Sequence record: EU863408
Length of the DNA: 64,000 bases
Strand: one strand, 5' to 3'
DNA from: Escherichia phage JSE
Notes under the pieces: model-generated
The model's database searches: none
Seen by the model: the letters and a program-made list of their open reading frames with translations, nothing else
Told to the model about the DNA's origin: nothing
In this document: piece after piece, positions 1 to 64,000 of the stretch
Layout: every line of letters starts with the position of its first letter
Position numbering within the stretch: position 1 is the first letter of the stretch
Made by a program: the position numbers and the translations under genes

Positions 1-2109
1 TTAAAATTTAACATTCTTAACCAGTTTCATAAAGTCTTGTGCGCGTTTGTCGTTATGCAGAATACGATACCAGTTATCTACAATATCATACAGTAACGGG
101 CTATTCTCTTTAAACTTCGCACAAACTGCTTTAATTCGTTCGTTTGCTGCCGTGAATTTTTCATCACAGATCTTTTTAGTTTCTTCGTCCATAATCCAAC
201 GAGTATGAAGGAGTAACTTGGAAACCTCTTTATTATAATGACGACCGTACAGTCTGTCAATAAATTCTGGAATACAGCGTTCTAGTTCATCGTCATGAAA
301 CAACATAGTGATCACACCCAGATATTCGCCATACCCCAGATGATTGGTCTTAACCTTCTTCGCCAGACCAGCCAGCTTACCGCGAACAAATTCTAGCGCA
401 CATTCCAATTGTTCGTCAACGAGATATTTTTGTGTCTCGTTTCGAGTAATAATATACTTTGTTACCCCGAAGTAGTCAAGCGCCGTATGTAATGTATTTT
501 CACTATAGATCGATTTACGACTACGGCTTTCGAATGCATCACCTACGCGGAACATGTGCAAGCCTGATAACTCGCGAATCTCTGCCGCTTTCATGTGATG
601 GCTGGTTTTATGCCAACTGTCACCAATCTTTTCCATGATATACACGTTAGGCAGCTTGGGAGTCGCTTCACGTTGTGTACGCTCGGTCTTCTCCGGCTTA
701 ACTGCTTTAGCACGCAGATCATCGGCCTCAGAAACTTTAATCACGGTCATTTCAGAATCATCATAATACTGTTTGATGTACTCGAAAGTCTCCATATGTT
801 TTTCGTTGCGCTGACGGAACACAAGTACCTTTTTATTGATGCCGTATTCCTGGACCATGCCGTTAAGAGTCAGTGCACGCAGTTTCGGTTTATCGGTATC
901 ATCAATAAGACACATAATATCTTCTTTATGCATCCATACAAAATGCGTAATGTTGTATTGACTGCTAACGAAAGCAGGGCGCAATTTACTGATTGTGTGA
1001 CGAGTACGATACAGAGTATACACCTGACCTTCTACGTCATTAGGCGAATCTTTACCCGCATTCACAAACTTATTATAGATTGCTACCGGATCGTCCCATT
1101 GTCCGATCTTACCCATCTTGCTAATAATATTGCGTTGCGTCGATGAATACTCGCTCATAAATTGAGCAAGTTTACGCTCTGTTTTAATGTTGGCGATCTT
1201 TTCTTTAACCTTTTCCAACATCATTTCATTGATTTCTGCAATGCGTTTTTCGATGTTCGCTTTAGTCTCAATTGACAAGTGAACTTCTTCACGCGATGGC
1301 ATCAGGTCCAGATCACCCAACTCAAAATTAATGTAAATGGTCTGGTGCTGGCGGTTTACAGCTTCTAACCATGTTCCGCGAACATATTCATACGGGATCG
1401 GATACTGGATCTTACCCATGATTGCATATACTACATAGGAATCGTTATCACGCCCATTACAAACATAATAATTATCAAAGCTAGGGAAATAATTAATTTC
1501 GATTGCATTGATATTCGGTTTGTGTTCCCCAAAATGACGCAGTACAAATTGCGCTTCTCGATGCCATGTCTGAATGTCTTTTTCTTTCACCGGAATAGTG
1601 ATTTTCAGACCATTGTCTTCACAGGTCGGTTCGTCGAAAATCTGCACCATTTTCGGCATAGAGTTTTGCACAAATGCCGTAAAGCCATAAGCGCGACCAT
1701 TGTAATAGTTTACGATTGTAAAGGTGTCGGTATAGCTATAAGCAGACTTCGCACCTAAACCAAAAGATCCGATATAATCATTAGTCTGGTCTTTTGTTGA
1801 TTCAAAGTAAACCGTAAACAGTTGTTCTAATTCTTTCTTAGACGGAATACCAGTACCATAATCACGCACAGAAAAATACGGTTCGATTGCAGTCGGTAAA
1901 TGAATATCAAACGGACGATCTAATGTTCCGGCTTCTTTGTGAGTGTCGGTAGCATTACATGAATACTCACGGACGCAAGCACGCTCACAATATTGATAAG
2001 TGTTCTTAGAAAGCACCATAAAAGCCTTGCTACTTGCTTTCAGTGAAAAATCAACCGCACCGCTCAAGTCACTGCCAAATACTTCTTCATTATCAATATG
2101 CATTTTCAT
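1..2109 (-). CDS. rIIA: rIIA membrane-associated protein (GHKL ATPase-like domain); C-terminus cut by window edge
   Basis: 702-aa ORF; HATPase_c-like motifs RDYGTGIP and GSFGLGAKSAY; SD GAGGA before ATG at 2107-2109; left end of T4-type map. Confidence 0.85.
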   Translation of the reverse strand: MKMHIDNEEVFGSDLSGAVDFSLKASSKAFMVLSKNTYQYCERACVREYSCNATDTHKEAGTLDRPFDIHLPTAIEPYFSVRDYGTGIPSKKELEQLFTVYFESTKDQTNDYIGSFGLGAKSAYSYTDTFTIVNYYNGRAYGFTAFVQNSMPKMVQIFDEPTCEDNGLKITIPVKEKDIQTWHREAQFVLRHFGEHKPNINAIEINYFPSFDNYYVCNGRDNDSYVVYAIMGKIQYPIPYEYVRGTWLEAVNRQHQTIYINFELGDLDLMPSREEVHLSIETKANIEKRIAEINEMMLEKVKEKIANIKTERKLAQFMSEYSSTQRNIISKMGKIGQWDDPVAIYNKFVNAGKDSPNDVEGQVYTLYRTRHTISKLRPAFVSSQYNITHFVWMHKEDIMCLIDDTDKPKLRALTLNGMVQEYGINKKVLVFRQRNEKHMETFEYIKQYYDDSEMTVIKVSEADDLRAKAVKPEKTERTQREATPKLPNVYIMEKIGDSWHKTSHHMKAAEIRELSGLHMFRVGDAFESRSRKSIYSENTLHTALDYFGVTKYIITRNETQKYLVDEQLECALEFVRGKLAGLAKKVKTNHLGYGEYLGVITMLFHDDELERCIPEFIDRLYGRHYNKEVSKLLLHTRWIMDEETKKICDEKFTAANERIKAVCAKFKENSPLLYDIVDNWYRILHNDKRAQDFMKLVKNVKF

Positions 2110-2123
2110 AATATAATCCTCAC

Positions 2124-2381
2124 TTAATTAAAATCTTCTTTGTCCATCTCTGCGTAGATTACATCCCACGCCCATAAATCAATAAACGCATTATATGTCA
2201 CGGTGCAATCGTTGTCAATCACTTCTTTCGCATATTTCTTGATGTTTTCGTAGGAAACTTGCGGATCAATTTTGTGTTTACGAAGGTGTGCATATTCATA
2301 CCTCAAACATTTCATAAACAGGTCCATCGATTTCTTTTCTCGATGGCACTTGGCGATCAGAAAATCAAAACTTCGACTCAT
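2124..2381 (-). CDS. hypothetical protein (rIIA.1 position)
   Basis: 85-aa ORF directly downstream of rIIA, same strand. Confidence 0.5.
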   Translation of the reverse strand: MSRSFDFLIAKCHREKKSMDLFMKCLRYEYAHLRKHKIDPQVSYENIKKYAKEVIDNDCTVTYNAFIDLWAWDVIYAEMDKEDFN

Positions 2382-2391
2382 TTTCTACTCC

Positions 2392-2586
2392 TTATACATT
2401 TTCAATCACCCATTGCAGATGGGCTTCTGCGTCAACCAGTTCAGCGCGGCTTTTCTCTAAGCACTTGCTGTATTCTTTACGTTCCCACTCGGCAATTTCG
2501 TTTTTCAGGACTTCTTCATAGTAAGCAATTACGCCTTTCAGGTCTGAAACTTTACGGCTTGCCAATTCGATGTAATGGTTACGCAT
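2392..2586 (-). CDS. hypothetical small early protein
   Basis: 64-aa ORF; AGGAGAATCAAA-ATG initiation region; early promoter cassette immediately upstream. Confidence 0.5.
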   Translation of the reverse strand: MRNHYIELASRKVSDLKGVIAYYEEVLKNEIAEWERKEYSKCLEKSRAELVDAEAHLQWVIENV

Positions 2587-2624
2587 TTTGATTCTCCTAA
2601 GTGGTATCTCGTTTCGATGGGGAC

Positions 2625-2653
2625 ATTATGATATATCCCCGATCCAGTGTCAA
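2625..2653 (-). promoter_or_regulatory. sigma70-type early promoter (PeSL-like cassette)
   Basis: minus strand TTGACA, 17-nt spacer, CATAAT; GGGGA/TCCCC inverted repeat around the -10 box. Confidence 0.6.
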
Positions 2654-2660
2654 CAGATTT

Positions 2661-2960
2661 TTAATCTTTTTTCAATGCATCCATTACTCGCTCTGCGATC
2701 AGTTCTCGTAAGCACTGATAACCATGATATTTGATGGCAATGTCACGCAGATCATTAACCAGTTCCCGTACTTCATGGTCTTTCAGATCGTCTCTGTATT
2801 TCGATTTAACCGTGTCTTTAGGTGGATTGTGGATAACCTGAAAACCTTGTTCTGCAATCACTGCGGCTTCGCGCTGGCGTTCATGCTGTACTGTATTTTT
2901 GATCAGGTCTGCTTCCATGAACTTTGCCATACTCATCATCATGTTATTCTTTTTGCTCAT
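2661..2960 (-). CDS. hypothetical protein
   Basis: track ORF 2661-2996; start moved to ATG at 2958-2960 (SD GAGGA) because promoter -10 lies at 2995-3000. Confidence 0.45.
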   Translation of the reverse strand: MSKKNNMMMSMAKFMEADLIKNTVQHERQREAAVIAEQGFQVIHNPPKDTVKSKYRDDLKDHEVRELVNDLRDIAIKYHGYQCLRELIAERVMDALKKD

Positions 2961-2994
2961 TATTAAATCCTCATAAAAGAAAAGGGAGACTCCC

Positions 2995-3022
2995 ATTATA
3001 GAGAATCTCCCTTGTATGTCAA
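2995..3022 (-). promoter_or_regulatory. sigma70-type early promoter
   Basis: minus strand TTGACA, 16-nt spacer, TATAAT, followed by GGGAGTCTCCC inverted repeat. Confidence 0.55.
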
Positions 3023-3582
3023 CTAAAATTTAAAGATGCAAACTCCCCGTGATGAATTTTTGCATATTCATCATATGCTCTAGCGGCTTCCTCCTGAGTA
3101 GCAAACGATCCTATGTATTTTCTGTATCCGTTTATCCTTATTTGTGCTTGCCACGGTCTTTTGCTCGATCCTTTGCGATGAGTAACACCATTATATATGC
3201 TCGTGCACCCGTCCATTTTCTTTTTATTGTACATGTTTTGTTGTTGTGTTGCCTCCCGTAAATTTGGTGGATTGTTGTTTTCTGGATTCCCGTCTATGTG
3301 GTCTATTACCTTAACCTGTGTTCCATATTCAAGAAACCAGACAATTCTATGTACAAGATATGTAGATGTTCTCTTTTTAACCTTATTGTAAACATCTATT
3401 GCCAAATGACCGTAATTTAACTTTTTTGTTTTTACTTTATCACCGACTTGGTAGAAATATCCCTCTGGTAGACCATTAAAAGACGGACTATTTGTTTTGT
3501 GATATAGAACACCTTCCGTGTGTCCAAATCTTCGTTTTAATTCCTCTTGAATTTCAGTATTCCAAAATTTCGCACTTTTCAT
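3019..3582 (-). CDS. free-standing HNH homing endonuclease with C-terminal AP2-type DNA-binding domain
   Basis: 187 aa; HNH core HIDGNPENNNPPNLREAT; AP2-like tail (YNGVT...WQAQI...GSFATQEEAARAYD); start 1 nt after gene 39 stop; paralog at 56960-57535. Confidence 0.8.
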   Translation of the reverse strand: MKSAKFWNTEIQEELKRRFGHTEGVLYHKTNSPSFNGLPEGYFYQVGDKVKTKKLNYGHLAIDVYNKVKKRTSTYLVHRIVWFLEYGTQVKVIDHIDGNPENNNPPNLREATQQQNMYNKKKMDGCTSIYNGVTHRKGSSKRPWQAQIRINGYRKYIGSFATQEEAARAYDEYAKIHHGEFASLNFS

Positions 3583-3583
3583 A

Positions 3584-5407
3584 TTATGACGCCATCCATG
3601 CCTTCCTCATGTCTGAATCTTCACTATAGAGCAAATCGAATAGCTCTTTATAGTTTTCCGGTAACGTGATGATCTCCATGACAGGATCGTTGATCACGCG
3701 ATGATAGTCTGATTCTGTGAGCGATGCTAAACCTTTGATATATCGAATGTTGTAACCTTTGATATTATCTCGGTCGTTCTCGAAATCTTCTAGGTCATAA
3801 TACCATCGAACATCATCACCTTTCTTTGGTTCAGCAATGATAATAGGTGTTTTGATAAACCGGATTCGTCCATCTTCGAACAATTCAGGCCAACGTGCAA
3901 AGAAAGAGATCAGACTAGGTTTAATAGACCCGATCCCGTCAGTATCAGCGTCGGTCATAATCGCAATATTTTTGTATTGCATAACTTCCAATGCATCAAC
4001 ACCAAATTGCAAGCCAGTGATCGCCATGATGTTAAAAATTTCGGCGTTCTTAACGATCTTTGCCTCCGGTTGTTCCCACGTTGTAAGAGTTTTGCCTCGC
4101 AACGGGAAACCTCCATGTAAATCTTGATCACGTACAGAGATCAGATAGTTGATCGCGGAATCACCTTCCGTCAAAAACAGGGTAGTTTCTGCGTCAGTTC
4201 CAATAAGGTTAGCTTTAACGTGTTTTGCTACCTTAGCCCGTTTTGCTGCCTTTGCTGCCTTAGTCGCTGCCGCTTTATCTGCTGCCTCTTTGCGTGCCAG
4301 GACTACAGCAATAATAGGCATGATAATGTTTTCTTTCTTCGCAATGACTTTAGCCAGCTTTTTAAAATCAAGATCAATATGACGCTTGATATCACCAGTT
4401 GGGTTAGTCAAGCGTTCTTTTGTCTGTGAATCAAAACGAAGGTTAGGCAATTCACGAACAATCAAAATACAGGTCAATCCAGACTTAACCGCAGCTTTAG
4501 TAACATCAACCTTATATTCTTTCTTGATTCGTTTTACAATCTCTTCACAAAGATCATCTGTCACGTAGTCTACGTGTGTTCCCCCGTTTTTGGTAAACAG
4601 ACCGTTAGCAAAGGATACTGATTTAAAACCTTCTCCCTCGACCGCCGGAACTAGGGCAAGTGAAAAGTTTTTATCTTCAATGACAAACGGATCATCATTG
4701 TATAGTTTAGCATAATCCTTGAACTTACTAACAATACGTTTACCATTAAACTTAAACGTGATCTTAGGAAATATTACGCTCAATGATTGCAGACGATCAT
4801 GAACAATATCTAAAACAGAGTTGTCCATCATATAACCTTCGAAGTGGTCGAAGTCTGGGCAAAATGTAACCTTTGTTCCCTTCAATTTTGATGGTTTCGA
4901 TGACCATGTGATATTTTCAGCACCGTTTGTACATTGAACGGTCATTTCTGTTTCGCCGTCACAGGTCACACCAGTAAACCAATCGCTAAAGAAATTTGAT
5001 AACGACGACCCAACACCGTTCATCCCTTGCGTTAATCGATTGGTATCATCAAAGTTAGACCCTGCTTTTGTTCGTGTCCATGCGGCTACAGGTTGCGGAA
5101 TCTGCGTACCCTCTGGGGTAGTAACCATATGTTGAGGAATACCGCGACCGTTGTCTGTTACCGTAACAATATTGTTTTGGATATCGACGCTAATCACATT
5201 GGCAAATTCAAAATTAGTGCGAATCGCCTCGTCTACAGAGTTGTCGATGATCTCATCAATGATTTTCACCAGTCCAGGAACATATGAAATTTTTGTCCAT
5301 TTACCGAACAGGAAACGTTGATGTTCTTCGTAAGTTGTTGATCCTATATACATTCCTGCACGCTTAAGGACATGCTCACGATCAGATAAAATGCGAAACT
5401 CACTCAT
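3584..5407 (-). CDS. 39: DNA topoisomerase II large subunit (GyrB-like), gene 39 fused with gene-60 region
   Basis: 607 aa; N-terminus MSEFRILSDREHVLKRAGMYIGS; GHKL ATPase and TOPRIM motifs; one continuous ORF through the region that T4 encodes as gene 60. Confidence 0.9.
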   Translation of the reverse strand: MSEFRILSDREHVLKRAGMYIGSTTYEEHQRFLFGKWTKISYVPGLVKIIDEIIDNSVDEAIRTNFEFANVISVDIQNNIVTVTDNGRGIPQHMVTTPEGTQIPQPVAAWTRTKAGSNFDDTNRLTQGMNGVGSSLSNFFSDWFTGVTCDGETEMTVQCTNGAENITWSSKPSKLKGTKVTFCPDFDHFEGYMMDNSVLDIVHDRLQSLSVIFPKITFKFNGKRIVSKFKDYAKLYNDDPFVIEDKNFSLALVPAVEGEGFKSVSFANGLFTKNGGTHVDYVTDDLCEEIVKRIKKEYKVDVTKAAVKSGLTCILIVRELPNLRFDSQTKERLTNPTGDIKRHIDLDFKKLAKVIAKKENIIMPIIAVVLARKEAADKAAATKAAKAAKRAKVAKHVKANLIGTDAETTLFLTEGDSAINYLISVRDQDLHGGFPLRGKTLTTWEQPEAKIVKNAEIFNIMAITGLQFGVDALEVMQYKNIAIMTDADTDGIGSIKPSLISFFARWPELFEDGRIRFIKTPIIIAEPKKGDDVRWYYDLEDFENDRDNIKGYNIRYIKGLASLTESDYHRVINDPVMEIITLPENYKELFDLLYSEDSDMRKAWMAS

Positions 5408-5510
5408 TATTAAACCTCTTCATAACATAACCATAACTTACTGCAACCGCCACAAAGACGGCTGCAACAATCATATTAAAAATTGAGTGATTGTCAAGTA
5501 TATGACTCAT
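5400..5510 (-). CDS. small hydrophobic ORF (36 aa)
   Basis: hand-translated; ATGA overlap with upstream gene, stop overlaps gene 39 start; one predicted TM segment. Confidence 0.3.
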   Translation of the reverse strand: MSHILDNHSIFNMIVAAVFVAVAVSYGYVMKRFNNE

Positions 5511-5680
5511 GACACGCGCACATTTTTATCATAGTACCCGCCATTAATACCGCGCGGGGCAGTTAATCCCTGTTTGCATTCTTTACCACATTCAGGGCAT
5601 TCTGCCTTTTCACGTTCGGAAATTTTGCGGATTTTCTGAAATTGACCGTGTTCTTCACAAGAATAATCATATAATGGCAT
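5507..5680 (-). CDS. zinc-ribbon protein (FmdB-like CxxC...CxxC)
   Basis: track ORF 5507-5761; likely start MPLYDYSCEEHG at 5678-5680; CEEH...CPEC pairs. Confidence 0.5.
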   Translation of the reverse strand: MPLYDYSCEEHGQFQKIRKISEREKAECPECGKECKQGLTAPRGINGGYYDKNVRVS

Positions 5681-5681
5681 A

Positions 5682-6350
5682 TTATCCCCTTTGTTTCTTA
5701 ACTGAATTTGGATCTGGATTTTCTGGCAAGTCTTCCAGACCCATAGCATAACGTTGTGCATAGATTAGCATAAGAATATCGCGAGCGCAATCATGAATTG
5801 CGTCATGCGCGATAAATCCGTCTAGCGTACCCATTGGTAACGGGCATTCACACATACCACGATGCATCAATGTACGCTCAATGGCGGTGCGAACATCTCG
5901 GATATTCCAGAATCGCACAGGTTCAAGGCTGAACGTCTCTCGTGTATTGTGTGCACGGCGGATCATATCAACTAGTAACGGAATATCAAACGCATTACCG
6001 CGTGACCACATTACGGATTTAACCGGATCTACTCCTACGGCTTCACAGAATGCGTTAAAACGCGCTAAACCTTCTTTAGTTGATACTTCCGTACCATTTG
6101 TGATTAATTGCTTTCTCATGCCTTCTGAGGCGGTATTCTTCCACCATTCAACCACACCATGATCAAACACCCTTACACCTTTCTGGGAAGGAATATCAAA
6201 TTTTACCAGAAAGGAATTGTCAACCAGTTCTTTAAATGTAGGTGGATTGTGCGGATCTTCTTTAAATCCGATTGCCGCCATATTGATAACCGCCCCATCA
6301 GGCGGATAACCTAAACTTTCAAAGTCAATCATTAAATCCACTGGAAGCAT
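5682..6350 (-). CDS. dexA: exonuclease A (DnaQ-like 3'-5' exonuclease)
   Basis: track ORF 5682-6422; start MLPVDLMIDFESLG at 6348-6350 with SD GGAGG; between gene 39 and dda as in T4. Confidence 0.8.
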   Translation of the reverse strand: MLPVDLMIDFESLGYPPDGAVINMAAIGFKEDPHNPPTFKELVDNSFLVKFDIPSQKGVRVFDHGVVEWWKNTASEGMRKQLITNGTEVSTKEGLARFNAFCEAVGVDPVKSVMWSRGNAFDIPLLVDMIRRAHNTRETFSLEPVRFWNIRDVRTAIERTLMHRGMCECPLPMGTLDGFIAHDAIHDCARDILMLIYAQRYAMGLEDLPENPDPNSVKKQRG

Positions 6351-6351
6351 T

Positions 6352-6594
6352 TTAAATATCCTCCGCGATATGCCGGAACAACTCCAGATCGTTTTTATCC
6401 AGAATGAAACCGCTACAATCAATAATCCCGTTACCGTAATTATCGGTTAACAGTCGTTCCGTTGCCATGTATGCGCGTACTTTGTTGTTAAAATTCATTA
6501 CATGTTGTGCATAGTCACAATGAATCTTTTGACGGTTCCACGCGACAATTGATTGTAGATGTATTACATTAGCCACATTATTAATAACAACCAT
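6352..6594 (-). CDS. hypothetical protein
   Basis: 80-aa ORF. Confidence 0.4.
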   Translation of the reverse strand: MVVINNVANVIHLQSIVAWNRQKIHCDYAQHVMNFNNKVRAYMATERLLTDNYGNGIIDCSGFILDKNDLELFRHIAEDI

Positions 6595-6595
6595 A

Positions 6596-6769
6596 TCAAA
6601 AACCTCGCTTAGTGAAATGCTCGATCATTTTATTGATACATGCAGCTTCACTATCGCCGGACACGTTCCAGCCGTATAGACCCCATCTAAAGCACATGGT
6701 AACAGTTCCATTGTGACGGCTTACCGTCACATCATTAAATTCTGGGATACTTCGCATAATCATAATAAT
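6596..6769 (-). CDS. small hypothetical ORF (~57 aa)
   Basis: hand-translated; SD GAGGA before ATG at 6767-6769; fills the gap downstream of dda. Confidence 0.35.
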   Translation of the reverse strand: MIMIMRSIPEFNDVTVSRHNGTVTMCFRWGLYGWNVSGDSEAACINKMIEHFTKRGF

Positions 6770-6773
6770 TTCC

Positions 6774-8165
6774 TCAAATATAGTCTACTCGATACCGCGC
6801 ACGGGTAACACCAACATATAATAACTGCATTGCCAATTCAAAGTCAACATTGTCTGTACACATGCAAGGAGTATACAGGAACACGCGGTCTACGCTGATC
6901 CCTTGTGACTTATGAATGGTGCAAGCTGGTAATGCTTTTACATTCAAGAACATACGCTTCATCGTCCAGAATGAATCCCAATCTGGTTTAAATTTTGGAT
7001 TCTCTTTCTTCATTTCGCGATATTGTCCGGCGACCGTATTCAGATAGATAGAGAAAATGTTCTTCTGACGTTGTTCTGTCAGAATGTTGATTTCTACTAA
7101 ATCCGGTTTATCTGTAGTGATTCCGACTGCATCTAAACCGACTTTCTGATTTAGGATCTCTTTGTCTTCGTCATCATCGACGCTTTCCACTTTCAGAGTA
7201 TATCCTAAAACTGGTTGCGGATCTACCCCCGTACAACGTAATGTAAATTCGCGCGGTATAACCTCTTTAACTCGGATCATCTCACCATTGTTAAAAATAA
7301 CATTAGGAATCTTCTTCCCGCGTTCATCTCGCAGATATTCGATCAATGGTTCCTGAGTAACCAGAATTTCATCTACAATCACTGGTTCATCGGTGTTATA
7401 AACGCGCTTACGGACAATTTCATTGAGTTTTTCGACGCTCTTGTTAGTGTAGGCCAGAATACGGTTTTCTAGAAGGTCTTCCGGCGTTTTAACGGTTTCG
7501 AAATAATGCTTCATAAACTCCGGCAGAGTTGAGCTATGGAATACACCCTCGTTACCGCACTGCTTTTCGAATACCCATTTACCATTACGGACAGCGGTCG
7601 CCACATCAATTATTGGCGCATTAGATCGTTTAATCTCTGTAAGTTCTACATTCTGAAACCTTTCATCCGTGAAGAAAGGAGAGATCGACGTTGCACCGCT
7701 CGGATCAACTGGTCGTAACTGGTGCGGATCGCCAACTGCAATAATAACAATTCGACCGTTGATACTCTTCATGAGAATATCAAATAGTTTCTTATCGACC
7801 ATACTCGCTTCATCAACAATGATGATCTGAACATCATCTAGCTTAGGAGTATCTTTTTGCTCAAATACTTGAGTATCTTCATAGTTGGTCGGGTTTAGTC
7901 GCAGTAGTGCATGTAAAGTAAATGCTTGACGACCTACCGCTTTACTCAAAACTTTTTTAGCCTGGTGGGTAGGCGTTGCCAAAACCACACCAGTTACACC
8001 ACGGCGGACCATTTCCTGAACAATGAATTTCATCATTGCGGTTTTACCAGTACCCGCCGCACCACGGACAGTTGTATGCTTCTTTTGTTCAATGCGTTTC
8101 ATTAGAACATCAAAAGCATGTTTTTGCCCGTCTGTTAACATATCGAAAGTTAATACTCTGCTCAT
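6774..8165 (-). CDS. dda: Dda DNA helicase (SF1B)
   Basis: 463 aa; Walker A GAAGTGKT; near-colinear with recalled T4 Dda (SNAPIIDVATAVRNGKW, YVGVTR). Confidence 0.9.
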   Translation of the reverse strand: MSRVLTFDMLTDGQKHAFDVLMKRIEQKKHTTVRGAAGTGKTAMMKFIVQEMVRRGVTGVVLATPTHQAKKVLSKAVGRQAFTLHALLRLNPTNYEDTQVFEQKDTPKLDDVQIIIVDEASMVDKKLFDILMKSINGRIVIIAVGDPHQLRPVDPSGATSISPFFTDERFQNVELTEIKRSNAPIIDVATAVRNGKWVFEKQCGNEGVFHSSTLPEFMKHYFETVKTPEDLLENRILAYTNKSVEKLNEIVRKRVYNTDEPVIVDEILVTQEPLIEYLRDERGKKIPNVIFNNGEMIRVKEVIPREFTLRCTGVDPQPVLGYTLKVESVDDDEDKEILNQKVGLDAVGITTDKPDLVEINILTEQRQKNIFSIYLNTVAGQYREMKKENPKFKPDWDSFWTMKRMFLNVKALPACTIHKSQGISVDRVFLYTPCMCTDNVDFELAMQLLYVGVTRARYRVDYI

Positions 8166-8479
8166 TATCCTAAAATCCTCACCTTGCGAACACAGATAGT
8201 ATTGAGTTCTCGCCGTACCCGTTCTTTTTCATATTCAGGAATTTTATATTCGATACCATCCCGAACAATTTCAGAAGACCGGATTATGCCAAATTTTCGT
8301 TTAGGTACAACCTTGTATTTCGGTTCACCCGCCAATAGACTCTCACAATAATCTATCTGATCACACATTGACGCTAACGCAGCATCATGTGTTTCGCAAG
8401 TTAGGACGCGACCCTTCGCGTCCACTGAGTATTGAAAGAATCCGTCTTTATCACGATAACATACAGCAAATACATGCAT
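8165..8479 (-). CDS. hypothetical protein (dda.1 position)
   Basis: 104-aa ORF, ATGA-coupled to dda. Confidence 0.5.
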   Translation of the reverse strand: MHVFAVCYRDKDGFFQYSVDAKGRVLTCETHDAALASMCDQIDYCESLLAGEPKYKVVPKRKFGIIRSSEIVRDGIEYKIPEYEKERVRRELNTICVRKVRILG

Positions 8480-9234
8480 TATAAACCTACCTTCGCTTTC
8501 ATCAATTCAATCCACGACGCATCAATCGGAAGCCCGTATTTCACGCGTTCTTTTTGTGCTGGCGTTAAGTTCTCATACTTAGAAAGAGATTCAATCAAAA
8601 CGCTGGTATATTTTAGCACGACTTCGGTATTGTTTGCAATAGCCTTAAGTTTTTCTTCTTTCTTGTTGATTTCGCTAAGGGCTTGCTTGAGATCTGCAAT
8701 TTTCTGATAACGTTCTTCCATACGGAAGAGAGTATTTTTAATAGCTCGCTCGACTGCCTCTGCTTTCTCCGGTTCGTTGTGCTTTTTGTGGCGCTCGATT
8801 GCCAATTTCTTTTCTTCGATTGCTATTTCCTGATTTTTGATGCGATTCTCGTTAAGTTCGATCCACTCTATGTACTTCGCACGTAGGGCAATTTCATCAT
8901 CAGAAAGTTTACCGTTAGTTCCTAGTTCCTGGATCTCTTTAAGAGATTCGATAGTGTGATTGCCACGGAAAGAATTGTATTTCAGTTTAACCGGAATTAC
9001 ATTGCCATCAACATATCCCAGATTGCAATCAATGCGCTCTAAGGAGAGTCCATCATCACCTTCACCGAAAGCCTCACCGGAATAGGCGCAATGAGTCTGT
9101 CGGTAAATGTTACGCACAGTGACTAAGCTCATAGAGAAGTCTTTGTTGCGACGTGAAGCACCAGCCATGATAGAGTTCAGACGGAAAACAACCAGCGCCA
9201 ATTCTTCGTTAGATTTAAAAGCAAACAGTTTCAT
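8479..9234 (-). CDS. srd: Srd-like protein (putative sigma-factor decoy)
   Basis: 251 aa; size and position downstream of dda as T4 srd; coiled-coil C-terminus; not verified by alignment. Confidence 0.5.
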   Translation of the reverse strand: MKLFAFKSNEELALVVFRLNSIMAGASRRNKDFSMSLVTVRNIYRQTHCAYSGEAFGEGDDGLSLERIDCNLGYVDGNVIPVKLKYNSFRGNHTIESLKEIQELGTNGKLSDDEIALRAKYIEWIELNENRIKNQEIAIEEKKLAIERHKKHNEPEKAEAVERAIKNTLFRMEERYQKIADLKQALSEINKKEEKLKAIANNTEVVLKYTSVLIESLSKYENLTPAQKERVKYGLPIDASWIELMKAKVGL

Positions 9235-9262
9235 AATTGATTCTCCTTAGTTGGTATGTGTG

Positions 9263-9292
9263 TATTATTGTCTATCTGGTTTGTGCTGTCAA
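9263..9292 (-). promoter_or_regulatory. sigma70-type early promoter
   Basis: minus strand TTGACA, 17-18-nt spacer, AATAAT/ATAATA; then AAGGAGAATCAA-ATG. Confidence 0.5.
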
Positions 9293-9295
9293 CAC

Positions 9296-9799
9296 TTAAA
9301 TTAAAGAAAATTTGTAAATCTCTATCAGATCGCCATTACACGCGTAAACTTCCTCGATCTCATCAAGGATCATGGTCGTCCCTGTCTTGTATATGCATTC
9401 GCGCTCATCTGCCAACATAGCATACAAAGACAGTCGAGTAGTCGGATTGTCATACTCTTTAGACACCACTCGGTCAATAGCATGTTCGTAATAATTCATG
9501 CAAGGCTTGGTAGGTTTTATTGCAATAATCTTTCCTGTTGCATAAACATCTGTTGCAAAGTCCTCTGCTGTTGATTGCAGTGGCGTAAAGCTCATAGGAC
9601 GCTCTACAACGAAAGAATCACCTACAATTAAGGTATCCAGCTTACGGCCTTCTCTTTTGCTCACACCGCGATACAAGGCTTCATGATGCACTAACCGCTC
9701 AGTCTTTTCAATCAATCCATTAAGGATCGACATATCGATATTTTCTTTAGAGTTCATCACTTCATCAATGATGTTAAGTTCTTCTGGTGTAAATTGCAT
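9296..9799 (-). CDS. ADP-ribosyltransferase, ModA/ModB-like
   Basis: track ORF 9296-9865; start at ATG 9797-9799; R-S-E signature (YRGVSKREG, SFTPLQST, ADERE); T4 mod position. Confidence 0.55.
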   Translation of the reverse strand: MQFTPEELNIIDEVMNSKENIDMSILNGLIEKTERLVHHEALYRGVSKREGRKLDTLIVGDSFVVERPMSFTPLQSTAEDFATDVYATGKIIAIKPTKPCMNYYEHAIDRVVSKEYDNPTTRLSLYAMLADERECIYKTGTTMILDEIEEVYACNGDLIEIYKFSLI

Positions 9800-9808
9800 A
9801 ATAAAAAA

Positions 9809-9832
9809 GCCTCCAATCTTTCGACGGGAGGC
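9809..9832 (-). promoter_or_regulatory. hairpin sequestering the Shine-Dalgarno of the Mod-like gene
   Basis: minus-strand RNA GCCUCC-12nt-GGAGGC then U-run; the 3' arm contains the GGAGG about 10 nt before the ATG. Confidence 0.4.
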
Positions 9833-9880
9833 ATAATAAAACCATTGATTGAGTTTGTCAATCACAAAGTGTATGTGATC

Positions 9881-9888
9881 TATAAATA
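9881..9888 (+). promoter_or_regulatory. candidate T4-type late promoter (TATAAATA)
   Basis: exact TATAAATA about 30 nt before the plus-strand endonuclease ATG; RBS AAAGGAGA. Confidence 0.45.
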
Positions 9889-9917
9889 AGTTTGTTAGAA
9901 CTAAAGGAGATCACAAA

Positions 9918-10838
9918 ATGAACTATAAACGTATTTATGATAACCTGATTGAACGTGCTAAGACTAGAAATATCGACGGATACACAGAAAAGCATCACAT
10001 CATACCACGTTGTATGGATGGAAGCGATGACCCCACCAACCTAGTAAGACTTACACCAGAAGAACATTATATGGCACATCTTTTGTTAGTTAAGATATAT
10101 CCAGATAATAATAAACTGATATATGCCGCTAACATGATGTGCGTTTCTTGTCATGGACAAAGACAAACAAATAAGCGTCACGGATGGTTGCGTAGAAAAA
10201 CGGCGGAAGCGCATAGTAAAAGAATACGCGATAGAATGGAGAACGATCCAGAATATAGATCTAAGGTTTCGGAATGGGCTAGAAAAATGGGTAAAGCCAT
10301 GAAAGGCGTTAAGCGAGGACCGGAATTTAGCAGAAAGTTGGCAGAAAGAAACAGAAATACCGTGATGAGAGAAGAAACTAAACGTAAGATCGGGGAAGCC
10401 AACAAAGGAAAGAAACGTACAGAAGAATATAAAAGAAAACATAGTGAAAGGTATAAAGGTGAAGGTAATCCGATGTATGGTAAACGAGGAAAGGACCATC
10501 CGGCATATGGTACTAAACCGTGGAACAACCAAACATCATTTGTTGAGCAGAAAGCATGGTGGCGGTTCGCTGGCATGTTTTATGACTGGTATCGGAGAGA
10601 TATTGACCGTGGAACACATAAACGCCACGGTCATAAGAGAATGTTGGATGAGTTAGGTTTCGTTGGTTGGCGAGAAAAAGAGCCAGCCGCAGCAAGACGA
10701 TCAATTGAGATGTTCGCTAAAGGCTGGAATCCTTATGAAGACCAAGAATGGTTAGATTATGTTAATACCCGCTTTCCAAACGACGATAGTTTTCCGCGTT
10801 CTTCAACATATACAAGACAAACAGATCCTTCGCAGTAA
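9918..10838 (+). CDS. free-standing HNH homing endonuclease with NUMOD3-type repeats
   Basis: 306 aa; HNH core EKHHIIPRCMDGSDDPTNLVRLTPEEHYMAH; repeated basic ETKRKIGEANKGK-type motifs; the only long plus-strand gene here. Confidence 0.8.
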   Translation: MNYKRIYDNLIERAKTRNIDGYTEKHHIIPRCMDGSDDPTNLVRLTPEEHYMAHLLLVKIYPDNNKLIYAANMMCVSCHGQRQTNKRHGWLRRKTAEAHSKRIRDRMENDPEYRSKVSEWARKMGKAMKGVKRGPEFSRKLAERNRNTVMREETKRKIGEANKGKKRTEEYKRKHSERYKGEGNPMYGKRGKDHPAYGTKPWNNQTSFVEQKAWWRFAGMFYDWYRRDIDRGTHKRHGHKRMLDELGFVGWREKEPAAARRSIEMFAKGWNPYEDQEWLDYVNTRFPNDDSFPRSSTYTRQTDPSQ

Positions 10839-11280
10839 GCCCCAACGCCAAGAATTTACACATAATGAAATGGAGTTGGTCGACGGCTTCTAGGTATGTT
10901 TCCAAACGATCCGCCTCAGATAAATCACTAAAGAGGCGGTTTCGTGCTTCCATATGATTGGCTTTCCAGTGTTTCCACACCGCGCTAGCGTCTTTCCCGT
11001 TAGACATACCACCCAACGCAGTATACAGTTCTCGCGTTTCGTCGTCAAGCGCATTATCATTAGCTCGAATAAAATCTAAAATCTCTCCACATGTTTTCAA
11101 TTCATCAATTTTTGCTACCCACGGACGGTCATTAGATACCTGGTCTTGTAGTGCTTTCTGCATGTCCATCATGTGTTGAAATGGGTTATCACCGTTGGCG
11201 ATAATTTCTTTATATTTTTCTTCTGCAAAATTCAGAGTTTCCGCGTTTACTAAGTGTGCACAAGAATTAAATTCTGACAT
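10762..11280 (-). CDS. 56: dCTP pyrophosphatase (MazG-like)
   Basis: track ORF 10762-11286 (GTG); ATG at 11278-11280 with SD GAGGTG; about 172 aa; immediately downstream of primase as T4 gene 56. Confidence 0.75.
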   Translation of the reverse strand: MSEFNSCAHLVNAETLNFAEEKYKEIIANGDNPFQHMMDMQKALQDQVSNDRPWVAKIDELKTCGEILDFIRANDNALDDETRELYTALGGMSNGKDASAVWKHWKANHMEARNRLFSDLSEADRLETYLEAVDQLHFIMCKFLALGLTAKDLFVLYMLKNAENYRRLESGY

Positions 11281-11294
11281 ATTCACCTCATTAA

Positions 11295-12323
11295 TTAAAA
11301 TTTACAATATTTCATAAACCGCATTTTAGCCATCAGACCTTGTACGGTGTTCTCTTTGATATATTCCATGATCTGGTCGCGTGTAGCGCCCTCGTCCTGA
11401 ATCATGGCATTAACGTCTTTAGAATGCCACGGGCAACGATCCCACAATACAATCTTTTCCCCTGCATTGATAAACTTTTCCAGTCGGTGCATTGTATCGG
11501 CAGATCGTGGTTCCGCATCAAGTACAAACACTCGCTGGTCTGGGAAAGGTATTTCATCTAATCCCAAAGTACCGCCAGTAATTGCACACCCGTTATCAAT
11601 AAACAATGAATCGATCGGACCTTCTAAGAAATACACTGGTTTACTCGGATCGGCGCGTTCAAGACCATAGACCTTACTCGCTAACTCATGAGTTTTAATC
11701 GTCATATATTTGGTCTTTCCGTAATCCTTTCTCAATGCTCGCCCCTGAATGGATTCTATCTTGTTCTCGCGGTTAAAGATAGGAATCACTAAACGCGGCT
11801 CAGGTTGTGGATTCTTGAAAGTATCAGCCTTAATGTGATTTGCTACCTTTTGCCATTCTCTCGTGAAATACAGAAGATCCCATTTATCGTGGGGAATGCA
11901 ACGATCACTGACATACTTTATTATAGGATGATTAGTCGGAAGAGTATCTAATCTCTCGCAGAAAGGCAATGTTTGCACTTTCTTAATCTCCGGCTTTTCT
12001 ACCTTTTTTAGTGGCTTGAACGTGGTGTTCTTGTGGTCGCCTTGTTCCTTCCGTCGTTCCATAAGCCATTCCCTGAATAAGTCCGGCTTATACTGTTTGA
12101 GAAATTCACCTAACGGCTGATTGTAGTTACAGTTGAAACAACCACAACGCAAACTATCCTTATAGGTATAGATACGGAATCGCGCTTGAGTATGATTTTT
12201 CTTTGAGTCACCGCAGATCGGACAACTACAGACCAGCGTAAATGAGCTAGTATGCAACCGTTTAAAATTTCGTTCGCCGTATATGGCTTTTTCCGCTATT
12301 TCATAATCTGCGTAGTAAATCAT
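11295..12323 (-). CDS. 61: DNA primase (zinc ribbon + TOPRIM)
   Basis: 342 aa, same length as T4 gp61; CxxC...CxxC (CSCPICGD...CFNC); TOPRIM acidic motifs. Confidence 0.9.
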   Translation of the reverse strand: MIYYADYEIAEKAIYGERNFKRLHTSSFTLVCSCPICGDSKKNHTQARFRIYTYKDSLRCGCFNCNYNQPLGEFLKQYKPDLFREWLMERRKEQGDHKNTTFKPLKKVEKPEIKKVQTLPFCERLDTLPTNHPIIKYVSDRCIPHDKWDLLYFTREWQKVANHIKADTFKNPQPEPRLVIPIFNRENKIESIQGRALRKDYGKTKYMTIKTHELASKVYGLERADPSKPVYFLEGPIDSLFIDNGCAITGGTLGLDEIPFPDQRVFVLDAEPRSADTMHRLEKFINAGEKIVLWDRCPWHSKDVNAMIQDEGATRDQIMEYIKENTVQGLMAKMRFMKYCKF

Positions 12324-12332
12324 AATAACCTC

Positions 12333-12536
12333 TTATAGCTCAAATTTCATGAAAGTTCCCACACTTTCATTTTCATTCTCTCCGTTTTCATCTAAGCCAA
12401 ATTTGTAGACACTACCATCTGGCGATATGTAAGAGAATACACGAAAACGGCCTACCGGGTCAAGTTCTGTAAATTCATATTCTTTTCCGGCTTCAAAAAG
12501 TGCATATGTGCTTTTAAGACATTTCATCGTAATCAT
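12333..12536 (-). CDS. hypothetical protein
   Basis: 67-aa ORF. Confidence 0.4.
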   Translation of the reverse strand: MITMKCLKSTYALFEAGKEYEFTELDPVGRFRVFSYISPDGSVYKFGLDENGENENESVGTFMKFEL

Positions 12537-12691
12537 TTAAGCGCCACCGATGAGAACATGATAATAATACCAGAATACATAACAGTCTCAGAAATTTTTT
12601 CTGTTTTTGTCTTATATCCAGACAACCCGAAAAAGACAACACCCGAAATAGCCATCACAAGCCCGATAATGAATACAATAAAACTAACCAT
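12533..12691 (-). CDS. small membrane protein (52 aa)
   Basis: hand-translated MVSFIVFIIGLVMAISGVVFFG...; strong SD AAGGAG; ATGA overlap with next gene. Confidence 0.5.
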   Translation of the reverse strand: MVSFIVFIIGLVMAISGVVFFGLSGYKTKTEKISETVMYSGIIIMFSSVALK

Positions 12692-12860
12692 TGTCTTTCT
12701 CCTTTTTGCGTTTTTCTTTACCCGCTACACTAGGTCCACGATTGGTAATAGATCCGCTCGTTTCCCCTGCTGCGATCTTCTCAGGATTGCCGCCAGCATC
12801 GCCAGCGGTCATATCTTCTTTGAGTTTATTTTCTTCAACAAACTGTTTAAAACCAATCAT
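12684..12860 (-). CDS. small Gly/Lys-rich hydrophilic ORF (58 aa)
   Basis: hand-translated; ATGA coupling to upstream ORF. Confidence 0.35.
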   Translation of the reverse strand: MIGFKQFVEENKLKEDMTAGDAGGNPEKIAAGETSGSITNRGPSVAGKEKRKKEKDNG

Positions 12861-13231
12861 AGAATAATCTCTTTCAGTAAGTCAACAATCTGGTCTTTCG
12901 TCAGTTTATCCTGATTCTCTACAATCTTGATAACACAAGCGTTAACATCTTTGCGAGTCACGCGGGAGATCGTTTTAATACGATGAAACGGTTCGTAGAA
13001 ATATACTGCTTCATTATAGGTCGCAGCAATTTTTTGACGCATTTGATCTTTATCGGCCATAAAAACAATTGCAATTTTCGGATCTACACCAGCCACATCA
13101 TAAAGTTCGGCGACTCCCCAGCGTCCTCCCGGTTCAATCATCCCAGCGTGTTTACCGTTAATAAAGATAAGAATGTCTCCGTTATTTGCGGTTTTAAATG
13201 CTACATCTTCCGGCGTAATCATATTCTTCAT
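12857..13231 (-). CDS. hypothetical protein
   Basis: 124-aa ORF between primase and helicase genes. Confidence 0.5.
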   Translation of the reverse strand: MKNMITPEDVAFKTANNGDILIFINGKHAGMIEPGGRWGVAELYDVAGVDPKIAIVFMADKDQMRQKIAATYNEAVYFYEPFHRIKTISRVTRKDVNACVIKIVENQDKLTKDQIVDLLKEIIL

Positions 13232-13261
13232 AATATCGTCTCCTTAGAGTTTCATTATAGA

Positions 13262-13897
13262 TCAAGCGAACGTAGAAAGCAAATGTTTTGTTTCTTTCAG
13301 TTGTCGTTCAAGGTCTTTGCGTTTCTCTTTCAACTGTAGTTTAGCATTGTTTCGTTGTTTTTCAACATCTTTATCAATGTGCTTAGTCCAATTATCAATA
13401 TCAGAATAAGTTGGCATACCCAATTCTAGACCTAATGCGGTTGGATGCAGGGTAACAGTCCATAAACCGCTAATCTTCTTAAATAGGTCTGGGTGTAGTG
13501 TACTATCTACATCTTCCGGTGTCAACTCTTTTTCTTCTTTCAGTGGTGGGATCTCGTCATATGGTTCCAATGCATTTACTTTAATATCAGATACCTCATC
13601 AAAGAATCCGCGTACATCCGCAGGAAATACACAAGCAATTTCCCAACCGTGATCACGCAGAGAAGTAATATTTTTCACTCCCCCACCATGTGTGATGATT
13701 GATGTGACATTGCCATCGAGGTCCACCGAATTTACGAGAAATGGCTTATCGTCTGTCAGATCATTATAAAACTGTGCTTCGGCTGTAGTCATCTCCAGAA
13801 ACAGATCTCGGATCGGACGACCATCAGGTGCGTTACCTTCCTTGAGAGTATAAAAGCGACTTACGATCCATTTTGGCGGTAAAGCATTAGCGATCAT
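13262..13897 (-). CDS. hypothetical protein
   Basis: 211-aa ORF between primase and helicase genes. Confidence 0.5.
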   Translation of the reverse strand: MIANALPPKWIVSRFYTLKEGNAPDGRPIRDLFLEMTTAEAQFYNDLTDDKPFLVNSVDLDGNVTSIITHGGGVKNITSLRDHGWEIACVFPADVRGFFDEVSDIKVNALEPYDEIPPLKEEKELTPEDVDSTLHPDLFKKISGLWTVTLHPTALGLELGMPTYSDIDNWTKHIDKDVEKQRNNAKLQLKEKRKDLERQLKETKHLLSTFA

Positions 13898-13947
13898 GTT
13901 ATATCTCCTATCAAATCATTCACCAGCGCCCCGCAGGGCGCATTTTA

Positions 13948-15360
13948 TTAGAAAGTCATGTTATTTGCTAGCTCGTCGAGTTTTTCTCGTTTCTCGGCTT
14001 GCTGTGCGCTTTGTGGTTTAACTTGTGCATTCTCCTGATCTGCGATCTGGTTTGGTACTTCATACCAACGCTGATTGCCTTTCTTCACACCAACGTTAAA
14101 CCGTGAATAATAGTTCTTGTCACCGTAACGAGACTTGATCTGCTTCATGAGTTGGACGCCCATTTTAGCCAGGTCTTCGGTTTCGATAACACCCAACATA
14201 AAGTCGGCAGTAGCCGGAAGACCTGCTGATTCAGCGGTATCACTCATGTTAAGGTCGGAAGCATCCCAACCCGCGCGGGTAGTCTGTGCCGCAGTCCAAC
14301 CAACAACATCCCACTTAACAAAAAATCCTCGCAGTTCTTCCGCAATCGCCTTAACTAGTGTGTAACTATTTTCAGAGTATACACGCAAGCGAGACGATGC
14401 GCAAATCCCCAGATAGTCAACAATCACAACATCAGGTTTAAACTGTTTCTTGAGTCGCAATTCATTCATTAACGCCTCAAAGTGATTGGAGTTCGCGCCA
14501 CCAGTAGGATACTGCTTGATCATCAATTTTCCAACCGGACGATCTCCGATCTTCTTATTCTTAACACGCTTCATGCGTGCGGAATATTCCGCAAAAGAAA
14601 CATTACCATTATCCAATTCATCTAATGTAATGTCAAGCAAGTTTGCGTCGATACGTTTGGCTACGACATGCTCTGCCATCTCCATTGAGATATACAATAC
14701 ATCATAACCACATTCCATATAATCCGCAGCAAGAGAACACAAGCCAAGCGATTTACCAACGTTTACACCAGCAAGCAACACATTTAGCGTTTTTCTTTCC
14801 GCCCCTCCTTTCGTGATTTTATTCAACATCGGCAGCTTAAACGGGATCTTATTCGCCTTAGTCTGATATAGCAAGAATCGTTTTTCAAAGTCATTAAACC
14901 AGTCATGACCTACATCAGAATCAAACGTAATGGATAGTGCTTCCTGCATGATCTCAGGAATAGCACCCTCACTAGGCAATTTCTTATTCTGTTTCTCTTT
15001 TGGTAGTTGTGCGTTCGCCTGAATCTCTAGCGCCCGTGACATTGCATTATACATGGCACGGTCACGAATAAATTTTTCGGTTTCCTTCATTAACCAATCA
15101 AGGTCTTCCGGTGTATTCTCAAGCGAATCAAGAAGAGTTTTAGCCCCTTCATATGTTGTCTGATTGCCTCTCTCCTTGTCTAAAGCAATCTGTAATGCAG
15201 TTGGTGTAGGAATATTGGAATATTCGTCTACGTGCTTTTTAATCAGCTTATAAATCAGTTTTTCTTCGTCTTCGGTGAAGTAGTCCGCTTTAAGGTGAGG
15301 CCATACATTCGTAAAGAATGCGCCATTGTAAATCAACTGTGAAAAGATAGTTTTAATCAT
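13948..15360 (-). CDS. 41: replicative DNA helicase (DnaB-like)
   Basis: 470 aa; Walker A GVNVGKS; RecA-like core; adjacent to primase. Confidence 0.9.
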   Translation of the reverse strand: MIKTIFSQLIYNGAFFTNVWPHLKADYFTEDEEKLIYKLIKKHVDEYSNIPTPTALQIALDKERGNQTTYEGAKTLLDSLENTPEDLDWLMKETEKFIRDRAMYNAMSRALEIQANAQLPKEKQNKKLPSEGAIPEIMQEALSITFDSDVGHDWFNDFEKRFLLYQTKANKIPFKLPMLNKITKGGAERKTLNVLLAGVNVGKSLGLCSLAADYMECGYDVLYISMEMAEHVVAKRIDANLLDITLDELDNGNVSFAEYSARMKRVKNKKIGDRPVGKLMIKQYPTGGANSNHFEALMNELRLKKQFKPDVVIVDYLGICASSRLRVYSENSYTLVKAIAEELRGFFVKWDVVGWTAAQTTRAGWDASDLNMSDTAESAGLPATADFMLGVIETEDLAKMGVQLMKQIKSRYGDKNYYSRFNVGVKKGNQRWYEVPNQIADQENAQVKPQSAQQAEKREKLDELANNMTF

Positions 15361-15674
15361 ACATATCCCCCAACTACACGCATAACAAAGGTCTTGAGTT
15401 TATACCAGAAAGTTTCTTTTTTCAACTTTTCTTCTGCTTCTTTGATCTGCGCGGTTAACGCCTTAATGACGTGTGGATATACCACATCACGATCTGACGG
15501 CGTGGAGTAGTCGACCACAATACCTTTAGTGTCTGGATCGTATTCAACATTATGAATATAGACAATATGATGTTCTCCCTCTTCATCAACAATTATCAAT
15601 TCCTGAATAACTGTCTTCATTGCTTCTTGAATCAAGCCGTGTGCTTCTTCTAAACTTGTTGGTTTCTTATCCAT
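15357..15674 (-). CDS. hypothetical protein (gene 40 position)
   Basis: 105-aa ORF between uvsX and gene 41; GAGGATTATATT-ATG; positional call only. Confidence 0.4.
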   Translation of the reverse strand: MDKKPTSLEEAHGLIQEAMKTVIQELIIVDEEGEHHIVYIHNVEYDPDTKGIVVDYSTPSDRDVVYPHVIKALTAQIKEAEEKLKKETFWYKLKTFVMRVVGGYV

Positions 15675-15694
15675 AATATAATCCTCTCTAGATA

Positions 15695-15718
15695 TGAAAA
15701 AGGGGCACGTAGCCCCTT
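15695..15718 (-). terminator. intrinsic terminator-like hairpin after uvsX
   Basis: minus RNA AGGGGCU-ACGU-GCCCCU followed by UUUUU. Confidence 0.5.
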
Positions 15719-15729
15719 TACTACCATTG

Positions 15730-16800
15730 TTATGCTAACATATCTTCGATTTCTTTGTCAACTGCTTCGTCGCTGATCACTTGCCCCAGCTTATAATGAT
15801 CGTTGATTGCTTCGTTAAACTTATCGTTTGTCAGAAGTGGTTTCCAGAACTCAATGCTATTGGTTTCTTTAGCACGGAACTTGCGTTCTTCGGTTTCCAT
15901 CTCTCCGGTCTCAGTATTCAGGATTGAACGAGAATACCAGCCGTTTGACGGTTTCACTACCCAGCCTAACTCTACAGCCAACTCCAGCAAACCGGAATAA
16001 GGATCGATACCACCGCTAAATGTTACGCTAATCGGGAACTTAGATTTTTCTTTAACGGTTCGTGATTTTTCCGCATTCAGGATAAAATCATAACCAGTAA
16101 TTTCGGTTCCTTCTTTCTGCTGACGACGACCAATAATGAAAACTTCATTGGCTGAATACATCGCGCCCGTACCGCCGGACATAACGGTCTTACTAAACAT
16201 TTCTTGCGTTTCGTAAGTGTGGTTAATAGCGATGCACGGGATATCATTCATAGTCAGATACGGCGTAACCATACGGAACAAGCCTTTAAGTGCTTTCGCT
16301 CGCGTCATATCCTGTGCGGATTTCTCATTAATCGCGTCTTCAACTTCTTTTTTACTTGCTAAGTTACCGATTGAGTCAATAAAGATGATCACTTTATCTT
16401 CACGGGTAATTTGCTCAAGCTGGTTCATGATTTCAAATTTAAGTTCTTCGATGTTCTTGATTGGAACATGCACCACGCGATCAGGATCTACACCCATAGA
16501 TTCAAGATAAGCGGGTGTAATACCGAACTCAGAATCAAAGAACAAACACGCCGCATCAGGATTCTGTTTCATGTATGCACTAACACAAGTTAATCCCATG
16601 TTTGATTTAAAGTGCTTAGACGGACCAGCAAAGAAAATCAGACCAGATTGAAAGCCTTTTTTAAGATCACCTGAAAACGCAATATTCAGCATCGGGATCT
16701 TAGTGCGAGTATTTGTTTTTTCGTTAAAGAAGCTGGATTTAGACAGTACCGCAGTAGTTTTCAGGGTAGAGTTCTTTTTCAGTTTTTCCAGTACAGACAT
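15730..16800 (-). CDS. uvsX: UvsX recombinase (RecA-like)
   Basis: 356 aa; Walker A GPSKHFKS; RecA-fold motifs. Confidence 0.9.
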   Translation of the reverse strand: MSVLEKLKKNSTLKTTAVLSKSSFFNEKTNTRTKIPMLNIAFSGDLKKGFQSGLIFFAGPSKHFKSNMGLTCVSAYMKQNPDAACLFFDSEFGITPAYLESMGVDPDRVVHVPIKNIEELKFEIMNQLEQITREDKVIIFIDSIGNLASKKEVEDAINEKSAQDMTRAKALKGLFRMVTPYLTMNDIPCIAINHTYETQEMFSKTVMSGGTGAMYSANEVFIIGRRQQKEGTEITGYDFILNAEKSRTVKEKSKFPISVTFSGGIDPYSGLLELAVELGWVVKPSNGWYSRSILNTETGEMETEERKFRAKETNSIEFWKPLLTNDKFNEAINDHYKLGQVISDEAVDKEIEDMLA

Positions 16801-16811
16801 TATTAATACCT

Positions 16812-17039
16812 CTATTCAGTTAATCCGTAATACTTTAATTGCTTCATTGTTATTCGATCTTTGTAGTGCTCTTGAATTAACTTTTTCATCGCATCAACAT
16901 TGATCGTCACAAATACTTCGTTGCTGTGATTTCCGTGAACTTTCTTGAAATGCTCTATGCCTTCCTCACGTTCACGTTTAATCTTTTCAATGTCTCTCAT
17001 AGTATATTTCTCACGTTGGCGGGTATCGTCACCCAACAC
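16812..17039 (-). CDS. hypothetical protein
   Basis: 75-aa ORF; the only ORF between uvsX and gene 43. Confidence 0.35.
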   Translation of the reverse strand: MLGDDTRQREKYTMRDIEKIKREREEGIEHFKKVHGNHSNEVFVTINVDAMKKLIQEHYKDRITMKQLKYYGLTE

Positions 17040-17061
17040 CCGCCATTATACACACTTTATC

Positions 17062-18538
17062 TTAAATGTCAAACAGGTCCGTCAGTGAAGCAACTTTTTC
17101 ATATTGCAGCTTCGCAGCCGTGGTAATGTTCTCCAGTGGTTTGACGAAAGTCTTATTAAACAACAAAGGCCAGTCCAACCACTTCAACACCTCTGATTCA
17201 ATTTCTGGCGGAATACGAGTACCAGACAACCAACCAAAACAGATTTCTCCAAACGGATTTCGGTCTTTAAGCGGTACAATCATAACCTTCTCGCCTTCAC
17301 GAATCGGATCTAGTCCGAATTTTCGAGCATTACGATTATAACACAATACACTCTTAACCGCATACGGACAACCCTTAATCGGATACCCGTTTGAATCGCT
17401 GTATTTCTGTAGGTTGTTTGCAGATGATACCGCAGCAACATCAAGATAGTCAAGTTTTCTAAATTCTTGCTCAAAAATACCGTAGTATTCCTGCAATGAC
17501 TCTTCACCTTCCTGCAACATACGGCGAATACATTCTTTCAGTGATTTCTGGCATGCTTTAGGGGTGGAGCTACGTTGCGTTTCCAAGCCCATGATTTTTA
17601 GCTTAGGTTCAGCAAAGCGCGTTCCTTCCATATCCCAAACATTAAGAGCATAACGCTTTTTACCAGTCCAGAATCCACCGATACCCGCAGATTTCAACGG
17701 AGGACCAGCAATTGCCTCACGGTCCATAAACATCAAGTGCTCATAGTTGTTCATGTACTCGCATAACTCGCGATATCCCTTGTCGATAATAGGTTCCATT
17801 CGATGTTTACCGAAATTATCAAGGAAGTCAACAAGTTTTTCGGTATCGTCGAAACGGTCTTCCCCGCCAACCTTATCAATAACATTGTTAACCAGCACAT
17901 AAACGGAGTCAGTATCACAATAACGAACATATGCAAAATCAGTCGTTCCGCAAAGCTCGTTTAAGTATTCGTTAATCTTACGCTCAATCCACTGAATTGC
18001 AAGCTGACCGAACAGTGTGATCGCACTAGCGTTACGGAGATCATAAAAACGGAATTTAGGATTCCCCAACGCACCATAAAGGGAGTTGATCAAAACTTTA
18101 CGAGAAAGCTGGTTTGTATTGCACAAGATCGACTCGTCTTTACATTCTTCCAGTAATTTCTCTAATGCATCTTTACTCAATTCAGAAAGCATCGATTTAA
18201 ACGCTTCATCGAAGTCGTGACGCACTTCAACGCTATAGCTAATGGTTCCCCCATAAACATGATTTTCATCGTGTAGAATCGCTTTACAGAGTTCAGCATT
18301 GCGGTCACATGCCAACATCATGTTTTTGTACTGCTTACGCTGATCGAATACCTTTTTAATCTCAATCGGTACGATACCGTGAATATCTTTTCTATACATC
18401 CATCCGTTAGGCGAGCAAGAATACTCATCACTCGGACGTGGTGCAGTTTTATTGATATACTCGTGCATCGGTGCAGCATCAAAAGATCCGGCGATTGTTT
18501 CCGGCGAAATATTAACCTGACGGATGATTGATGGATAC
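17062..18538 (-). CDS. 43: DNA polymerase gp43, exon 2 (motifs A-distal, B, C; thumb)
   Basis: track ORF 17062-18468 extended in frame upstream to 18538, adding YPSIIRQVNISPETIAGSFDAAP; contains KVLINSLYGALG and YCDTDS. Confidence 0.85.
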
Positions 18539-19002
18539 CATTATGTTCAGCGTGGTTCGCTACTCCCGCGCCCGTTCTCTTGCGAACTGCTACATGTCAC
18601 CATGTAGATCAGACTATATCACATTCTCATAGAGAATCCTGCCATTTCGAATCGCTTGATTCTACTCTACTCGGTTCGTTACCCTTTCGATAGTCGTTGA
18701 ACAACTGCATCTTTAAGCTCATTTTGATCAAACGGTGTTCTCTTACAGTATCCGCTATAATTCTTCACCCTGATACGGATTAGACACCAGTTTAATGTAG
18801 TCGTTTAATGCTTCCTCGTTATGTATTTCGTACTTTCTTAAAATGTCTTTCATCTCGCGCCTCCAATGTATATCAATATCTATATACATTATAAGACACG
18901 TTAGCTCAAAATGCAACTGCTGCTGATTGTCTCCTTAGAGATTTCCCAGCAATTAAGCAGGTTATTCGATCACTGTCACCAGTGAAAGCCCCATATCAGT
19001 TT
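18539..19002 (-). mobile_element. group I intron in gene 43 (464 nt, no endonuclease ORF)
   Basis: exon 1 ends ...TSL (CCCU|) then in-frame stop; intron AAACUGAUAUGGGG...GAACAUAAUG|; contains UUCAACGACUA and GAUAUAGUCU cores; splicing restores DLTSLYPSII. Confidence 0.8.
18755..18853 (-). CDS. small intron-internal ORF (32 aa)
   Basis: hand-translated MKDILRKYEIHNEEALNDYIKLVSNPYQGEEL; SD GGAGG; no endonuclease motif. Confidence 0.25.
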   Translation of the reverse strand: MKDILRKYEIHNEEALNDYIKLVSNPYQGEEL

Positions 19003-20204
19003 AGGGAAGTAAGGTCAAAGCTCATCATCCAACGGTAAGCATTCGGCACAGGTTCTTTTACGAATGCGCCCGGATAAGTCTGCTTAGGCTGTATCTTGTT
19101 CTCTGGTACTACTTTACCCTCAGCTTTCAGAGATCCGAAGATAATAGCATCCCATACTTTCATCGGGTTATAAACATGGTTAAATTTAATCTTTGCATAG
19201 AAACATAGGCTATACACCAGATCGATAAATCCGCGCTTTTTATCAATCGCCAACACACGGTCAACGTCGCCGATGTTATAATCGATGTAAAGTTGATGGT
19301 TGTCATCACGCAATTTCTTTAACGGACCATCATAATCAACCTTACCGATTCCTGTCTCATATTCAGCAACATAATCTAACGCATATGTTGGTTGAGTCGT
19401 AAAGCTAAATTTCTTGTACAGGTCAATATAATCAAGGCTTTCGATCCCCATGATCGTAAATGCTTCACGCTCGTTGCCAAAATCATCCTGTGAGATTCGG
19501 GATTTAATCTTACCGCACGGGCTTAGACGGTTAGCGGTTCTACTTCCGAACTTATTACTGATACGTTTAATGATATATGGAATATCGAATGTTTCTGTGT
19601 TCCAGCCAGTGAAACCAACGGGTCGGTTTTCCTCAAAGAATCGGATGTATTCTAACAGCAATTCATCTTCTGTGTCATAGACGTTATAAACAACGCGCTC
19701 TACAATATCAGGTCGAAGAATAGACTTGCTAGATTCCCAGATTTCACCGTTTTTTCCTTTCAAATCAAATACAAAGAAACGATCATGTACGGAATCATAA
19801 TGCGTAATTGCATCGATAGGATATTTCGCTTCTTCTGGTTTAGGAAATTCTGGGGCAGTGACCTCGATATCAACCCATGCTACACGGATTTTATTTCGGT
19901 CATATCGAATCTCGCCTTTATACGTATCAGACAGATAGGAGATGATAAAGTCATCCATCCCTAGCGCCTCCTGCCCCATTTCTCCCATCTTTTTACGCCA
20001 TTTGTTGGCCTCGTTCATAGATGGGAATTTTTTAGCAATGCAAGGCTTGCCATAGATATCTTTATAATTCGTAACCATACCAGGCGCGGCATGATGAAAT
20101 AAAGTTGGCGTATATTCAACGTAACGCTCTTGTTCTTGTCCAGCATCATCAATATAACGCTCGTAGATCTTATCACCCACTCGCTCACATGACAGAAAAT
20201 ACAT
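19003..20204 (-). CDS. 43: DNA polymerase gp43, exon 1 (N-terminal and 3'-5' exonuclease domains)
   Basis: track ORF 18996-20234; start at ATG 20202-20204 (SD AAGGAG; MYFLSCERVGDKIYERYID matches T4 gp43 N-terminus); Exo motifs; ends at SFDLTSL. Confidence 0.85.
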
Positions 20205-20236
20205 AATATAAACTCCTTCACTTACGAAAGACACTC

Positions 20237-20265
20237 ATTATAGGGGAATCGACTTAGTTTGTCAA
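20237..20265 (-). promoter_or_regulatory. sigma70-type promoter upstream of gene 43
   Basis: minus strand TTGACA, 17-nt spacer, TATAAT. Confidence 0.55.
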
Positions 20266-20286
20266 TACCCCTATCCCATCAGTATC

Positions 20287-20649
20287 TTAGCGTCCGATCT
20301 GATATTTCTCTATCAGCGTCCACTCTTCTTTCTGTTTGAAAGACAGTACACGGAAATTATTAACTTCGGTAGTTTCAAAATCACTATCAATCAGGGTACA
20401 CAGATTCCACTGCGCAAGAAGTTTTGCAATGTTATTACGGCGTAATTCATCTTCCCACGTCATTTTAACACTACGACCATCTAATTTCAACAACTCCTTG
20501 AAATGAACGATGTAATAGCGCCCTTTCTTCTGGAGAATATGACAAGACTGATACAGTGTCTTGTCTCGATTGTTGGCAATGCCGCAGCGGGTTAAAGTTT
20601 CCTTAATTTTAAGGAAGTTTTCAGGACTAATCAAATTAATTTCAATCAT
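20287..20649 (-). CDS. regA: RegA translational repressor
   Basis: 120 aa; near-identical to recalled T4 RegA (KETLTR, YQSCHILQKKG, NNFRV). Confidence 0.9.
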   Translation of the reverse strand: MIEINLISPENFLKIKETLTRCGIANNRDKTLYQSCHILQKKGRYYIVHFKELLKLDGRSVKMTWEDELRRNNIAKLLAQWNLCTLIDSDFETTEVNNFRVLSFKQKEEWTLIEKYQIGR

Positions 20650-20650
20650 T

Positions 20651-21229
20651 TTACCACCTTTCTATAATCTTTTTAAGTCGTTTCCTTTCTGTCTGATTCT
20701 TAGTAACACCCGCCAAAAGTTCATCGGTCGCATACGGTTTAATGTGCTTCAATAACTTGTCCATATATCCCTTTTCATTAGCCAAATCGAGATAAAACCG
20801 GGCGTCATCCATATTTACACAATATGCTTTCGCCACTGCCATTAAAACCAATTTTTGGTCCAATTCTTCTGTTAGTTTAGCCCATTTACCGTATCGTTTC
20901 CCCTTAGAAATACTCTGTAAAAGATAATCAAAATGCATTTGATCTGGGAGGCCATGACCGATTAAATTCATCACATACGCGCTATATAGGCAATCTGCGT
21001 GCTGGGAAAGAGCGGTGTTAATCCATCTCTGATTATATGCAGAATTGTTTCCCACATTAACACGCTGTTTATCTAAGGTGATATGATCCATCAGAGCAAA
21101 TAATGCATTGTCGGTTTTCTCGGTGAATGTGTCAGCTAATTCAGACACCTTTTCCCAATCACGAGAGCGCCATGCAATTTCATGCTCGTTTAATTGTGTA
21201 TCATCTTCACCGAAAAATTGACCTAACAT
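20651..21229 (-). CDS. 62: clamp loader small subunit
   Basis: 192 aa; QLNEHEIAW and GKRYGKWAKL match T4 gp62. Confidence 0.85.
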   Translation of the reverse strand: MLGQFFGEDDTQLNEHEIAWRSRDWEKVSELADTFTEKTDNALFALMDHITLDKQRVNVGNNSAYNQRWINTALSQHADCLYSAYVMNLIGHGLPDQMHFDYLLQSISKGKRYGKWAKLTEELDQKLVLMAVAKAYCVNMDDARFYLDLANEKGYMDKLLKHIKPYATDELLAGVTKNQTERKRLKKIIERW

Positions 21230-22203
21230 TATACGAACTCCAATTCAACCATTAATTGCATTAACAAAAAGACAATGTGAATCTCTTTATCAGCCGCGTG
21301 CGCAAACATCTGATTATTTTCACCGATAATCTCAGTGAGACGAATAATAGAAGCTGGCTTAACTTGAGTATACAACTCAGTATAAAGTTTCTTGACAAAT
21401 TGAGCGTATGTATTGGTATAGCGTGGTGCGAGTTTACGCACATTAGCAAACTGTTTAGTTTTAAGTGCTTCCACCACATCGGTTACTTCGGTATTGCTAC
21501 TTTCGATAACCATGCTCAATACGCCAGCATCAATTTTACCATGTTTAGCGTAGCGGTCCAAAAGTTTCATTACGCGCCGGAAGTCTGGGAAGTTCTGCTT
21601 AACCAGTTCCGCTAATACGCGCATTTCTTCTACTGGCACACCTTCTTTATCAAGAATTGCTTTACACCGGACGATCATTTCTTTCATCATGCGAAGCTGA
21701 TCATCTTTAGTCGGAGATCCAAACGTGATGGGGTCAAAACGAGATCGTAACGCTGGGATAATACCTTCTAGATCGTTTGCTGTGATAATGAATGTCACAT
21801 TGTTTGAGTATGCCTCAGAGAAACTACGCAAGTGTCTTTGAGCGTCAGCCAACCCCGCTCGGTCATACTCATCGATAATAACAACTTTGCCCTTTTCTCG
21901 TTTTTCTTCATCGAGTGATACACTCTGCGCAAAGCGTGTAATCTCATCGCGGATAAAATCAATCTTACAATCTGCGCCGTTAACAAACAGATAATCAACA
22001 CCCACATCTTCGCAAAGCGCCTTAGCAACGGTTGTTTTACCAGTACCCGGCGATGGGCTATGCAGGATCATAGAAGGGATTCGGCCTTGCTTAACAATCT
22101 GCGCGAAGATCTTTTTATCTGCTTCCGGCAGAATACATTCAGAAATTGATTTCGGACGGTATTTCTGTTCCCACTGAAACTCATTTTCATTAACACTCAG
22201 CAT
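21229..22203 (-). CDS. 44: clamp loader large subunit (AAA+)
   Basis: track ORF 21229-22218; ATG at 22201-22203 with SD GAGAGGTG; Walker A SPSPGTGKTT. Confidence 0.9.
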   Translation of the reverse strand: MLSVNENEFQWEQKYRPKSISECILPEADKKIFAQIVKQGRIPSMILHSPSPGTGKTTVAKALCEDVGVDYLFVNGADCKIDFIRDEITRFAQSVSLDEEKREKGKVVIIDEYDRAGLADAQRHLRSFSEAYSNNVTFIITANDLEGIIPALRSRFDPITFGSPTKDDQLRMMKEMIVRCKAILDKEGVPVEEMRVLAELVKQNFPDFRRVMKLLDRYAKHGKIDAGVLSMVIESSNTEVTDVVEALKTKQFANVRKLAPRYTNTYAQFVKKLYTELYTQVKPASIIRLTEIIGENNQMFAHAADKEIHIVFLLMQLMVELEFV

Positions 22204-22236
22204 ATAATCACCTCTCACAAATTACATCATTAAAAT

Positions 22237-22256
22237 GGGGAGTATTTACACTCCCC
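22237..22256 (-). promoter_or_regulatory. intercistronic RNA hairpin between genes 45 and 44
   Basis: minus RNA GGGGAGU-GUAAAU-ACUCCCC then AUUUUAA, just upstream of gene 44 RBS. Confidence 0.4.
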
Positions 22257-22268
22257 ACAAACATTATA

Positions 22269-22955
22269 TTAGTCGGTGTAGCTGGAGTCAAGGTCACACG
22301 CGATCATATAAGATACGGTTTCACTTGCCAGCCATACAGCCTTACGGCGAGTGAAGCTCAGTTTGTAATCGCCGAAGTCCGTAGCAACCAGTTTCATGTT
22401 ATCTTTACGAATAAAGAAATGGAAGTCTGCGGTTCCGGTATATTCGCCCATATCAAGACAAAACATCTCATTAGGATTATTTTTGTCAATCTCTTCCCAA
22501 CCTTTGATCATCAGACGACCATCAATCGGTAGAAATTCAAGGCGATCCACTTTAAGCTGATTGCTCATTTTCATAAGCTGTTTCAGATCGTCGTTGCTCA
22601 GTTCGTAATCTACATCGCTTGCAGGTGGAGTAACTCGGCCTTTCGGTGATACGATAGCAGCAGCACTAGCACCAGGATAATTAATTTTCAGACGATCATT
22701 AGACACACGAATGTTTCCGGTGCGGTTATCAACCGTAATATCTGCTTCATCGCCCACCAGATTCAGAATGCCCAGGAAAGAGTTAAGATCATAGATCCCG
22801 ATTTCGTGTTCCAGTTCTTGATTCAGAGTCGCTTCACCATATACAACGTTTGTCATGTTTTTGGTGATTAGGACGTTTCCTTTTTTCAGGATGATACCTG
22901 GGTTAATAGCGGAAAAGTTTTTCAGGGTAGCAATGGTTTCTTTAGTCAGTTTCAT
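22269..22955 (-). CDS. 45: sliding clamp
   Basis: track ORF 22269-22958; ATG at 22953-22955; 228 aa as T4 gp45; N-terminus MKLTKETIATLKNFSAIN. Confidence 0.9.
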   Translation of the reverse strand: MKLTKETIATLKNFSAINPGIILKKGNVLITKNMTNVVYGEATLNQELEHEIGIYDLNSFLGILNLVGDEADITVDNRTGNIRVSNDRLKINYPGASAAAIVSPKGRVTPPASDVDYELSNDDLKQLMKMSNQLKVDRLEFLPIDGRLMIKGWEEIDKNNPNEMFCLDMGEYTGTADFHFFIRKDNMKLVATDFGDYKLSFTRRKAVWLASETVSYMIACDLDSSYTD

Positions 22956-22985
22956 CAAATCACCTTTATCATGTTAATCAATTAA

Positions 22986-23363
22986 TTACGGGTTTACTTC
23001 GTGCTCATTTTGAATCTTTAGCATTCTTTCGATAAATTTTTTCTCGGCTTCCTTATCGGATGAGTGAGTATACTTCAATCCAATGTAAGCTGTCAAGTAT
23101 TGTTGCAGAGCATAGACAGTAACAGGATTCTTTGCGGTCTTTTTTCCGTCGAGATATACCAGATCACCACGAACATCAAACGCAAGTTTACGACGAATCA
23201 CATCATCAACAAATTTATCTAGGACAAAATACCACTCAATACACTCTATCCCGTGACGGTAGTTCATTACATCATTATCTTTGATATAGTCAAACGGAAT
23301 ATGACATAATTTACTATTTTGTAGGATGAATAGCATTTGTTCTTTTAAGCTCATACGTTTCAT
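22986..23363 (-). CDS. rpbA: RNA polymerase-binding protein RpbA-like
   Basis: track ORF 22986-23384; positional (just upstream of gene 45) and size match; start choice uncertain. Confidence 0.45.
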   Translation of the reverse strand: MKRMSLKEQMLFILQNSKLCHIPFDYIKDNDVMNYRHGIECIEWYFVLDKFVDDVIRRKLAFDVRGDLVYLDGKKTAKNPVTVYALQQYLTAYIGLKYTHSSDKEAEKKFIERMLKIQNEHEVNP

Positions 23364-23367
23364 TCTA

Positions 23368-23760
23368 TCACTTCCCATCAGCAATTGCGATCAGACGAGT
23401 TACTACTACGCTAGCGGCTTCAATCAGCAGTTCATCAGTGTCAATCTGATAACCCTTTTCGAGAATATCTTTACCTCGAATAGTTTTAGCGCCTTTAGCA
23501 ATTGAATCATCGTAATACTTGCGCATTGCCGCGATCCATTCTTTTTGCACCATATCATCAATATGCGCGTACAGTTCAAAGCGTGCTTGCTGCGGGATAA
23601 CCTTCATTTTAGCTTTCTCGCTTTCTGGCATTTGTAGTACCCATGCTTTACGGATCTTGTTCATTGCTCGGTCAAATTCGAGACTGGTTTTCTTGTTCTG
23701 AATGTCTGCTACAGTAATTTTAGCCAGGTTTGCGGAAGTAGTCATAATATTAATCTCCAA
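23368..23760 (-). CDS. hypothetical protein
   Basis: 130-aa ORF. Confidence 0.45.
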   Translation of the reverse strand: MEINIMTTSANLAKITVADIQNKKTSLEFDRAMNKIRKAWVLQMPESEKAKMKVIPQQARFELYAHIDDMVQKEWIAAMRKYYDDSIAKGAKTIRGKDILEKGYQIDTDELLIEAASVVVTRLIAIADGK

Positions 23761-23775
23761 AATAAAATCAGTATA

Positions 23776-24006
23776 TCACGTTCTAAAGTTTGTTGCAACC
23801 CCAGCATCAGGGTAATCAAGTTTATCAAAGTTGGGGACCAGCATAAACTCATGATGACGACAAGACAACATTTTTGTTATGTCCGCATCGCTGTATATGC
23901 TGTTTTTCATATCCCCCATACTAACTACATATTCTTCACCGGAATATAGATTGATTAATGTATACAATTCTAACTCCGGCTGCGTTACTCTGTCAAATGT
24001 TAACAT
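23776..24006 (-). CDS. hypothetical protein
   Basis: 76-aa ORF. Confidence 0.4.
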   Translation of the reverse strand: MLTFDRVTQPELELYTLINLYSGEEYVVSMGDMKNSIYSDADITKMLSCRHHEFMLVPNFDKLDYPDAGVATNFRT

Positions 24007-25675
24007 TCATTTCAGTGAATCGCCCACGTTTAACCATCTTGAGATGACGGCTAAAATCATCAGGGTTATGGTCACGATGGCTGATAATATACACGTTATC
24101 ATCTAACTTGTCAATGATGGAATCAAGTGCTTTTACGCCCTGAACGTCCGTAGCCCCATCATAAATTTCGTCGAGTACCAACAAAGAAATATTAGTACCA
24201 GATACTTTACCAGCAACATCACGCCATGTAAAGAGCATCGCAAGGTCAATACGTGCCTTTTCGCCTTGACTGAATGATGTATACGAAAACGATTCACGCC
24301 CCCGTGATTTGATTGTTTCGTTAAACTCTTCATCTAGCGTAAAGATATAATCCGCTTCCATGATATCAAGATAATACGCAATCCGATCATTGAAATATGG
24401 AATATATTTCTTGACGATAGACGCCTTAACACCGGAATCCTTCAACATTTCTGTTACAAATCCACGGTGATATTTTTCAAGAACTAGCTTTGATTTTTCA
24501 TTAGTAATCTCTACCAGTTCGTGTTCCAGTTTAGCAAGTTCTTCGGAATTGTCAACCCTTTCTTTTTGCAGTTCCTGCATTGCTTTCTGGATCTGTTTAG
24601 CCCGACCTACAGATGCCGTTAAATTCGCTCTCTGTGACTCTATAGCGCGTTTAATTTCCAAGACCTTAGTTTGTGCTGTCTGGAAAGAATTGGCCTTCTC
24701 TGCGTATTCTACGCGTTTCTCGTCAATCAGAGACAGTTTATGTTCTGCTTGTGCTTTTTGTTCGCGTACAGCTTGATCATTACCTTGAATGATCGGTTGT
24801 GTGCACGTAGGACAGATCCCGCCTTTCTCGTGCATATGGATAACACGGTCAAAGTTCTGGATCTGCGCACCAATCTGTGCGATAGCCGTATTAATTTTAG
24901 CCAATGCCGCGCTAGGATCTTCCGGCATAACAACAGCCAATAGCTCATCGGTCAAGCGCGTTTCTTCGGCTTTAAATGCTTTAGCCGATTCTACCTCTTT
25001 ATCATACATATTCTGCAAACGCTGTAGATTCTCGGCACTAGCCTTGCTCGCGTCCTCTATGTACTTTTTATGAGTGTTGATTTGTTGCTGAACGTGATTA
25101 GCTTTCATTTCCTGCATTTGGATATTCTGGGTAATCTCGCGCACATACGCTTTATTCAGTTTATCCATTTCGCCTAGCGTAGCAATATCAAGCAAATCCT
25201 CGACCAGTTTACGGCGACCCGCTGCCGGAAGACTCATAAACGGAACATAACCAGCAGTGCCTAAAACAACGATCTGTTTAAAGCTGGCTAGGTTCATTCC
25301 TATGATACCTTCAAAATATTCCTGAAAGTCTTTGGTGCTTGCGCTCTCGTCGATCTTTTGACCGTCTCGATGCACTTCGAATACTTCCGGTTTTTGACCA
25401 CGTTTGATATAAAACTCTTTCCCGTCCAGTTCAAACCAGACTTCGACTAACAGTTTCTTTTTGTTGACGCTGTTAATCAATTGGCCTTTCTTGATACTAC
25501 GAAACGGTTTACCGAACAACACAAAGCAAAGCGCCTCGATCATGGTCGATTTACCAGCACCGTTAACACCAGTGATTAGTGTCTTTTTGAATCCGTCTAG
25601 CTGAATCTCAACAGGTTCAGCACCCACGCTCATTATATTTTGATAGCGCAAGGTTTTAAAATTTAACTTTGCCAT
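23993..25675 (-). CDS. 46: recombination endonuclease subunit (Rad50/SbcC-like ATPase)
   Basis: track ORF 23993-25690; start MAKLNFK at 25673-25675; Walker A GVNGAGKST; CPTC zinc hook; long match to T4 gp46. Confidence 0.9.
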   Translation of the reverse strand: MAKLNFKTLRYQNIMSVGAEPVEIQLDGFKKTLITGVNGAGKSTMIEALCFVLFGKPFRSIKKGQLINSVNKKKLLVEVWFELDGKEFYIKRGQKPEVFEVHRDGQKIDESASTKDFQEYFEGIIGMNLASFKQIVVLGTAGYVPFMSLPAAGRRKLVEDLLDIATLGEMDKLNKAYVREITQNIQMQEMKANHVQQQINTHKKYIEDASKASAENLQRLQNMYDKEVESAKAFKAEETRLTDELLAVVMPEDPSAALAKINTAIAQIGAQIQNFDRVIHMHEKGGICPTCTQPIIQGNDQAVREQKAQAEHKLSLIDEKRVEYAEKANSFQTAQTKVLEIKRAIESQRANLTASVGRAKQIQKAMQELQKERVDNSEELAKLEHELVEITNEKSKLVLEKYHRGFVTEMLKDSGVKASIVKKYIPYFNDRIAYYLDIMEADYIFTLDEEFNETIKSRGRESFSYTSFSQGEKARIDLAMLFTWRDVAGKVSGTNISLLVLDEIYDGATDVQGVKALDSIIDKLDDNVYIISHRDHNPDDFSRHLKMVKRGRFTEMNVNI

Positions 25676-25919
25676 TAAGCCACTCCGCAATCACACATTC
25701 CATAATATTAAATGCTAACACATCTTCATCAATGTTGTAAACACTTGCTGCCTTCACTTTAACTAATGTGTCTCTGCGATCTGGCAGCATGATCACATAA
25801 TCCAGTGTCGCAGGATCATATGTCATAAAGGGATCAACATAAATCCCTTTATTCAATGCCAGATATTCGCGAAGACCTTCTATAACCCTGTGTCTAAGGT
25901 AGGTCATCGATAGAATCAT
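25656..25919 (-). CDS. hypothetical protein
   Basis: 87-aa ORF. Confidence 0.4.
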   Translation of the reverse strand: MILSMTYLRHRVIEGLREYLALNKGIYVDPFMTYDPATLDYVIMLPDRRDTLVKVKAASVYNIDEDVLAFNIMECVIAEWLNGKVKF

Positions 25920-26512
25920 TTTAGTTTATGTTCCTCTAAAAATTCTTCAATTTCACCTTGCAGGTCTTCCGCTTGCTGTTCCAGAATATCGCGAAATTCA
26001 CCTACAGTCAAGCGGTAATCACATTTCACCAGTCGATGCGGGAGAATATACCCTTTATACATTGTCTCTGACGCTTCTAGGAATACCCCACTATGCATGA
26101 CAGAGATCCAACCTGTTAACGTCAATGGAGTATTCGGAAAATAATACTTGCTGGATTGTTTCCACTGGACGAAAGCACCATATACAATCGGATTATATTC
26201 ACCAACCACACTCTTAATAATGGATTCTACTTTGTCTTTTACAAAGTCGCCAATGCCCATAGTCACCATCAATTCTTGTGGGTGAATCACTTTAAGGTAA
26301 CGACGGTAGCCGTCATCATACCACAGCTTAACCACTGGCTGACCCCACATTTTAGCAATACGCGCTTTCAGATAACCATAGATCGGATTCTTGTAATATG
26401 ATTGTTTTAGTGTGTACGCGTGCACCAATTCAATAAAATATTCCATTGCTATCGAATCAGGATCAGCCGCGACCATAGTCGTATTCATAATATGTTCCTC
26501 GTTCAATTTCAT
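25916..26512 (-). CDS. hypothetical protein
   Basis: 198-aa ORF. Confidence 0.5.
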   Translation of the reverse strand: MKLNEEHIMNTTMVAADPDSIAMEYFIELVHAYTLKQSYYKNPIYGYLKARIAKMWGQPVVKLWYDDGYRRYLKVIHPQELMVTMGIGDFVKDKVESIIKSVVGEYNPIVYGAFVQWKQSSKYYFPNTPLTLTGWISVMHSGVFLEASETMYKGYILPHRLVKCDYRLTVGEFRDILEQQAEDLQGEIEEFLEEHKLK

Positions 26513-26783
26513 ATTGTTTCAGGTCTTCTAAAAGTTCATCCACTGCTTGTTTCAGCACATGACGCAGCGTAAAGTAATAGCTTTCATCAAATTCTATTTC
26601 CGCGCGAGGAATAGAGCGAATCTTACACTTAACAGTAGTATCGGTGAGTCGCTTTTCGACCATCATCCGAACTTCTTCATGCTCTTTGGAATACCATACA
26701 TCAACGGAGATTCCCTTGCGTCGAGCAAACATAGGCAATGCCGCATTAAATTCCATTACCTTTTGTGCAAGTGTTTTCATCAT
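26463..26783 (-). CDS. hypothetical protein
   Basis: 106-aa ORF. Confidence 0.45.
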   Translation of the reverse strand: MMKTLAQKVMEFNAALPMFARRKGISVDVWYSKEHEEVRMMVEKRLTDTTVKCKIRSIPRAEIEFDESYYFTLRHVLKQAVDELLEDLKQYEIERGTYYEYDYGRG

Positions 26784-27028
26784 ACAGACTCCATAGACCC
26801 ACGAGCAATAACATTCTGGGTAATATCAGCAACCTTACGGGATACGATGTTTGTTAGCCCCTCTTTGGTGATATTTTCACGATCAAATGGGATTTCGTCA
26901 TGAGTCCACAAACCATAGTTAGACCGAAATGATAGCATATACTGACCATCTCGCACAACCTCAAATACATGGATCTTAGTGAATTTCGACAAACCTTCGT
27001 TGATTTCTTTCAGTGCATTAGCAATCAT
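26780..27028 (-). CDS. hypothetical protein
   Basis: track ORF 26780-27040; start at ATG 27026-27028 with SD GGAGG. Confidence 0.45.
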   Translation of the reverse strand: MIANALKEINEGLSKFTKIHVFEVVRDGQYMLSFRSNYGLWTHDEIPFDRENITKEGLTNIVSRKVADITQNVIARGSMESV

Positions 27029-27053
27029 AACAACCTCCAATCAATTTTTAGAG

Positions 27054-27082
27054 AGTATAACGGGGATTTCTCCCCGCGTCAA
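27054..27082 (-). promoter_or_regulatory. sigma70-type early promoter (PeSL-like)
   Basis: minus strand TTGACG, 17-nt spacer forming GGGGA-GAAA-UCCCC stem-loop, TATACT. Confidence 0.55.
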
Positions 27083-28108
27083 CTAACTTTTTGCGTTATT
27101 TACTTCGGCTAAAAGTTCATCAGAAATACGCTTGACCGCCGCAAGTTCTTCCGGTTCTAGGTTTTGTTCTTCCAGATATTCATAGACCATCTGAATAGTG
27201 CTTTTAACTTCAATAACACCTGTTTCCTGTGATGCGCTACTCTCCAGTTTATGGACCACCTTTAGCTTGTGTACAACGGCCTCTAACGCGCTTTCTAACT
27301 TAGTTAACCCATTATCAGCGACCGTTGCGATAAGACGCACACTAAGCCCTTTAAAGCGTTCTACATCGATTTTATCGTCTGACGGGTAAGTGATACGCAC
27401 ATGATAAGTTTTGTCATTCTGAATAAACTCTTTTTTGTGTGTATCGGTATCGAATACCCAAAAACCACGCGGATCGTTTTCGTCACCCGCCGTTAGTGTG
27501 TATGGTGTACCAATATACGTTACGTTACCGCCATCACTGATAGTATGAAAGTGTCCCGAAAACACTTCACGGTATTTCTTGAGGAAGTCCGCGCTATAAC
27601 CTTCGGATTTTAGCCCTTTATAGAAATAGTAGCCAGACAATTCCCAATGGCCTACACAATATTCGCTGAATGAGTTTTGAATAAACTCTAAAATCTCTGA
27701 TTTATTGTCATCACAAAACCACGGGAACAGGTCAAATGATACACCATCAAAGGTAACTGTTTCCGGTTTATCGATAACCTTAATGCAATCATACTGGCTT
27801 AACACTTCACGCGGTGCGTTAGGCTGGATCTTATGACGTTTGAATAGATCATGGTTCCCTACGGTCACATAACAGGTGATTCCAGATTCTTCCAGTAACG
27901 GGATGACCTTAGTACGGTTAAAACTCATCGTCGCATGAGTAATAGCTTTTCGGCAATCAAACCAATCCCCTGTTTGAATCCATGTCTTAATATTATGCTC
28001 TTTGGAGTATTCAACCGCTTTCTTGATGGTATCAAGAATATACTCATGCACCCACGGATCATCGCCACCGATACCAGTATGCAGATCACCTAAAAGCAAA
28101 ATTTTCAT
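27083..28108 (-). CDS. 47: recombination endonuclease subunit (Mre11/SbcD-like phosphoesterase)
   Basis: 341 aa; calcineurin-like motifs (GDLHTG, GDWFD, GNHD). Confidence 0.85.
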   Translation of the reverse strand: MKILLLGDLHTGIGGDDPWVHEYILDTIKKAVEYSKEHNIKTWIQTGDWFDCRKAITHATMSFNRTKVIPLLEESGITCYVTVGNHDLFKRHKIQPNAPREVLSQYDCIKVIDKPETVTFDGVSFDLFPWFCDDNKSEILEFIQNSFSEYCVGHWELSGYYFYKGLKSEGYSADFLKKYREVFSGHFHTISDGGNVTYIGTPYTLTAGDENDPRGFWVFDTDTHKKEFIQNDKTYHVRITYPSDDKIDVERFKGLSVRLIATVADNGLTKLESALEAVVHKLKVVHKLESSASQETGVIEVKSTIQMVYEYLEEQNLEPEELAAVKRISDELLAEVNNAKS

Positions 28109-28199
28109 AGTCTCTTCCTCTCTTCGTTTTCGATGCTCTCACTATATCACAGAAAAATAAAAAGGGAAACCCCTTTCAGAGTCTCCCTTATAAAAGCCA

Positions 28200-28487
28200 T
28201 TACAGCATACTTAATACCGTTTGCCGTGTACTGACCCACATAGCAGAAAGCAGTTCTGGCGTGTGTGGCTGTTTGTAGATATCACGTAATTTTCCGATAG
28301 CGTAGATATACGCATCACGATTATCATCGATGATAGCTTGTTCAGCCCACCGCTTAAGTCGTGCAATCTCTCGCGAGTTCTTACGCAAGATCTTTTCCGC
28401 TTTCTTAGCGGCTTTAGCCTCTAGTTCTGCTTGTACTTTGTCTACTTCATTCACTGCAATCTTGTCATGCTGTTCATCGTAAGTCAT
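28200..28487 (-). CDS. hypothetical protein
   Basis: 95-aa ORF. Confidence 0.45.
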   Translation of the reverse strand: MTYDEQHDKIAVNEVDKVQAELEAKAAKKAEKILRKNSREIARLKRWAEQAIIDDNRDAYIYAIGKLRDIYKQPHTPELLSAMWVSTRQTVLSML

Positions 28488-28488
28488 G

Positions 28489-28722
28489 TTATTTTACCTC
28501 TGGGATATAATCAATTATTAAAGAAAATTCATCTTCTGATACATTATAGCTATGTGAGATTGTACCCGTCAAGACCTCAAGATCCGGTGATTTGATATTG
28601 CACGGATCGATAATCACCGGAACGCCGCAATCTCTCAAAAATAATTTGGCGAAATACGGCACGAGGTCAGTTTCAAACTCTGCTTCTTCCAGCAAACGGG
28701 AAATGTTAATTTTCAATCTCAT
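28489..28722 (-). CDS. hypothetical protein
   Basis: 77-aa ORF. Confidence 0.4.
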
Positions 28723-29239
28723 AAAATTGGTCCAGGCTAGGCAATTCCTCAGTCAATACATCTTCAACCTTTGGCGCTTTCGGTTTATTGACCGATTCCT
28801 CGTAGTTGTTGATTTTATCGTAAATGTCCTGTATGAATGCCTCATCAGCAATCTGGCACATATCAGCGTCGCGTTCGTCATATACATGATGCACAAAATA
28901 TTTGTATTTTGCGGCTGTCGCTGTTCTCTCTTTTTTAATGCGCTGTACAAAAGCATTAAAGCACGCTTGCGTGATGTAAGCATGAGGATTTTTATACTTT
29001 GTCTCGTCAAAATTAATCAAACCCTTGACCGCCGCTTCGATTCCGTCGTCGATCATTTCTTCGCGCCATGTTTGACTATAACCAGAAAAGTTAAAACGAC
29101 GTGATAGATTTTTAGAGATTTGCATAATTGCTAGGCCGATTTGATCGCTCATTGGAACTTGCCGACCTTCTGCTGCAATTTGTTGTTTCCAACGGCAAAT
29201 TTCTTCGTAAAGCTCTTTATTGTTTACATAATCAGACAC
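28706..29239 (-). CDS. 55: late-transcription sigma factor gp55
   Basis: 177 aa, GTG start; [30 protein letters not shown] and FIQDIYDK identical to recalled T4 gp55. Confidence 0.9.
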
Positions 29240-29279
29240 TTCGCACCCTCGCTATTATTTAGGAAATAACCCTTTCGGG

Positions 29280-30749
29280 CTATTCCCCATTGCCATTATA
29301 CTTTCTTTGCTTAGTTATCCACACTCTAACCATCTCTACTGATTCACCGTCAGACGGATCAAGAGTTTTTCCTTTTTTCTTCATGCGATACTTAAATCCG
29401 TTAAATCTTGCATTCTCTTGCTCGTTAAAGTCGAACATCTTTTTAAATGATTTTCGCCCTTTACGCTCACCACATTCTAGCGGAATCATTCGGTCTGTTA
29501 TTACATTGGCATTAGGTAGAAACGTTTTTAGATAATCTACCAACGCCCAATCAGGAACATATAGATTAACATTCTCCTTGCTCTCGTTGTCTCTCAGGTT
29601 ACAACGCAAACATAATTGAAATGCTGGTTCCAGATAATCAGACACATGACGCGCTTTCAAAAACTCGTTTGTCGGGAGATCGCAACTATTAGCAAGACCT
29701 TTTAAAATATCAATCTCCCATCGTTGAGGGTTAAAGCTGAACATCACAGCAACATTTTTATGATGAATGTAAGAGTTAAGACCATAAGATCCGTAAGGTA
29801 TCCGCTCACCAATACCATTTGTGCACGCTTCTCGGTCCCGATTCACGGTATAAATGAAGTCATCGCCACATTCATTTTTAACCATATCAACAAGACGTTC
29901 AAAGGTATTGTTTGTTTCTGACTGGTGACGCGACCAGCGTTCGGAGTCAGTCATAAGGATGATGTTAACTCTATCTGTATTTTTATACTCTTTGAAATAT
30001 AGTCTGGATTCTAGCGCACTCGGAACAAAATCGCAATTTGCATAGTATCGTAGATACTTCCCGCTATATGTATCAAAGAGATTTGCACATGCTATCGTAA
30101 CCTTTTTAAAGTCTCCCCACGTACCGTGTTTGTTATCGTTCAAGAAAACAATTTTCGACCCATTCTTCCGGTGTCCTTCGTTATGTTTTACCATAACGTT
30201 GATTTTCTTCTCTAATAACGCCTCATAAAGCCCTCGAAGAGAAGAATCGATCATATCAGTACCATCCTTTGCACTTTCTATCTTTTCTTTGATAGCGGCC
30301 TTCTCAGAGTCTTTTAGAACTAAGTTCTGTAGGCATTCCGATTCGTCGGCGATTGGTTCGCAATGCTTCGTGATAAGTTCAAGATTAGACTTAAACGGAT
30401 ACTCATTAAATTCAACCAGTTGAGGAACTTCATCAATGTAAAGAGCATAATCACCAAACATTTTTGAACGTTCCATATTAGATAACGCTGTATGTGTAAT
30501 GAATATCACATCAGCACCGTCTTTAACTGATTGCATTATCGACGCTTGCACTGTCTTAAGGCTTCTTAGTCTTGTGCTATCGATCAAGACAGCACGACCG
30601 CCCATTCTTTTAAACTTATTGTAAGATTGTTCACTTAAAACACGAGATGGCGAAGCAATAACCGCTTTTTCTTTTGTCTCTAGGACGTGGGAAAGTATAG
30701 CATCAGTTTTCCCCGCCGCTGGCAATGCGATTAATGTTTCAATCTTCAT
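29280..30749 (-). CDS. P-loop NTPase of unknown function (helicase-like Walker A/B)
   Basis: 489 aa; Walker A LPAAGKT near N-terminus; Walker B-like LYIDEVPQ; no match to a T4 core gene that I recognise. Confidence 0.55.
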   Translation of the reverse strand: MKIETLIALPAAGKTDAILSHVLETKEKAVIASPSRVLSEQSYNKFKRMGGRAVLIDSTRLRSLKTVQASIMQSVKDGADVIFITHTALSNMERSKMFGDYALYIDEVPQLVEFNEYPFKSNLELITKHCEPIADESECLQNLVLKDSEKAAIKEKIESAKDGTDMIDSSLRGLYEALLEKKINVMVKHNEGHRKNGSKIVFLNDNKHGTWGDFKKVTIACANLFDTYSGKYLRYYANCDFVPSALESRLYFKEYKNTDRVNIILMTDSERWSRHQSETNNTFERLVDMVKNECGDDFIYTVNRDREACTNGIGERIPYGSYGLNSYIHHKNVAVMFSFNPQRWEIDILKGLANSCDLPTNEFLKARHVSDYLEPAFQLCLRCNLRDNESKENVNLYVPDWALVDYLKTFLPNANVITDRMIPLECGERKGRKSFKKMFDFNEQENARFNGFKYRMKKKGKTLDPSDGESVEMVRVWITKQRKYNGNGE

Positions 30750-31054
30750 TAGAAACCCTTACGTCGTGCTTTCTGGCATTTCTTGATCATTTTATCAGAA
30801 ATTTCGCGCTTAGGTGCAATCTCTTTCACACCGAAAGCACTAATGCCAAATTCAGAGAGAATATATTCAACTAACAATTCACGCACACGCGCTTTACCGA
30901 TATTCACGCCGTTATTTTTCAGATATGTCTGGCCTTCGACTTGCATCAGATCTAAATCTGCGTCGGTAATATTGATTTCTTCCATGCGCCCAAATCGAGA
31001 ATAAACCATGTGTGCGATTGCATTGTGTACTAACATAATATATTCCTCACTCAA
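30749..31054 (-). CDS. hypothetical protein
   Basis: 101-aa ORF, ATGA-coupled. Confidence 0.45.
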   Translation of the reverse strand: MSEEYIMLVHNAIAHMVYSRFGRMEEINITDADLDLMQVEGQTYLKNNGVNIGKARVRELLVEYILSEFGISAFGVKEIAPKREISDKMIKKCQKARRKGF

Positions 31055-31057
31055 GAA

Positions 31058-31216
31058 TTACTTAATGATACTTACTTTACCAGATCCGTGACAATGAGCA
31101 CAACACCCATCACCACGCAATCCTGTTCCGTTACAGTGTTTACACTTCTTCAACGGTAAAGCCATTATAGCAAATAAAGCAATAATGAACACCGAAACTA
31201 AATTCTCAATAATCAT
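31058..31216 (-). CDS. small membrane protein with DnaJ-type zinc finger
   Basis: track ORF 31058-31282; start at ATG 31214-31216 (SD GGGAG); one TM then CKHCNGTG...CAHCHGSG. Confidence 0.45.
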   Translation of the reverse strand: MIIENLVSVFIIALFAIMALPLKKCKHCNGTGLRGDGCCAHCHGSGKVSIIK

Positions 31217-31475
31217 AAATCTCCCTAAGTTCTTTATAGCCTCCAATGTGCTCGTTGTCAATGAATATCTGGGGGTATACAAATCGGAGGCTCTTTGAGT
31301 TCAGCCTCCCCGCCAGTTCTTCAATCATATCACGGTCGGGAATAATGTCAACCCCAACCTGCTTGAATACTGGTTTAAGTGTATACGGAATACCCAGATC
31401 ATCCAGTAGCTTCATTGCACTAATACAACCATAACAATGATAAGCCTCTTTCGGTATGCCGTATATCTCGATCAT
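31206..31475 (-). CDS. nrdH: glutaredoxin-like protein NrdH
   Basis: 89 aa; CYGC active site; YPQIFIDNEHIGGY. Confidence 0.8.
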   Translation of the reverse strand: MIEIYGIPKEAYHCYGCISAMKLLDDLGIPYTLKPVFKQVGVDIIPDRDMIEELAGRLNSKSLRFVYPQIFIDNEHIGGYKELREIYDY

Positions 31476-31948
31476 TTCTCAGCCTTTAATCGTTCTAGTT
31501 CTTCTTCCAGTTCCTTGATCCGTTGGTCACGTTCAAAGTCACGCTGCAACTTAGTGGCGAATACTCGTTTAAACTGATTGTAATCATCGATTTTAAACAC
31601 TTCTTCTTCGCCATAGCGACGTACAGAAACTTCGTAGTTATTGAAGAATTGTTGCATCATTGCTTCGGATGATAGTTCTGCCGATACTACTTTAAAATAT
31701 TGATCTTCTGTAGGCGAAAACCAATTGCAAGCATAAAGATAAACCTTTTCATTGTCTGGACACTGGTAAGCCTTACCATCGATTTCAATCACAGAAACAT
31801 ATTCAGGTATAGTAGATGAATCAATAGCTAAGACTTTAAACGAACGGTCCCCGATAAACTCGGAGATCACACGATTCGCATCACTGGTTGCAAATGCTTT
31901 ACGCGCTTGTTCGTTTTTCCACTGATAGGTCATACCAACAACAAACAT
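31472..31948 (-). CDS. paralog-family protein (WEVGKTY-type repeat, family A)
   Basis: track ORF 31472-31972; start at ATG 31946-31948; shares N-terminal and beta-rich core with next three ORFs. Confidence 0.5.
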   Translation of the reverse strand: MFVVGMTYQWKNEQARKAFATSDANRVISEFIGDRSFKVLAIDSSTIPEYVSVIEIDGKAYQCPDNEKVYLYACNWFSPTEDQYFKVVSAELSSEAMMQQFFNNYEVSVRRYGEEEVFKIDDYNQFKRVFATKLQRDFERDQRIKELEEELERLKAEK

Positions 31949-31949
31949 A

Positions 31950-32774
31950 TTACCAACCTCGCTCTTTACCAATCAAAAATTCAACTTCACGACGTTTAAT
32001 GTCTTCTTGAAGGTCTTTAATCTTCTGGCGATCTTGCATTATTTCGTCCATCTTGTCAAGTGCTGCGATGAAATCATCGAAACGTTCAAAGGTTTTACCT
32101 TCATTTGCTTCGCCAAATTTAACCATTGTCAGGCCGTAACGACTACTAAACAGACGTTTCAACTGTCCAACGATTTTAGAATCAGTGGTTATAACTTCCA
32201 ATTCTTCTACTTCACGAAAGAATTTTCTATCAGAATCAATAAACCAGCTAGTTCCCTTATGGTCGCTATCTTCTGTTGCGCTCATTAGAGTATGGTCTTT
32301 ACCATCAATTTCAATTACATCAATTTGCCCACATGGACTAACATTTTTAACAGTAAAAGGTCTATAATTTATTGCTCGTGCAATAACATAATTAAGGTTA
32401 GATACGTTTTCAGCATAATGGCAGAAGTCTGTCATAGCATTCGCATCTTTCCAAGTATAAGTTTTACCAACTTCCCATTTCTGGGGAACTTCTTCAACTT
32501 CACGAAAGAATTTTCTATCAAATGGACTAAAGAAATATGTTGCAGTCCAAATGTCTTTTCCTGTAGCAGTTTTCGCCGTATGATAAACACCGTCTAGCTC
32601 TATTGCATCAATCCAACCGTTACCCTCGATCTCGATGATGGTAAATGGCTTGTCACCAATAGCTGCACTAATATCGCTGTTAAGTGGAGAAAGAACACCT
32701 TCTCCGTTAGTAATAAACTCAGTTTTAGCGTTTTCGTCTTTCCAGGTGTAAGTTTTACCAATTTCCCATTTCAT
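31950..32774 (-). CDS. paralog-family protein with two tandem repeat modules (family A)
   Basis: 274 aa; MKWEIGKTYTWKDENAKTEF and QKWEVGKTYTWKDANAMTDF each followed by ...IDVIEIDGK... Confidence 0.55.
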   Translation of the reverse strand: MKWEIGKTYTWKDENAKTEFITNGEGVLSPLNSDISAAIGDKPFTIIEIEGNGWIDAIELDGVYHTAKTATGKDIWTATYFFSPFDRKFFREVEEVPQKWEVGKTYTWKDANAMTDFCHYAENVSNLNYVIARAINYRPFTVKNVSPCGQIDVIEIDGKDHTLMSATEDSDHKGTSWFIDSDRKFFREVEELEVITTDSKIVGQLKRLFSSRYGLTMVKFGEANEGKTFERFDDFIAALDKMDEIMQDRQKIKDLQEDIKRREVEFLIGKERGW

Positions 32775-32786
32775 AATATATTCCCC

Positions 32787-33251
32787 TTAACCGATTTTAT
32801 CAAGTTCGTTTAATGCTTTCTCTGCTTCCTGTATAGCTTGCACCCTTTCCGGCATTTTGTCAAGAAAATCTTTCAACTCTTCAAAACTGGAGATATGACG
32901 CAAGGCGTTAGCACCGATAGCCGCATGTGATTTGCATTCAAAGCGGATTTTATAATTATCCATCGCCAATTTGAGAAGATCAATTAATTTAGATTCTTCT
33001 GGAATAATAATTTCTTCAAATCTGCTACGGTCATGATCCAGAAACCAACAAGATAGACCTACATCGGTTGAACTCATATAAGTTCCATCATGAAGATAAA
33101 CAGACCGCACGTATCCTTTTTTCGCATCAACCGACGCAACTTTAAACGGTAATCTCAGATATTTCAAATAATCAACATCATACCATTTAAAAAATTGGTT
33201 TGCATCTTTTACATCTTTCCACGCATAGGTCTTACCAACTTCCCATTTCAT
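32787..33251 (-). CDS. paralog-family protein (family A)
   Basis: track ORF 32787-33266; start MKWEVGKTYAWKD at 33249-33251. Confidence 0.55.
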   Translation of the reverse strand: MKWEVGKTYAWKDVKDANQFFKWYDVDYLKYLRLPFKVASVDAKKGYVRSVYLHDGTYMSSTDVGLSCWFLDHDRSRFEEIIIPEESKLIDLLKLAMDNYKIRFECKSHAAIGANALRHISSFEELKDFLDKMPERVQAIQEAEKALNELDKIG

Positions 33252-33255
33252 AATA

Positions 33256-33783
33256 TCATCTCTCATTTTTGATACGTGATTCTAATTGGATCATACGGTC
33301 GCGCGTTTGCTTGTATTCGCGGATAGCACCGATCCGGCTAGGCATACCATCAAGCACGCTCTTAATACCTTCTAGGGTAGTAATTTTGGCAATGCTATTA
33401 TGTAACCCCATCTTATCGATCAACTGAATGTCGTAGGCTTCCATAAGCAGACCCAGGCGTTCTAAAGTTAGGTCTTCTTCTTTTTCTTCCGATTCTGGAA
33501 TCTTAGGTTCAATAGTAACTTCGGTAAAGAAACGACGCTCACCCGACCAAAACCACACACCGGAACAGCCAATAGGGGATTCTTTTAACGTCATAGAGTC
33601 GAAATTACTACCAATAATAGTAATTTCTCTAACATCACCATCATCGTCAAGGTCTTCTACCCTAAACGGGCGACCAGCCAACAAGTCCACAATACATCTG
33701 TTAATAGACGACGAAAATTTAGTCAGTTCGGCTTTCGACGCTTCGCATTCAATCTTGTAAGTTTTACCAACTTCCCATTCCAT
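33256..33783 (-). CDS. paralog-family protein (family A)
   Basis: track ORF 33256-33792; start MEWEVGKTYKIE at 33781-33783 with SD GAGGTG. Confidence 0.55.
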   Translation of the reverse strand: MEWEVGKTYKIECEASKAELTKFSSSINRCIVDLLAGRPFRVEDLDDDGDVREITIIGSNFDSMTLKESPIGCSGVWFWSGERRFFTEVTIEPKIPESEEKEEDLTLERLGLLMEAYDIQLIDKMGLHNSIAKITTLEGIKSVLDGMPSRIGAIREYKQTRDRMIQLESRIKNER

Positions 33784-33793
33784 AATAATCACC

Positions 33794-34297
33794 TCAAATA
33801 ATTTTCACTGGAATACTATTAACAATCTTGTATTGTACTTGATTGTCAGACCCCCGCCACGGCTTCTTCGTTGGCATATCTTTAATATAACGCCCATCGA
33901 TGAACATGTCAACTGATTCTACAATTTTTCTTTGCTCATCATTCAATTGGTCAAGGGTATAACCGGACCATAGCCAAATATCTTTATTTGGCATCCATGA
34001 TTTTACTTCATCGATGATCCGCTGTACACCCTTTAAATTGCGTTTATACAACGGATCACCACCTAAGAATGTTAGCCCCTGAATAAAATCAGGTCTAAGC
34101 AGATCCAGAATCAATCCCATTGTATCATCGGTGAATGGTTCCCCGTTCTTAGGATTGAGTAGGCTAGCATTAAAGCAACCATCACATGCGTGTGAACATC
34201 CGGTAACGTAAAGGGAGACTCTCACTCCCTCACCGTTAACCATATCACAATCTTTAATATCGGCATAGCGTAGTTTGCCGTATGTATCAGAACTCAT
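33794..34297 (-). CDS. nrdG: anaerobic ribonucleotide reductase activating protein (radical SAM)
   Basis: track ORF 33794-34303; CSHACDGC radical-SAM cluster motif. Confidence 0.85.
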   Translation of the reverse strand: MSSDTYGKLRYADIKDCDMVNGEGVRVSLYVTGCSHACDGCFNASLLNPKNGEPFTDDTMGLILDLLRPDFIQGLTFLGGDPLYKRNLKGVQRIIDEVKSWMPNKDIWLWSGYTLDQLNDEQRKIVESVDMFIDGRYIKDMPTKKPWRGSDNQVQYKIVNSIPVKII

Positions 34298-34439
34298 ATT
34301 CAATTACCCCGAACTCGTTTACAATCTGCGCTTTATAGTAACCACCGCGAGATGCTAATAGATAAGCTGGGCTTAGGTATTCGTATTCACGGATTTCTAC
34401 TTGTGCGTTTTCAGTTTCCCAAATCAGTAAAGTCCACAT
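34287..34439 (-). CDS. small hypothetical protein (50 aa)
   Basis: track ORF 34287-34514 trimmed to ATG 34437-34439 downstream of promoter; AGGAGAATCAAAT-ATG. Confidence 0.45.
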   Translation of the reverse strand: MWTLLIWETENAQVEIREYEYLSPAYLLASRGGYYKAQIVNEFGVIEYEF

Positions 34440-34481
34440 ATTTGATTCTCCTGTAAAGTTGTATCTCGTCTTGATGAATAT

Positions 34482-34510
34482 AGTATAGGGGATCTCGCGA
34501 TCCCCGTCAA
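34482..34510 (-). promoter_or_regulatory. sigma70-type early promoter (PeSL-like)
   Basis: minus strand TTGACG, 17-nt spacer GGGATC-GCGA-GATCCC, TATACT. Confidence 0.55.
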
Positions 34511-34514
34511 GCAT

Positions 34515-35069
34515 TTATTTAAATTTTTCGAGAGATTTCAACCACAGGCGGCCTGGTAGGTACTCTCCGGCAAACATGAAATTGTCATCTGGATAAGAAC
34601 GCAGCATATTCAAAATAAACTTCCGGCACTCTTCGTAATCTTTACGTTTAAGATAAATCACATTCTCGCCAGTACCGATCACACCTTTTCTGTATCCATG
34701 CTCTTTACGCACAGACCATTGTACAGTATCTTTTTTAACCCGAATCACAACAGGTTCCCAATACCCAGCGCATCCGGCTACACCACACGAACAGGTGAGG
34801 AAGTATTGACCTTTTGCTTTGTTTTCCTCCCACCCGATATTAACCGGATGCCATTCGTGAAACAAGGCTAAAGCATCGTGTGTCTCTTCGATCTGTTTAT
34901 TGTCAATTCTTACCGTAACCATCCATACAGGGATCTTATTTGTTGGTTCATCATCATAACATGAATCATCATCAATATGTTCTAATGTCATGTCAACATT
35001 AATTGATTTTGCGTGTTCCATGTGTCGTTGTGCTTTACGCTTACGATTCAATAATTTAGACATATTCAC
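34515..35069 (-). CDS. hypothetical protein
   Basis: 184-aa ORF; Cys cluster CSCGVAGCAG. Confidence 0.5.
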   Translation of the reverse strand: MNMSKLLNRKRKAQRHMEHAKSINVDMTLEHIDDDSCYDDEPTNKIPVWMVTVRIDNKQIEETHDALALFHEWHPVNIGWEENKAKGQYFLTCSCGVAGCAGYWEPVVIRVKKDTVQWSVRKEHGYRKGVIGTGENVIYLKRKDYEECRKFILNMLRSYPDDNFMFAGEYLPGRLWLKSLEKFK

Positions 35070-35075
35070 CTCACA

Positions 35076-35612
35076 TTATAAACGAAATTGTACGCCATCA
35101 AAATGAGAACTTGCATTACAGCTATTATAGATAATAAATCCTGTATCTGGCGCTTGTACTACAAATTGACTTGCATTAACAGCGGCAACAGTAAAAATAC
35201 GATCCGTGAGACTATGTTTAATTTCTGTCCCAACTTCCAATGGGATGTACTCTTCCTCTTCGACCCCAACACCAAAACAGCCTTCTTCATGGTACGCCTG
35301 AATCTTTTTATCACAATTACACAGTTTAGCAAAATCAAGCGTATACAATTCACGAGAGTTGTCGGTATAAACCAACACAGATTGATTATGATAGCGAATC
35401 ACATACAGGTTATTATCTTCGTCAACGACACAAAAACTACGGATTTGTGTGCCTTCGCCTTTACTCCAGCAGATATTAACAACCGTTCCCATAATAAAGA
35501 AACTTTCTTTTGTACCAAAGCTAGCCAGTGTGCTAGCGTGCATTTTAACAACTACACCATCACCAATTTCTAACTTGCGAATTTTAATTTCTTTATTCAA
35601 TATACAAAACAT
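35076..35612 (-). CDS. hypothetical protein
   Basis: track ORF 35076-35645; start at ATG 35610-35612 (SD AGAGAGGA) downstream of promoter. Confidence 0.5.
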   Translation of the reverse strand: MFCILNKEIKIRKLEIGDGVVVKMHASTLASFGTKESFFIMGTVVNICWSKGEGTQIRSFCVVDEDNNLYVIRYHNQSVLVYTDNSRELYTLDFAKLCNCDKKIQAYHEEGCFGVGVEEEEYIPLEVGTEIKHSLTDRIFTVAAVNASQFVVQAPDTGFIIYNSCNASSHFDGVQFRL

Positions 35613-35633
35613 AATGTTGTCCTCTCTTGTTTT

Positions 35634-35661
35634 CGATGTGAGCATTATACACGAGCTAATC
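35634..35661 (-). promoter_or_regulatory. sigma70-type early promoter
   Basis: minus strand TTGACA, 16-nt spacer, TATAAT. Confidence 0.55.
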
Positions 35662-35667
35662 CGGTTG

Positions 35668-35699
35668 TCAACACCCCAAAACGAAAAAGCCGACCCTTT
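35668..35699 (-). terminator. intrinsic terminator after nrdD
   Basis: minus RNA hairpin CGAUCC-GAAA-GGGUCG then GCUUUUUCGUUUU. Confidence 0.55.
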
Positions 35700-35714
35700 C
35701 GGATCGACTAAAAA

Positions 35715-36707
35715 TTACATGTGCTTAACGCGGTTTACCATCTCGGAGTGTTTCCCGTGGTTAAATGGACGCAGATCAACAGATCCAAGATATCCACTAA
35801 CGCGACGGATAACATTCATCTTTTCCAGATTGTCATTTCCGCAATCAGGGCAAACAAAACCAGACTCGGTCGCTCTCATTTCCTTATTAGATCCGCATAC
35901 ATGACATACATCAGAAGGAGTATTAACACCGAAGTAGTGCAATTTATCCATTGCATAGTCTACTACAGTTTCAAGACCTTTCAGGTTGTTTTTCATGTCT
36001 GGGAACTCAACATAAGAGATCATGCCACCGGACGCCAGCCAGTGATAATCTTTCTCAAAGTCGATTTTCTCAAATGGTGTGACTTTCCGGTCTACGTCAA
36101 GGTGGAATGAGTTGGTGTACCAGTCTTTATCGGTAGCACCCTTAACAATACCAAATTGCTCTCTGTCCAGTCGATTAAATCGATAGCAAAGGCTCTCGGC
36201 TGGCGTACCGTAAAGACTAAACCCAAGTCCGGTTTCGTCCTTCCATTTTTCAGTATAATGACGCAAGATCTTAAGAATATGTTTACCGTATCGCTGCGCA
36301 TCTTCCGAATCAAACGGATGAACACCAAACAGGACGCTCAATACCTCATGTAAACCAATATATCCAAGAGAGATACTAGCGCGACCATCTTTCAGCACTT
36401 CCAAAATTTCATCGTTTTGATGAATACGGAAAAATGCACCTTCTGTATACAGTACAGGAGCAACATTGGCTTTAGCCCCTTTTAAAGCGTCTACGCGACT
36501 CATAAGCGCATCAAAGCAAATAGGCATACGATTAGCTAGCTCTTGTTCGAATAGCTCAATTCTGCGCATTACAGACGCTTTACCAGCACGACGCGCGGCA
36601 ATAAGAGCAATACGCGGAAGATTCAGAGTCACAACACCCAAGTTATTACGTCCGTCTAATACTTCCTCGCCTTTCTCGTTATGCCACACACCCAGGAAAC
36701 TTCTACA
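35715..36707 (-). CDS. nrdD: anaerobic ribonucleotide reductase NrdD, exon 2
   Basis: 330 aa starting CRSFLGVW; glycyl-radical motif RVSGYLG; C-terminal CxxC...CxxC. Confidence 0.85.
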   Translation of the reverse strand, partial: CRSFLGVWHNEKGEEVLDGRNNLGVVTLNLPRIALIAARRAGKASVMRRIELFEQELANRMPICFDALMSRVDALKGAKANVAPVLYTEGAFFRIHQNDEILEVLKDGRASISLGYIGLHEVLSVLFGVHPFDSEDAQRYGKHILKILRHYTEKWKDETGLGFSLYGTPAESLCYRFNRLDREQFGIVKGATDKDWYTNSFHLDVDRKVTPFEKIDFEKDYHWLASGGMISYVEFPDMKNNLKGLETVVDYAMDKLHYFGVNTPSDVCHVCGSNKEMRATESGFVCPDCGNDNLEKMNVIRRVSGYLGSVDLRPFNHGKHSEMVNRVKHM

Positions 36708-37467
36708 CATTATTTGTTCAGGGTAGGTCGCTAATCTACCCCCGCCTTTCGGCTGCTACATGTCGCCATGCAGATCAGACTATATCTTCTATCTTTCGAT
36801 AGTCTACCATTTCGGATCGCTTGATCCTACGCCGCTACATTCATCACGGCTAGTCGTTAGGCATTTCATAGCGGAACTCATATTCATAAGTATTGGTTTT
36901 TCTACCATCAAGAATTGCAGATACATTTTTACGATGCAAGCCCAATGTTTCAGAAAGACTTCTCACGCTTTTAAATGTCTGCTCTTGTCCGGTTTCTTTA
37001 TGGATCGCAGTAACCTTATATGAACGACGTTTGAACTTATAGCACCCGTTTTCGTAACCTTCTTTCGTGTTTTCGCTGTTAGTCCCCCACTCAAGGTTAG
37101 ATGCATCGTTTATAGTTTTATCGTCGTTTTTATGTTTCACATATCGATAGCCGTTAGGATTCGGAATCCAACATTCAGCCACAATAACATGAACACGCAA
37201 ACATAAAGGTTTCTTGTCTCTCCTTACCCTTACTAATGTATATCCGGTATTGTTTTCTATCCAGGTACTCAACTGTTTACCTTTAGGAGAAAACACCCGT
37301 CCATCTTTCGATACCATATATTCGGTATCACGAATTTTTCTAAGTTCCATAATATATCCTCTTATACACATTGGCGTAAAGAGAATATGACCGCTATGTT
37401 TAGCACGGGATTGTCTTCTAGAGAGTTCCCCCGTTTAGGCAGATTTTAGATGAGCTGTTTAAAGTTT
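36708..37467 (-). mobile_element. group I intron in nrdD carrying an HNH homing endonuclease gene
   Basis: exon 1 ends ...SPMG (GGGU|); intron AAACUUUAAAC...GGGGGAACUCUCUAGAAGACAAUCCCGUGCUAAA...CUGAACAAAUAAUG|; cores CCUAACGACUAG and GAUAUAGUCUGAUCUGCAUGG shared with the gene 43 intron. Confidence 0.8.
36850..37350 (-). CDS. intron-encoded HNH homing endonuclease (NUMOD4/HNH_3 with IENR1-like tail)
   Basis: track ORF 36850-37371; start MELRK at 37348-37350 with SD AAGAGGA; HVIVAECWIPNPNGYRYVKHKNDDKTINDASNLEWGT; stop overlaps intron core. Confidence 0.8.
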   Translation of the reverse strand: MELRKIRDTEYMVSKDGRVFSPKGKQLSTWIENNTGYTLVRVRRDKKPLCLRVHVIVAECWIPNPNGYRYVKHKNDDKTINDASNLEWGTNSENTKEGYENGCYKFKRRSYKVTAIHKETGQEQTFKSVRSLSETLGLHRKNVSAILDGRKTNTYEYEFRYEMPND

Positions 37468-38337
37468 ACCCATCGGGCTAACCGGAACACTAGATCCAGT
37501 GATGCTACGGTTATTCTTCGCAGAGATATAATCAGGGTAAAGACGCTTACTAGAACATTCCAATGCAAGTTGCTTAATGTCGTAGTTCGGATCTTCCGGT
37601 TTAAGGTTTAATCCTTCTTCTAAGAACATCACCAGCTTAGGAAACACCGGAGTTATACCGTCTTTACCTAAACCTTTAGTTCGAACTTTCAGGATCGCTT
37701 TCTGAATCAGTTTTTCTTCCCAGCTAGTACCCATACCAAAGGTTAAAGTCACAAAAGGTGTTTGACCGTTGGTAGAGAACAAAGTGTTGATCTCATATTC
37801 CAACGCCTGATATCCGTCTAACGTTTCTTTTTCTGTTTTCTCTTGTGCATAGAGAGTATCAGCTTTGATTCCGTAGGTTTCGGCATCAGCAAGGTGTTTA
37901 TGATATGTTTTCTTAACATACGGCGCTAACACCTGGTCGATGTTTGCAATTGTGGTCCCGCCATATTGATGACTTGCCACCTGTGCGATAATTTGAGCGG
38001 TTACAGCACATGCAACACCGATCGATTTAGGACTTTCGATTTGTGCGCTACCCAATTTAAAACCATTCTCTAACATGTCTTTGAGATTAACAAGACAGCA
38101 GTTAGTAAACGGCATAGCTGGTGCATAATCCATATCATGATAATGAATATCACCGTCTACATGCGCTTTATAGATGTGCTCAGGTAACACGGTTTTAGCA
38201 ATATGTTTAGACACAGCGCCAGCAATCAGATCTCGACGTGTCGGGAATGTTCGCGCGTCTTTGTTCGCGTTCTCTTTGCTTACTTCGTTTTCTTTACCCG
38301 TTGCGATCTCTGTAATGTCTTTGATTAGTTTTTCCAT
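37468..38337 (-). CDS. nrdD: anaerobic ribonucleotide reductase NrdD, exon 1
   Basis: 290 codons ending ...SSVPVSPMG; in-frame stop 2 codons into the intron; joins to CRSFL of exon 2. Confidence 0.85.
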
Positions 38338-38350
38338 TGTATCACCTATG

Positions 38351-38371
38351 AAAAAGCGGGATTTCTCCCGC
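38351..38371 (-). terminator. terminator-like hairpin before nrdD start
   Basis: minus RNA GCGGGA-GAAA-UCCCGC then UUUUUC. Confidence 0.45.
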
Positions 38372-38381
38372 TCGTTGATAG

Positions 38382-38876
38382 TTATTTTACCAGTTCTGCT
38401 AATTCTTTTTCTTTAGCTTCTAGTTCAGCTTTAAGCTGTTTAATCTCTTGTCGCTTCTTATTAGCGGCTTCCTGCTTACTATTTCGGATAACCTGATCTA
38501 GATACAACTCCCAATCCTGAATATTTTTGATAATGTATCCGTCAACATTAATTGGTCGGAGATTCAGTACAGCTTCCAGTTTAGTTGCAAAAACTTTAAT
38601 TGCTGGGGTGAAGTATTCATATTCGTTATCTTCAAACCAATAACCTAGACTTGCATTCTCAATACGAAGATGAAGTTTAAGATCAAGGTCTTTATCATCG
38701 GTATATAGGTCTTTTACACACCCCATAGAATTAACAACAACTTTAAAACGAATTTTATCTACACCACCAAAAACATCTTCAAGAATATCAGCAATTGAGC
38801 TATTAGCGCAAGATTGGTCGCTGAATGCGTCAAGGTTTTCTTTAGTTACAGTATACCAAACATCTTGTACCCACAT
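38382..38876 (-). CDS. hypothetical protein (coiled-coil C-terminus)
   Basis: 164-aa ORF; GAGAGGATTATATT-ATG. Confidence 0.5.
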   Translation of the reverse strand: MWVQDVWYTVTKENLDAFSDQSCANSSIADILEDVFGGVDKIRFKVVVNSMGCVKDLYTDDKDLDLKLHLRIENASLGYWFEDNEYEYFTPAIKVFATKLEAVLNLRPINVDGYIIKNIQDWELYLDQVIRNSKQEAANKKRQEIKQLKAELEAKEKELAELVK

Positions 38877-38906
38877 AATATAATCCTCTCGTTGTTAAGT
38901 GGGAGT

Positions 38907-38934
38907 ATTATAGCATACTCCCTTCGCATGTCAA
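38907..38934 (-). promoter_or_regulatory. sigma70-type early promoter (PeSL-like)
   Basis: minus strand TTGACA, 16-nt spacer, TATAAT inside GGGAGUAU/AUACUCCC inverted repeat. Confidence 0.55.
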
Positions 38935-40109
38935 GCACTAACTTTTTTCTTTACTGCTTTCACCTTCTGGCGAATTACTCGAATCTCTTCGATCTCTTTT
39001 TCAGTCTCTTTAACAATTTCTTTGCGATTCTGAATATCTGTATCGAGATTATCATCAAGTTTAGGCAGCATGTCAATCAAGAACTTTTTAAAGTCTTTCA
39101 GGTTTCGGATAACAGCACCTTCACCCATTACCGCCACACCAACACCATCCGGCAGATCACCAAACAGTTTAACCAGTTCAGACAGATGATCATGGTCTTC
39201 TAATGCTTCCTCCGGTTCAGATGGCAGTTCAACAAAGTTATAACGTTCATCATTGCTGATCAAGTGATACCAGCAAAGCCCGAAAGATTTCGGTGTATAT
39301 TCTACACCATCAATTTCAACCGCGTCAACACTTCCATAATCATCTACTTTAGTTACCTTAAATCCTTGTCCCAGCTTTTGAACAATTTCAACAACATGAC
39401 TTGATACAGTTTCAGCGGTAAACCAATATGGCAAATTATGCTGATTTGGCTTGTAGCGTTCACCTACTTTAAATCTCTGACCATCCGCTTGCATAGCATG
39501 AAATTGTTGTTTCGTGATTTCCGCGAAGTATTCAAATTCGCCACCATCAAACACACAAGCCCATTGATCACAAAAACGATCTGCCTTAACAGTTTCACCT
39601 TTCGCGGTGATCATGGTAGCTGATCCGTGCAATTCTTCTTCAACTAAAAAGCCATATTCGACAAAATCAACAAGTTTCATAGCTTCTTTGTGATCTGGAT
39701 CATGCTCTCCCCAGAATCGCTTAAATTCTTGCAAACCTTCTGGTGTAAACGAATAACATTTACCTTTTTCAAAGTAAGTCGGCATTGCATCCTCTTTCTT
39801 GTTCATCGCTTCGTATGCCTCTTTTGAGATGCGTTTAAAGTATTTACGCTCATCGTGCATAATCATAGTAGCCCAATAATAAACGATATCCTCAGCGGAA
39901 TAAACTACATCTCCAGCTTCAATAGTAATAACATGACCGTTGTCATCTTTTTCTAATACTTTAAAGCCCTTTTCGACGATTTCAGCAACCCGAATATGAC
40001 CACGGCGCGAAGCATCGGTCAGAATAATTGAATAGCGAGAAAAGTCTAGAAACTCATCTTTACCACCTTCACGGAATGCATAGTAATGACCTTCAAAGAA
40101 TTTAGCCAT
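38931..40109 (-). CDS. paralog-family protein with about 3 internal repeat modules (family B)
   Basis: 392 aa; repeated GFKV..., ...IDGVEYT... and KYFKRISKE modules shared with 40173-40733 and 40748-41020. Confidence 0.55.
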   Translation of the reverse strand: MAKFFEGHYYAFREGGKDEFLDFSRYSIILTDASRRGHIRVAEIVEKGFKVLEKDDNGHVITIEAGDVVYSAEDIVYYWATMIMHDERKYFKRISKEAYEAMNKKEDAMPTYFEKGKCYSFTPEGLQEFKRFWGEHDPDHKEAMKLVDFVEYGFLVEEELHGSATMITAKGETVKADRFCDQWACVFDGGEFEYFAEITKQQFHAMQADGQRFKVGERYKPNQHNLPYWFTAETVSSHVVEIVQKLGQGFKVTKVDDYGSVDAVEIDGVEYTPKSFGLCWYHLISNDERYNFVELPSEPEEALEDHDHLSELVKLFGDLPDGVGVAVMGEGAVIRNLKDFKKFLIDMLPKLDDNLDTDIQNRKEIVKETEKEIEEIRVIRQKVKAVKKKVSA

Positions 40110-40140
40110 AATATAATCCTCTCGTTGTTTAAATGGGAGT

Positions 40141-40169
40141 ATCTTACTACTCCCGTTTCATCATGTCAA
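40141..40169 (-). promoter_or_regulatory. sigma70-type early promoter (PeSL-like)
   Basis: minus strand TTGACA, 17-nt spacer, TAAGAT; GGGAGUA/UACUCCC stem. Confidence 0.5.
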
Positions 40170-40172
40170 GCG

Positions 40173-40733
40173 TTAAATGACTTTTTGGATCTCTTTCAGT
40201 TCAGCTACTTTATCGGCGCTGAATTTAGCGTAGGTATCATGTCGAATAATTTCACTTTCAAGAAAGGTTTCCAGCCGAGATCTATTTTCAATAAGGAACT
40301 CTTTCAGGTCTTCCGCGTTCTTGATAAAGATTTTATTGTCAGTAATGTCATCTTCAATCGCAAAGGAGATAGAGCGAACTTTACCAAACAAGTTAATCAG
40401 ATCTTCCAGCGATTCTTCTTTCTTAACTGGTTTCATTTCTTCAAACTGCTTTTTAGTGATGCGTTTAAAGTATTTGCGCTCGCTTGCATCAATCATGATT
40501 GACGCACCCTCATAATCATGAGTTTCTACCAAATACACTTTACCCATAACATTAACCGTAAGAACTTTAAAGCCCCTGTGAAGCACACCATACAGGAACT
40601 TGTTATGTTGTGGATAGCGTTTAACAAATTCCTCTGCGGACTCAGCATTACGGAAAGTGTAATAACGACCTCGTTCAAAAACAGCATCATTTGAAGACTT
40701 AGCTGGATACAATTTATACGTTTTCTGTACCAT
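40173..40733 (-). CDS. paralog-family protein (family B)
   Basis: track ORF 40173-40751; start at ATG 40731-40733 with AGAGGATTATATT. Confidence 0.5.
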   Translation of the reverse strand: MVQKTYKLYPAKSSNDAVFERGRYYTFRNAESAEEFVKRYPQHNKFLYGVLHRGFKVLTVNVMGKVYLVETHDYEGASIMIDASERKYFKRITKKQFEEMKPVKKEESLEDLINLFGKVRSISFAIEDDITDNKIFIKNAEDLKEFLIENRSRLETFLESEIIRHDTYAKFSADKVAELKEIQKVI

Positions 40734-40747
40734 AATATAATCCTCTA

Positions 40748-41020
40748 TCATTTCACTAATTGAACAGCACGAAACAGAATGCGGTCACACGGAAGAAGCA
40801 TAAATTCCCAACGCGGATCAAAGTCTTTAGCGGTATATGTTTTCCCATCAACCGAGATTTCACTTACATAACCAATAGGTGACACTTTAAGAACAGTAAA
40901 CCCATTCTTGATGACTTCGTAGGTATCTTTCAATCCTTCGTAGTCATCCTCTAGGAAGTCTTTACGTGCTTGCTCAGATTTAAAAACATAGGCCACACCG
41001 GATTTAAACATCTTACGCAT
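40748..41020 (-). CDS. paralog-family protein (family B, single module)
   Basis: track ORF 40748-41080 (TTG inside promoter); start MRKMFKSG at 41018-41020 with SD GAAGGAG. Confidence 0.5.
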   Translation of the reverse strand: MRKMFKSGVAYVFKSEQARKDFLEDDYEGLKDTYEVIKNGFTVLKVSPIGYVSEISVDGKTYTAKDFDPRWEFMLLPCDRILFRAVQLVK

Positions 41021-41051
41021 TGTTGATTCTCCTTCTTGATTAGATGGGAGT

Positions 41052-41080
41052 ATTTTACTACTCCCATTTCTTATTGTCAA
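41052..41080 (-). promoter_or_regulatory. sigma70-type early promoter (PeSL-like)
   Basis: minus strand TTGACA, 17-nt spacer, TAAAAT; UGGGAGUA/UACUCCCA stem. Confidence 0.5.
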
Positions 41081-41083
41081 CTA

Positions 41084-41557
41084 CTATCTTAATCTTTGTA
41101 TAAATTGTTTCTTATACTTCTTCGTGATCTCTTCTCTTGTATCAGCGTCACAGTAATCGAAACCTTCTGCGTCCATAATAGCAACCATCTCCGCGCGTGT
41201 CAAGCGTGAAAATCGTTTTACTTTATCAACAGCATATTGAGGATGTAAATGATTGTTGGTGTAGTCTCCTTTGATGTAATTAACATAGTTTGTAGCCCAA
41301 ACAACGAAATCAGCACCTAAAGCACCAACACCAAACCGTTTAAAGTCTCCGGTCAACGATCCTTCTAGGCGGTTGCAACACGAATGAAGCAATCCCCTTA
41401 CACGGCCTTGCCCTTTCCCATCTAGATCGTGGTCGTGGTCAAGATGGTTTTTGCTCATATCCTCAAAAAGTGGCAATTGACAAAGGGGGCAAATACCCCC
41501 CTGTTTTTCGAATAGTTCTTGTTTGTACTCTTTAGCACTCTTAGCAGTCAGTAACAT
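41084..41557 (-). CDS. 49: endonuclease VII (Holliday junction resolvase)
   Basis: track ORF 41084-41572; start MLLTAK at 41555-41557 (SD GGAGGG); 157 aa as T4 gp49; LDHDH...VRGLL...CN motif. Confidence 0.85.
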   Translation of the reverse strand: MLLTAKSAKEYKQELFEKQGGICPLCQLPLFEDMSKNHLDHDHDLDGKGQGRVRGLLHSCCNRLEGSLTGDFKRFGVGALGADFVVWATNYVNYIKGDYTNNHLHPQYAVDKVKRFSRLTRAEMVAIMDAEGFDYCDADTREEITKKYKKQFIQRLR

Positions 41558-41581
41558 AAATTCACCCTCCAAAGAAGGTAT

Positions 41582-41863
41582 TTAACCATGAATCTTGTTT
41601 TTGACTACAAAGGATCGGAACTCATCAAAGCCACCAATATAATCACCATCATAGAAAATCTGCGGCATGGTGGCAATAACTTCTACCCCTGCGCGATCCT
41701 GAATGTCGGCAATGATAGAATCAATCTTTACAGGGCGACCGTTTTCGTCCACACCATCATTGACAGGAATATAGATGTAAGGGATCTTACGCGATTCACA
41801 AAGGCGCTTTGCATTCTGGCAATACTTACAGTTGTAACCTTCAAAACCAAAAATTTCTACCAT
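41582..41863 (-). CDS. nrdC: thioredoxin/glutaredoxin NrdC
   Basis: track ORF 41582-41875; start at ATG 41861-41863; CKYC active site; MPQIFYDGDYIGGF. Confidence 0.75.
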   Translation of the reverse strand: MVEIFGFEGYNCKYCQNAKRLCESRKIPYIYIPVNDGVDENGRPVKIDSIIADIQDRAGVEVIATMPQIFYDGDYIGGFDEFRSFVVKNKIHG

Positions 41864-41871
41864 GTTGTACC

Positions 41872-42684
41872 TCAATCTACGTTAGTTACATAAACTTCTT
41901 GTGTATCAGAAGACTTACCACCTGAACGATCTAGGCAATAGGTCTTATTCAACAGGACGCAGTTTAAATCATTCCGCTTGATAAAGTCAAGGAGATGATC
42001 ATTTACCTTTCCCTTATGATGTGTGACATTACTGATACCAAACCGAAAACCACGCTCCATAATAGATTCTACCCACTGATAGAATTTAATCTCTTCCTCG
42101 TCACTCCAGAACTTATTGTATTCCGCAGAAGTGATAAGGTACGGCGGGTCCAAATAAACGAAATCACCTGGCAAGATCTCGATCTCGTCATAGCGACCAG
42201 ACGTAAAACTGATTCGACCGTCTTTGTTTTCTTCCTTAAAATTCAGGACACGCTCTACCGCGTTTTCGTTAAAAGTCCGGCGACCAAAATTAGCATTAAA
42301 TTCTCCCTTCCTGTTATGGCGGTTAATGTTGCTAAAACTGTGCTGAATCAGAACAAACAGAGATAGCGGATCTGGATTCTCATTATACTTCTTACGGAAT
42401 GCCATGTAAGCGTCTTTATCTTCGCGAGACAAACCATTCTCGGCAATAATCCGCTTGATCGTAGAAACCGGGTCAGGACACTCGTCAATCGCTTTGTACG
42501 CGTCAATTAAGCGGTGATCATAGTCATTAGCCAGCACATCCCCTTCGACGTACAGAGACACGCTCAAGCCGCCACAAAAGGCATCAACAAAGCGGTTATA
42601 GTGCTTAGGGAAATACTTACTAACACCAGGCAATAACTTTTCCTTATTGCCAGTATAGGGAATTAAACCTAATGCTTTCTTCAT
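41872..42684 (-). CDS. dam: DNA adenine methyltransferase (Dam, N6-A alpha class)
   Basis: track ORF 41872-42741; start MKKALGLIPYTGNK at 42682-42684; FCGG motif I, DPPY motif IV; GDFVYLDPPYLITSAEYNKFWSDEEE matches T4 Dam. Confidence 0.85.
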   Translation of the reverse strand: MKKALGLIPYTGNKEKLLPGVSKYFPKHYNRFVDAFCGGLSVSLYVEGDVLANDYDHRLIDAYKAIDECPDPVSTIKRIIAENGLSREDKDAYMAFRKKYNENPDPLSLFVLIQHSFSNINRHNRKGEFNANFGRRTFNENAVERVLNFKEENKDGRISFTSGRYDEIEILPGDFVYLDPPYLITSAEYNKFWSDEEEIKFYQWVESIMERGFRFGISNVTHHKGKVNDHLLDFIKRNDLNCVLLNKTYCLDRSGGKSSDTQEVYVTNVD

Positions 42685-43115
42685 TATCCCTTCCTCAAAT
42701 AAGTTCTCTCGATCTCTACCAGTTCGAAAAATTCTTGCCAATCACACGGAAAATTGCAGTTTCCGAAATGATCCTCTTTGTAAAGTTCTTTACCGGATGG
42801 CAGCTTAATATCTGTTACGCTGTAGTATCCGCAACAATCGCAATCACCATCTGTATATTCTGTTTTAGTCGGAATATCCATCATTGCCAGATACAAAGGT
42901 ACATCGTCTTGCTCAAAGTTCATGTAACCTTCATGGTCGAATGAAACAAAGTTATCATCACCACCGAAAGGGATATAATGGTCATAATCGGTTACAGGGT
43001 GACCGTGTAATTCCCATTCTACAATTTTAACATTACCACTAAACTTTATACCCATAATTTCAACAAGAAAATGAGTATCGTCAATGTAAATCTTACTAGG
43101 GGTTGGATAAACCAT
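42684..43115 (-). CDS. hypothetical protein
   Basis: 143-aa ORF. Confidence 0.5.
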   Translation of the reverse strand: MVYPTPSKIYIDDTHFLVEIMGIKFSGNVKIVEWELHGHPVTDYDHYIPFGGDDNFVSFDHEGYMNFEQDDVPLYLAMMDIPTKTEYTDGDCDCCGYYSVTDIKLPSGKELYKEDHFGNCNFPCDWQEFFELVEIERTYLRKG

Positions 43116-43125
43116 TATATAATCC

Positions 43126-43422
43126 TCATATCTCAGAGAATAGAATCTCTGTTAGCTTCACTGACTGCTCTCTGAATGTTAGCGTATACTCGAAAGGAAA
43201 GTCAATACCCAACTTCAAAAGAGAATAGCCTACCGCCTCTTTATGCTTATCGGTTAGGGCGATCCTAACCAATTCCCGTTGAATCTCTTTAGGCGGTGAA
43301 TGGATAGTAACACGGGTATCATGCAATGTCCAGTCACCATTACGAATCAAGATTAACGGTTTATCGTCATTGAAGATCACCGACCCCTTTCCGGTCGGTG
43401 AGTGTTTTATACTAATCATCAA
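43126..43422 (-). CDS. hypothetical protein
   Basis: 98-aa ORF. Confidence 0.45.
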   Translation of the reverse strand: MMISIKHSPTGKGSVIFNDDKPLILIRNGDWTLHDTRVTIHSPPKEIQRELVRIALTDKHKEAVGYSLLKLGIDFPFEYTLTFREQSVKLTEILFSEI

Positions 43423-43633
43423 ATTCTAAGAAATATTCTGGAACGATATAACCGTTAAAGTCATTACACTTATAAAAATGTGGTGCATTTAATGCTGGAT
43501 GAGCATTAGTAAAGAGTTTACCCTCTAGAAACAGAATGTAATTAATAGGTCTAATACCTACAGAATCAGGGTCTAAACCTTTTTCTTTCAGTTCAGCCAG
43601 CGTTAAAACTCGTCCAGATCGTAACTTAGCCAT
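43412..43633 (-). CDS. hypothetical protein
   Basis: 73-aa ORF. Confidence 0.45.
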   Translation of the reverse strand: MAKLRSGRVLTLAELKEKGLDPDSVGIRPINYILFLEGKLFTNAHPALNAPHFYKCNDFNGYIVPEYFLEFDD

Positions 43634-43919
43634 GATTTACCCCCAATTCATCAAGATTATGTCGCAGCATTTCAGAGTATTTTTCTACTTCCTTAATCTT
43701 AGTGTGGATCTCCACGATCTCATCTTCACTATCAGAAAGTTTAATGGCAATAGCGGTACTTCCTTGACCCGTCTTGATCGCTTCTTTCAGTTCAACCAAC
43801 ATGTCCGCGTGTTTCAATAGCAATTCTTCACGTCGAACATAAGCGACGGTCAAAGCCTCATCAGCGATTTCTAAAGCATTTTCAGCAACACCAACAACCA
43901 TTTTACGAGTAGACAGCAT
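43626..43919 (-). CDS. hypothetical protein
   Basis: 97-aa ORF. Confidence 0.45.
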   Translation of the reverse strand: MLSTRKMVVGVAENALEIADEALTVAYVRREELLLKHADMLVELKEAIKTGQGSTAIAIKLSDSEDEIVEIHTKIKEVEKYSEMLRHNLDELGVNHG

Positions 43920-43933
43920 AAATTCACCTCACA

Positions 43934-44242
43934 TTATTTCACGTTAACGCCGTCATCAATCCAGCCGACGCTATTTGGTTTAACAGTTTTACCATAGGAT
44001 GCATACTTAATCAAGCATGGTTTAACATCATTATCAAATCTTCCTAAACGTACTCCCAAATCAGGAATATCCATGTATGCGGCTTTATATCCCCATGTAC
44101 CGTATTCAGAATCAATCTCAACCGGACGGCCTTTAAAAGCATACACTACACCGTGACGGTCAACGATAACATAGCGATAGCCAGCCGGAAGATACACAGT
44201 TTCGCCGTAAACTTTAACTGGAGTAGCAGAAGAGATAAACAT
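43934..44242 (-). CDS. hypothetical protein
   Basis: track ORF 43934-44278; start MFISSATP at 44240-44242 with GAGGATTATATT. Confidence 0.45.
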   Translation of the reverse strand: MFISSATPVKVYGETVYLPAGYRYVIVDRHGVVYAFKGRPVEIDSEYGTWGYKAAYMDIPDLGVRLGRFDNDVKPCLIKYASYGKTVKPNSVGWIDDGVNVK

Positions 44243-44275
44243 AATATAATCCTCACATCGTTCATTTGATGCGGT

Positions 44276-44304
44276 CATTATATGATAACCGCATTTTCAT
44301 GTCA
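44276..44304 (-). promoter_or_regulatory. sigma70-type early promoter (PeSL-like)
   Basis: minus strand TTGACA, 17-nt spacer, TATAAT; UGCGGU/ACCGCA inverted repeat around -10. Confidence 0.55.
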
Positions 44305-44312
44305 ACAGTTTT

Positions 44313-44619
44313 TTAAAAATCTTCTTCCGGTTTATATCGACCGTCATCGACTGGTTTTGGACTGAATCCTTTATGCGTGCGCGGCTTCGCTTCCGGTTTA
44401 CCAGCAATCATCAAACCAAAACATTTCAGCCCCTTATAACACATAACATTATCAACCACGGTCCACGTTATAGGCCATACGATTGCAGCAATACAAAATG
44501 CTCCTGTATCGACCTCTTTGGTGTCCTTGTCGAATCTGGCGTACAAGCAGAATACTAGATACGAGATCATTGCACCAGTAGTCCAGATATAAAGCACATT
44601 AACAATATCTTGTGTTGTC
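44313..44619 (-). CDS. small membrane protein
   Basis: track ORF 44313-44735; probable GTG start at 44617-44619 (SD AAGGAGG); two hydrophobic segments. Confidence 0.4.
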
Positions 44620-44631
44620 ACATTATCCTCC

Positions 44632-44910
44632 TTACATGTCTTGCAGTGCATAAAAGCATTTTTCTTCATAGTCATAGAAAATGTCAAAGTATGCTTTTTC
44701 CACATACTCGCCATTAATCCAAGCGGCAGTAACAATCAGAGTGGTCCAGTTAGATCCGCTCTCAACGGTAAAGGTTTTAATACCCAGCTTCGCTGCCAAG
44801 TCGAACGCAAACCGGACGCAACCACGGCAGGAAGTGATATTGGAAGTTTTGATTTTAAAGCCACCGCGAGTTTTAGAAATTTCTACTTTAGCGAAAGACA
44901 GGTTGCTCAT
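44632..44910 (-). CDS. hypothetical protein
   Basis: 92-aa ORF; AGGAGAATCAAA-ATG. Confidence 0.5.
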   Translation of the reverse strand: MSNLSFAKVEISKTRGGFKIKTSNITSCRGCVRFAFDLAAKLGIKTFTVESGSNWTTLIVTAAWINGEYVEKAYFDIFYDYEEKCFYALQDM

Positions 44911-44952
44911 TTTGATTCTCCTTAAGAAAGTGTGTTTCGTTTTGATGTGTGT

Positions 44953-44981
44953 AGTATAGGGGATACGTGATCCCCTGTCAA
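44953..44981 (-). promoter_or_regulatory. sigma70-type early promoter (PeSL)
   Basis: minus strand TTGACA, 17-nt spacer GGGGAUC-ACG-UAUCCCC stem-loop, TATACT. Confidence 0.6.
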
Positions 44982-44989
44982 CAAATTTT

Positions 44990-45319
44990 TTATGATTTTA
45001 GTGAATTAACCACTACATCAAAATGATGGACAGAGCACACCTTATTAAACACATACTCATCGTGTTTAGGAATAGCGCCTAACCGCTTTATTTCGCTCGC
45101 TGACACGATAAACCGTTTATCCGGTGCATTTACCTTACATGCTTCAACAACGCACGGGAAACGCGTTTCAGAGAGTTCTGGATAGTTTTCTGAATCCATC
45201 AGGACAATGAATACCCTGTTACATTGATTGTAGAATCCTGTTTTTGATTTCATCAAGTTTTCTTCTCTGTACAATTCGTGCAATCTTCCTTTCATGATTT
45301 CGTTGGTTCTTGTCTTCAC
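44990..45319 (-). CDS. hypothetical protein
   Basis: 109-aa track ORF; true start probably internal. Confidence 0.35.
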   Translation of the reverse strand: MKTRTNEIMKGRLHELYREENLMKSKTGFYNQCNRVFIVLMDSENYPELSETRFPCVVEACKVNAPDKRFIVSASEIKRLGAIPKHDEYVFNKVCSVHHFDVVVNSLKS

Positions 45320-45560
45320 AGTTTACCCATTCAACAAGATCTTTACCCAACTCGAAAGCCCATTCTCGGTCTTGCTTTACGTTTTGTAGGTATGGACTTT
45401 CTGACACTCTACGAAGTGATGTTGTCGTAACAAGAATGATCCCAGGAATGGTCGGATGTTCCTTTCCATATACAATAGGACGCGAGTCACTATCAATACC
45501 TTGTAAGAAGGTGTATCCTGAATCACTTAGAATCATATACTTTTTCATTTCACACATCAC
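45219..45560 (-). CDS. hypothetical protein
   Basis: 113-aa ORF. Confidence 0.45.
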   Translation of the reverse strand: MMCEMKKYMILSDSGYTFLQGIDSDSRPIVYGKEHPTIPGIILVTTTSLRRVSESPYLQNVKQDREWAFELGKDLVEWVNCEDKNQRNHERKIARIVQRRKLDEIKNRILQSM

Positions 45561-45814
45561 AGTTTCCTCAACCAGTTATTAAAGCGAGCAAACCATGACG
45601 CTTTTCGTGCTTCTTTTACTTTATGTGCACGAAAACCACTGAAACACCATTCATAATCATCACCGAAACATGATTCAACAGGAACACCCGCATTTCGTAG
45701 TTCTCTGGTCTTTATCATAAATCCTTGACATAAGGGTCGACCTTCAACAATGATAGGAAGTTTAACTTTTTCCATGAAAGTATACCCAGCACGGTCAATA
45801 ATTTCAATTTTCAT
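45557..45814 (-). CDS. hypothetical protein
   Basis: 85-aa ORF, ATGA-coupled. Confidence 0.45.
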   Translation of the reverse strand: MKIEIIDRAGYTFMEKVKLPIIVEGRPLCQGFMIKTRELRNAGVPVESCFGDDYEWCFSGFRAHKVKEARKASWFARFNNWLRKL

Positions 45815-46059
45815 TTTACATTATCTCCATAGATCTTTCCAGCAATATCAATTTCACCAGCGCGAACATCTAGGATAAGATGCGGTAGGTGTATGCAGTT
45901 TTCCCACCCCACTCGCTTCATTTCTGAAACCGTGACGTAAGCCCATCCGTTCGCTGTAATAAAGTCTACTTCAACCTTGAGAGGAAAGCAAGACTTTTCT
46001 ATGTCTTCAAATCCGATAATGTGTTTTGTCGTTGAATATGGAATATATCCGGTGATCAT
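45811..46059 (-). CDS. hypothetical protein
   Basis: 82-aa ORF, ATGA-coupled. Confidence 0.45.
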   Translation of the reverse strand: MITGYIPYSTTKHIIGFEDIEKSCFPLKVEVDFITANGWAYVTVSEMKRVGWENCIHLPHLILDVRAGEIDIAGKIYGDNVK

Positions 46060-46517
46060 TTTGTGATCTCCTTATACTCAACACACCATAAGCAGGTAGC
46101 CCATGATAAACGCTCATAACGCTGGCAGAAATCGGACCATAGATATTGTGCACCGTTCGGCATAGTTGAAATATGCGTTTTCTCTCCAACTTTCACGAAA
46201 GAAGTATTCGATTTTGTGATCTCGACCGGAGTATATCCGAAAGCGGGTTCCAACTCAACATCTGAACTAAATGCCAATTTAACAGAATTTGTTTTTCTGA
46301 CCGCTGTCCGGTTTCCTTCTGGGTACAGCACAGCAGGTTTAGCGCCTAAGCGGATAAACTCAGTATTTTTAATGAACAGAATATCATGATAACCGTCATA
46401 TTCCGACACTTCCATAGTAACAGGAAAATCGACATGTGCTAAACCTGGTAGATCTCGCATATCATGAAAGGTCGCCATCAACTTTTTCATTCTATATTCC
46501 TCACTCTTCTGTTTCAT
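46056..46517 (-). CDS. hypothetical protein
   Basis: 153-aa ORF. Confidence 0.5.
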   Translation of the reverse strand: MKQKSEEYRMKKLMATFHDMRDLPGLAHVDFPVTMEVSEYDGYHDILFIKNTEFIRLGAKPAVLYPEGNRTAVRKTNSVKLAFSSDVELEPAFGYTPVEITKSNTSFVKVGEKTHISTMPNGAQYLWSDFCQRYERLSWATCLWCVEYKEITK

Positions 46518-46737
46518 TTCTTTTATATGGTACTATAACAGGATTAATACAGCAAGCACCAATTACGTTATGAGCACCACAAGTTAAACATTTATAGTCA
46601 TGGAACTTATTAAGGAATCGACCAAACTCATAACCGACTAGCGCCGCGTGTACTTGAGTCTCGATCTCATCCATATCAGCCAATGTTTTAACCTTCATAG
46701 TATAATCCTCAAATGGTAGTTTTGCGAAGATGGTCAT
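46501..46737 (-). CDS. hypothetical Cys-containing protein
   Basis: 78-aa ORF; CLTCGAHNVIGACC. Confidence 0.45.
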   Translation of the reverse strand: MTIFAKLPFEDYTMKVKTLADMDEIETQVHAALVGYEFGRFLNKFHDYKCLTCGAHNVIGACCINPVIVPYKRNETEE

Positions 46738-46999
46738 TACATGCTTTTAATGCATCAGTCGCGGTGTCATAGCGAGTATTATCATAGCACCAGTAACCAT
46801 CTGTCAACTGATAAATCAATCCGTCCTTTTTAGCTTCGATGAAAGACAATTCTTTGAAAGTTTCTACTTTCTTTGCTGATACTCCACGGTCACGGCGTTT
46901 ATAGAGTTTAGCTAAAATGCGTTCAGCTTGTTCCTCTTTATTGCCAGACAGATCCCAGATGATGTTTCTTATATGCTTGATTAATTGTTCAGTGGTCAT
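46709..46999 (-). CDS. hypothetical protein
   Basis: 96-aa ORF; AGGAGAATCAAAG-ATG. Confidence 0.5.
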   Translation of the reverse strand: MTTEQLIKHIRNIIWDLSGNKEEQAERILAKLYKRRDRGVSAKKVETFKELSFIEAKKDGLIYQLTDGYWCYDNTRYDTATDALKACNDHLRKTTI

Positions 47000-47028
47000 C
47001 TTTGATTCTCCTTAGTTGGTATGCGTGC

Positions 47029-47056
47029 ATTATAGCATTGTGATTATCTTTGTCAA
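47029..47056 (-). promoter_or_regulatory. sigma70-type early promoter
   Basis: minus strand TTGACA, 16-nt spacer, TATAAT. Confidence 0.55.
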
Positions 47057-47061
47057 CACCC

Positions 47062-47093
47062 AAAAACAAAAAAGGCTATCCCGAAGGATAGCC
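47062..47093 (-). terminator. intrinsic terminator after the glycine-rich protein gene
   Basis: minus RNA GGGCUAUCC-UUCG-GGAUAGCC then UUUUUUGUUUUU. Confidence 0.65.
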
Positions 47094-47100
47094 CATAAAA

Positions 47101-47877
47101 TTACACGCGAGCACCGTAGATCGTGCCTACTTTATCCCAGCGTGGAGCATTACCAGTAACGGCTTTACCAGCAGCACCACCGTTATATTCTGTACCGTTC
47201 CCCTGAGTATTACATCTTCCTCCAGCAGCACCAACGTTACCGCCCGCACCGCCTGTATATGCACTAAGAGACCCCTCACCAACAGATCCTTTACCAGGAG
47301 CGGAAATAGTACCAGCAGTTGCACCGGAACTCATATGAGAGGAAGACCCACCAGCACCGAATGGGCGACCACCGCCACCACCAAATACTAGTCGACCCCT
47401 GTTACCGCCGCCACCGCCGCCACCGCCGCCAGCGATAGCACCGTTATTTGTAATTCGTAGACGTGTACCGATAGCGTTATTGATTGCGTTTCCACCAGCA
47501 GCGCCAGCAGCGTTACTACCACCATTACCCCCACGTCCGTAGACAGTCACACCGGAGTTAATGATCAATGTTACATATTCGTTTGTTAACGAGCTAGGGA
47601 AGTCAAGACAAGGAACGCCAGTAGATTGGGAAACAATATCACCAGTGATAGTAATTACTACAGGAGTAGATCCTTGTGCTTTCATCCAGTTAATAAGAGT
47701 GTCTTTATTGTAAGAGTTACTAGCACCAATGCTATAATGAATCTCTTTAGAGCGTCCGACCATTGCCGACATATACGCCGGACGACCTAAGCGTACAGCT
47801 TCCATTGCGGCACTCATCCACCGTTGACCAGTCTCGGACACAGCAGATGATCCTACCCATCCAGAAGATATTGCCAT
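47101..47877 (-). CDS. glycine-rich protein of unknown function
   Basis: 258 aa; C-terminal two-thirds dominated by Gly runs incl. nine consecutive Gly from (GGC/GGT) repeats; own terminator. Confidence 0.6.
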   Translation of the reverse strand: MAISSGWVGSSAVSETGQRWMSAAMEAVRLGRPAYMSAMVGRSKEIHYSIGASNSYNKDTLINWMKAQGSTPVVITITGDIVSQSTGVPCLDFPSSLTNEYVTLIINSGVTVYGRGGNGGSNAAGAAGGNAINNAIGTRLRITNNGAIAGGGGGGGGGNRGRLVFGGGGGRPFGAGGSSSHMSSGATAGTISAPGKGSVGEGSLSAYTGGAGGNVGAAGGRCNTQGNGTEYNGGAAGKAVTGNAPRWDKVGTIYGARV

Positions 47878-47891
47878 AAAATTTCCTCACA

Positions 47892-47913
47892 AGAAAAGCC
47901 CCATTTAAGGGGC
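47892..47913 (-). terminator. terminator-like hairpin
   Basis: minus RNA GCCCC-UUAAAU-GGGGC then UUUUCUU. Confidence 0.45.
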
Positions 47914-47931
47914 ATTGATTGATAATATTAC

Positions 47932-48153
47932 TTAGATGATCTCTGCTTCACCATCCAAGAAGAAAGACCATGTTTTGTTAGGATAGCGAAGCGCCCATGA
48001 TTCGGCAGTTTTAACACCAGTTTCGAACAATTGACGGCTGGTCACTTTAGCCATACCATCTTCGATGGCAACGTTTTCAATAATCATCGGGTACTTAGCG
48101 CCACGCATGAAACCGAAGCCAGCGGAAGATTTGATAATTTTAACAGTTGCCAT
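47932..48153 (-). CDS. hypothetical protein
   Basis: track ORF 47932-48207; start MATVKII at 48151-48153 with AGGAGAATCAAAA. Confidence 0.5.
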   Translation of the reverse strand: MATVKIIKSSAGFGFMRGAKYPMIIENVAIEDGMAKVTSRQLFETGVKTAESWALRYPNKTWSFFLDGEAEII

Positions 48154-48192
48154 TTTTGATTCTCCTAGAAAGTGTCGTGTTTCGATGGGTGT

Positions 48193-48221
48193 ATTATGCA
48201 ATAACACCGGATCGCTGTCAA
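48193..48221 (-). promoter_or_regulatory. sigma70-type early promoter (PeSL-like)
   Basis: minus strand TTGACA, 17-nt spacer, CATAAT; conserved CGAAACACGACAC 5' leader. Confidence 0.55.
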
Positions 48222-48240
48222 CACTTTCTAAGAAAAATTT

Positions 48241-48525
48241 TTAAACTAATCGAATATAGCCCAGAATTTCAGCACCTTTAGCCAGTCCTAAAACTTCCCA
48301 TTCAAGGTCGCCGTAGTCATAATTTGCAACCATCAACTGACCATTTTTCATGCAGCAATCATGAGAGAAAATTTGCCCCGCATAAACTACGATAGTAATA
48401 AACTTTCCTGATTCTGGCGGTGTGGAAGACAAAGCGACCATATGACCATTCAGCTTAGTAACCAGTGATGGAACAATAAAATTCGGGCTTACCTTAATAC
48501 CGTTAAATTCGTTTGTGTCTTTCAT
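48241..48525 (-). CDS. hypothetical protein
   Basis: 94-aa ORF. Confidence 0.45.
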   Translation of the reverse strand: MKDTNEFNGIKVSPNFIVPSLVTKLNGHMVALSSTPPESGKFITIVVYAGQIFSHDCCMKNGQLMVANYDYGDLEWEVLGLAKGAEILGYIRLV

Positions 48526-48872
48526 GCCAGACCTCGCAAAACACTAATAGCATAATCATGCTGGTTATTCATAATATCAATTGCATTGTGATAACGAGCT
48601 AAACCATCAAGGATAAATTCTTGTTTATCCTGTTTCAGTTTGGTATCACGCGCAGCCATAAGAGCATCAAGAACAGGTCCAAAGTGATTATCTAATTCAT
48701 CTTCGGTTGCAATGTTTCCTATTGCCTCGTCTATCCGTGATTCTAATGCTTGCTTTTCGTTGATCACTTGCTGGGTATATTCCAACACATCAAGAATATC
48801 GCGGGTAACGTCGCCATGATAAGGTATTCCCGCATGAAGATGATCAATTAGTCGTTGAATGTCAATGTTCAT
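48522..48872 (-). CDS. hypothetical protein
   Basis: 116-aa ORF, ATGA-coupled. Confidence 0.45.
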   Translation of the reverse strand: MNIDIQRLIDHLHAGIPYHGDVTRDILDVLEYTQQVINEKQALESRIDEAIGNIATEDELDNHFGPVLDALMAARDTKLKQDKQEFILDGLARYHNAIDIMNNQHDYAISVLRGLA

Positions 48873-49207
48873 TTGTAACCCTCCTCTGAAAGCACATCCC
48901 AGATCGTTGAGTCAAGGTGCATTAAATTCCACATAATAGAGTCATAACTACCGAAGCCAGAAGTAAAAATTACATCACACTGGCGATATGTCTTATGAAA
49001 ATCGGTGGCTGTCTCTGCATCAATAGGCATATCGTCACCTGAAAGCACCAGACATTTAAGAATCATAACTCTGTTAGCCGTTGGCGCTTGCTTAGTCTTT
49101 TCAGCATATTTTTCGATGATCCGTTTTGCCTTTTCTTCTTTGATACGTCCAGACCAAATCCGGTTTCGGTATTGATTCATAATAATTTCAATCACATCAT
49201 TTTGCAT
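48869..49207 (-). CDS. hypothetical protein
   Basis: 112-aa ORF, ATGA-coupled. Confidence 0.45.
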   Translation of the reverse strand: MQNDVIEIIMNQYRNRIWSGRIKEEKAKRIIEKYAEKTKQAPTANRVMILKCLVLSGDDMPIDAETATDFHKTYRQCDVIFTSGFGSYDSIMWNLMHLDSTIWDVLSEEGYK

Positions 49208-49406
49208 TCTTCACGGTCTCCATAATGGTTTTGTAAGCCAGTTTAAGATGATCACCGAAAAACTTTGCGGTGTTACCCTTCGGATCGCGGAGCATGGTTT
49301 CTACGATCTCATCGGCAGTAACAATTTCTCCTTTCTTTGCTGCATGTTCTACCATATACTTCAAAGTTTCTTCGGAAGCAAGTGCTGCGGCTACTGGATT
49401 AATCAT
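49197..49406 (-). CDS. hypothetical protein
   Basis: 69-aa ORF; AGGAGAATCAAAA-ATG. Confidence 0.45.
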   Translation of the reverse strand: MINPVAAALASEETLKYMVEHAAKKGEIVTADEIVETMLRDPKGNTAKFFGDHLKLAYKTIMETVKNAK

Positions 49407-49436
49407 TTTTGATTCTCCTTTGTTGTCGATGTGTGC

Positions 49437-49465
49437 ATTATGCTATACCCTATTCCGGTTGTCAA
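49437..49465 (-). promoter_or_regulatory. sigma70-type early promoter
   Basis: minus strand TTGACA, 17-nt spacer, CATAAT. Confidence 0.55.
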
Positions 49466-49470
49466 CACCT

Positions 49471-49506
49471 AAAAACGAAAAAGCCACCCTTTCGGATGGC
49501 TTTTTG
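49471..49506. terminator. bidirectional intrinsic terminator
   Basis: hairpin AGCCACCC-TTTC-GGATGGCT flanked by A-run and T-run. Confidence 0.6.
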
Positions 49507-49735
49507 ATTATATTTTATTCACGTCCATTTGTATAGTAGTGTTTGAATCGACCTTTGCTAAACTAGTTAAACATAGTAACCAATTCACCATCCCTTTCCA
49601 ATGATAACCCTTCCTCGTCTTAGACGGGTCTTCCGATTCGGTAGTAATTGAACACGCGAAAGTATGAGGAAGCCAAATAGTTGTGTTAATGCTAGTATTC
49701 TTTTACTTCTGGTATGCATCCCACGGTGACTAACA

Positions 49736-50134
49736 TTAAGCCAGTCGAGTGAGTTTATAAATTGTTTTAAAGCATAGAGCTTTGATATCGTCTAAAACGC
49801 TCTGTAACGAGCTATCAACATCATTATAAATCTCACTAGCCATTTGCGTTAACTCTTGCAAATAGGCAATTTCGCTAATCTCCTTGCGGACGACCAACTT
49901 TGGCTGATAACGACCAGTGATCCCAATATTGGTTTCAGTGAAATTATCAACCAATTCTTGCATTTCAAGATAGAACTCTTCTAGAGCCTTATGTTTTGCA
50001 TAAGATCCAGGACCAGTTACCCCAAAATGCGCAGAATGCATATAAGTAACACTCATCAGACATTCACCGATAAAGCGGTCAACTTTATTAGCCTTTCCCT
50101 CTTCGGACGTCTTTAGAAAATCACTGAATTTCAT
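49736..50134 (-). CDS. hypothetical protein (weak ferritin/Dps-like pattern)
   Basis: 132 aa; HSAHFGVTGPGSYAKHKALEEFYLEMQE resembles Dps helix A/B; not verified. Confidence 0.4.
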   Translation of the reverse strand: MKFSDFLKTSEEGKANKVDRFIGECLMSVTYMHSAHFGVTGPGSYAKHKALEEFYLEMQELVDNFTETNIGITGRYQPKLVVRKEISEIAYLQELTQMASEIYNDVDSSLQSVLDDIKALCFKTIYKLTRLA

Positions 50135-50423
50135 GTTCTAGATTCTCCATATTATGCAACAGAACAAATTGTTGTGCGGCATATCCCCCCATAATAAAAC
50201 ACTGCCTAGAATCCATACATTTACTACGAGCATACATCTTCATAATATGGGCATGAAATTTCTGGCTGGTTTCAATGGAAGGAGATATTTTGTTTACATA
50301 TACTATCATTGCGCCGTCGAAATAATCAGTAAAGTCACCAGTTGGATCATATTGATCAGCACCGACACTTCCGACCGCAGTCAAGCATATTGCCGCTGTT
50401 AGAGTTTTACGAATAAATGACAT
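50121..50423 (-). CDS. small secreted protein (signal peptide)
   Basis: 100 aa; N-terminus MSFIRKTLTAAICLTAVGSVGA. Confidence 0.45.
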   Translation of the reverse strand: MSFIRKTLTAAICLTAVGSVGADQYDPTGDFTDYFDGAMIVYVNKISPSIETSQKFHAHIMKMYARSKCMDSRQCFIMGGYAAQQFVLLHNMENLEHEIQ

Positions 50424-50456
50424 AAGTCATTCCCCCAGATTGAAAATATTCAGTTA

Positions 50457-50464
50457 TATTTATA
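50457..50464 (-). promoter_or_regulatory. candidate T4-type late promoter (TATAAATA)
   Basis: minus-strand TATAAATA about 33 nt before ATG of 50121-50423, inside a 9-bp inverted repeat. Confidence 0.35.
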
Positions 50465-50491
50465 ATCTGGGGCTTTATTTATGATTAACTC

Positions 50492-51088
50492 TTATTTGGT
50501 AGTACCGTCAATAAAATGTTTACGACACACAGAAACATATTTATCCTCTGCACCAACTTCTATTTGAGCACCATCGCGAATAACATTACCCTCTTTATCT
50601 ACACGAAGGACCATTGTTGCTTTCTTGCCACAATGACAAATACCCTTCATTTCGACCAGTTTATCAGCAAATGCCATTAATGCCGCAGATCCTTCAAATA
50701 GATTGCCCTGAAAGTCAGTGCGAAGGCCATAGCACAGTACAGGGATATTAGCATCATCAACAAGCGCACACAAGCCTAAAACATGCTCTTTAGTCATAAA
50801 TTGGGCTTCATCTACAAATACAGCATCAGGACGCCAGCGATCCGGTCTACGCTTACCTAACGATTCACGATAAACCAAATCGAAAAGATCATCCGATTTA
50901 GTGAAGGTGATCGCTGGGGCACTTAGGCCAATTCGGGAAACGACTTCACTTTCTGAATCTCGATTATCAATCGCTGGCTTAAGAATTAATACTCGCATAT
51001 CACGTTCTGTATAGTTATAAGCACTTTGTAACAGAGAAGTTGATTTGCCAGCGTTCATAGATGCATAGTAGAAATATAATTGCGCCAT
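50492..51088 (-). CDS. tk: thymidine kinase
   Basis: 198 aa; P-loop YYASMNAGKSTSLLQ; C-terminal zinc motif CHCGKKA...CRKH. Confidence 0.9.
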   Translation of the reverse strand: MAQLYFYYASMNAGKSTSLLQSAYNYTERDMRVLILKPAIDNRDSESEVVSRIGLSAPAITFTKSDDLFDLVYRESLGKRRPDRWRPDAVFVDEAQFMTKEHVLGLCALVDDANIPVLCYGLRTDFQGNLFEGSAALMAFADKLVEMKGICHCGKKATMVLRVDKEGNVIRDGAQIEVGAEDKYVSVCRKHFIDGTTK

Positions 51089-51381
51089 TAATTAATCTCC
51101 AAAAATCCAACAAGACCTAAACCGATATAAGTCCAGATACCAATAAAAAAGATGTTAATGCTCATGGCAAGGATAAACCCTTTCAGCGTTTTGGGATACC
51201 CGACCCAATATTCCCGACCATCTTCTAACCGGATCAGTTTATTGCCTTGAGAGTCCATATCAACTACAACATGTTTATTTCGAGATTGCAATAGATATTG
51301 TTTTACAATCTCTACACCCGCCATAATAACAATAACGAAAATAAAAGTCCACACAACAAGATTAATGATAGTCTCAAGCAT
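51088..51381 (-). CDS. small membrane protein
   Basis: 97 aa; two hydrophobic segments; ATGA-coupled to tk. Confidence 0.5.
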   Translation of the reverse strand: MLETIINLVVWTFIFVIVIMAGVEIVKQYLLQSRNKHVVVDMDSQGNKLIRLEDGREYWVGYPKTLKGFILAMSINIFFIGIWTYIGLGLVGFLEIN

Positions 51382-51616
51382 TTTCTATCACCTCCACCCA
51401 ATCAGGTGTTTCCTGAAAGACTCCTTCTCCTTCATGATGGTCGCAACCTTTATTGCTACAATACATCCACCAATCCCACATTCCCCACGGTAAACGCTGC
51501 ATATCGTCGTTACAGCAAGTGAAGATAATAGGCCAACCACATCTAACACATCGGCAGTTTTCTTTCATGTGAGCGGTATTCGGCTTCTTCATAGATGACT
51601 CCAATATAATCGACAT
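51374..51616 (-). CDS. Cys-rich small protein
   Basis: 80 aa; CRCVRCGW...CC...C..C.HHE. Confidence 0.45.
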   Translation of the reverse strand: MSIILESSMKKPNTAHMKENCRCVRCGWPIIFTCCNDDMQRLPWGMWDWWMYCSNKGCDHHEGEGVFQETPDWVEVIENA

Positions 51617-51819
51617 TTACATTTAGGGCAATGCGGTTCTTTAATATAATACCCGTCTGTCTTTGGAACACTAACAGGAGCGGTTTTTATATTGTATTCA
51701 GTGAAACAACGAAAACAAGTTACGTTTTCTACAGACTGACGTTTCACCCAATCACCGGAATATAGATCATTTTTATTTGTCATATTCAACCACCACAATG
51801 TTAATGTCTGGAGTAGCAA
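51589..51819 (-). CDS. zinc-ribbon small protein
   Basis: 76 aa; CFRC...CPKCKC. Confidence 0.45.
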   Translation of the reverse strand: MLLQTLTLWWLNMTNKNDLYSGDWVKRQSVENVTCFRCFTEYNIKTAPVSVPKTDGYYIKEPHCPKCKCRLYWSHL

Positions 51820-52228
51820 TATTAATGATCTCTTCTACACATTCCCACTCAAGGCCACCGATACCGCAACCGATTTTAGGAATATAGAAAGGCTGTATAG
51901 CACCTTCAAAAACATCATTGATAGTCTCAAATCCTTTCAGGATAGCACCATATTCAGCATTTGGACCCGGTCGGAATTGGGTATATAGATTCACCCCGCA
52001 CCAGTTATAACCATTAACTTGATGCGTCCAGACACTAAACCCACCCAGCTTTTCTACCTTACCGCGAGAAGTTTGCTTGTCAATCTCTAACGCTTGCGGG
52101 AACTCTTTCGCGATCTTTGCAGCAATACCAGCACCCATAGTATGAAAACAATTACAACCATGAATTAAATGACCGTTTCCTTGTTTAAACAGGGCGATGA
52201 GATCGCCCTTTACAGTATCAATAATCAT
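51773..52228 (-). CDS. macro-domain-like protein (putative ADP-ribose binding/processing)
   Basis: 151 aa; signature HGCNCFHTMGAGIAAKIAKEFPQA typical of one macro-domain family; SD GAGAGG. Confidence 0.55.
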   Translation of the reverse strand: MIIDTVKGDLIALFKQGNGHLIHGCNCFHTMGAGIAAKIAKEFPQALEIDKQTSRGKVEKLGGFSVWTHQVNGYNWCGVNLYTQFRPGPNAEYGAILKGFETINDVFEGAIQPFYIPKIGCGIGGLEWECVEEIINIATPDINIVVVEYDK

Positions 52229-52243
52229 AATATAAACCTCTCA

Positions 52244-52603
52244 TTAGTCACGGGAAGACAACCCAGCCATAAAACGGCTTAACAGTGTGTCGCGATAAGC
52301 AAAGCATAATTGCTTATCAGGGGCAGTATCACAAAGGTTGCGTTTTGTTTTAGCAAAGCTGGCAATACTCAGATCCCACGCTCGATTTTTTCGTTTTTCG
52401 TCTCGACCTTGTTTGTATGCTTCGTCGAGTTCAAGTGCGATAAAATCACTACACATGTTATCATCATCACAGAAAGTTTTAATGATCTTTTTGTTGATCT
52501 CAAATCCTTTGTATTCGAACTTTGGATAAGGGCGCTCATTACTAGCAAGCGCACCAGCCGAGAACATCATAGCAATCATAGCAATTATTGTCAACTTTTT
52601 CAT
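52244..52603 (-). CDS. secreted protein (signal peptide)
   Basis: 119 aa; N-terminus MKKLTIIAMIAMMFSAGALA; several Cys. Confidence 0.5.
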   Translation of the reverse strand: MKKLTIIAMIAMMFSAGALASNERPYPKFEYKGFEINKKIIKTFCDDDNMCSDFIALELDEAYKQGRDEKRKNRAWDLSIASFAKTKRNLCDTAPDKQLCFAYRDTLLSRFMAGLSSRD

Positions 52604-52610
52604 ATATTCC

Positions 52611-53201
52611 TCAATAGCGTTTAGTCTTAAGAATGCCTTTACTCTTTAGATGGTTAGCCTTTTTTAGTACATCATCAGCATAACCTAACCCGGCTTTATA
52701 GTTCCATCCAGCATTGTAAGAAGCTAGCGCGAGTCGGATATTACCGTTTCGAACATCCAGCCAGTATGCTAACTCATCCATCGCGTAGAATGCAGAAACC
52801 TCGCGATTCATGATAAAGTTGATAGTCTGGCGATCACTCATTTTAACACCGCGCTTTGCATTTTTCGCTTTCACCGTTTTAAGGTAATTTTGAAATAATC
52901 CATAAGCATGATGATTTTTCTTTGGTGCTAAGTTTGCACCCGCGCTTGATTCTTGCCATGCGATACCCGCCAGGATGTGACCTAAACCCTTTCCGTTATA
53001 GCGAATATTCGGATGGTCCTTTTTCAACTTACCGCTTTTCTCGAATTGCTCGCCGTATTGATAGGCGAAATGTAAATTATCTAGTTGGTGTGCTGTAAAG
53101 TTGTCTATCGGCGCTTTTTTGATCGGTGCGCTAGTCGATGCGTGTGTAGCACCAACGGCTAGTGACAGACTCAATACTATCGCTTTTAGAACTTTTAACA
53201 T
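52611..53201 (-). CDS. lytic transglycosylase-like (SLT domain) with signal peptide
   Basis: 196 aa; signal peptide MLKVLKAIVLSLSLAVGATHA; SLT motifs AWQESS, GLFQ, YNAG. Confidence 0.6.
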   Translation of the reverse strand: MLKVLKAIVLSLSLAVGATHASTSAPIKKAPIDNFTAHQLDNLHFAYQYGEQFEKSGKLKKDHPNIRYNGKGLGHILAGIAWQESSAGANLAPKKNHHAYGLFQNYLKTVKAKNAKRGVKMSDRQTINFIMNREVSAFYAMDELAYWLDVRNGNIRLALASYNAGWNYKAGLGYADDVLKKANHLKSKGILKTKRY

Positions 53202-53235
53202 TAATTTCTCCTGTTTGGCTTAACTTTCTGATTCC

Positions 53236-53264
53236 ATAATATAGCCCTATCACCAGAAAGTCAA
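53236..53264 (-). promoter_or_regulatory. sigma70-type promoter
   Basis: minus strand AATGCTTGACT (TTGACT), 17-nt spacer, TATTAT. Confidence 0.45.
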
Positions 53265-53287
53265 GCATTATTTTTAACCAATTTCCA

Positions 53288-53710
53288 TTATTGGTCTACC
53301 TTCAAAACAACCGCCGACATTTTACCCGCCAGTCGTTTTGGATTCTCTATAATCATTCGGCAGCATAGACCGTGATATGGCTTACCCTCTTCGATTAGAT
53401 CTACTGTCATCCCGATCCACATGTTACCGTCAGTAATTTCTAATCGATTCGGTCGGTCTTCCATTTTCAGGAAGTCGAAGATCTCCGGCAAACGAGTTTC
53501 TATCTTATTGAATAGTTCCATTGTCTTATGTTCATCGATATGACGATCGGTTAGACGGTCGATCATATGCGGACTAAAGCGAATGAAAATATACTCACCG
53601 TAACCATCATTCAAGCACTTTTCTTTGATCTGCGCATTGGTTTTGCGCATTTCGGTTTCGAAGAATCTACGCAGCTTACTACGGCGAACATGTACGTTAA
53701 TTGTTTCCAT
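53288..53710 (-). CDS. regB: RegB endoribonuclease
   Basis: track ORF 53288-53752; start METINVHVRRSKLRR at 53708-53710; RLEITDGNMWIGMTV and CRMIIENPKRLAGK match T4 RegB. Confidence 0.75.
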   Translation of the reverse strand: METINVHVRRSKLRRFFETEMRKTNAQIKEKCLNDGYGEYIFIRFSPHMIDRLTDRHIDEHKTMELFNKIETRLPEIFDFLKMEDRPNRLEITDGNMWIGMTVDLIEEGKPYHGLCCRMIIENPKRLAGKMSAVVLKVDQ

Positions 53711-53714
53711 TTTA

Positions 53715-54050
53715 TTATCCTTTCTTAAACAAATTGCGAATCCAGTATACAAACGGGATTTCTTTAAACTTGAATTTCTCTATAGTTAATTCTTTAGTAG
53801 CAAGATGAATACCATAAGCATCATGTGTAACTATATGCCATTTTCTATAGCCCAAATGTGAACAACCGTCTGGATCTAGGTTAATAAGAGTTTCTCGCTC
53901 ACTAGGATTATTTTTCCACAATTTTGTAATAGGATCGCACATAATTCGACCTAGCGTACCATGAATAATCTCACAACGGTAAAGTTTTCCAGCAGTGAGA
54001 TAGGCGCACCCGTCATAGTCGGTATAAACAAACACTTCTTTAACACTCAT
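53715..54050 (-). CDS. hypothetical protein (tandem paralog family C)
   Basis: track ORF 53715-54110; start at ATG 54048-54050 (SD AAAGGAG); DPDGCSHLGYRKW module shared with next two ORFs. Confidence 0.45.
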   Translation of the reverse strand: MSVKEVFVYTDYDGCAYLTAGKLYRCEIIHGTLGRIMCDPITKLWKNNPSERETLINLDPDGCSHLGYRKWHIVTHDAYGIHLATKELTIEKFKFKEIPFVYWIRNLFKKG

Positions 54051-54081
54051 TTTAATACTCCTTTGTTGTTTCGATGGGGGT

Positions 54082-54110
54082 ATATTACTACCCCCGATCA
54101 TGTGTGTCAA
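54082..54110 (-). promoter_or_regulatory. sigma70-type early promoter (PeSL)
   Basis: minus strand TTGACA, 17-nt spacer with GGGGGUA/UACCCCC stem, TAATAT. Confidence 0.55.
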
Positions 54111-54354
54111 CTACTTTTTCAAGATTTTTTTTGATTGCATTCCAAAGACCTTTATTTCCAGGTTGTTTTGGTTCTTCGATCAGTGTCCATGTTCGACCGT
54201 CTAAGTGTGCACAATTTTTAAGGCAAATAAAAATCTGGTGTCCCTTATCAGCACGGATATAACCACTATTCGCAAATCTTTCATGTGGTGTATATTCATA
54301 CAGTGTATTAGGTGTAATATACTTGCGGTTACTATAAGGTGTCATCACATACAT
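54088..54354 (-). CDS. hypothetical protein (family C)
   Basis: track ORF 54088-54372; ...KNCAHLDGRTWTLIEEP module. Confidence 0.45.
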   Translation of the reverse strand: MYVMTPYSNRKYITPNTLYEYTPHERFANSGYIRADKGHQIFICLKNCAHLDGRTWTLIEEPKQPGNKGLWNAIKKNLEKVVDTHDRG

Positions 54355-54548
54355 CATGGTACTAACTCCCAACGATCACCGCGAAGATGAGAACATCCAC
54401 CATCAAGAAGTATCGTAATACGATAACCTATATCATCTTTGATGTAACCGATTGTCGGTGGATTTTCGTCGTCTCGTGCCGGGGTAAAATCATACATCTT
54501 TCCGGGCGTAATATCTTGTCCTTTATTGCTATTGGTATAAACTTGCAT
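54354..54548 (-). CDS. hypothetical protein (family C)
   Basis: 64 aa; ...DGGCSHLRGDRWELVP module. Confidence 0.45.
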   Translation of the reverse strand: MQVYTNSNKGQDITPGKMYDFTPARDDENPPTIGYIKDDIGYRITILLDGGCSHLRGDRWELVP

Positions 54549-54569
54549 TTTCTTAATCTCCTATATTAA

Positions 54570-55268
54570 CTAACCACGGGTATAGTGTTCCAGAACAACG
54601 GTCAGATGAATATATTCTAATAGATCTTTCCAAAAGTCAACATCTGGTTCTTCCGGCATACCGTTTTTCTTTGCCTCTTCACGCGCGAGTTTAACACGCT
54701 CGTAGAGATCTTTCAATTCTTCCCGCACATTATCAAAGGTTCTTTCTCCTAACTTACACGCTAAAATAGAAGAACGTCGCGCGAGCGGGAATTGTAGATC
54801 ACCTGTCTGATAGATTTCAAGTAGCTGATAACCAACACGCAGAGCATGAGAAAGATCTTTCCAGTTACTGAAATACTTTTCAGATTTGGCTACCTGCTTT
54901 TTGAGATAGCCAGACAAACCCCACATACCAACATGATAGAATTTATCTCGATGTGTTCGGATGTATTCCCATTCTCTGGAGGATTCAACCAACATGTTAC
55001 TAGGCGCGTGCACCATATCAATAGCGCCGATATCGCCTTTACATGCCAGATTGATAAACCGTTTTAGACTGAACATATTAACGTCAATATCGTCTTTGGT
55101 GTTCTTGATCCCTTGACCGCTAGTGCTTTGATCATAGTGTTCTTTCATCGATCCTAAGATAATTTCTTTCGCAGTCGGAACAAAGATACCACGATAATCT
55201 TTATCGGAATTTTCAGTATCAAGGCCGTATAAGTGAGATCCGAAGACCATTTTAACCATTGTATGCAT
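54570..55268 (-). CDS. predicted nucleotidyltransferase (pol-beta superfamily)
   Basis: 232 aa; N-terminal GSHLYGLDTENSDKDYRGIF fits the G[SG]...D.D signature. Confidence 0.55.
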   Translation of the reverse strand: MHTMVKMVFGSHLYGLDTENSDKDYRGIFVPTAKEIILGSMKEHYDQSTSGQGIKNTKDDIDVNMFSLKRFINLACKGDIGAIDMVHAPSNMLVESSREWEYIRTHRDKFYHVGMWGLSGYLKKQVAKSEKYFSNWKDLSHALRVGYQLLEIYQTGDLQFPLARRSSILACKLGERTFDNVREELKDLYERVKLAREEAKKNGMPEEPDVDFWKDLLEYIHLTVVLEHYTRG

Positions 55269-55281
55269 AATTAAACCCTCA

Positions 55282-55812
55282 TTAGTATTTTACGTTACGT
55301 CGAACGCCTTTTCGAATCTGACAAATAGCAGACGGTGAAACATTATATTTTCTTGCAAGTTCTACACCCTTCATATGGGGAGAAGATAAAATCTCTTCCA
55401 CTTGGTCGTCGGTAAGTTTTGCGTTTCCGTGGTTCTCTCCCCAATTTTTGTTTAATCCTTCTTCCTTCGCATGAACAAGATTTCGGGTATCTGTCGTCCA
55501 TTCAAGATTATAAAGGTCATAGTTTTGTTTGTTTCCATCCTTATGATTAACTACACGGTAGTTATTTGGATTCGGAATAAACGCAACCGCCATAGCTTTA
55601 TGCATGTTCACGGTTTTTCTAAATCCATCCGGCTTATAACATACTGTAAATTTAGAATAACCAGTTTTACCATAAACACTAATATAATTTCCGGTCTCCG
55701 TATTTCTAACCCTACCATGAGAGCTAATCTCAAATTGAGTGTAGGGCAACAGCGCATCAATCACTTTCCATTCTTCGACAGGATGGTCATCACAATATCT
55801 TTTAATCATCAT
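55282..55812 (-). CDS. free-standing HNH homing endonuclease (NUMOD4/HNH_3 with C-terminal HTH)
   Basis: 176 aa; EEWKVIDALLPYTQFEISSHGRVRN; HKAMAVAFIPNPNNYRVVNHKDGNKQNYDLYNLEWTT; directly after terminator 55822-55852. Confidence 0.8.
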   Translation of the reverse strand: MMIKRYCDDHPVEEWKVIDALLPYTQFEISSHGRVRNTETGNYISVYGKTGYSKFTVCYKPDGFRKTVNMHKAMAVAFIPNPNNYRVVNHKDGNKQNYDLYNLEWTTDTRNLVHAKEEGLNKNWGENHGNAKLTDDQVEEILSSPHMKGVELARKYNVSPSAICQIRKGVRRNVKY

Positions 55813-55821
55813 ATCACCTCA

Positions 55822-55852
55822 TAAAAATAAAGCCAACCCTTTCGGATTGGCT
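55822..55852 (-). terminator. intrinsic terminator after GrcA-like gene
   Basis: minus RNA AGCCAAUCC-GAAA-GGGUUGGCU then UUAUUUUUAU. Confidence 0.6.
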
Positions 55853-55859
55853 TAAAAAT

Positions 55860-56276
55860 TTACATTGCTTCCGTAAAGGTGCGCGAAATAACGTCACGTT
55901 GTTGGTCTGGAGTCAGACTATTGAATCTTACGGCATATCCGCTAACGCGAATGGTTAGTTGCGGATACTTATCAGGATTAGCAACCGCATCGAGAAGAAG
56001 ATCGCGACTCATAACATTGATATTAGCGTGCTGACCACCTTCGACAACCGGAGCACCATTATCTACAATCACCGGACGGAAGCTAGTTGTGTGCAGTGCC
56101 AGAGAATCGACGTCTTCTGCGGTGATCACATGGTCTTCTGCGAAAGTTTTACTAACAATTACTTTAGCGCCGATCAGTGCTTTCGGTTCGGATACCAGAA
56201 TCATAGGCGCGAAGTGTCCACCAATAATAGTACCTTTATGCTCACCTTTCATGATTTGAATTGCTTTAAATTCCAT
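55860..56276 (-). CDS. autonomous glycyl radical cofactor (GrcA/YfiD-like)
   Basis: 138 aa; C-terminus [33 protein letters not shown] near-identical to E. coli GrcA. Confidence 0.8.
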
Positions 56277-56283
56277 AATTCAC

Positions 56284-56412
56284 CTCTTATAGATCAGGAC
56301 GTTCGTCATTAATTTTACCAACCAAAACACCATAGAGTTTATCAGGTTGGACTTTACGATTCTTTTTAATTGTAGCACGGAATCGACGAGCTACGCTATC
56401 TTTATTTTTCAT
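56284..56412 (-). CDS. small basic ORF (42 aa)
   Basis: hand-translated MKNKDSVARRFRATIKKNRKVQPDKLYGVLVGKINDERPDL; TAATG overlap with upstream stop. Confidence 0.35.
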
Positions 56413-56897
56413 TAGTTGATACCTAAGCCAATGAAAATAGGTTGGTCTTCTACATTACCCATCCCAACACTAAGTCGATTCAATTCTAAAAACTGCAATA
56501 CGCTGTCAGTAAATCCGCGCATGGTAGTATCTAGGATAAAAATTGTTTTGTCAAGACTACGACCTCGCCATGTGATCGGATTCAGGAAAGTTCGGATAGA
56601 TGTACAATCTACATCTGAAATATTTACATTTTCACCGCGACCGCGATCTCGGATCGTTTTGGCATGTTCCCGCGTCGTTGAAACGATAAAGACACTATAG
56701 CCTTTTCGCGTATAATGGTCATATAACTTGATTGTAGCGTCTGTATGCCCTGTCTGACGGCCTAAATTGATTGAGACGATGGAATCTAGGTCATCAGCAA
56801 AATTGCGTCGCTTACGGCGTTCTATGATGCCATTTACGGCAGATACACACGCAGCATAAATCAAATCTTTACTTTCTAATTTTACATCAATATTCAT
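56412..56897 (-). CDS. hypothetical protein
   Basis: 161-aa ORF; preceded by inverted repeat ACGGGGAGA...UCUCCCCGU. Confidence 0.5.
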   Translation of the reverse strand: MNIDVKLESKDLIYAACVSAVNGIIERRKRRNFADDLDSIVSINLGRQTGHTDATIKLYDHYTRKGYSVFIVSTTREHAKTIRDRGRGENVNISDVDCTSIRTFLNPITWRGRSLDKTIFILDTTMRGFTDSVLQFLELNRLSVGMGNVEDQPIFIGLGIN

Positions 56898-56959
56898 GGT
56901 AAAGTCTCCAGTGAACGGGGAGAGATCCTTAGATTGTCTCCCCGTTGATGGTTAATATT

Positions 56960-57535
56960 TTATTTTGGATCTGGGAAATTCAATAGAGCATATTCTCCAT
57001 AAAATTTCCTAGCTGCATTATCATAAGCGATTGCAGCTTCGATTTCTGTGTCATATTGTCCAAGAACATGTCTTTGTAGGTTGACCATTATACTAGCTCT
57101 CCATTTCTTACGCAAATCCTTCCTGTTACACTTACTAACACCCTTATACACACTAGAAAACTTTTTAGACTTCTTCTTTCTATTATGTTGATTTTGCGCG
57201 TCGGTTGCCTCCCTAAGATTTGGAGGATTGTTATTAGCAGGATTACCGTCAATATGATCAATTAATCTAACTTGCGTCCCATGTTCTAGAAACCAAACAA
57301 CCCTATGCACGAATAGATGAACTCTAGGAAGACCGTCATCTCTACTATGCCAAAATCTAAGATGACCATCTTTATTTGTTCTGACTTTAACTAAATCGCC
57401 GTGTTTATATCTACTCCCTAATGGTCGTCCTTTGATAGCTTTACTATCGACTCTATAATATAAGATACCCTCTATATGAGCATATCTAAGTTTTATCTCG
57501 TTTTGTAGGGATTCATCCCAATATTTAAAAGCCAT
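56960..57535 (-). CDS. free-standing HNH homing endonuclease with AP2-type domain (paralog of 3019-3582)
   Basis: 191 aa; HRVVWFLEHGTQVRLIDHIDGNPANNNPPNLREAT; also similar to 3019-3582 at nucleotide level. Confidence 0.8.
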   Translation of the reverse strand: MAFKYWDESLQNEIKLRYAHIEGILYYRVDSKAIKGRPLGSRYKHGDLVKVRTNKDGHLRFWHSRDDGLPRVHLFVHRVVWFLEHGTQVRLIDHIDGNPANNNPPNLREATDAQNQHNRKKKSKKFSSVYKGVSKCNRKDLRKKWRASIMVNLQRHVLGQYDTEIEAAIAYDNAARKFYGEYALLNFPDPK

Positions 57536-57580
57536 TTTATAATCCTCACAAAGCCAGCGATTAAGCTGGCTTTATTTTAG

Positions 57581-57970
57581 TTATACCGGGTCTGGATATA
57601 CCTTTTTATCGAGTTCCATATGCGGTCCGTCTTTAAAAGTAACCCAATCAACACCGCAGATAACAGGAACACCCAATTCTCGACCAGCTTGTTTAAATGC
57701 ATCAGCGATCATACGGTAGTATTTCATGTTCCATGTATCCTTATCTTTCGGATACGCTACAACGTCAACCGCGAAACCGTGAAGATGACGAGATTTCATA
57801 GTCTTAGATTTACCTTCCGCAACATATTTCTTTTGCGTTTCTAGACTACGTACACCTTCCGTAATACCAAAATCGACCGGAGTCAGTTCTAACGCACGAT
57901 GAACGACTTTTACCAGGTCTGGATGCACACCAACAAGCCGATCTTTGCTTCTTTGAGATAATTTAAACAT
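57581..57970 (-). CDS. peptidase M15-type cell-wall hydrolase (L-Ala-D-Glu / D-Ala-D-Ala peptidase fold)
   Basis: 129 aa; SRHLHGFAVDV zinc-binding signature. Confidence 0.65.
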   Translation of the reverse strand: MFKLSQRSKDRLVGVHPDLVKVVHRALELTPVDFGITEGVRSLETQKKYVAEGKSKTMKSRHLHGFAVDVVAYPKDKDTWNMKYYRMIADAFKQAGRELGVPVICGVDWVTFKDGPHMELDKKVYPDPV

Positions 57971-57998
57971 TATTCACCCCCTTTGTGAGTGATAATAT

Positions 57999-58190
57999 TT
58001 AGATCCCGGCGATCCTGCATAGAGTTCTTGTATTAGCACCAATAAGGATAGCATTAACGACAACCATTCCCCAATCAACCCACTGATTATTATAAATGCT
58101 AAATCCGTTTGCTAGGCCAAATACAAGCATTCCGGTACACATACTCAGAGCAATAATCAACATCACGGTAAAACCAAATGCAAATCTCAT
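57999..58190 (-). CDS. small membrane protein
   Basis: 63 aa, two hydrophobic helices. Confidence 0.4.
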   Translation of the reverse strand: MRFAFGFTVMLIIALSMCTGMLVFGLANGFSIYNNQWVDWGMVVVNAILIGANTRTLCRIAGI

Positions 58191-58191
58191 A

Positions 58192-58458
58192 TTATTTTCC
58201 TTTTCTCTGTTTACGTTTATAAAAGTAATACATTACCTCATCGCGTCCGGTGATCCAACATGCTAGGGCGGTAAACAGGTTTACAATTCCCAACACACCT
58301 ACTGACGCGGCGCTGTCAACAGACATAGGAACAGTAAAGGCCATAGCTAACATAGCAACGCCACAAATGACATTAAGCACCATTATAATAAGACCGAAGA
58401 AAACCATTGTCAATCCTCCGACACAAGAAAACCAACAATCACGCCAGTGATAAGACAT
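58192..58458 (-). CDS. small membrane protein
   Basis: 88 aa, multiple hydrophobic segments, basic C-terminus. Confidence 0.45.
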   Translation of the reverse strand: MSYHWRDCWFSCVGGLTMVFFGLIIMVLNVICGVAMLAMAFTVPMSVDSAASVGVLGIVNLFTALACWITGRDEVMYYFYKRKQRKGK

Positions 58459-58601
58459 GATGCGCCGCTAATCAGACAACCCGCACCAAGTGATTCCCAC
58501 CAGATCAGAGAAGCGACAATAACACAGAATCCCCATACTACCGCAATCACAACATAGGCAAGGGTCGCCCAAAACATATATTTGTTCATAATAAATCCCA
58601 T
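58410..58601 (-). CDS. small membrane protein
   Basis: 63 aa, hydrophobic. Confidence 0.4.
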   Translation of the reverse strand: MGFIMNKYMFWATLAYVVIAVVWGFCVIVASLIWWESLGAGCLISGASCLITGVIVGFLVSED

Positions 58602-58774
58602 TCACCAAACAAATAAGAAAAAAGCCATATCAACAGAAACGAGGCAATTGATCCGGCAAGCAAAATGATATTAGAGAATCCGCCGTCTATCCAGGCGACA
58701 AAACAGAATACGCCAGTATAGAAGCATAAACCAATTACAAAGCATACTATAAGCAACCATAGATAAAACGCCAT
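58586..58774 (-). CDS. small membrane protein
   Basis: 62 aa, hydrophobic. Confidence 0.4.
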   Translation of the reverse strand: MAFYLWLLIVCFVIGLCFYTGVFCFVAWIDGGFSNIILLAGSIASFLLIWLFSYLFGEWDLL

Positions 58775-58996
58775 AGAAAGCCCTCCATCGAGATAAATTA
58801 GTGCGGGTAGTACATTACCCTACCCGCATTGTTAATCATCGCAGAGCGTGTTCTAGAACGATTCCACACCAACCGCTAACCACACCCAAACACACAGCAA
58901 CAAGCAGATTCATTCGGTCTTTTGGAATCATCGCAAACAGAACAACACCCACACAGAAAGCCATTACCATTGAAGTTAACATTTGTTCAACCATTA

Positions 58997-59335
58997 TCAC
59001 ACCTTTAAAGTCATAGACGCATAAACATTAATGTCAGGCCAGTTAGGTTCGCAATTATACTCAACATCCCACAAATAAAGCGGTTTAGATGTATCAGCCA
59101 AGTTTTTAAAATCTTCTACCCACATTTCAAGGCTATATGATGGATAAACTAGGCTATCATATCCGCCGTAACGTTGGCCTACTGGTCGGTCAGTAAAAAC
59201 TACCTCAAGATCCGGTAATTCTTTTTCAAGGATAACCGCCAGCGCATAAATCAGACGGTCTTCCTTGTTACGCTGCCGAAGGACCGTTGTCAGTGGGTTT
59301 TTCTGGTTCACTAGCAAGCACCTCCACATTTTCAC
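58997..59335 (-). CDS. hypothetical protein
   Basis: 112-aa track ORF; start uncertain (overlaps upstream ORF). Confidence 0.4.
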   Translation of the reverse strand: MKMWRCLLVNQKNPLTTVLRQRNKEDRLIYALAVILEKELPDLEVVFTDRPVGQRYGGYDSLVYPSYSLEMWVEDFKNLADTSKPLYLWDVEYNCEPNWPDINVYASMTLKV

Positions 59336-59588
59336 AGAATGAAATTTTCACAGACACAATTTTACCATAAGTGAAGAATGAATATACATTATCGAGATAT
59401 TCAACGTCACCTACAATCACATCAAACTGCGGATCAGCAACCGCCGCAACATATTCTACCAGTTCATCAAGAGAATGCAACTTAATTTCATCAATTCGGC
59501 TGTATTTGGTTGCATCTTTGATTTTAAAACCACGTTCTTTCAGCTTATCAATTAGAATTTCACGCGGAGTTTCAAACAGTTTGCTCAT
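59268..59588 (-). CDS. hypothetical protein
   Basis: 106 aa; GAGGATTATATT-ATG. Confidence 0.45.
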   Translation of the reverse strand: MSKLFETPREILIDKLKERGFKIKDATKYSRIDEIKLHSLDELVEYVAAVADPQFDVIVGDVEYLDNVYSFFTYGKIVSVKISFCENVEVLASEPEKPTDNGPSAA

Positions 59589-59610
59589 AATATAATCCTC
59601 ACATAGTTAA

Positions 59611-59805
59611 TCAATGGTCAATAATCTTGCACATTATAACAGAAAGAACAAAGACCGCAACCCACATATAGATCCCAGCAATCAATGCAATTTCAATATC
59701 ACAATATCCAAGATATACAACAGGAATAAAAACAAACATACAGACCAGCGCAAAGAAACTAGCAAAGACGCTAGAAAATCCGATAGCAGTATTAGTAATA
59801 TTCAT
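59611..59805 (-). CDS. small membrane protein
   Basis: 64 aa, hydrophobic. Confidence 0.4.
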   Translation of the reverse strand: MNITNTAIGFSSVFASFFALVCMFVFIPVVYLGYCDIEIALIAGIYMWVAVFVLSVIMCKIIDH

Positions 59806-59806
59806 A

Positions 59807-59989
59807 TTAACAATCCTCGCGGCTTAAGTCAACAGCAATTGCATACAGCATAATGAATATGCTAGCCGATCCGAGAATCAATGCACCCTCACATTTTGAA
59901 ACTCGCTCATCAAAATGTAACATTATCCATCCGAGGATGTTAAAGGCGCAGACCGCGCCTATGTTCGCTAACCAATTAATCTTTTTCAT
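59807..59989 (-). CDS. small membrane protein
   Basis: 60 aa, hydrophobic. Confidence 0.4.
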   Translation of the reverse strand: MKKINWLANIGAVCAFNILGWIMLHFDERVSKCEGALILGSASIFIMLYAIAVDLSREDC

Positions 59990-59997
59990 AATATACC

Positions 59998-60324
59998 TTA
60001 GAAAGAAACAGTTTTCAAGAAATCCAGATTTTTAGTACCGAAAACAGAAAAGTAGTGTTTTCCTTTTTCGGTTTTAGAGAAAGCGATTGTCTTCTCTACA
60101 TGGTGACGGAAGCCAGACAGACGATCACCCAGGTCAAGGCGGCAAGCGTAAGTAGTGCCGTTTTCGAAAGTAACCTCGATTTGAGTTTTGTCATATTCGC
60201 TTTCATAGGCTTTTGCTGCCGCTTCCTGTGCTTTACGCTCGAAGTCTTCGAAGTGGAATACTTCGTTTGCGTTAGCGAATACAGAAGATTCAGAGAAGAT
60301 AACTTTAACAGATACTGGTTTCAT
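59998..60324 (-). CDS. hypothetical protein
   Basis: 108 aa; AGGAGTATCAAA-ATG. Confidence 0.5.
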   Translation of the reverse strand: MKPVSVKVIFSESSVFANANEVFHFEDFERKAQEAAAKAYESEYDKTQIEVTFENGTTYACRLDLGDRLSGFRHHVEKTIAFSKTEKGKHYFSVFGTKNLDFLKTVSF

Positions 60325-60366
60325 TTTGATACTCCTTAGTAGTTCGTGTTTCGTTTCGATGGGTGT

Positions 60367-60395
60367 ATTATGCTATACACCCTCTCTCGTGTCAA
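60367..60395 (-). promoter_or_regulatory. sigma70-type early promoter (PeSL-like)
   Basis: minus strand TTGACA, 17-nt spacer, CATAAT; GGGUGUAU/AUACACCC inverted repeat; CGAAACGAAACAC leader. Confidence 0.6.
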
Positions 60396-60402
60396 CAACT
60401 TT

Positions 60403-60591
60403 TTAGTCTTTTTTCATAATTTCTAGAGCAGTTTCTACAGCACCTTTCCAACCTTCCCACATAATGGACATAGTAAGGAAGTTAAAGCACCCGCAGGAAT
60501 CAACCTTTTTAGAGATAAACCATTCTACAAACGCTTCGCTCATACCATGCTCTTTAGCGGATTCGCGTAATTGTTCAATTTGGTCTTCCAT
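60403..60591 (-). CDS. hypothetical protein
   Basis: 62-aa ORF. Confidence 0.4.
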   Translation of the reverse strand: MEDQIEQLRESAKEHGMSEAFVEWFISKKVDSCGCFNFLTMSIMWEGWKGAVETALEIMKKD

Positions 60592-60613
60592 AGTATCACC
60601 TCAACACTTAACG

Positions 60614-60808
60614 TTATTCAAACTCAAACGGTCTATTCATCCTATTGTAAAAGTACATATAACAAGCATAGTTATGTTTTGGTTGTACCGTATCAGATAG
60701 ACACGCTTTTACAGCCTCGCGGTCCGATGGGTCTACACCCTCAGCTTTAAGTAATGCTAAAATCTGGTTATAGCGTACTCTTAGTTGTACTAATGGTTTA
60801 TCCCCCAT
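60614..60808 (-). CDS. hypothetical protein
   Basis: 64-aa ORF. Confidence 0.4.
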   Translation of the reverse strand: MGDKPLVQLRVRYNQILALLKAEGVDPSDREAVKACLSDTVQPKHNYACYMYFYNRMNRPFEFE

Positions 60809-60817
60809 ATTACCCCC

Positions 60818-61039
60818 TTATAGTTGATCAGCGATGTAAGCGTGACAAGCGCGGAGTTTCATTAATGCACTACCTTTCACTTCGCCTACGATGTTCATAA
60901 CTTCTAAGCGGTCGGATGGATTCATCTTAGAGCACCAGATCTGGTTAGCCAATTCCAGTTTACTCATATTTGGTTCCATCTCAAACAGTTCACGCTCAAA
61001 GTCGATAATTTCTTTTGCTGCGTCTTTAAAGTTAATCAT
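60818..61039 (-). CDS. hypothetical protein
   Basis: 73 aa; GGAGAATCAAA-ATG. Confidence 0.45.
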   Translation of the reverse strand: MINFKDAAKEIIDFERELFEMEPNMSKLELANQIWCSKMNPSDRLEVMNIVGEVKGSALMKLRACHAYIADQL

Positions 61040-61068
61040 TTTGATTCTCCCGTTTCGTTGATGGTTGT

Positions 61069-61097
61069 ATTGTAGGGGAGTTATCCTCCCCTGTCAA
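61069..61097 (-). promoter_or_regulatory. sigma70-type early promoter (PeSL)
   Basis: minus strand TTGACA, 17-nt spacer GGGGAG-GAUAA-CUCCCC, TACAAT. Confidence 0.6.
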
Positions 61098-61105
61098 CAC
61101 TTTTA

Positions 61106-61291
61106 TCAGAAATATGCAATATAGTTTGCCAGTCCGACAGAGTCATCATTCGGCATTGCTTTTACTGCCAGTTCAAACCCTGCTTCAACTTTCTGTTTAG
61201 CGGATTCTTCGTTATAACCCCAGATTACCAGAATAGCTACTACGTTTTCTTTGCTTACTGCTTTCAGTGCTTTAGTGATGCGACGTGCCAT
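61106..61291 (-). CDS. hypothetical protein
   Basis: 61 aa; GGAGAATCAAATT-ATG. Confidence 0.45.
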   Translation of the reverse strand: MARRITKALKAVSKENVVAILVIWGYNEESAKQKVEAGFELAVKAMPNDDSVGLANYIAYF

Positions 61292-61337
61292 AATTTGATT
61301 CTCCGTTTAAGAAAGTGTGTTTCGTTTCGATGGGTGT

Positions 61338-61366
61338 ATTATGCTATAGGCCGGATCTGGTGTCAA
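61338..61366 (-). promoter_or_regulatory. sigma70-type early promoter
   Basis: minus strand TTGACA, 17-nt spacer, CATAAT; conserved leader. Confidence 0.6.
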
Positions 61367-61397
61367 CAACTTTTTTTAAAAAAAATTTTTAGGCAAT

Positions 61398-61424
61398 AAA
61401 AAAGCCACTCCGAAGAGTGGCTTA
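61398..61424 (-). terminator. intrinsic terminator
   Basis: minus RNA GCCACUC-UUCG-GAGUGGC then UUUUUUAUU. Confidence 0.6.
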
Positions 61425-61570
61425 TAGGGAAGGTAGCGAATCTTCCTTGTCTCCAACCTGCTAGCGGCCTAGCAAGTGAATGCTTTAGCGTACCGGATCG
61501 CCCATACGCTGCAATAAATGCGGCTAGGTGACGTCCAAATCATTCTAACCGCGCTGTCTTTAGTTCACTA

Positions 61571-61789
61571 TTATTTATATCGCTTTCTCTCGCGACGTTT
61601 TTGATCTTCTTCCTTGATAGAGTTAAATGCATCAAAAAGACACATGACACTAATAATAAACATAACCGTATTTTCTACGATATCCCACGGCTTCGCATCA
61701 GTACAGATCCCCCAAACGGTAAGAAATGCAAATAGTGCAGAAGAGATCACAAGCATGATACTTGCTAAGATATAAAAAGTCATTTTCAT
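61571..61789 (-). CDS. small membrane protein
   Basis: 72 aa; two TM helices, basic tail. Confidence 0.45.
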   Translation of the reverse strand: MKMTFYILASIMLVISSALFAFLTVWGICTDAKPWDIVENTVMFIISVMCLFDAFNSIKEEDQKRRERKRYK

Positions 61790-61980
61790 GGTTTTACCTC
61801 AATTCTTCGATATTCATCACACATCCACGCAGTAAGCAAGAATCCTAACACATAAGCAACAAAATACGTTAATGCTTCTTCTGGTTCTGTGCTGTGTATC
61901 ATCATTAAACCAGCTAGAACGGTCTTAACAATTACATTTAAAATAATTAGCCACGCAAATAATTTCATCGTTTGCCCCAT
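61786..61980 (-). CDS. small membrane protein
   Basis: 64 aa, hydrophobic; ATGA-coupled. Confidence 0.4.
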   Translation of the reverse strand: MGQTMKLFAWLIILNVIVKTVLAGLMMIHSTEPEEALTYFVAYVLGFLLTAWMCDEYRRIEVKP

Positions 61981-62204
61981 TTCGGTCGAGTCTTTTCAAA
62001 CTTATACATTCCGTAACAATCTCGAATCATCCACGTAACAAGAGCACCAGTCAACACAGACAATACACAGAAGAAGTAAAACGGTCCAGTTGCATTATCA
62101 ACATGAGCAAGCCATGTAAAGAAAACACATGCTAAGAATGTAAAGAACATCATAAAACACAAGAAAGCAAAATATTTTATGCTACTCATAGCGCCACCAT
62201 ACAA
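61965..62204 (-). CDS. small membrane protein
   Basis: 79 aa, hydrophobic. Confidence 0.4.
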   Translation of the reverse strand: MYGGAMSSIKYFAFLCFMMFFTFLACVFFTWLAHVDNATGPFYFFCVLSVLTGALVTWMIRDCYGMYKFEKTRPKWGKR

Positions 62205-62292
62205 CAGATCATAAGAAAACCCAACGCAATAAGAATTGCATCAAATTTAGTGAACTCAGGTCCACCTATCAACATCATTCGTTCCTGTTCAT

Positions 62293-62490
62293 TCATAGAT
62301 CACAGAGCCATCTTACAGCACCACATAAAGCGATCAAAAGACTAGGTATAAACGAGATTACAACAAGTTTACAAAAATCATCTAAGGTAACACCGGAATA
62401 GCTACCTACTGTAACAACACCGATCATCAGACACAGAAAGAAAACAAATGCAATCAGAAACAAAGTATTGCTAAACAGTTTAGTGATCAT
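62293..62490 (-). CDS. small membrane protein
   Basis: 65 aa, hydrophobic. Confidence 0.4.
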   Translation of the reverse strand: MITKLFSNTLFLIAFVFFLCLMIGVVTVGSYSGVTLDDFCKLVVISFIPSLLIALCGAVRWLCDL

Positions 62491-62684
62491 TAGACACCCC
62501 CACGACGATCAATTTCAAAAACTTTTTTACCATCAACGAAGCATGTCACAACTGCCTCGTTGACTTCCGCAAATTGTTGTGTCACCCACTTAAGGTCAGA
62601 GCGAAACAATGTTCTATTAATAACAAATGTTTTACCGCTCTTATCCTTACCCATAAATTTTGCTTTAACCATATCCAATTCCAT
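62490..62684 (-). CDS. hypothetical protein
   Basis: 64-aa ORF. Confidence 0.4.
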   Translation of the reverse strand: MELDMVKAKFMGKDKSGKTFVINRTLFRSDLKWVTQQFAEVNEAVVTCFVDGKKVFEIDRRGGV

Positions 62685-62694
62685 ATTATCACCT

Positions 62695-62853
62695 TATTTG
62701 CTAATCGCTAAACCCAATCCGAAGAGAGCACCCGATGCTACAGTATACCCGAAAGTTTCAAATGCAGTAAAGATATCTAAGCCACCAGCTAACAGAGTTG
62801 CAGTAAACAGAGTACCAGCTACGAACATAAAAGTTTTACCGATAAATTTCATT
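62695..62853 (-). CDS. small membrane protein (52 aa)
   Basis: hand-translated MKFIGKTFMFVAGTLFTATLLAGG...; AGGAGAATCAAA-ATG; promoter directly upstream. Confidence 0.5.
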
Positions 62854-62884
62854 TTGATTCTCCTTTCGTTTGTTTGTGGGGGTA

Positions 62885-62913
62885 TCTTACTACCCCCGTT
62901 TCATGTTGTCAAC
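62885..62913 (-). promoter_or_regulatory. sigma70-type early promoter (PeSL)
   Basis: minus strand TTGACA, 17-nt spacer with GGGGGUA/UACCCCC stem, TAAGAT. Confidence 0.55.
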
Positions 62914-62918
62914 TGTTT

Positions 62919-63293
62919 TTAAGAAAATTTTACTTCGTCTACAATGTCTTTCATGACATTGATTTCCATTCCGGTCAGAACACGTTGGAACATGTGCTGC
63001 ACATACGCTTTCAGGTATTCATTTGATGGCTTGCTATCGAAAGTCTTTTTAGTGTAGTAGTCATCACCGAAAGCTACTGTAATTACATTTTCGTCGTCGT
63101 TCCAAGCGATATAAGCAAATTTGCCGTTATCCCAGAAGCGAGCACTAATTGCTACTTTTGTTGAATCGAATCCTACTTCGCTGTGAGATTCAAGAACTAC
63201 TTGCGTACCAGTTTCTTTATGAATGTAGTAGCGGGATACTAAGTCAAAGTTACGGGTGTAGTGACATTCGAATTTATCTTTAAACATCATCAT
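62919..63293 (-). CDS. hypothetical protein
   Basis: track ORF 62919-63362 (alt start inside promoter); start MMMFKDKFECHY at 63291-63293 after AGGAGAATCAAA. Confidence 0.5.
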   Translation of the reverse strand: MMMFKDKFECHYTRNFDLVSRYYIHKETGTQVVLESHSEVGFDSTKVAISARFWDNGKFAYIAWNDDENVITVAFGDDYYTKKTFDSKPSNEYLKAYVQHMFQRVLTGMEINVMKDIVDEVKFS

Positions 63294-63330
63294 TTTGATT
63301 CTCCTAAGTGTGTTTCGTTTCGATATGTGC

Positions 63331-63359
63331 ATTATGCTATAGTCGTTTATGGTTGTCAA
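63331..63359 (-). promoter_or_regulatory. sigma70-type early promoter
   Basis: minus strand TTGACA, 17-nt spacer, CATAAT; conserved leader. Confidence 0.6.
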
Positions 63360-63364
63360 CACCT

Positions 63365-63396
63365 AAAAACAAAAAACCCCGAAAAATTTTCGGGGT
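63365..63396 (-). terminator. intrinsic terminator after 2H phosphoesterase gene
   Basis: minus RNA ACCCCGAAAA-UUUUUCGGGGU then UUUUUUGUUUUU. Confidence 0.65.
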
Positions 63397-63402
63397 ATAA
63401 AA

Positions 63403-63867
63403 TTACAGTTTGGTCGTCCACTCCAGGTCTAGATCTTCGACATACTCATGAGATCGGACAATCTCTAAATCGAACTCTAGGTCAGTGCCAAATTTACGCG
63501 CACCAACATCATAAGAAAGCGTGATATGCGGTACATATTCAGGATAATCCCACGTCGCGCCTAAAGCAGTGCCGATATCGTGTCTGAATTGCATGTAGTC
63601 GCTTTCAAATGCCAACACAAGCGCATTAGTACCGGATTGAGTTTCAAACACTTTCAGATGGCATAGAGAGCCTAAAAACTTTTCACCCTCTTCTGGGATA
63701 AACGGAACATAGACACGAGAATATAAGATAGTGCTATGCAGTTTATCACGAGGAACGGCATTAGGCAGATCGTAGAACTCCTGCAATTTTTCAATGCGGT
63801 CTAGTGTATCCTCAGTGAATTTAACAGCCGCATATGTACCTTTAACGGATTCTCGAAACGGGGTCAT
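63403..63867 (-). CDS. 2H phosphoesterase (LigT/Acb1-like); candidate anti-CBASS cyclic-nucleotide phosphodiesterase
   Basis: track ORF 63403-63873 (TTG); ATG at 63865-63867 with SD GGAGG; two H-x-T/S motifs (H44-S-T, H114-I-T); position corresponds to T4 57B. Confidence 0.6.
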   Translation of the reverse strand: MTPFRESVKGTYAAVKFTEDTLDRIEKLQEFYDLPNAVPRDKLHSTILYSRVYVPFIPEEGEKFLGSLCHLKVFETQSGTNALVLAFESDYMQFRHDIGTALGATWDYPEYVPHITLSYDVGARKFGTDLEFDLEIVRSHEYVEDLDLEWTTKL

Positions 63868-63869
63868 AA

Positions 63870-64000
63870 TCAAGCCTCCGTGATCAGTTCTACTTCCTCT
63901 TCTGCGTCTTCCGCTGCTTCGTCTTTAGGGAGAAGTGCTTTCACTTCTTCGACAATAGCATCAAGGGAAACAGTCCCGTTTTCGTCTGGCTGAATACCCA
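63870..64000 (-). CDS. hypothetical protein, 5' end outside window (C-terminal 43 codons visible)
   Basis: open frame to window edge ending ...EDAEEEVELITEA; stop 2 nt before downstream ATG. Confidence 0.4.
   Translation of the reverse strand, partial: GIQPDENGTVSLDAIVEEVKALLPKDEAAEDAEEEVELITEA

Follow-up and report, generated by a model that had tools for sequence, protein, structure and literature searches.

Two genes of Escherichia phage JSE, gene 43 and nrdD, are each interrupted by a group I intron, and the two introns end in similar sequences. The question is whether one gave rise to the other. The window, that is, the whole stretch of 64,000 nt that was analysed (EU863408), comes from an RB49-like Krischvirus. 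Both introns lie on its minus strand, 18 kb apart. The intron of gene 43, which encodes a PolB DNA polymerase, occupies 18539..19002 (464 nt), and the nrdD intron occupies 36708..37467 (760 nt). The original prediction suggested one intron lineage at two genomic sites, with endonuclease loss or intron transposition to explain why only one copy has an endonuclease gene. We believe, with a probability of roughly 0.9, that they are two separate, independently acquired introns of the IA2 family. The likeness of their cores would then reflect deep common ancestry, as it does among the T4 td, nrdB and nrdD introns.

The boundaries of both introns were placed to the nucleotide (a slash marks a junction below). 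Gene 43 exon 1 (19003..20234, minus strand) ends in ..ACTTCCCT, and exon 2 (17062..18538, minus strand) begins with GTATCCATC, which encodes (L)YPSI. Read from 19002 to 18539, the junctions are ...ACTTCCCT/AAACTG...ATAATG/GTATCC, and the intron splits a Leu codon of motif A (DLTSL/YPS). The nrdD exon 1 (37468..38337, minus strand) ends in ..CCGATGGGT, and exon 2 (35715..36707, minus strand) begins with TGTAGAAGT. Read from 37467 to 36708, the junctions are ...CCGATGGGT/AAACTT...AATAATG/TGTAGA. This intron lies between the Gly and Cys codons of SPMG/CRSF, and the Cys aligns with Cys290 of T4 NrdD. In intronless Krischvirus relatives the flanks are contiguous and the sequence is shorter by exactly 464 nt and 760 nt, respectively; the matches span 537 bp for gene 43 and 441 bp for nrdD. 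The predicted splicing of gene 43 restores FDLTSL/YPSIIRQ (junction peptide FDLTSLYPSIIRQ), and that of nrdD restores SPMG/CRSFL.

In local scans, the Rfam model Intron_gpI (RF00028) matched the gene 43 intron at 42.9 bits (E=2e-9) and the nrdD intron at 27.4 bits (E=1e-4), and these were the only two matches in the window. Both scores are below the gathering score of 50 bits, at which a scan of the whole window gave no matches, probably because of the large ORF-bearing P6 loops. A model built from the family scored both introns at 87-98 bits, its seed set containing both. The core helices P3-P9 with the P3/P7 pseudoknot, together with P1 and P10, were located in both introns in window coordinates; in the gene 43 intron the series comprises P1, P2, P3-P9.2 and P10. 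At each 5' splice site the last exon base, a U, pairs with a G, and each intron terminates in a G. The guide sequence of the nrdD intron, GCUCAUC, pairs with GAUGGGU at the end of exon 1. Both introns have a P7.2. The nrdD intron has a clear P7.1 and a short P8; the P7.1 of the gene 43 intron is weak. Covariation across 115 family cores supports P7.2, P8 and P9. In the structural alignment of these cores, 96.9% of the cells are paired and 17 of the 18 pairs show double changes, a result equalled by none of 500 shuffles. The structure is conserved through compensatory change, and both intervals belong to the T4-type IA2 family of group I introns. Both are predicted from their sequences to be self-splicing. 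The activity of the gene 43 intron may be reduced because of its weak P7.1 and a C.A mismatch in P9.2 (window position 18553), where relatives have C-G.

The similarity between the two introns is real. The sequences quoted in the original prediction are present on the minus strand exactly as given, and both introns begin with AAACU, as had been claimed. The best local alignment covers the last 127 nt of the gene 43 intron and the last 123 nt of the nrdD intron, with 99 identities in 130 columns (approximately 76%). Its score of 91 compares with 21.5 ± 2.4 in 500 shuffles (maximum 33) and is approximately 29 standard deviations above them, so that a chance match is hard to maintain. The center of the match is a 34-nt block covering P7(3')-J7/9-P9, at 18587..18620 in the gene 43 intron (GATATAGTCTGATCTACATGGTGACATGTAGCAG) and at 36753..36786 in the nrdD intron (GATATAGTCTGATCTGCATGGCGACATGTAGCAG), both on the minus strand. 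Written as GATATAGTCTGATCT[A/G]CATGG[T/C]GACATGTAGCAG, it matches at 32 of 34 positions. The two introns could in principle share only the short consensus common to all group I introns, since GAUAUAGUC followed by the P9 hairpin does belong to the Rfam Intron_gpI consensus. However, the identity also covers P7.2, J7.2/3, the exact P9 stem with its GNRA loop, the P9.2 loop UAGCGA and the CUGAACA..AAUG tail, and these extended features mark the T4-type phage family rather than all group I introns. The pairwise alignment of the two intervals thus reveals homology that extends past the universal consensus, the limited likeness that the original prediction had named as its refutation, and we consider universal consensus or chance extremely unlikely as the explanation.

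Outside this region the two introns have little in common. Their 5' halves are only 37% identical. The gene 43 core combines a P2 hairpin, absent from the nrdD intron, with the P4 sequence AAUUGCUGG. In P3, P4, P8, P9.1 and P9.2, both strands of the helix have different sequences in the two introns. In P7-P9, the nrdD intron is 79% identical to that of T4 nrdD versus 65% to the gene 43 intron. The structure-based alignment of 115 cores, a comparison that had been proposed with the original prediction, did not bring the two together either. Over its 83 positions, which give little phylogenetic resolution, the p-distance between the two cores was 0.28, and the family median was 0.325. Among the 114 other cores, the partner intron ranked only 35th and 21st in nearness. 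These ranks describe the sample and not the whole family, since the IMG/VR cores were gathered with the shared block as the search pattern, from among the matches listed.

The family that carries the block is large. A degenerate 32-nt pattern of the block was found in at least 120 IMG/VR viral contigs, and 569 and 596 phage records matched the two introns, one figure for each. The exact window variants occurred in 8 (gene 43 type) and 7 (nrdD type) of the 125 cores examined, window copies included. Related cores occupy capsid, terminase, thyA, RNA polymerase, nrdD and polB genes. The shared 3' block is the consensus of the T4-type (IA2) phage intron family. The two introns have a common core sequence because both belong to this family, not because of recent copying. 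For the 5' half of the gene 43 intron, approximately 20 IMG/VR contigs are much better matches than the nrdD intron. That half is 59% identical to the polB intron of Escherichia phage PC3 and 53% to T4 nrdB. The 5' half of the nrdD intron is 71%, 68% and 60% identical to those of phage nieznany, phage JEP1 and T4 nrdD, respectively.

The introns might also have arrived independently and then been made more alike in P7-P9 by gene conversion. T4-type phages recombine efficiently, and Bryk and Belfort reportedly described in 1990 that introns of T4 exchange sequence at the core elements they share. Compared with the intron of Krischvirus phiS, two of the three core differences of the nrdD intron (643 G>A and 710 C>T) approach the state of the gene 43 intron. 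However, these are single transitions, and the P8 between them is wholly different in the two introns, which leaves no continuous conversion tract. At position 734, the third core difference, the change leads away from gene 43, and six other, not closely related viral contigs contain the exact nrdD-type 32-mer. With P8 in between unrelated and the variants recurring elsewhere, gene conversion was rejected as the main explanation, and we regard local homogenisation as very unlikely.

Deep ancestry of this kind has a known model. The T4 td, nrdB and nrdD (sunY) introns are described as three homologous IA2 introns (Shub et al. 1988 PNAS 85:1151, as cited in PMC2988022). Like the window introns, they show the same core organisation, P7.1/P7.2, a P9 GNRA hairpin and looped-out ORFs. 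The block GAUAUAGUCUG..CU.CAUGG.GACAUG.AGC is present in T4 td and nrdD; T4 nrdB departs from it at one position (GGTAAC versus GG.GAC) and was missed by the search pattern. In P7-P9 the window introns are 57-79% identical to the T4 introns; the gene 43 intron is 64-68% identical to T4 nrdB and nrdD. P9.1 of the gene 43 intron (GUUCGCAAGAGAAC) is almost the same as that of T4 nrdB (GUUCAUAAGAGAAC). The host sites are unlike those of T4: PolB motif A in one case, and in the other the Gly/Cys290 site of nrdD, with the T4 nrdD intron lying approximately 110 codons upstream. The endonucleases differ as well, the window nrdD intron carrying an HNH gene in the P6 loop, and T4 nrdD the GIY-YIG enzyme I-TevII in P9.1.

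The distribution of the introns among phages bears directly on transposition. Among Krischvirus records, 12 carry the gene 43 intron only, phiS carries the nrdD intron only, and most carry neither; the nrdD intron is absent from RB49-type relatives and is 97% identical to that of phiS. Relatives at the same sites are found in other phage families. The nrdD insertion in nieznany (Phapecoctavirus), JEP1 (Vequintavirus, rV5-like) and Mushroom (Felixounavirus) is identical to that in the window (ATGGGT/TGTAGA). These introns likewise have the guide GCUCAU, no P2, and a homologous HNH gene in the P6 loop (48-54% amino acid identity). They differ in that core identity is only about 57-76% by region and their hosts belong to other families; JEP1 nrdD also has a second, unrelated intron further upstream. 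For gene 43, the gp43-like PolB gene of PC3 (Ackermannviridae) has an ORF-less intron at the same Leu codon position, SL/YP (..CTCCCT/.../ATATCC). It shares the P2-containing core and the P4 sequence AAUUGCUGGGAA, and is 59% identical in the 5' half and 62% in P7-P9. However, its P7.1 and P8 region is longer, it has no endonuclease remnant, and its polymerase and phage family differ from those of the window intron. Each intron in JSE also has its own co-converted exon footprint. In gene 43, synonymous differences from intronless relatives cluster in the 11 nt that close exon 1 and the 19 nt that open exon 2; compared with GEC-3S, 11 of 39 nt around the site are changed while the protein is identical, and the flanks are identical to those of intron-bearing MIZ4. 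In nrdD, the first 9 nt of exon 2 contain three synonymous differences from intronless RB49.

As predicted, one intron has an endonuclease gene and the other does not. The nrdD intron contains an intact gene of 166 aa in the P6 loop (36850..37350, minus strand), whose last codons overlap P6(3'), J6/7 and P7(5'). Its product matches the Pfam family I-HmuI_NUMOD-like (PF22083, 32.3 bits, cut-off 27) and PHROG 59 'HNH endonuclease' (E=1e-37), and falls just under the cut-off for HNH_3 (PF13392, 22.1 bits, cut-off 24.8). With an HNH motif and a NUMOD-like domain, it is a putative I-HmuI-like HNH homing endonuclease, 48-54% identical in amino acids to those of the same-site nrdD introns of other phage groups. 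The gene 43 intron keeps only a 32-codon stub of an HNH homing endonuclease gene (18755..18853, minus strand; MKDILRKYEIHNEEALNDYIKLVSNPYQGEEL and a stop), which is identical to the first 31 codons of a 274-aa HNH ORF in the MIZ4 intron. No similarity was found between the endonucleases of the gene 43 type and the nrdD intron type. Pfam gave no match for the former, and PHROG 12434/655 labels it only as HNH or homing endonuclease.

A recent transposition within the genome between gene 43 and nrdD, by reverse splicing or ectopic homing and with later loss or exchange of the endonuclease, would account for the homology over the last ~125 nt, the 32/34 block, the first five bases AAACU and the location of both introns on one strand 18 kb apart. 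It does not account for the divergent 5' halves and helices, the P2 found in one intron only, the ranks of 21st and 35th, the unrelated endonuclease genes, the occurrence of each intron alone in other Krischviruses, the closer same-site relatives in other families, or the separate exon footprints. We give this explanation next to no credence. Of the proposal of one lineage at two sites, the shared homology stands; the two introns are not each other's closest relatives in the sample aligned, and a move between gene 43 and nrdD is not supported.

The other part of the proposal, endonuclease loss, holds for the gene 43 intron. Outside the deletion, this intron is more than 99% identical to the MIZ4/ECD7 intron. 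A single copy of AAGAAT (18760..18765, minus strand) stands where relatives have a further 650 bp between two copies; the MIZ4 alignment at the junction reads ..GGTGAAGAAT(650 bp)..GCCAAGAAT/TATAGCGG, and the frame of the stub is broken because of this deletion. The comparison with the 12 Krischvirus introns that are otherwise more than 99% identical confirmed that the gene 43 intron is an ECD7/MIZ4-type intron from which 650 bp flanked by AAGAAT repeats were deleted. The truncated state was already known from the literature: Petrov et al. (2010, Virol J 7:292; PMC2993671) described a putative group I intron in JSE gene 43 whose endonuclease gene is truncated, and likened it to the T4 nrdB relic. 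No mention of the JSE nrdD intron was found in a literature search that included PMC2993671, and a search by genus name found nothing on Krischvirus introns. In T4, I-TevIII is inactive owing to a large deletion (PMC2988022), and the nrdB intron is reported to have a defective I-TevIII with an intact version in RB3 (Eddy and Gold 1991, as cited in PMC2993671 and PMC2988022). Like T4 nrdB, JSE gene 43 is an essential gene whose intron was retained when an internal deletion inactivated its HNH gene; the intact counterpart is found in MIZ4/ECD7 and others in the one case and in RB3 in the other. Unlike T4 nrdB, the gene and the endonuclease are different, and the deletion is one of 650 bp between AAGAAT repeats. 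Homology of the gene 43 endonuclease to I-TevIII was considered because the intron core resembles T4 nrdB, and was rejected (blastp of the MIZ4 enzyme against the T4 relic, E=4.9).

One lineage at two sites may apply elsewhere, within nrdD itself. The window nrdD intron and the T4 sunY/nrdD intron are identical at 22 of 23 nt from the guide sequence to P3 (AGCUCAUnUAAAAUCUGCCUAAA), and both lack P2. The guide target AUGRGU occurs only twice in the T4 nrdD coding sequence, exactly at both insertion points. It is conceivable, though we consider it rather doubtful, that a single lineage reached both sites by guide-directed reverse splicing and captured a new endonuclease.

Under independent acquisition, each intron would be a site-specific mobile element, brought into this phage lineage by endonuclease-driven homing, with a few flanking exon bases co-converted. 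The gene 43 intron represents a P2-containing, nrdB-intron-like subtype, which also occupies the same motif A site in an Ackermannviridae PolB gene. The nrdD intron represents a P2-less, sunY-like subtype, which travels with an I-HmuI-like HNH endonuclease and occupies the Gly/Cys site in four phage groups. The order of events is likewise tentative: after fixation of the gene 43 intron, a deletion between 6-nt repeats would have removed 650 bp from the unrelated HNH gene that it carried, leaving the intron splicing-competent but non-autonomous.

For the annotation of the genome, gene 43 and nrdD should each be joined across their intron and not treated as split genes. More generally, a core sequence common to phage introns should not be taken to imply recent transposition, because the same block occurs across a large multi-gene family. 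One genome displays the life cycle of a homing element, with an intron that has an intact endonuclease beside one just after endonuclease deletion, and both carry co-conversion footprints. The nrdD-type intron has spread across phage families at one fixed codon of the catalytic site.

The window holds two introns of the T4-type phage family that were acquired independently: the endonuclease gene is intact in one (nrdD) and freshly deleted in the other (gene 43, g43). Both intron regions show 96-99% identity to RB49-like phages (genus Krischvirus, Straboviridae) in gene 43 and nrdD, and both genes lie on the minus strand, as do all genes concerned. The g43 intron runs from 19002 to 18539 (464 nt, minus strand); it follows ACTTCCCT, begins with AAACTGATATGGGGC, and ends with CTGAACATAATG before exon GTATCC. 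The nrdD intron runs from 37467 to 36708 (760 nt, minus strand); it follows CCGATGGGT, begins with AAACTTTAAAC, and ends with CTGAACAAATAATG before exon TGTAGA. In intronless Krischvirus genomes, the flanks are contiguous and shorter by exactly 464 nt (g43) and 760 nt (nrdD), and the record spans of the intronless matches were 537 bp and 441 bp, respectively. Direct comparison with GEC-3S and RB49 showed that removing the introns restores FDLTSL-YPSIIRQ (PolB motif A) and SPMG-CRSFL; unspliced, the reading frame of exon 1 reaches a stop 2-3 codons inside each intron. In local scans, these two were the only Intron_gpI matches within the window (42.9 bits, E = 2e-9 for g43; 27.4 bits, E = 1e-4 for nrdD). 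Neither reached the Rfam gathering score of 50 bits for Intron_gpI; the large ORF loops probably account for this. No tRNA gene, and no Rfam family at its gathering score, was found in the 64-kb window (1-64000).

Helix mapping located a complete group I element set in both introns, terminal G included. P1 has a U.G pair at the splice site in both, with GGGG pairing to exon CCCU in the g43 intron and GCUCAUC pairing to exon GAUGGGU in the nrdD intron, and P10 is formed with the first bases of exon 2. The helices P3, P4, P5, P6, P7, P7.2, P8, P9, P9.1, and P9.2 are common to both introns, and P9 is 7 bp long with a closing GNRA loop. P3, P4, P8, P9.1, and P9.2 are paired in both introns with unlike sequences, and P7.2 shows a single compensatory difference (A-U vs. 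G-C). The P2 hairpin (UCACUG-GUGA-CAGUGA) is present only in the g43 intron; the nrdD intron runs from P1 directly to P3. Each ORF occupies the P6 loop, its 3' end overlapping P6(3'), J6/7, and P7(5').

The original prediction had described near-identical 3' sequences and read them as one intron lineage at two sites; an endonuclease gene in only one copy was taken as consistent with endonuclease loss or intron transposition. The similarity itself was confirmed: the quoted strings are in the window, and a local alignment over the last 127/123 nt gave 99 identities in 130 columns, including a 34-nt block (P7(3')-J7/9-P9) with 32/34 matching. The alignment score was 91, compared with 21.5 ± 2.4 for shuffled sequences. 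The extent of the alignment and its score far above the shuffles indicate that the observation is correct and that chance is not its cause. The match is also too extensive and too significant for the universal group I consensus alone, so both explanations are excluded.

We conclude that the shared 3' sequence is the catalytic core of the T4-type phage intron family. A degenerate 32-mer derived from the block (GATATAGTCTGNNCTNCATGGNGACATGNAGC) was found in at least 120 IMG/VR contigs. The T4 td and nrdD introns match it; the T4 nrdB intron fits save one position (GGTAAC) and was therefore missed by the pattern. Among the matches listed, the exact g43 variant occurred in 8/125 cores and the exact nrdD variant in 7/125, the window's own two copies counted. 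Blastn with each intron found 569-596 phage records. Related cores were located in capsid (L037, L054), thymidylate synthase (L118, L048), and phiKZ-type RNA polymerase subunit (L035) genes, each read from translated flanks, in terminase genes (L111, read in the same way, and YMC13), in nrdD (L028, L066), and in polB (phage PC3). In the uncultivated IMG/VR contigs L037, L054, L118, L048, L111, and L035, the introns lack an ORF, measure about 270 nt, and share this 3' block. In Acinetobacter phage YMC13/03/R2096 (locus L128, 2440-3000), the terminase gene is preceded by two intron-like cores, one directly behind the other. A 40-nt stretch of the first (TTCAACGACTATCGAAAGGGTAACGAACCGAGTAGAGTAG) is identical to the window g43 intron, which suggests that introns of unrelated phages have swapped parts of their cores in mosaic fashion.

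A covariance model of P7.2-P8-P9 (83 positions) was built from 14 family members, including both window introns, and aligned 115 matches from 100 sources; the comparison set was gathered via the shared block from the matches listed. The helices of the family alignment were strongly supported, with 96.9% of cells paired and both-sided changes in 17/18 pairs, a level reached by 0/500 shuffles. Between the two window introns, 28% of positions differ in the structure-based alignment; across all pairs, the median is 32.5% (interquartile range 27.5-37.3%). Among the matches listed, the nrdD intron ranked 35th of 114 neighbours for g43, and the g43 intron ranked 21st of 114 for nrdD. The two introns are 65% identical over P7-P9 and 37% identical in the 5' half (P1-P6). 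With such ranks and 5' halves, the claim of one lineage at two sites through transposition was not upheld.

In the 5' half, the g43 intron is 59% identical to the PC3 polB intron and 53% to the T4 nrdB intron. The nrdD intron is 71% identical to that of nieznany, 68% to JEP1, 60% to T4 nrdD, and 57% to Mushroom, and over P7-P9 it shares 79% with T4 nrdD and 76% with Mushroom. The g43 5' half matched about 20 IMG/VR contigs with scores of 45-81. On L107, a MIZ4-type contig with the window's g43-type 5' half, the nrdD-type 5' query reached only 33, close to the background of about 20. Insertion between ATGGGT and TGTAGA, as in the window, was also seen for the nrdD introns of nieznany (Phapecoctavirus), JEP1 (Vequintavirus), and Mushroom (Felixounavirus), whose endonucleases are 48-54% identical to the window's nrdD-intron enzyme. 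The PolB intron of PC3 (Ackermannviridae) is inserted at the same nucleotide within the SL-YP codons as the g43 intron. JEP1 nrdD holds two introns (L125, 400-1300 and 1501-2262): one follows ..TSVNG, belongs to another intron type, and has an endonuclease gene of its own, and the second, at the Cys site, is a homologue of the window nrdD intron.

The g43 intron is more than 99% identical in 12 Krischvirus records (MIZ4, MIZ5, two of ECD7, JK32, kvi, Cognac, ELT4, JEP8, G2494, G5211, and PTE-Eco09). Among the matches listed, MIZ4, MIZ5, ECD7, JK32, ELT4, G2494, and PTE-Eco09 have intronless nrdD; kvi, Cognac, JEP8, and G5211 do not appear in that listing. In the collection searched, phiS was the only record covering the nrdD intron at close match (760 nt, 23 differences), and its gene 43 is uninterrupted. 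RB49 and most other Krischvirus have neither intron, and no record in the database collection searched had both. Local gene conversion between the two co-resident introns is not supported: two window nrdD core changes relative to phiS (643 G>A, 710 C>T) approach the g43 state, but an unrelated P8 lies between them, and a third window-specific core substitution goes the opposite way.

Directly next to each insertion site is a separate cluster of differences from intronless relatives, all of them synonymous. At the g43 site (19003-19013, 18520-18538), 11/39 nt differ, and the changes create the CCCU needed for P1; intron-bearing MIZ4 has identical flanks. At the nrdD site (36699-36707), 3/9 nt differ in the first 9 nt of exon 2. 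Intronless RB49 has ..ATGGGTTGTCGTAGC.. here, whereas the intron-bearing flank ..TGTAGAAGT.., common to the window, phiS, nieznany, and JEP1, lengthens P10. Both footprints look like co-conversion tracts of two separate homing events, or homing-site immunity changes.

In gene 43 of JSE, an RB49 relative, Petrov et al. (2010; PMC2993671) reported a putative group I intron whose endonuclease gene is truncated, and they likened it to the T4 nrdB relic. Alignment with MIZ4 showed that 650 bp are missing from the window g43 intron between two AAGAAT copies. The HNH motif and 242/274 codons are gone and the frame is shifted, leaving a 32-codon stub (18755-18853, minus strand). All 12 database copies and L107 have the undeleted form. 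Endonuclease loss was borne out, but the gene lost was the g43 intron's own. Similarity between the lost enzyme (PHROG 12434) and the I-HmuI-like HNH enzyme of the nrdD intron was not found. The core ranks, 5' halves, same-site relatives, distribution, footprints, and endonucleases all contradict a recent transposition from one site to the other and fit separate acquisition. Outside the deletion, the g43 intron differs from that of MIZ4 by three substitutions only; one, A for G at 18553, turns a P9.2 C-G pair into a C.A mismatch. A perfect 8-bp inverted repeat with an 8-nt loop (18866-18889; ATGTATAT / ATATACAT) immediately precedes the residual ORF's GGAGG ribosome-binding site and may, by analogy with T4 intron endonucleases, be a leftover translational control hairpin.

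The closest T4 relative of the window nrdD intron is the T4 nrdD (sunY) intron, despite a different site, after coding nt 538 (AYE-YEV), about 110 codons upstream of Cys290. When window 37449-37474 (P1) was compared with T4 nrdD (L002, 43535-46385), the guide sequence and its surroundings were common to both introns (AGCUCAUnUAAAAUCUGCCUAAA, 22/23). T4 nrdD has only two ATGRGT hexamers: nt 538, its intron's own insertion point, and nt 867, the Cys290 site used by the window intron. The common guide and the hexamers solely at the two insertion points suggest a possible old intron site switch within nrdD.

The T4-type phage intron family is already well known, and there is little new in these two introns. 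From the family, both RNAs would be expected to adopt the IA2 core fold, and guanosine-initiated transesterification would lead to self-excision and exon ligation in two essential genes. The HNH enzyme of the nrdD intron would cut intronless nrdD alleles in mixed infection, and repair would copy the intron in. The g43 intron would have lost autonomous homing; a MIZ4/ECD7-type phage infecting the same cell could still mobilise it in trans.

Follow-up and report, generated by a model that had tools for sequence, protein, structure and literature searches.

A predicted SF2 helicase-like ATPase encoded beside gene 55 in Escherichia phage JSE and many other T4-type phages

The stretch of Escherichia phage JSE DNA analysed here (64,000 nucleotides of sequence record EU863408; 'the window' below) carries an open reading frame for a 489-residue protein between gene 55 and nrdH. 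A preliminary description, made from the sequence alone, took the product for an orphan P-loop ATPase with helicase-like motifs, encoded at a locus that varies among T4-type phages. The locus thus raises three questions: which class of enzyme the protein belongs to, whether it really has no relatives and no fixed place, and what it might do in the phage.

The gene and its surroundings

JSE is a Krischvirus, that is, a T4-type phage of the RB49/GEC-3S-like kind. The open reading frame is located at 29280-30749 on the minus strand and starts with ATG, as first described, and its position between gp55 and nrdH also holds: gene 55 lies directly downstream, after a spacer of only 40 bp, and nrdH lies upstream, past two small ORFs of 101 and 74 residues in the ORF list (Table 1). 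The TAA stop of the 101-residue ORF and the ATG of the 489-residue gene have one base in common (TAATG), and this smaller ORF is homologous to genes annotated as 55.2 in RB16 and in Aeromonas phages. The GC content of the larger gene equals that of the surrounding genome (0.39-0.41). A host origin is rejected, as blastn gave no match in 5,426 E. coli genomes.

A sigma-70-type promoter-like site upstream of the 101-residue ORF is a possible start of a transcription unit; such sites are consensus matches only, and 29 were found in the region against 22.5 expected. At the other end, a terminator-like hairpin closes the unit, which includes the 489-residue gene, gene 55 and two small ORFs; the GEC-3S annotation has a terminator in the corresponding position. 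A pattern search for the late promoter TATAAATA found none near the 489-residue gene. From these patterns, the promoter-like site, the 101-residue ORF, the 489-residue gene, gene 55 and the two small ORFs appear to form a candidate early unit of the sigma-70 type. In the window, no origin-like non-coding region adjoins the gene.

Table 1. Coordinates of the gene, its neighbors and the conserved blocks of its product (residues numbered with M1 = 1)
Feature	Residues	Coordinates	Strand	Remarks
Predicted SF2 helicase-like ATPase gene, 489 aa		29280..30749	-	ATG start; phrog_2467; T4-type branch of pVOG1685/9714-like family
Motif I / Walker A, PAAGKT	10-15	30705..30722	-	P10, G13, K14, T15 invariant in 42 sequences
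Motif Ia-like, ASPSRVLSEQS	32-42	30624..30656	-	S33, L38, S42 invariant
Motif II / Walker B, LYIDEVP	103-109	30423..30443	-	L103, D106, E107, P109 invariant
Insertion domain in RecA lobe 1, after motif II	~111-206	30132..30419	-	~95 aa; from AF2 secondary structure
Motif V-like, PYGSYGLNSY	318-327	29769..29798	-	G323, N325 invariant in T4-type clade, long forms and out-group
Motif VI, FQLCLRCNLR	377-386	29592..29621	-	Q-x3-R-x3-R, arginine fingers (predicted); F377, Q378, L379, C380, R382, R386 invariant
VPD, end of RecA lobe 2	398-400	29550..29558	-	Invariant in 42 sequences; V/D kept in long forms and out-group
Basic three-helix C-terminal tail	421-489	29283..29489	-	Helices in AF2 model
101-aa gp55.2-like ORF		30749..31054	-	Upstream of 489-aa gene; phrog_1475, E 8e-33
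Sigma-70-type promoter-like site		31065..31094	-	Pattern match, 10/12; upstream of 101-aa ORF
nrdH		31206..31475		Upstream of 489-aa gene
Gene 55 (gp55)		28706..29239		Directly downstream of 489-aa gene
Intrinsic terminator-like hairpin		28162..28189	-	12-bp stem, then T-run; pattern match

Motifs, fold and comparison with known helicases

Conservation was read from an alignment of 42 homologous sequences with 32-74% identity to the JSE protein. The first reading of the sequence had picked out ALPAAGKT (residues 8-15, DNA 30705..30728) as Walker A and YIDEVPQ (residues 104-110, DNA 30420..30440, 91 residues past K14) as Walker B. Both stand, and with G13, K14, T15, D106, E107 and P109 invariant they are not a coincidence. 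Further SF2-type blocks are invariant as well. In the block at residues 32-42, A32, S35, R36, S39 and Q41 are conserved at the level of at least 90%, in addition to the invariant residues of Table 1; its position and its likeness to PTRELAxQ in a PDB alignment of the long-form relatives described below suggest that it is motif Ia. A motif Ib-like block, VIFITH (residues 81-86), is also conserved. The lysine of Walker A, the aspartate and glutamate of motif II and the glutamine and both arginines of motif VI are invariant not only in these sequences but also in the long forms and the out-group. Motif V is the one that contacts nucleic acid in SF2 enzymes. In motif VI, the position after Q-x-x is Cys or Met, versus the Gly of QxxGRxxR-like SF2 motifs. 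The motif names follow from the order of the blocks and from the structure model, and are to be taken as probable equivalences.

Searches of sequence databases are less telling. Pfam DEAD (PF00270) covers residues 11-130 only, at 27.3 bits with a cut-off of 26, and phrog_2467, matched end to end (E 2.9e-175), is labeled 'unknown function'. An NCBIfam search with the protein gave no match; a PDB sequence search gave 0 matches with the single protein and, with the alignment profile, only a chance match to IclR (E 0.72).

The AF2 model has two RecA-like lobes, an insertion in the first and a basic helical tail. Lobe 1 comprises residues from about 1 to 110 and from about 207 to 255, and lobe 2 those from about 256 to 420. 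Structural alignments to XPD and DinG span 312-369 residues, longer than two bare RecA lobes, and the insertion may be the equivalent of the XPD Arch. The tail has a pI of 9.81, compared with 6.25 for the core, and carries a family-wide basic helix motif around E445, at a fixed distance past motif VI. It is homologous to the tails of out-group proteins (hhalign 96.7%, E 3.7e-10), the signal coming from the segment after VPD and from tails like that of the out-group protein P0051. An HTH identity of the JSE tail is unsupported (hhalign against HTH tails: probability 0.5%, E 0.11 versus 0.58 for the reversed control). Because the tail is not demonstrably an HTH, sequence-specific binding to an origin is unsupported too.

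With two tandem RecA-like domains, a motif I with GKT, a motif II of the DExx type and motifs V and VI, the protein has the features of superfamily 2, so the initial helicase-like reading was right and can be made more specific. We consider it highly probable, judging from the conserved residues, that the protein is an active SF2 nucleic-acid-dependent ATPase.

Among known structures, the best full-length match, a moderate one, is to the XPD/Rad3/DinG group (PDB 2vl7, 3crv, 6fwr, 8s35), which shares the two RecA lobes and a lobe-1 insertion after motif II. This likeness is the starting point for an alternative, namely that the protein is an XPD/DinG-type helicase of repair or recombination and not a factor for initiating replication. 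As a back-up or specialized analogue of UvsW or Dda, it would move 5'->3' on single-stranded DNA to clear R-loops or D-loops, or act on stalled forks and intermediates of recombination. The resemblance has clear limits, however. The 4Fe-4S domain of XPD and DinG, inserted in helicase domain 1 with four conserved cysteines, is absent (only C130 and C380, 250 residues apart, are invariant), nothing is inserted between motifs Ia and II, and neither Pfam DEAD_2 nor Helicase_C_2 matches even at E<=10. The JSE protein is also much shorter, and its tail is unrelated. Membership of the XPD/DinG family is accordingly rejected, on the lack of both an FeS cluster and a family Pfam match. A 5'->3' polarity, suggested by the fold similarity alone, is a weak guess, and we regard the repair role as possible, though on balance unlikely.

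Other helicases are further away. The signatures of DEAD-box RNA helicases (the Q motif, DEAD, which is DEVP here, SAT and HRIGR) are all missing from the alignment. The general layout, an SF2 core with a DNA-binding module C-terminal to it, recalls herpesvirus UL9, and the corresponding Pfam entry, PF02399 (Herpes_ori_bp), weakly matches 2 of 40 long forms (E 0.0086). A relationship of the T4-type branch to UL9 is nevertheless unsupported: PF02399 does not match the JSE protein, and UL9 is not among the best 50 BFVD fold matches. The T4 helicases UvsW (SF2), Dda (SF1) and gp41 (SF4) have no sequence homology to the protein. In T4-like phages all three belong to the core or quasi-core genes (PMC2993671, Table 3), and the 489-residue protein would be an additional, fourth helicase-like protein in the T4-type phages that carry it.

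Distribution among T4-type phages and the wider family

The preliminary description called the protein an orphan, which it is not. By tblastn the gene is present in 242 phage records, at >=80% coverage in 236 of them. Carriers include Krischvirus, Pseudotevenvirus (RB16/RB43-like), Aeromonas phages (44RR, 25, 65, CC2 and others) and T4-like phages of Proteus, Morganella, Serratia, Erwinia, Cronobacter, Citrobacter, Klebsiella and Enterobacter. Escherichia-type records comprise 52 'Escherichia' and 5 'Enterobacteria' entries; the 15 among those listed are all either Krischvirus-like (>=99%) or RB16/Lw1/UPEC03-like (about 35%). Counting all records, 55 are at least 99% identical to the JSE protein; identity is 100% for its counterparts in Escherichia phages kaaroe, MIZ5 and PTE-Eco09, and 99.8% for the one in GEC-3S. 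At the sensitivity of tblastn, the gene is absent from the T-even phages. Every annotated record listed (63/63) describes the product as a 'hypothetical protein'; besides these, one record is unannotated, and one truncated match falls over no feature.

Nor does the claim of a variable locus survive a comparison of synteny. The 29 IMG/VR loci found with the family alignment all lie on T4-type phage genomes or fragments of these (29/29), and they keep the order nrdG ... nrdH ... (gp55.2-like) ... 489-residue homologue ... gene 55 ... two small ORFs ... gene 47. The RB16/RB43 group departs from it, in that the tail-fibre gene 34, and not gene 55, comes after the homologue. Immediately upstream, Krischvirus, RB16-type and some Proteus-group loci have the gp55.2-like gene, Aeromonas phage 25 has a DprA-like gene and Erwinia phage Cronus has a small ORF. 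An obligatory two-gene module with the gp55.2-like ORF is rejected, as that ORF occurs in 15 of the 29 loci and is an immediate neighbor in about ten. The idea that the gene goes with unmodified cytosine in the phage DNA is likewise rejected, as Cronus has both the gene and an alpha-glucosyltransferase.

Across these loci, identity to JSE is 35-42% for the homologue, 34-63% for gp55 and 37-56% for gp47; by this comparison the gene diverges about as fast as genes 55 and 47. It is thus no recent insertion but an old gene that has been passed on vertically and has kept its place. Because the catalytic residues are invariant, a full-length ORF is kept in 236 of the 242 records and divergence is core-like, the pattern indicates purifying selection on what should be an active enzyme. 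The same observations bear on the suggestion that the protein is a non-enzymatic relic of a mobile-element replication protein, kept in a structural or regulatory role or merely tolerated. The primase and HTH modules of its relatives are indeed missing, and the T-even phages do without the gene; but catalytic residues that are invariant down to 32% identity and across the wider family, together with a mean column identity of 56%, make such a relic extremely improbable.

Proximity to gene 55 could be read in terms of transcription, with a DEAD-like RNA helicase or an RNA-polymerase-associated translocase aiding the early-to-late switch together with gp55. The missing DEAD-box signatures tell against it. 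In addition, the RB16/RB43-type homologue adjoins gene 34, so linkage to gp55 is not obligatory, and the fusions found in the family are to DNA primases and DNA-binding HTH modules. We therefore rate an RNA or transcription role as very unlikely.

These fusions came to light in a profile search, which recovered 1329 cluster representatives at E<=1e-3. Long-form relatives, with 22-25% identity, join the helicase domain to an AEP primase-polymerase domain, which is C-terminal and apparently in some cases also N-terminal; most fusions are ordered as helicase, AEP-like domain and helical end. Short forms outside the T4 group have HTH-like tails in all seven cases tested (7/7), by near-threshold matches. 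Scans of viral contigs with the single sequences P0051, P0053 and P0055 gave no hits. The JSE window contains neither an AEP-like partner nor a second copy of the helicase family, and tblastn detected no such partner in T4-type genomes. BFVD proteins with the same fold, mostly unnamed or just called 'helicase', come from Agrobacterium phage Atu_ph07, Ralstonia phiRSL1, Fusobacterium Fnu1, Pseudoalteromonas H101 and Achromobacter Motura.

The contexts of the long forms are those of mobile elements in several instances. In P4-like islands, the replication gene occupies the last place in an integrase - AlpA-like HTH - X arrangement. In one of five long-form contexts, represented by two contigs (L008 and L009), a tyrosine integrase (Arm-DNA-bind_3 and Phage_integrase) is followed by a small ORF, an HTH_17 (AlpA-like) gene and then the long form, with Metallophos, PLDc and Mrr_cat among the cargo genes after it. 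Elsewhere, a long form adjoins a resolvase, an AAA_25 ATPase and a PolB-exonuclease-like gene (L045), has an integrase 5 kb away (L046), adjoins an ATP-dependent DNA ligase on a Bradyrhizobium chromosome (L007) or lies in an uninformative context (L044). The likeness to the helicase-primases of integrative elements, such as P4 alpha and pri-rep, is thus one of slot and of combined helicase and primase. P4 alpha and the pri-rep proteins of phage-inducible islands use helicases of SF3 or SF4 and mostly have the primase at the N-terminus, whereas the relatives described here are SF2 with the helicase N-terminal, and the JSE protein lacks a primase domain altogether.

The closest short forms of the out-group, P0051 and P0248, come from phage-like contigs that measure 139-146 kb. 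An N6_N4 DNA methyltransferase gene lies just upstream of each, as the adjacent gene in L040 and two genes away in L039. After the short forms come 1.2-1.8 kb of AT-rich, palindrome-rich DNA free of genes, an origin-like gap with no equivalent in the JSE window.

Such neighborhoods could also point to a factor in conflicts, that is, a helicase or translocase directed against host defence, or acting against or on behalf of satellites and other mobile elements, for example by displacing defence proteins from phage DNA or by hindering islands that encode a related helicase-primase. The gene is non-core and patchy among T4-type phages, its relatives are replication-type proteins of islands with defence-like cargo (Mrr_cat, PLDc, Metallophos), and in other phages a homologue adjoins DNA methyltransferases, as is typical of early regions with anti-restriction genes. 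Stable vertical inheritance at one position and core-like divergence are, however, unlike the fast turnover of counter-defence genes, and PADLOC gave no significant match. Its best hit (E 0.0089) was to an unrelated reverse-transcriptase model, a chance match, and assignment to a defence system is rejected. Overall, a role in conflicts seems improbable. Conservation of the catalytic motifs cannot discriminate this reading from the others.

The family itself has been seen before. Kazlauskas et al. [quoted passage not shown] The same paper links pVOG9714 to UL9, and what it offers on the family is the Walker A and B motifs, with no structure, T4-type synteny or function. We recovered the SF2 similarity with Walker A and B, the T4-like and SPbeta members and the AEP fusions independently; the order differs, with the primase before the helicase in the paper and the helicase first in most of the fusions found here.

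Among the ORFs of SPbeta, the only significant match is YonV (410 aa, hypothetical), with E 1.6e-10 over profile positions 5-423 of the out-group HMM and E 2.1e-11 with the long-form HMM. YonV also ranks first when the T4-type HMM is used, at a non-significant E of 0.15 and as three collinear segments, located at motifs I, Ib-II and VI; the link between the T4-type clade and YonV is thus transitive, through the out-group and long-form HMMs. From these shared properties, we conclude that the JSE gene probably belongs to the family predicted in 2018, as a member of its stand-alone, T4-type branch. The family as such was already known from computation. A literature search found no experimental or functional data on any member.

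Predicted role in phage DNA replication

Support for the fold and the enzyme class is good; the role in replication we infer from the company that the relatives keep. Because these are fused to primase or HTH-like modules, some of them in integrase- or recombinase-bearing elements, the substrate is most likely DNA and the process replication. We put the chances that the 489-residue protein takes part in replicating the phage DNA, initiation or priming included, at about even. The T-even phages do without the gene, and T4-type phages already have gp41, UvsW and Dda, so the protein would be accessory and not the main replicative helicase.

A working model can be stated as follows. ATP would bind in the cleft between the lobes, with K14 and T15 directed to the phosphates, D106 and E107 to Mg and water, and R382 and R386 acting as arginine fingers. 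Cycles of hydrolysis would drive the lobes along a nucleic-acid strand contacting motifs Ia, Ib and V, and the basic tail would provide extra affinity for DNA. In the phage, the protein may be an early, accessory, non-core helicase or translocase that opens or remodels DNA where replication or priming starts, alongside gp41, UvsW and Dda.

A stronger version of the replication role is an initiator helicase of the mobile-element type, which would recognize or open specific sites in the genome through its tail and recruit the gp61 primase. It would apply to Krischvirus, RB43/RB16, the Aeromonas phages and the Proteus-group phages, which would then have protein-directed initiation of replication. 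We know of no protein-directed initiation in T4, where replication starts from R-loops made by RNA polymerase and by recombination. We think this version unlikely.

For work on DNA replication, the T4-type phages serve as a reference system, and few helicases have been studied as thoroughly as gp41, Dda and UvsW. Here, a fourth helicase-type ATPase would be conserved in many relatives of T4 and absent from T4 itself. Should the protein prove to be an initiator, the initiation of replication would differ within the T4 group; should it turn out to be a helicase of the accessory or conflict kind, this would be an ordinary result. Another helicase in a large phage is unsurprising. What makes the protein of interest is that T4 lacks it, that it is linked to primase-fused replication proteins of mobile elements and that it can easily be tested. 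Placing it in a family of 1329 clusters with a link to AEP primases gives a concrete, cheaply testable hypothesis, and would allow several hundred phage genes to be annotated consistently.

A basic helix in the tail of the helicase family

In many members of the helicase family (P0163, P0137 and P0103, among others), motif VI is followed at a fixed spacing of ~60 residues by a basic helix with the consensus (S/T)xxAE(K/R)Q+xYRxR+K, which we take to resemble the basic region of bZIP-type proteins. The strict form of the pattern is present in 45 of 232 sequences, compared with 6 of 232 when the tails are shuffled. The window protein carries the helix as FNEQENARFNGFKYRMKKK. Its location is listed in the table with those of the other features described below.

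Locations of the features discussed in the text
Feature	Location	Strand	Remarks
Basic helix of the window protein	about 29370..29432		residues ~440-460
74-aa ORF	31058..31282	-	overlaps the end of nrdH; matches phrog_3931
101-aa gp55.2-like ORF	30749..31054	-	homologous genes in RB16 and in Aeromonas phages 25 and 65 carry the annotation gp55.2
Four paralogous ORFs in tandem, nrdH-nrdG interval	31472..33792	-	shared N-terminal motif
Open frame, about 480 aa	6777..8228	-	weak match to the long-form family HMM (E 0.008)
SPbeta yonV	L042 17250..18482 (record 67250..68482)		full-core SF2 helicase family member (out-group HMM, E 1.6e-10)
Gap without called genes	L040 11489..13246		directly after nearest out-group homologue
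Gap without called genes	L039 11498..12671		directly after nearest out-group homologue

Small ORFs and tandem paralogues upstream of the helicase-like gene

The stop codon of the 101-aa ORF overlaps the ATG of the helicase-like gene in the sequence TAATG, an arrangement that suggests translational coupling of the two. T4 gp55.2 has been reported to inhibit topoisomerase I. The 74-aa ORF, annotated with 52 aa in GEC-3S, combines a hydrophobic N-terminal segment with two CxxCxGxG repeats (CKHCNGTG ... CAHCHGSG), the motif of zinc fingers of the DnaJ type.

Between nrdH and nrdG, the tandem ORFs (166, 274, 159 and 178 aa, the 274-aa one being internally duplicated) are a locally amplified gene family in which some version of 'W-(E/K)-(V/I)-GKTY-x-W-K-D' stands at the start of every unit. 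In the PHROGs scan, two of the four, those of 166 and 274 aa, matched phrog_5347 and, more weakly, families labelled 'goF mRNA metabolism modulator'.

Other probable helicase-type genes and the surroundings of non-T4 homologues

The open frame of about 480 aa in the window probably encodes another P-loop or helicase-type phage protein. SPbeta YonV is annotated as a hypothetical protein, and its gene lies outside the yorI-yorL replication cluster.

The gaps beside the nearest out-group homologues measure 1.2-1.8 kb each, on phage-like contigs of 139-146 kb. Short palindromes belonging to several families occur in both, among them TATAACACGTTGTGTTAT and TATAGCGTTGCTATA with three copies each; tRNAs are absent from both. 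The gap in L040 is AT-rich, with GC falling to 0.25. These regions could be origins, clusters of promoters and terminators or small-RNA genes.

Beyond the T4-type clade, a DNA methyltransferase is encoded just upstream of the family member in three contexts of phage type, namely Agrobacterium phage Atu_ph07 and the contigs L039 and L040, the last two carrying related homologues (about 46% identical). In L040 the homologue comes directly after the methyltransferase gene; in Atu_ph07 it is one gene further along, and in L039 two. The enzyme is of the N6_N4_Mtase type in both contigs and is annotated 'DNA methyltransferase' in Atu_ph07. This adjacency of methyltransferase and helicase may be a coincidence or may reflect a functional link.

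Follow-up and report, generated by a model that had tools for sequence, protein, structure and literature searches.

An HNH endonuclease gene within a predicted self-splicing group I intron in nrdD of Escherichia phage JSE

The introns in the td and nrdD (sunY) genes of phage T4 are experimentally established self-splicers, and both belong to subgroup IA2. The td intron encodes I-TevI in an open reading frame (ORF) that is extruded as a loop from P6 and whose 3' end enters the AUGCCUAACGACUA element of the core, and a hairpin that covers the ribosome-binding site controls the translation of I-TevI. The sunY intron is inserted at codon 180 of nrdD (GAGT|AT, QAYE|YEV) and carries the ORF for I-TevII 3' of the core, downstream of P9. 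Both T4 enzymes are of the GIY-YIG type. Another family is represented by the 174-residue HNH enzyme I-HmuI, which is encoded in the DNA polymerase intron of Bacillus phage SPO1 (PDB 1U3E) and nicks one strand of its target. The combination of a phage ribonucleotide-reductase gene, a group I intron and an HNH endonuclease has been described in the RB3 nrdB intron with I-TevIII (PMC1865063) and in the Twort nrdE intron with I-TwoI (PMC3653736).

We have analyzed a 64,000-nucleotide stretch of the genome of the RB49-like coliphage JSE, a Krischvirus (EU863408; hereafter the window), in which nrdD lies on the minus strand and is interrupted by a 760-nt insert. We conclude, with a probability of roughly 0.87, that this insert is a mobile, self-splicing group I intron of the IA2, T4 td/sunY type, carrying the gene for an HNH homing endonuclease (Table 1). 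Elements of this type are ordinary among the selfish elements of phages, and the JSE insert has never before been annotated as an intron.

A first-pass annotation of this DNA had proposed that the exons end in VSPMG and begin with CRSFLGVW, respectively, and alignment with the RB49-type gene bears out both the interruption and its boundaries. The gene is split at 37468|37467 and 36708|36707, with an insert of exactly 760 nt between the last codons of exon 1 (GTT AGC CCG ATG GGT) and the first codons of exon 2 (TGT AGA AGT TTC CTG GGT GTG TGG). Taking the insert out yields a 620-residue NrdD that is identical to the uninterrupted RB49 protein at 618 positions, and the junction allows no displacement, not even of a single base. 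The insertion point falls between the codons for Gly290 and Cys291, the latter being the equivalent of Cys290 in T4 NrdD, and the glycyl-radical domain lies within exon 2 (Pfam Gly_radical, 4e-23). An uninterrupted nrdD of 1863 bp is found in about 60 Krischvirus records; aligned with them, the two flanks of the JSE insert are about 98% identical and precisely 760 nt remain unmatched, arguing that the insert is not a product of chance. A U occupies position -1 of the 5' splice site and a G is the final intron base, with the 3' end of the intron reading ...AAUAAUG|UGU. The predicted junction of the ligated exons is ...AUGGGU|UGUAGA..., corresponding to ...CCGAUGGGU|UGUAGAAGU... in the DNA. An intein was considered and dismissed, since a stop two codons past the junction prevents the insert from being one in-frame ORF. 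A promoter scan detected sites no more commonly than in shuffled sequences, and the only site near the endonuclease ORF would start transcription inside that ORF; for these reasons we make no claim of a promoter. An exact T4-type late promoter (TATAAATA) was likewise not found upstream of the endonuclease ORF.

Table 1. Features of the interrupted nrdD locus of phage JSE (coordinates are those of the window)
Feature	Coordinates	Strand	Description
nrdD exon 1	37468..38337	-	Codons 1-290, end ...SPMG; Pfam NRDD 2e-76, profile positions 1-250; collinear with RB49 nrdD nt 1-870
nrdD exon 2	35715..36707	-	Codons 291-620, start CRSFLGVW; Pfam NRDD 2e-91, profile positions 264-562; collinear with RB49 nt 871-1863
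Group I intron	36708..37467	-	760 nt, AAACUUUAAACAGCUCAU ... CUGAACAAAUAAUG; stretch absent from nrdD of ~60 Krischvirus records; covarying core helices; Rfam RF00028, 27.4 bits
P1 hairpin	37450..37473	-	Exon AUGGGU (37473-37468) with internal guide GCUCAU (37455-37450); U·G wobble at splice site
P10 guide	37456..37467	-	Intron nt 1-12, AAACUUUAAACA; predicted to pair with start of exon 2
P10 exon-2 target	36696..36707	-	Also the short intron-linked tract
Core, 5' half	37391..37443	-	P3 5' (UCUGCC), P4-P5 hairpin, P6 5' strand (CAUAGCGG); compensatory changes in P3, P4, P5, P6
Core, 3' half	36708..36874	-	P6 3' (CCGCUAUG), P7 5' (GACUA), P7.1, P7.2, P3 3', P8, J8/7 and P7 3' (AAGAUAUAGUC), P9, P9.1, P9.2, terminal G 36708
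I-HmuI-like HNH endonuclease ORF	36850..37350	-	166 aa plus stop, in P6 loop; Pfam, PDB 1U3E and H-N-N residues
Predicted hairpin burying the ribosome-binding site	37354..37388	-	Covers AAGAGGA (37363-37357); RNAfold -14.4 kcal/mol, z = -2.1
Terminator-like hairpin	35688..35709	-	Directly 3' of nrdD stop codon; pattern scan only: 9-bp stem, then T run

The first reading of the sequence had recognized a group I intron from a 5' region recalling td (GGGGGAACUCUCUAGAAGACAAUCCCGUGCUAAA) and from a 3' core element (CCUAACGACUAG) holding the UAG stop of the internal ORF, strings that we locate at intron nt 36-69 and 607-618, respectively. The group I assignment is sustained by the td/sunY-type core described below and by a weak match to Rfam RF00028; the likeness to td holds for the type of core, which is nevertheless nearer to that of T4 sunY (77% identity) than to that of td (65%). 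When the ORF-less cores of seven introns were analyzed together, RNAalifold recovered P1, P3, P4, P5, P6, P7.1, P7.2, P9, P9.1 and P9.2. P1 was predicted without any prior structure and its pairs are retained in six or all seven of the introns, with the U·G pair at the splice site (alignment column 8-33) kept in six. With P7 added, the structure for this small sample of seven introns comprises 62 pairs in 12 helices, with 98.4% of the cells paired and compensatory changes on both sides in 27 of the 62 pairs, the values for helix 6 being biased in that the P6 strands were picked by eye ahead of the alignment. None of 500 shuffles reached the observed pairing values, and slid controls were 35-44% paired with only 0-4 pairs showing two-sided changes. 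The MAFFT alignment is wrong at P8 and part of P6, and P8 was therefore examined sequence by sequence with RNAfold, which gave a hairpin of different sequence in each of the seven introns.

P7, which in the group I consensus is flanked by the elements ..AACGACUA.. and AAGAUAUAGUC and pseudoknotted with P3, is represented by GACUA (36855-36851) and UAGUC (within 36788-36778), both identical to td and sunY. Covariation is silent on this helix because it is invariant in all seven introns. The ORF stop UAG (36852-36850) overlaps the 5' strand of P7, and the final 25 nt of the ORF are at the same time part of the ribozyme core. P7.1 (GCCG/CGGC) and P7.2 (GGAUC/GAUCC) both show compensatory changes across the set, and the presence of these two helices between P7 and P3' is the hallmark of subgroup IA (Michel and Westhof). 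At the other end of the intron, RNAduplex predicts -4.3 kcal/mol for the P10 guide paired to the JSE exon 2 versus -0.1 for an RB49-type exon 2, and in the corresponding introns of phages Mushroom and F88 the guide forms a contiguous 8-bp helix (-10.5 and -11.4 kcal/mol, respectively) that covaries with the respective exons.

At its gathering threshold, Rfam returned no match in the whole window; in E-value mode, RF00028 gave a partial match of 27.4 bits versus a gathering score of 50. A score below threshold might be read as the mark of a decayed, splicing-dead intron, leaving JSE nrdD a pseudogene that is tolerated since aerobic growth does not require a class III reductase. Indeed, phages grown aerobically can probably do without nrdD, in which case laboratory culture could tolerate an insert that does not splice, and relics do occur, in the form of the truncated I-TevIII of T4, a related phage, and of an intron relic in JSE gene 43 (PMC2993671). 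We nonetheless consider decay improbable. As a control, the T4 td and nrdB introns scored 40.3 and 35.7 bits, also below the gathering score, because their ORFs split the core, and sunY scored 105; with proven T4 introns scoring similarly low, the threshold is a database criterion rather than a biological one, and we do not take the JSE score as negative evidence. Furthermore, both exons are intact, as the near-identity to RB49 attests, and the endonuclease ORF is intact as well, with 17 synonymous differences and a single amino-acid change relative to phiS (pN/pS about 0.03), a pattern indicating that the ORF is under purifying selection. Among 10 intron-bearing alleles, just 5 of the 259 non-ORF intron positions are variable, and two of the three variable positions located in helices preserve pairing (G-C/G·U and A-U/G·U).

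The ORF in the P6 loop had been assigned to the HNH endonucleases with NUMOD4 and HNH_3 motifs. The family assignment is well founded: Pfam I-HmuI_NUMOD-like matches at 32.3 bits, above its cut-off of 27, and the protein matches I-HmuI (PDB 1U3E) over residues 4-172 of 174, the E value being 4.6e-9 when one sequence is searched and 4.6e-16 with a profile. The motif assignments fare unequally, in that HNH_3 falls just below its cut-off for the JSE ORF (22.0 versus 24.8 bits) yet is matched at E <= 0.1 by all five homologues scanned, the JSE protein included (best E 1.3e-10), and NUMOD4 is a weak match (14.2 bits versus a cut-off of 23.4). Residues H73, N85 and N94 (166-aa numbering) align with H75, N87 and N96 of I-HmuI and are invariant in five homologues; in the HNH motif the His serves as general base, one Asn is structural and the other binds metal. 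A point that weighs against the assignment is that the position of I-HmuI Asp74, which we take to be a metal ligand, is occupied by Lys in JSE; four of the five same-site homologues have Lys and the fifth has Cys. The start codon is likely ATG 37350 (166 aa), which has a Shine-Dalgarno sequence 6 nt upstream, rather than the GenBank choice of ATG 37371 (173 aa). The hairpin predicted to bury this ribosome-binding site, which resembles the one in the translational control of I-TevI, probably limits endonuclease translation; folding predicts similar hairpins for the introns of Felixounavirus and the Vibrio phage and none for those of Phapecoctavirus or Vequintavirus.

GenBank presents the locus in another way, with ACL78008.1 as the N-terminal half of NrdD and ACL78007.1 as a "homing endonuclease", and phiS, nieznany and Mushroom carry the same split-gene annotation. 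Read literally, these records describe a free-standing HNH gene that divides nrdD into two separately translated polypeptides, which reassemble with no involvement of RNA splicing. There is precedent for such an arrangement in Aeromonas phage Aeh1, where nrdA is split by mobE (PMC3653736), and the last three bases of the JSE intron are an ATG in frame with exon 2, opening an ORF that begins MCRSFL.... That ATG, however, is not preceded by a Shine-Dalgarno sequence (CCCUGAACAAAUAAUG), and the break between the polypeptides would part Gly290 from the conserved Cys291, within the SPMGCRSFL block. The full covarying group I core around the ORF and the exact U/G boundaries also argue against separate translation, which we regard as very unlikely.

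The preferred reading, a self-splicing intron with a homing endonuclease, suggests a life cycle that can be outlined from the anatomy of the locus and, for the endonuclease, from homology. Before splicing, the exonic AUGGGU of the transcript would pair with the guide GCUCAU to form P1, with U·G at the cleavage site, and the core from P3 to P9.2 would fold round the guanosine-binding helix P7. An external G would attack after the U, P10 would align exon 2 and the terminal G would be released, the outcome being an intact 620-residue NrdD. During a mixed infection the endonuclease, its translation probably held down by the hairpin, would most likely nick or cut intron-less nrdD next to the insertion site, and recombinational repair would then copy the intron and a few bases of exon 2 into the intron-less allele.

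The distribution of the intron is patchy, and it is accompanied by linked changes in exon 2. Within Krischvirus, JSE, phiS and 8 metagenomic contigs carry the intron, in every case at GGT|TGT, and about 60 genomes lack it; an exact-pattern scan of IMG/VR with the intron 5' junction returned 0 contigs. All 10 intron-bearing Krischvirus alleles read TGT AGA AGT at the start of exon 2 and all five intron-less alleles checked read TGT CGT AGC, which amounts to synonymous changes at +4, +6 and +9 (36704, 36702 and 36699). In addition, phiS, L016 and L018 have TTA at +13/+15, like the Vequintavirus exon. The linked changes match co-conversion with the intron, and selection for P10 could be an alternative cause, as the pairing energies predict that the three synonymous changes strengthen P10 in Krischvirus.

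The MG|CRS site also holds homologues of both the intron and the HNH gene in Phapecoctavirus (nieznany), Vequintavirus (EPFV3), Felixounavirus (Mushroom and UAB_Phi87) and one Vibrio phage (F88). The insertion point in these phages of other families is identical to that in JSE, the cores are homologous (70-78% identity) and the HNH ORFs, at 50-55% identity, likewise lie in the P6 loop. Four of five ORFs end in YEMPND and overlap the ribozyme core, whereas the Felixounavirus ORF stops short of it. The relatives differ from JSE in the sizes of P7.2, P8 and P9.1, and their P10 guides are fitted to each host's exon 2. None is annotated as carrying an intron, and "split nrdD with homing endonuclease" is the sole literature mention of them (PMC4837284).

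A history that would join these observations, which we offer as a tentative and rather doubtful whole, consists of two separable events followed by spread. A sunY-like ribozyme would have relocated inside nrdD, to another site fitting the same guide, P6 would have been colonized independently by an I-HmuI-like HNH gene, and the composite would have spread over at least five unrelated phage lineages (Krischvirus, Phapecoctavirus, Vequintavirus, Felixounavirus and the Vibrio phage group), with P10 retuned each time to the exon it met. If true, this would be a natural case of guide-directed site switching joined to cross-genus homing, for which a 2010 review found convincing evidence wanting in the T4-related phages (PMC2993671).

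Recognition of the intron would correct the records of JSE and of many Felixounavirus, Phapecoctavirus, Vequintavirus and Vibrio phages, which at present list two nrdD fragments and a "homing endonuclease" or "hypothetical protein" in place of one spliced gene. JSE-type phages are candidates for therapy, and it is of practical use to know that nrdD is probably intact rather than disrupted. The insertion point provides a second intron site in nrdD besides that of T4, placed right at the Cys290-equivalent cysteine codon, in keeping with the rule that the codons targeted by homing elements are the most conserved ones. The intron-linked synonymous changes offer a case for telling apart co-conversion, selection for P10 and target immunity.

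Among the closest known systems is I-HmuI, as a counterpart of the JSE endonuclease. The two proteins are of similar length (174 and 166 aa) and align over their full length, with the HNH His, Asn and Asn and the C-terminal I-HmuI_NUMOD-like DNA-binding domain conserved, and both reside in phage group I introns. Identity is about 25-30%, as estimated from the alignments rather than computed, and the two differ in the gene targeted (DNA polymerase versus nrdD) and in the Lys at the Asp74 position. The RB3 nrdB and Twort nrdE introns, likened here by description and not by sequence, involve other reductase genes and sites, and I-TevIII, an HNH enzyme with a zinc finger, acts as a dimer and produces double-strand breaks. 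The td intron shares with JSE the P6-looped ORF that runs at its 3' end into AUGCCUAACGACUA, helices P3 to P9.2 and the 3' tail CUGAACAnAAUG; it differs in host gene, in having a P2 hairpin and in its GIY-YIG endonuclease. Cores of the td/sunY type are matched in 829 phage records.

A further comparison is with sunY. The first-pass annotation had correctly identified the T4 nrdD intron as the carrier of the GIY-YIG enzyme I-TevII and had supposed that JSE has the same host gene with a different endonuclease cargo, a view that stands as to the gene and the related core and falls short in that both the site and the loop holding the ORF differ. In P1-P9 the cores are 77% identical; the guide GCUCAU is the same, facing an exon hexamer AUGAGU in T4 and AUGGGU in JSE; and the two introns lack P2, have the P7.1 loop UGAUGAAUGUA in common and are homologous in P9.2 and the 3' tail. 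We give almost no credence to the idea, suggested by the core identity, guide, missing P2 and P7.1 loop, that JSE has simply inherited the sunY intron vertically with I-TevII swapped for an HNH gene, as it is refuted on site and ORF position (the JSE site, 290|291, lies 110 codons downstream of codon 180, the SPMGCRSFL block of T4 is uninterrupted, and the ORF lies in P6 rather than downstream of P9) and is opposed by the approximately 60 Krischvirus genomes without any nrdD intron and by same-site relatives in unrelated phage genera. The T4 and JSE introns present a clean natural comparison, of related ribozymes in the same gene with a different endonuclease family in a different loop, with implications for the way in which mobile introns are put together.

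The nrdD locus of phage JSE (a Krischvirus of 166,418 bp) carries three open reading frames (see table), and the GenBank annotation treats it as two nrdD coding sequences plus an endonuclease, without an intron. The 173-aa ORF is an exact match to ACL78007.1 ("Homing endonuclease", Escherichia phage JSE), and the 292-aa N-terminal NrdD fragment to ACL78008.1 from the same phage. In Pfam searches, positions 1-250 of the NRDD model fall on the N-terminal fragment and positions 264-562 on the C-terminal fragment, which also carries the glycyl-radical domain. A megablast search of 50,697 phage records returned about 60 Krischvirus (RB49-like) genomes with an uninterrupted 1863-bp nrdD that match both JSE flanks at about 98% identity; the middle 760 nt are covered by none of these matches. 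Joining 38337..37468 to 36707..35715 yields a 620-aa NrdD identical to that of RB49 at 618 of 620 residues, and the junction, ...CCG ATG GGT / AAAC...AATAATG / TGT AGA AGT..., allows no one-base shift. The coordinates, exon ends and strings quoted in the first-pass annotation are therefore correct. Judged from its sequence, the insert is a true group I intron that encodes an HNH homing endonuclease of the I-HmuI-like type; both splicing competence and mobility are very probable.

Open reading frames at the interrupted nrdD gene of phage JSE
Feature	Coordinates	Strand	Basis and ends
NrdD N-terminal fragment ORF	38337..37459	-	ORF listing and translation; C-terminus ...VSPMGKL-stop
173-aa ORF between NrdD fragments	37371..36850	-	ORF listing and translation
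NrdD C-terminal fragment ORF	36710..35715	-	ORF listing and translation; begins MCRSFLGVW...

The insert's first 77 nt (5' end) and last 167 nt (3' end) can be aligned with the T4 td intron, bearing out the td-like 5' region noted earlier, though sunY, the T4 nrdD intron, aligns better still. Inserts at the same site (..MG/CRS..) were gathered from phiS (Krischvirus), nieznany (Phapecoctavirus), EPFV3 (Vequintavirus), Mushroom (Felixounavirus) and Vibrio phage F88, and these five were aligned with the JSE and td introns after ORF-containing loops had been swapped for GAAA. Without input structure, RNAalifold predicted P1, a long-range P3, P4, P5, P6, P7.1, P7.2, P9, P9.1 and P9.2 from the seven introns; in P1, the guide GCUCAU pairs with exon AUGGGU, leaving a U·G at the splice site. 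With P7 added as a pseudoknot before pair counting and the P6 strands selected by eye, standard pairs filled 98.4% of 434 cells (P7 itself being invariant), and two-sided changes occurred in 27 of 62 pairs in this small, related sample. None of 500 shuffles matched the observed pairing and covariation values, and a shift of the 3' partners by 1-3 columns lowered pairing to 35-44% and the pairs with two-sided changes to 0-4. P8, which MAFFT misaligned, appeared as a 5-11-bp hairpin of differing sequence in all seven introns when these were folded one by one. The Rfam score of the intron's 3' half (27.4 bits) is under the gathering score of 50, but this is not counter-evidence because the T4 td and nrdB introns, with ORFs in P6, also score low (40.3 and 35.7 bits); sunY, with a contiguous core, scores 105.

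The endonuclease likely starts at the ATG at 37350, giving 166 aa; AAGAGGA precedes this codon, and the homologues' N-termini align there. NUMOD4 and HNH_3 motifs had been proposed for the protein. Its HNH character holds, while the HNH_3 and NUMOD4 scores (22.0 and 14.2 bits) are below their cut-offs (24.8 and 23.4); the I-HmuI_NUMOD-like model scores 32.3 against a cut-off of 27. At E up to 0.1, HNH_3 matches all five same-site homologues, JSE protein included (best E 1.3e-10). I-HmuI (PDB 1U3E) aligns end to end, with E 4.6e-9 for the single sequence and 4.6e-16 for a five-sequence profile. Residues aligned with its His75, Asn87 and Asn96 are invariant in the same-site homologues; Asp74 aligns with Lys in the JSE protein (Lys in four of the five homologues, Cys in one). 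Compared with phiS, the ORF differs by a single amino acid but at 17 synonymous positions (pN/pS about 0.03), so the gene is under selection. The last 25 nt of the ORF also encode the 3' strand of P6, J6/7 and the 5' strand of P7, and the UAG stop sits inside GACUAG, within the 3' core element where it had been placed. A hairpin burying the ribosome-binding site is predicted (-14.4 kcal/mol, z = -2.1), as are comparable hairpins in the Felixounavirus and Vibrio-phage introns, while none is predicted in the Phapecoctavirus and Vequintavirus introns. T4 endonucleases provide a precedent for such regulation, and the JSE hairpin may likewise regulate endonuclease translation.

The second exon carries synonymous differences from RB49 at +4, +6 and +9 (CGT AGC to AGA AGT), present in 10 of 10 intron-bearing Krischvirus alleles (JSE, phiS and eight metagenome/SRA contigs) and in 0 of 5 intron-less alleles examined. 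These changes create a 7-bp pairing of intron nt 1-7 with exon-2 nt 5-11 (-4.3 versus -0.1 kcal/mol), on top of the ACA/UGU pairs adjoining the guide. The same intron region in Mushroom and F88 forms contiguous 8-bp P10 helices (-10.5 and -11.4 kcal/mol) with their own, quite different exons. The tract is thus the residue expected of co-conversion during homing, and it also helps to align the 3' splice site. It could shield against the endonuclease as well; in silico the three explanations are not separable.

Several further observations concern the window and its relatives. A terminator-like hairpin (35709-35688, minus strand) lies directly 3' of the nrdD stop codon, followed by a perfect TTGACA-16-TATAAT promoter for the next gene (35671-35644, minus strand); the whole arrangement (35644-35709) resembles the early promoter/stem-loop cassettes described for RB49-type phages. 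The gene 43 intron (18539-19002, minus strand; Rfam RF00028, 42.9 bits, E 1.4e-7) has only a short ORF remnant and the same CUGAACAUAAUG tail as the nrdD intron, and corresponds to the intron with a truncated endonuclease that PMC2993671 mentions for gene 43 of JSE. At 61368-61487 (minus strand) Rfam gives a weak match, most likely due to chance, to the Enterococcus sRNA EF3314_EF3315 (E 0.055; 26.5 bits, where the gathering score is 100). A metagenomic Krischvirus-like nrdD (Logan contig SRR28822591, 300-1090) has the JSE-type intron plus a second insert, in exon 1 (...FSTNG/QTPF...), with group I-like ends (AAGAGAUAGUC near the 3' end) and a 170-aa ORF, at a site distinct from both the T4 and JSE nrdD intron sites. 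At the Mushroom locus, a second, free-standing, NUMOD3-containing homing endonuclease gene (4242-4742) lies between nrdD and nrdG. In the phage collection, the 168-nt 3' core matched 829 records, with hosts including Pseudomonas, Yersinia, Pectobacterium, Vibrio, Bacillus, Klebsiella and Campylobacter, and genes including terminase, DNA polymerase, RNA polymerase beta and thymidylate synthase; many matches have no feature annotation, and td/sunY-type introns therefore appear widely under-annotated.

In the literature searched, no description of the JSE nrdD element as an intron was found. In reviews of the T4 family, the only introns listed are those of td, nrdB and nrdD in T-even phages and a relic in gene 43 of JSE (PMC2993671; PMC2988022). 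A paper on a Salmonella phage notes a "split nrdD" together with a homing endonuclease that shares 53% identity with a JSE protein (PMC4837284), and the Felix O1 paper reports no introns (PMC3185647). The JSE element had not been annotated; it belongs to a well-known kind of phage element, represents no new mechanism, and offers some instructive evolutionary detail.

The nrdD gene of T4 does have an intron encoding the GIY-YIG enzyme I-TevII. The first-pass phrase, same gene with different cargo, is right about the gene and the difference in endonuclease family, but it must be replaced because insertion site and ORF loop differ. In T4 the intron follows nt 538 (codon 180, GAGT/AT), with the I-TevII ORF downstream of the core, whereas in JSE it separates codons 290 and 291, with its ORF inside the P6 loop; the SPMGCRSFL block that the JSE intron splits is intact in T4 NrdD (JSE Cys291 = T4 Cys290). 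The JSE core (P1-P9) nonetheless shares 77% identity with sunY, against only 65% with td. Both JSE and sunY lack P2, and they have in common the P7.1 loop UGAUGAAUGUA and the guide GCUCAU, which faces exon AUGAGU in T4 and AUGGGU in JSE. The JSE element is best described as a related ribozyme that occupies another site of the same gene and has an endonuclease of another family in another loop.
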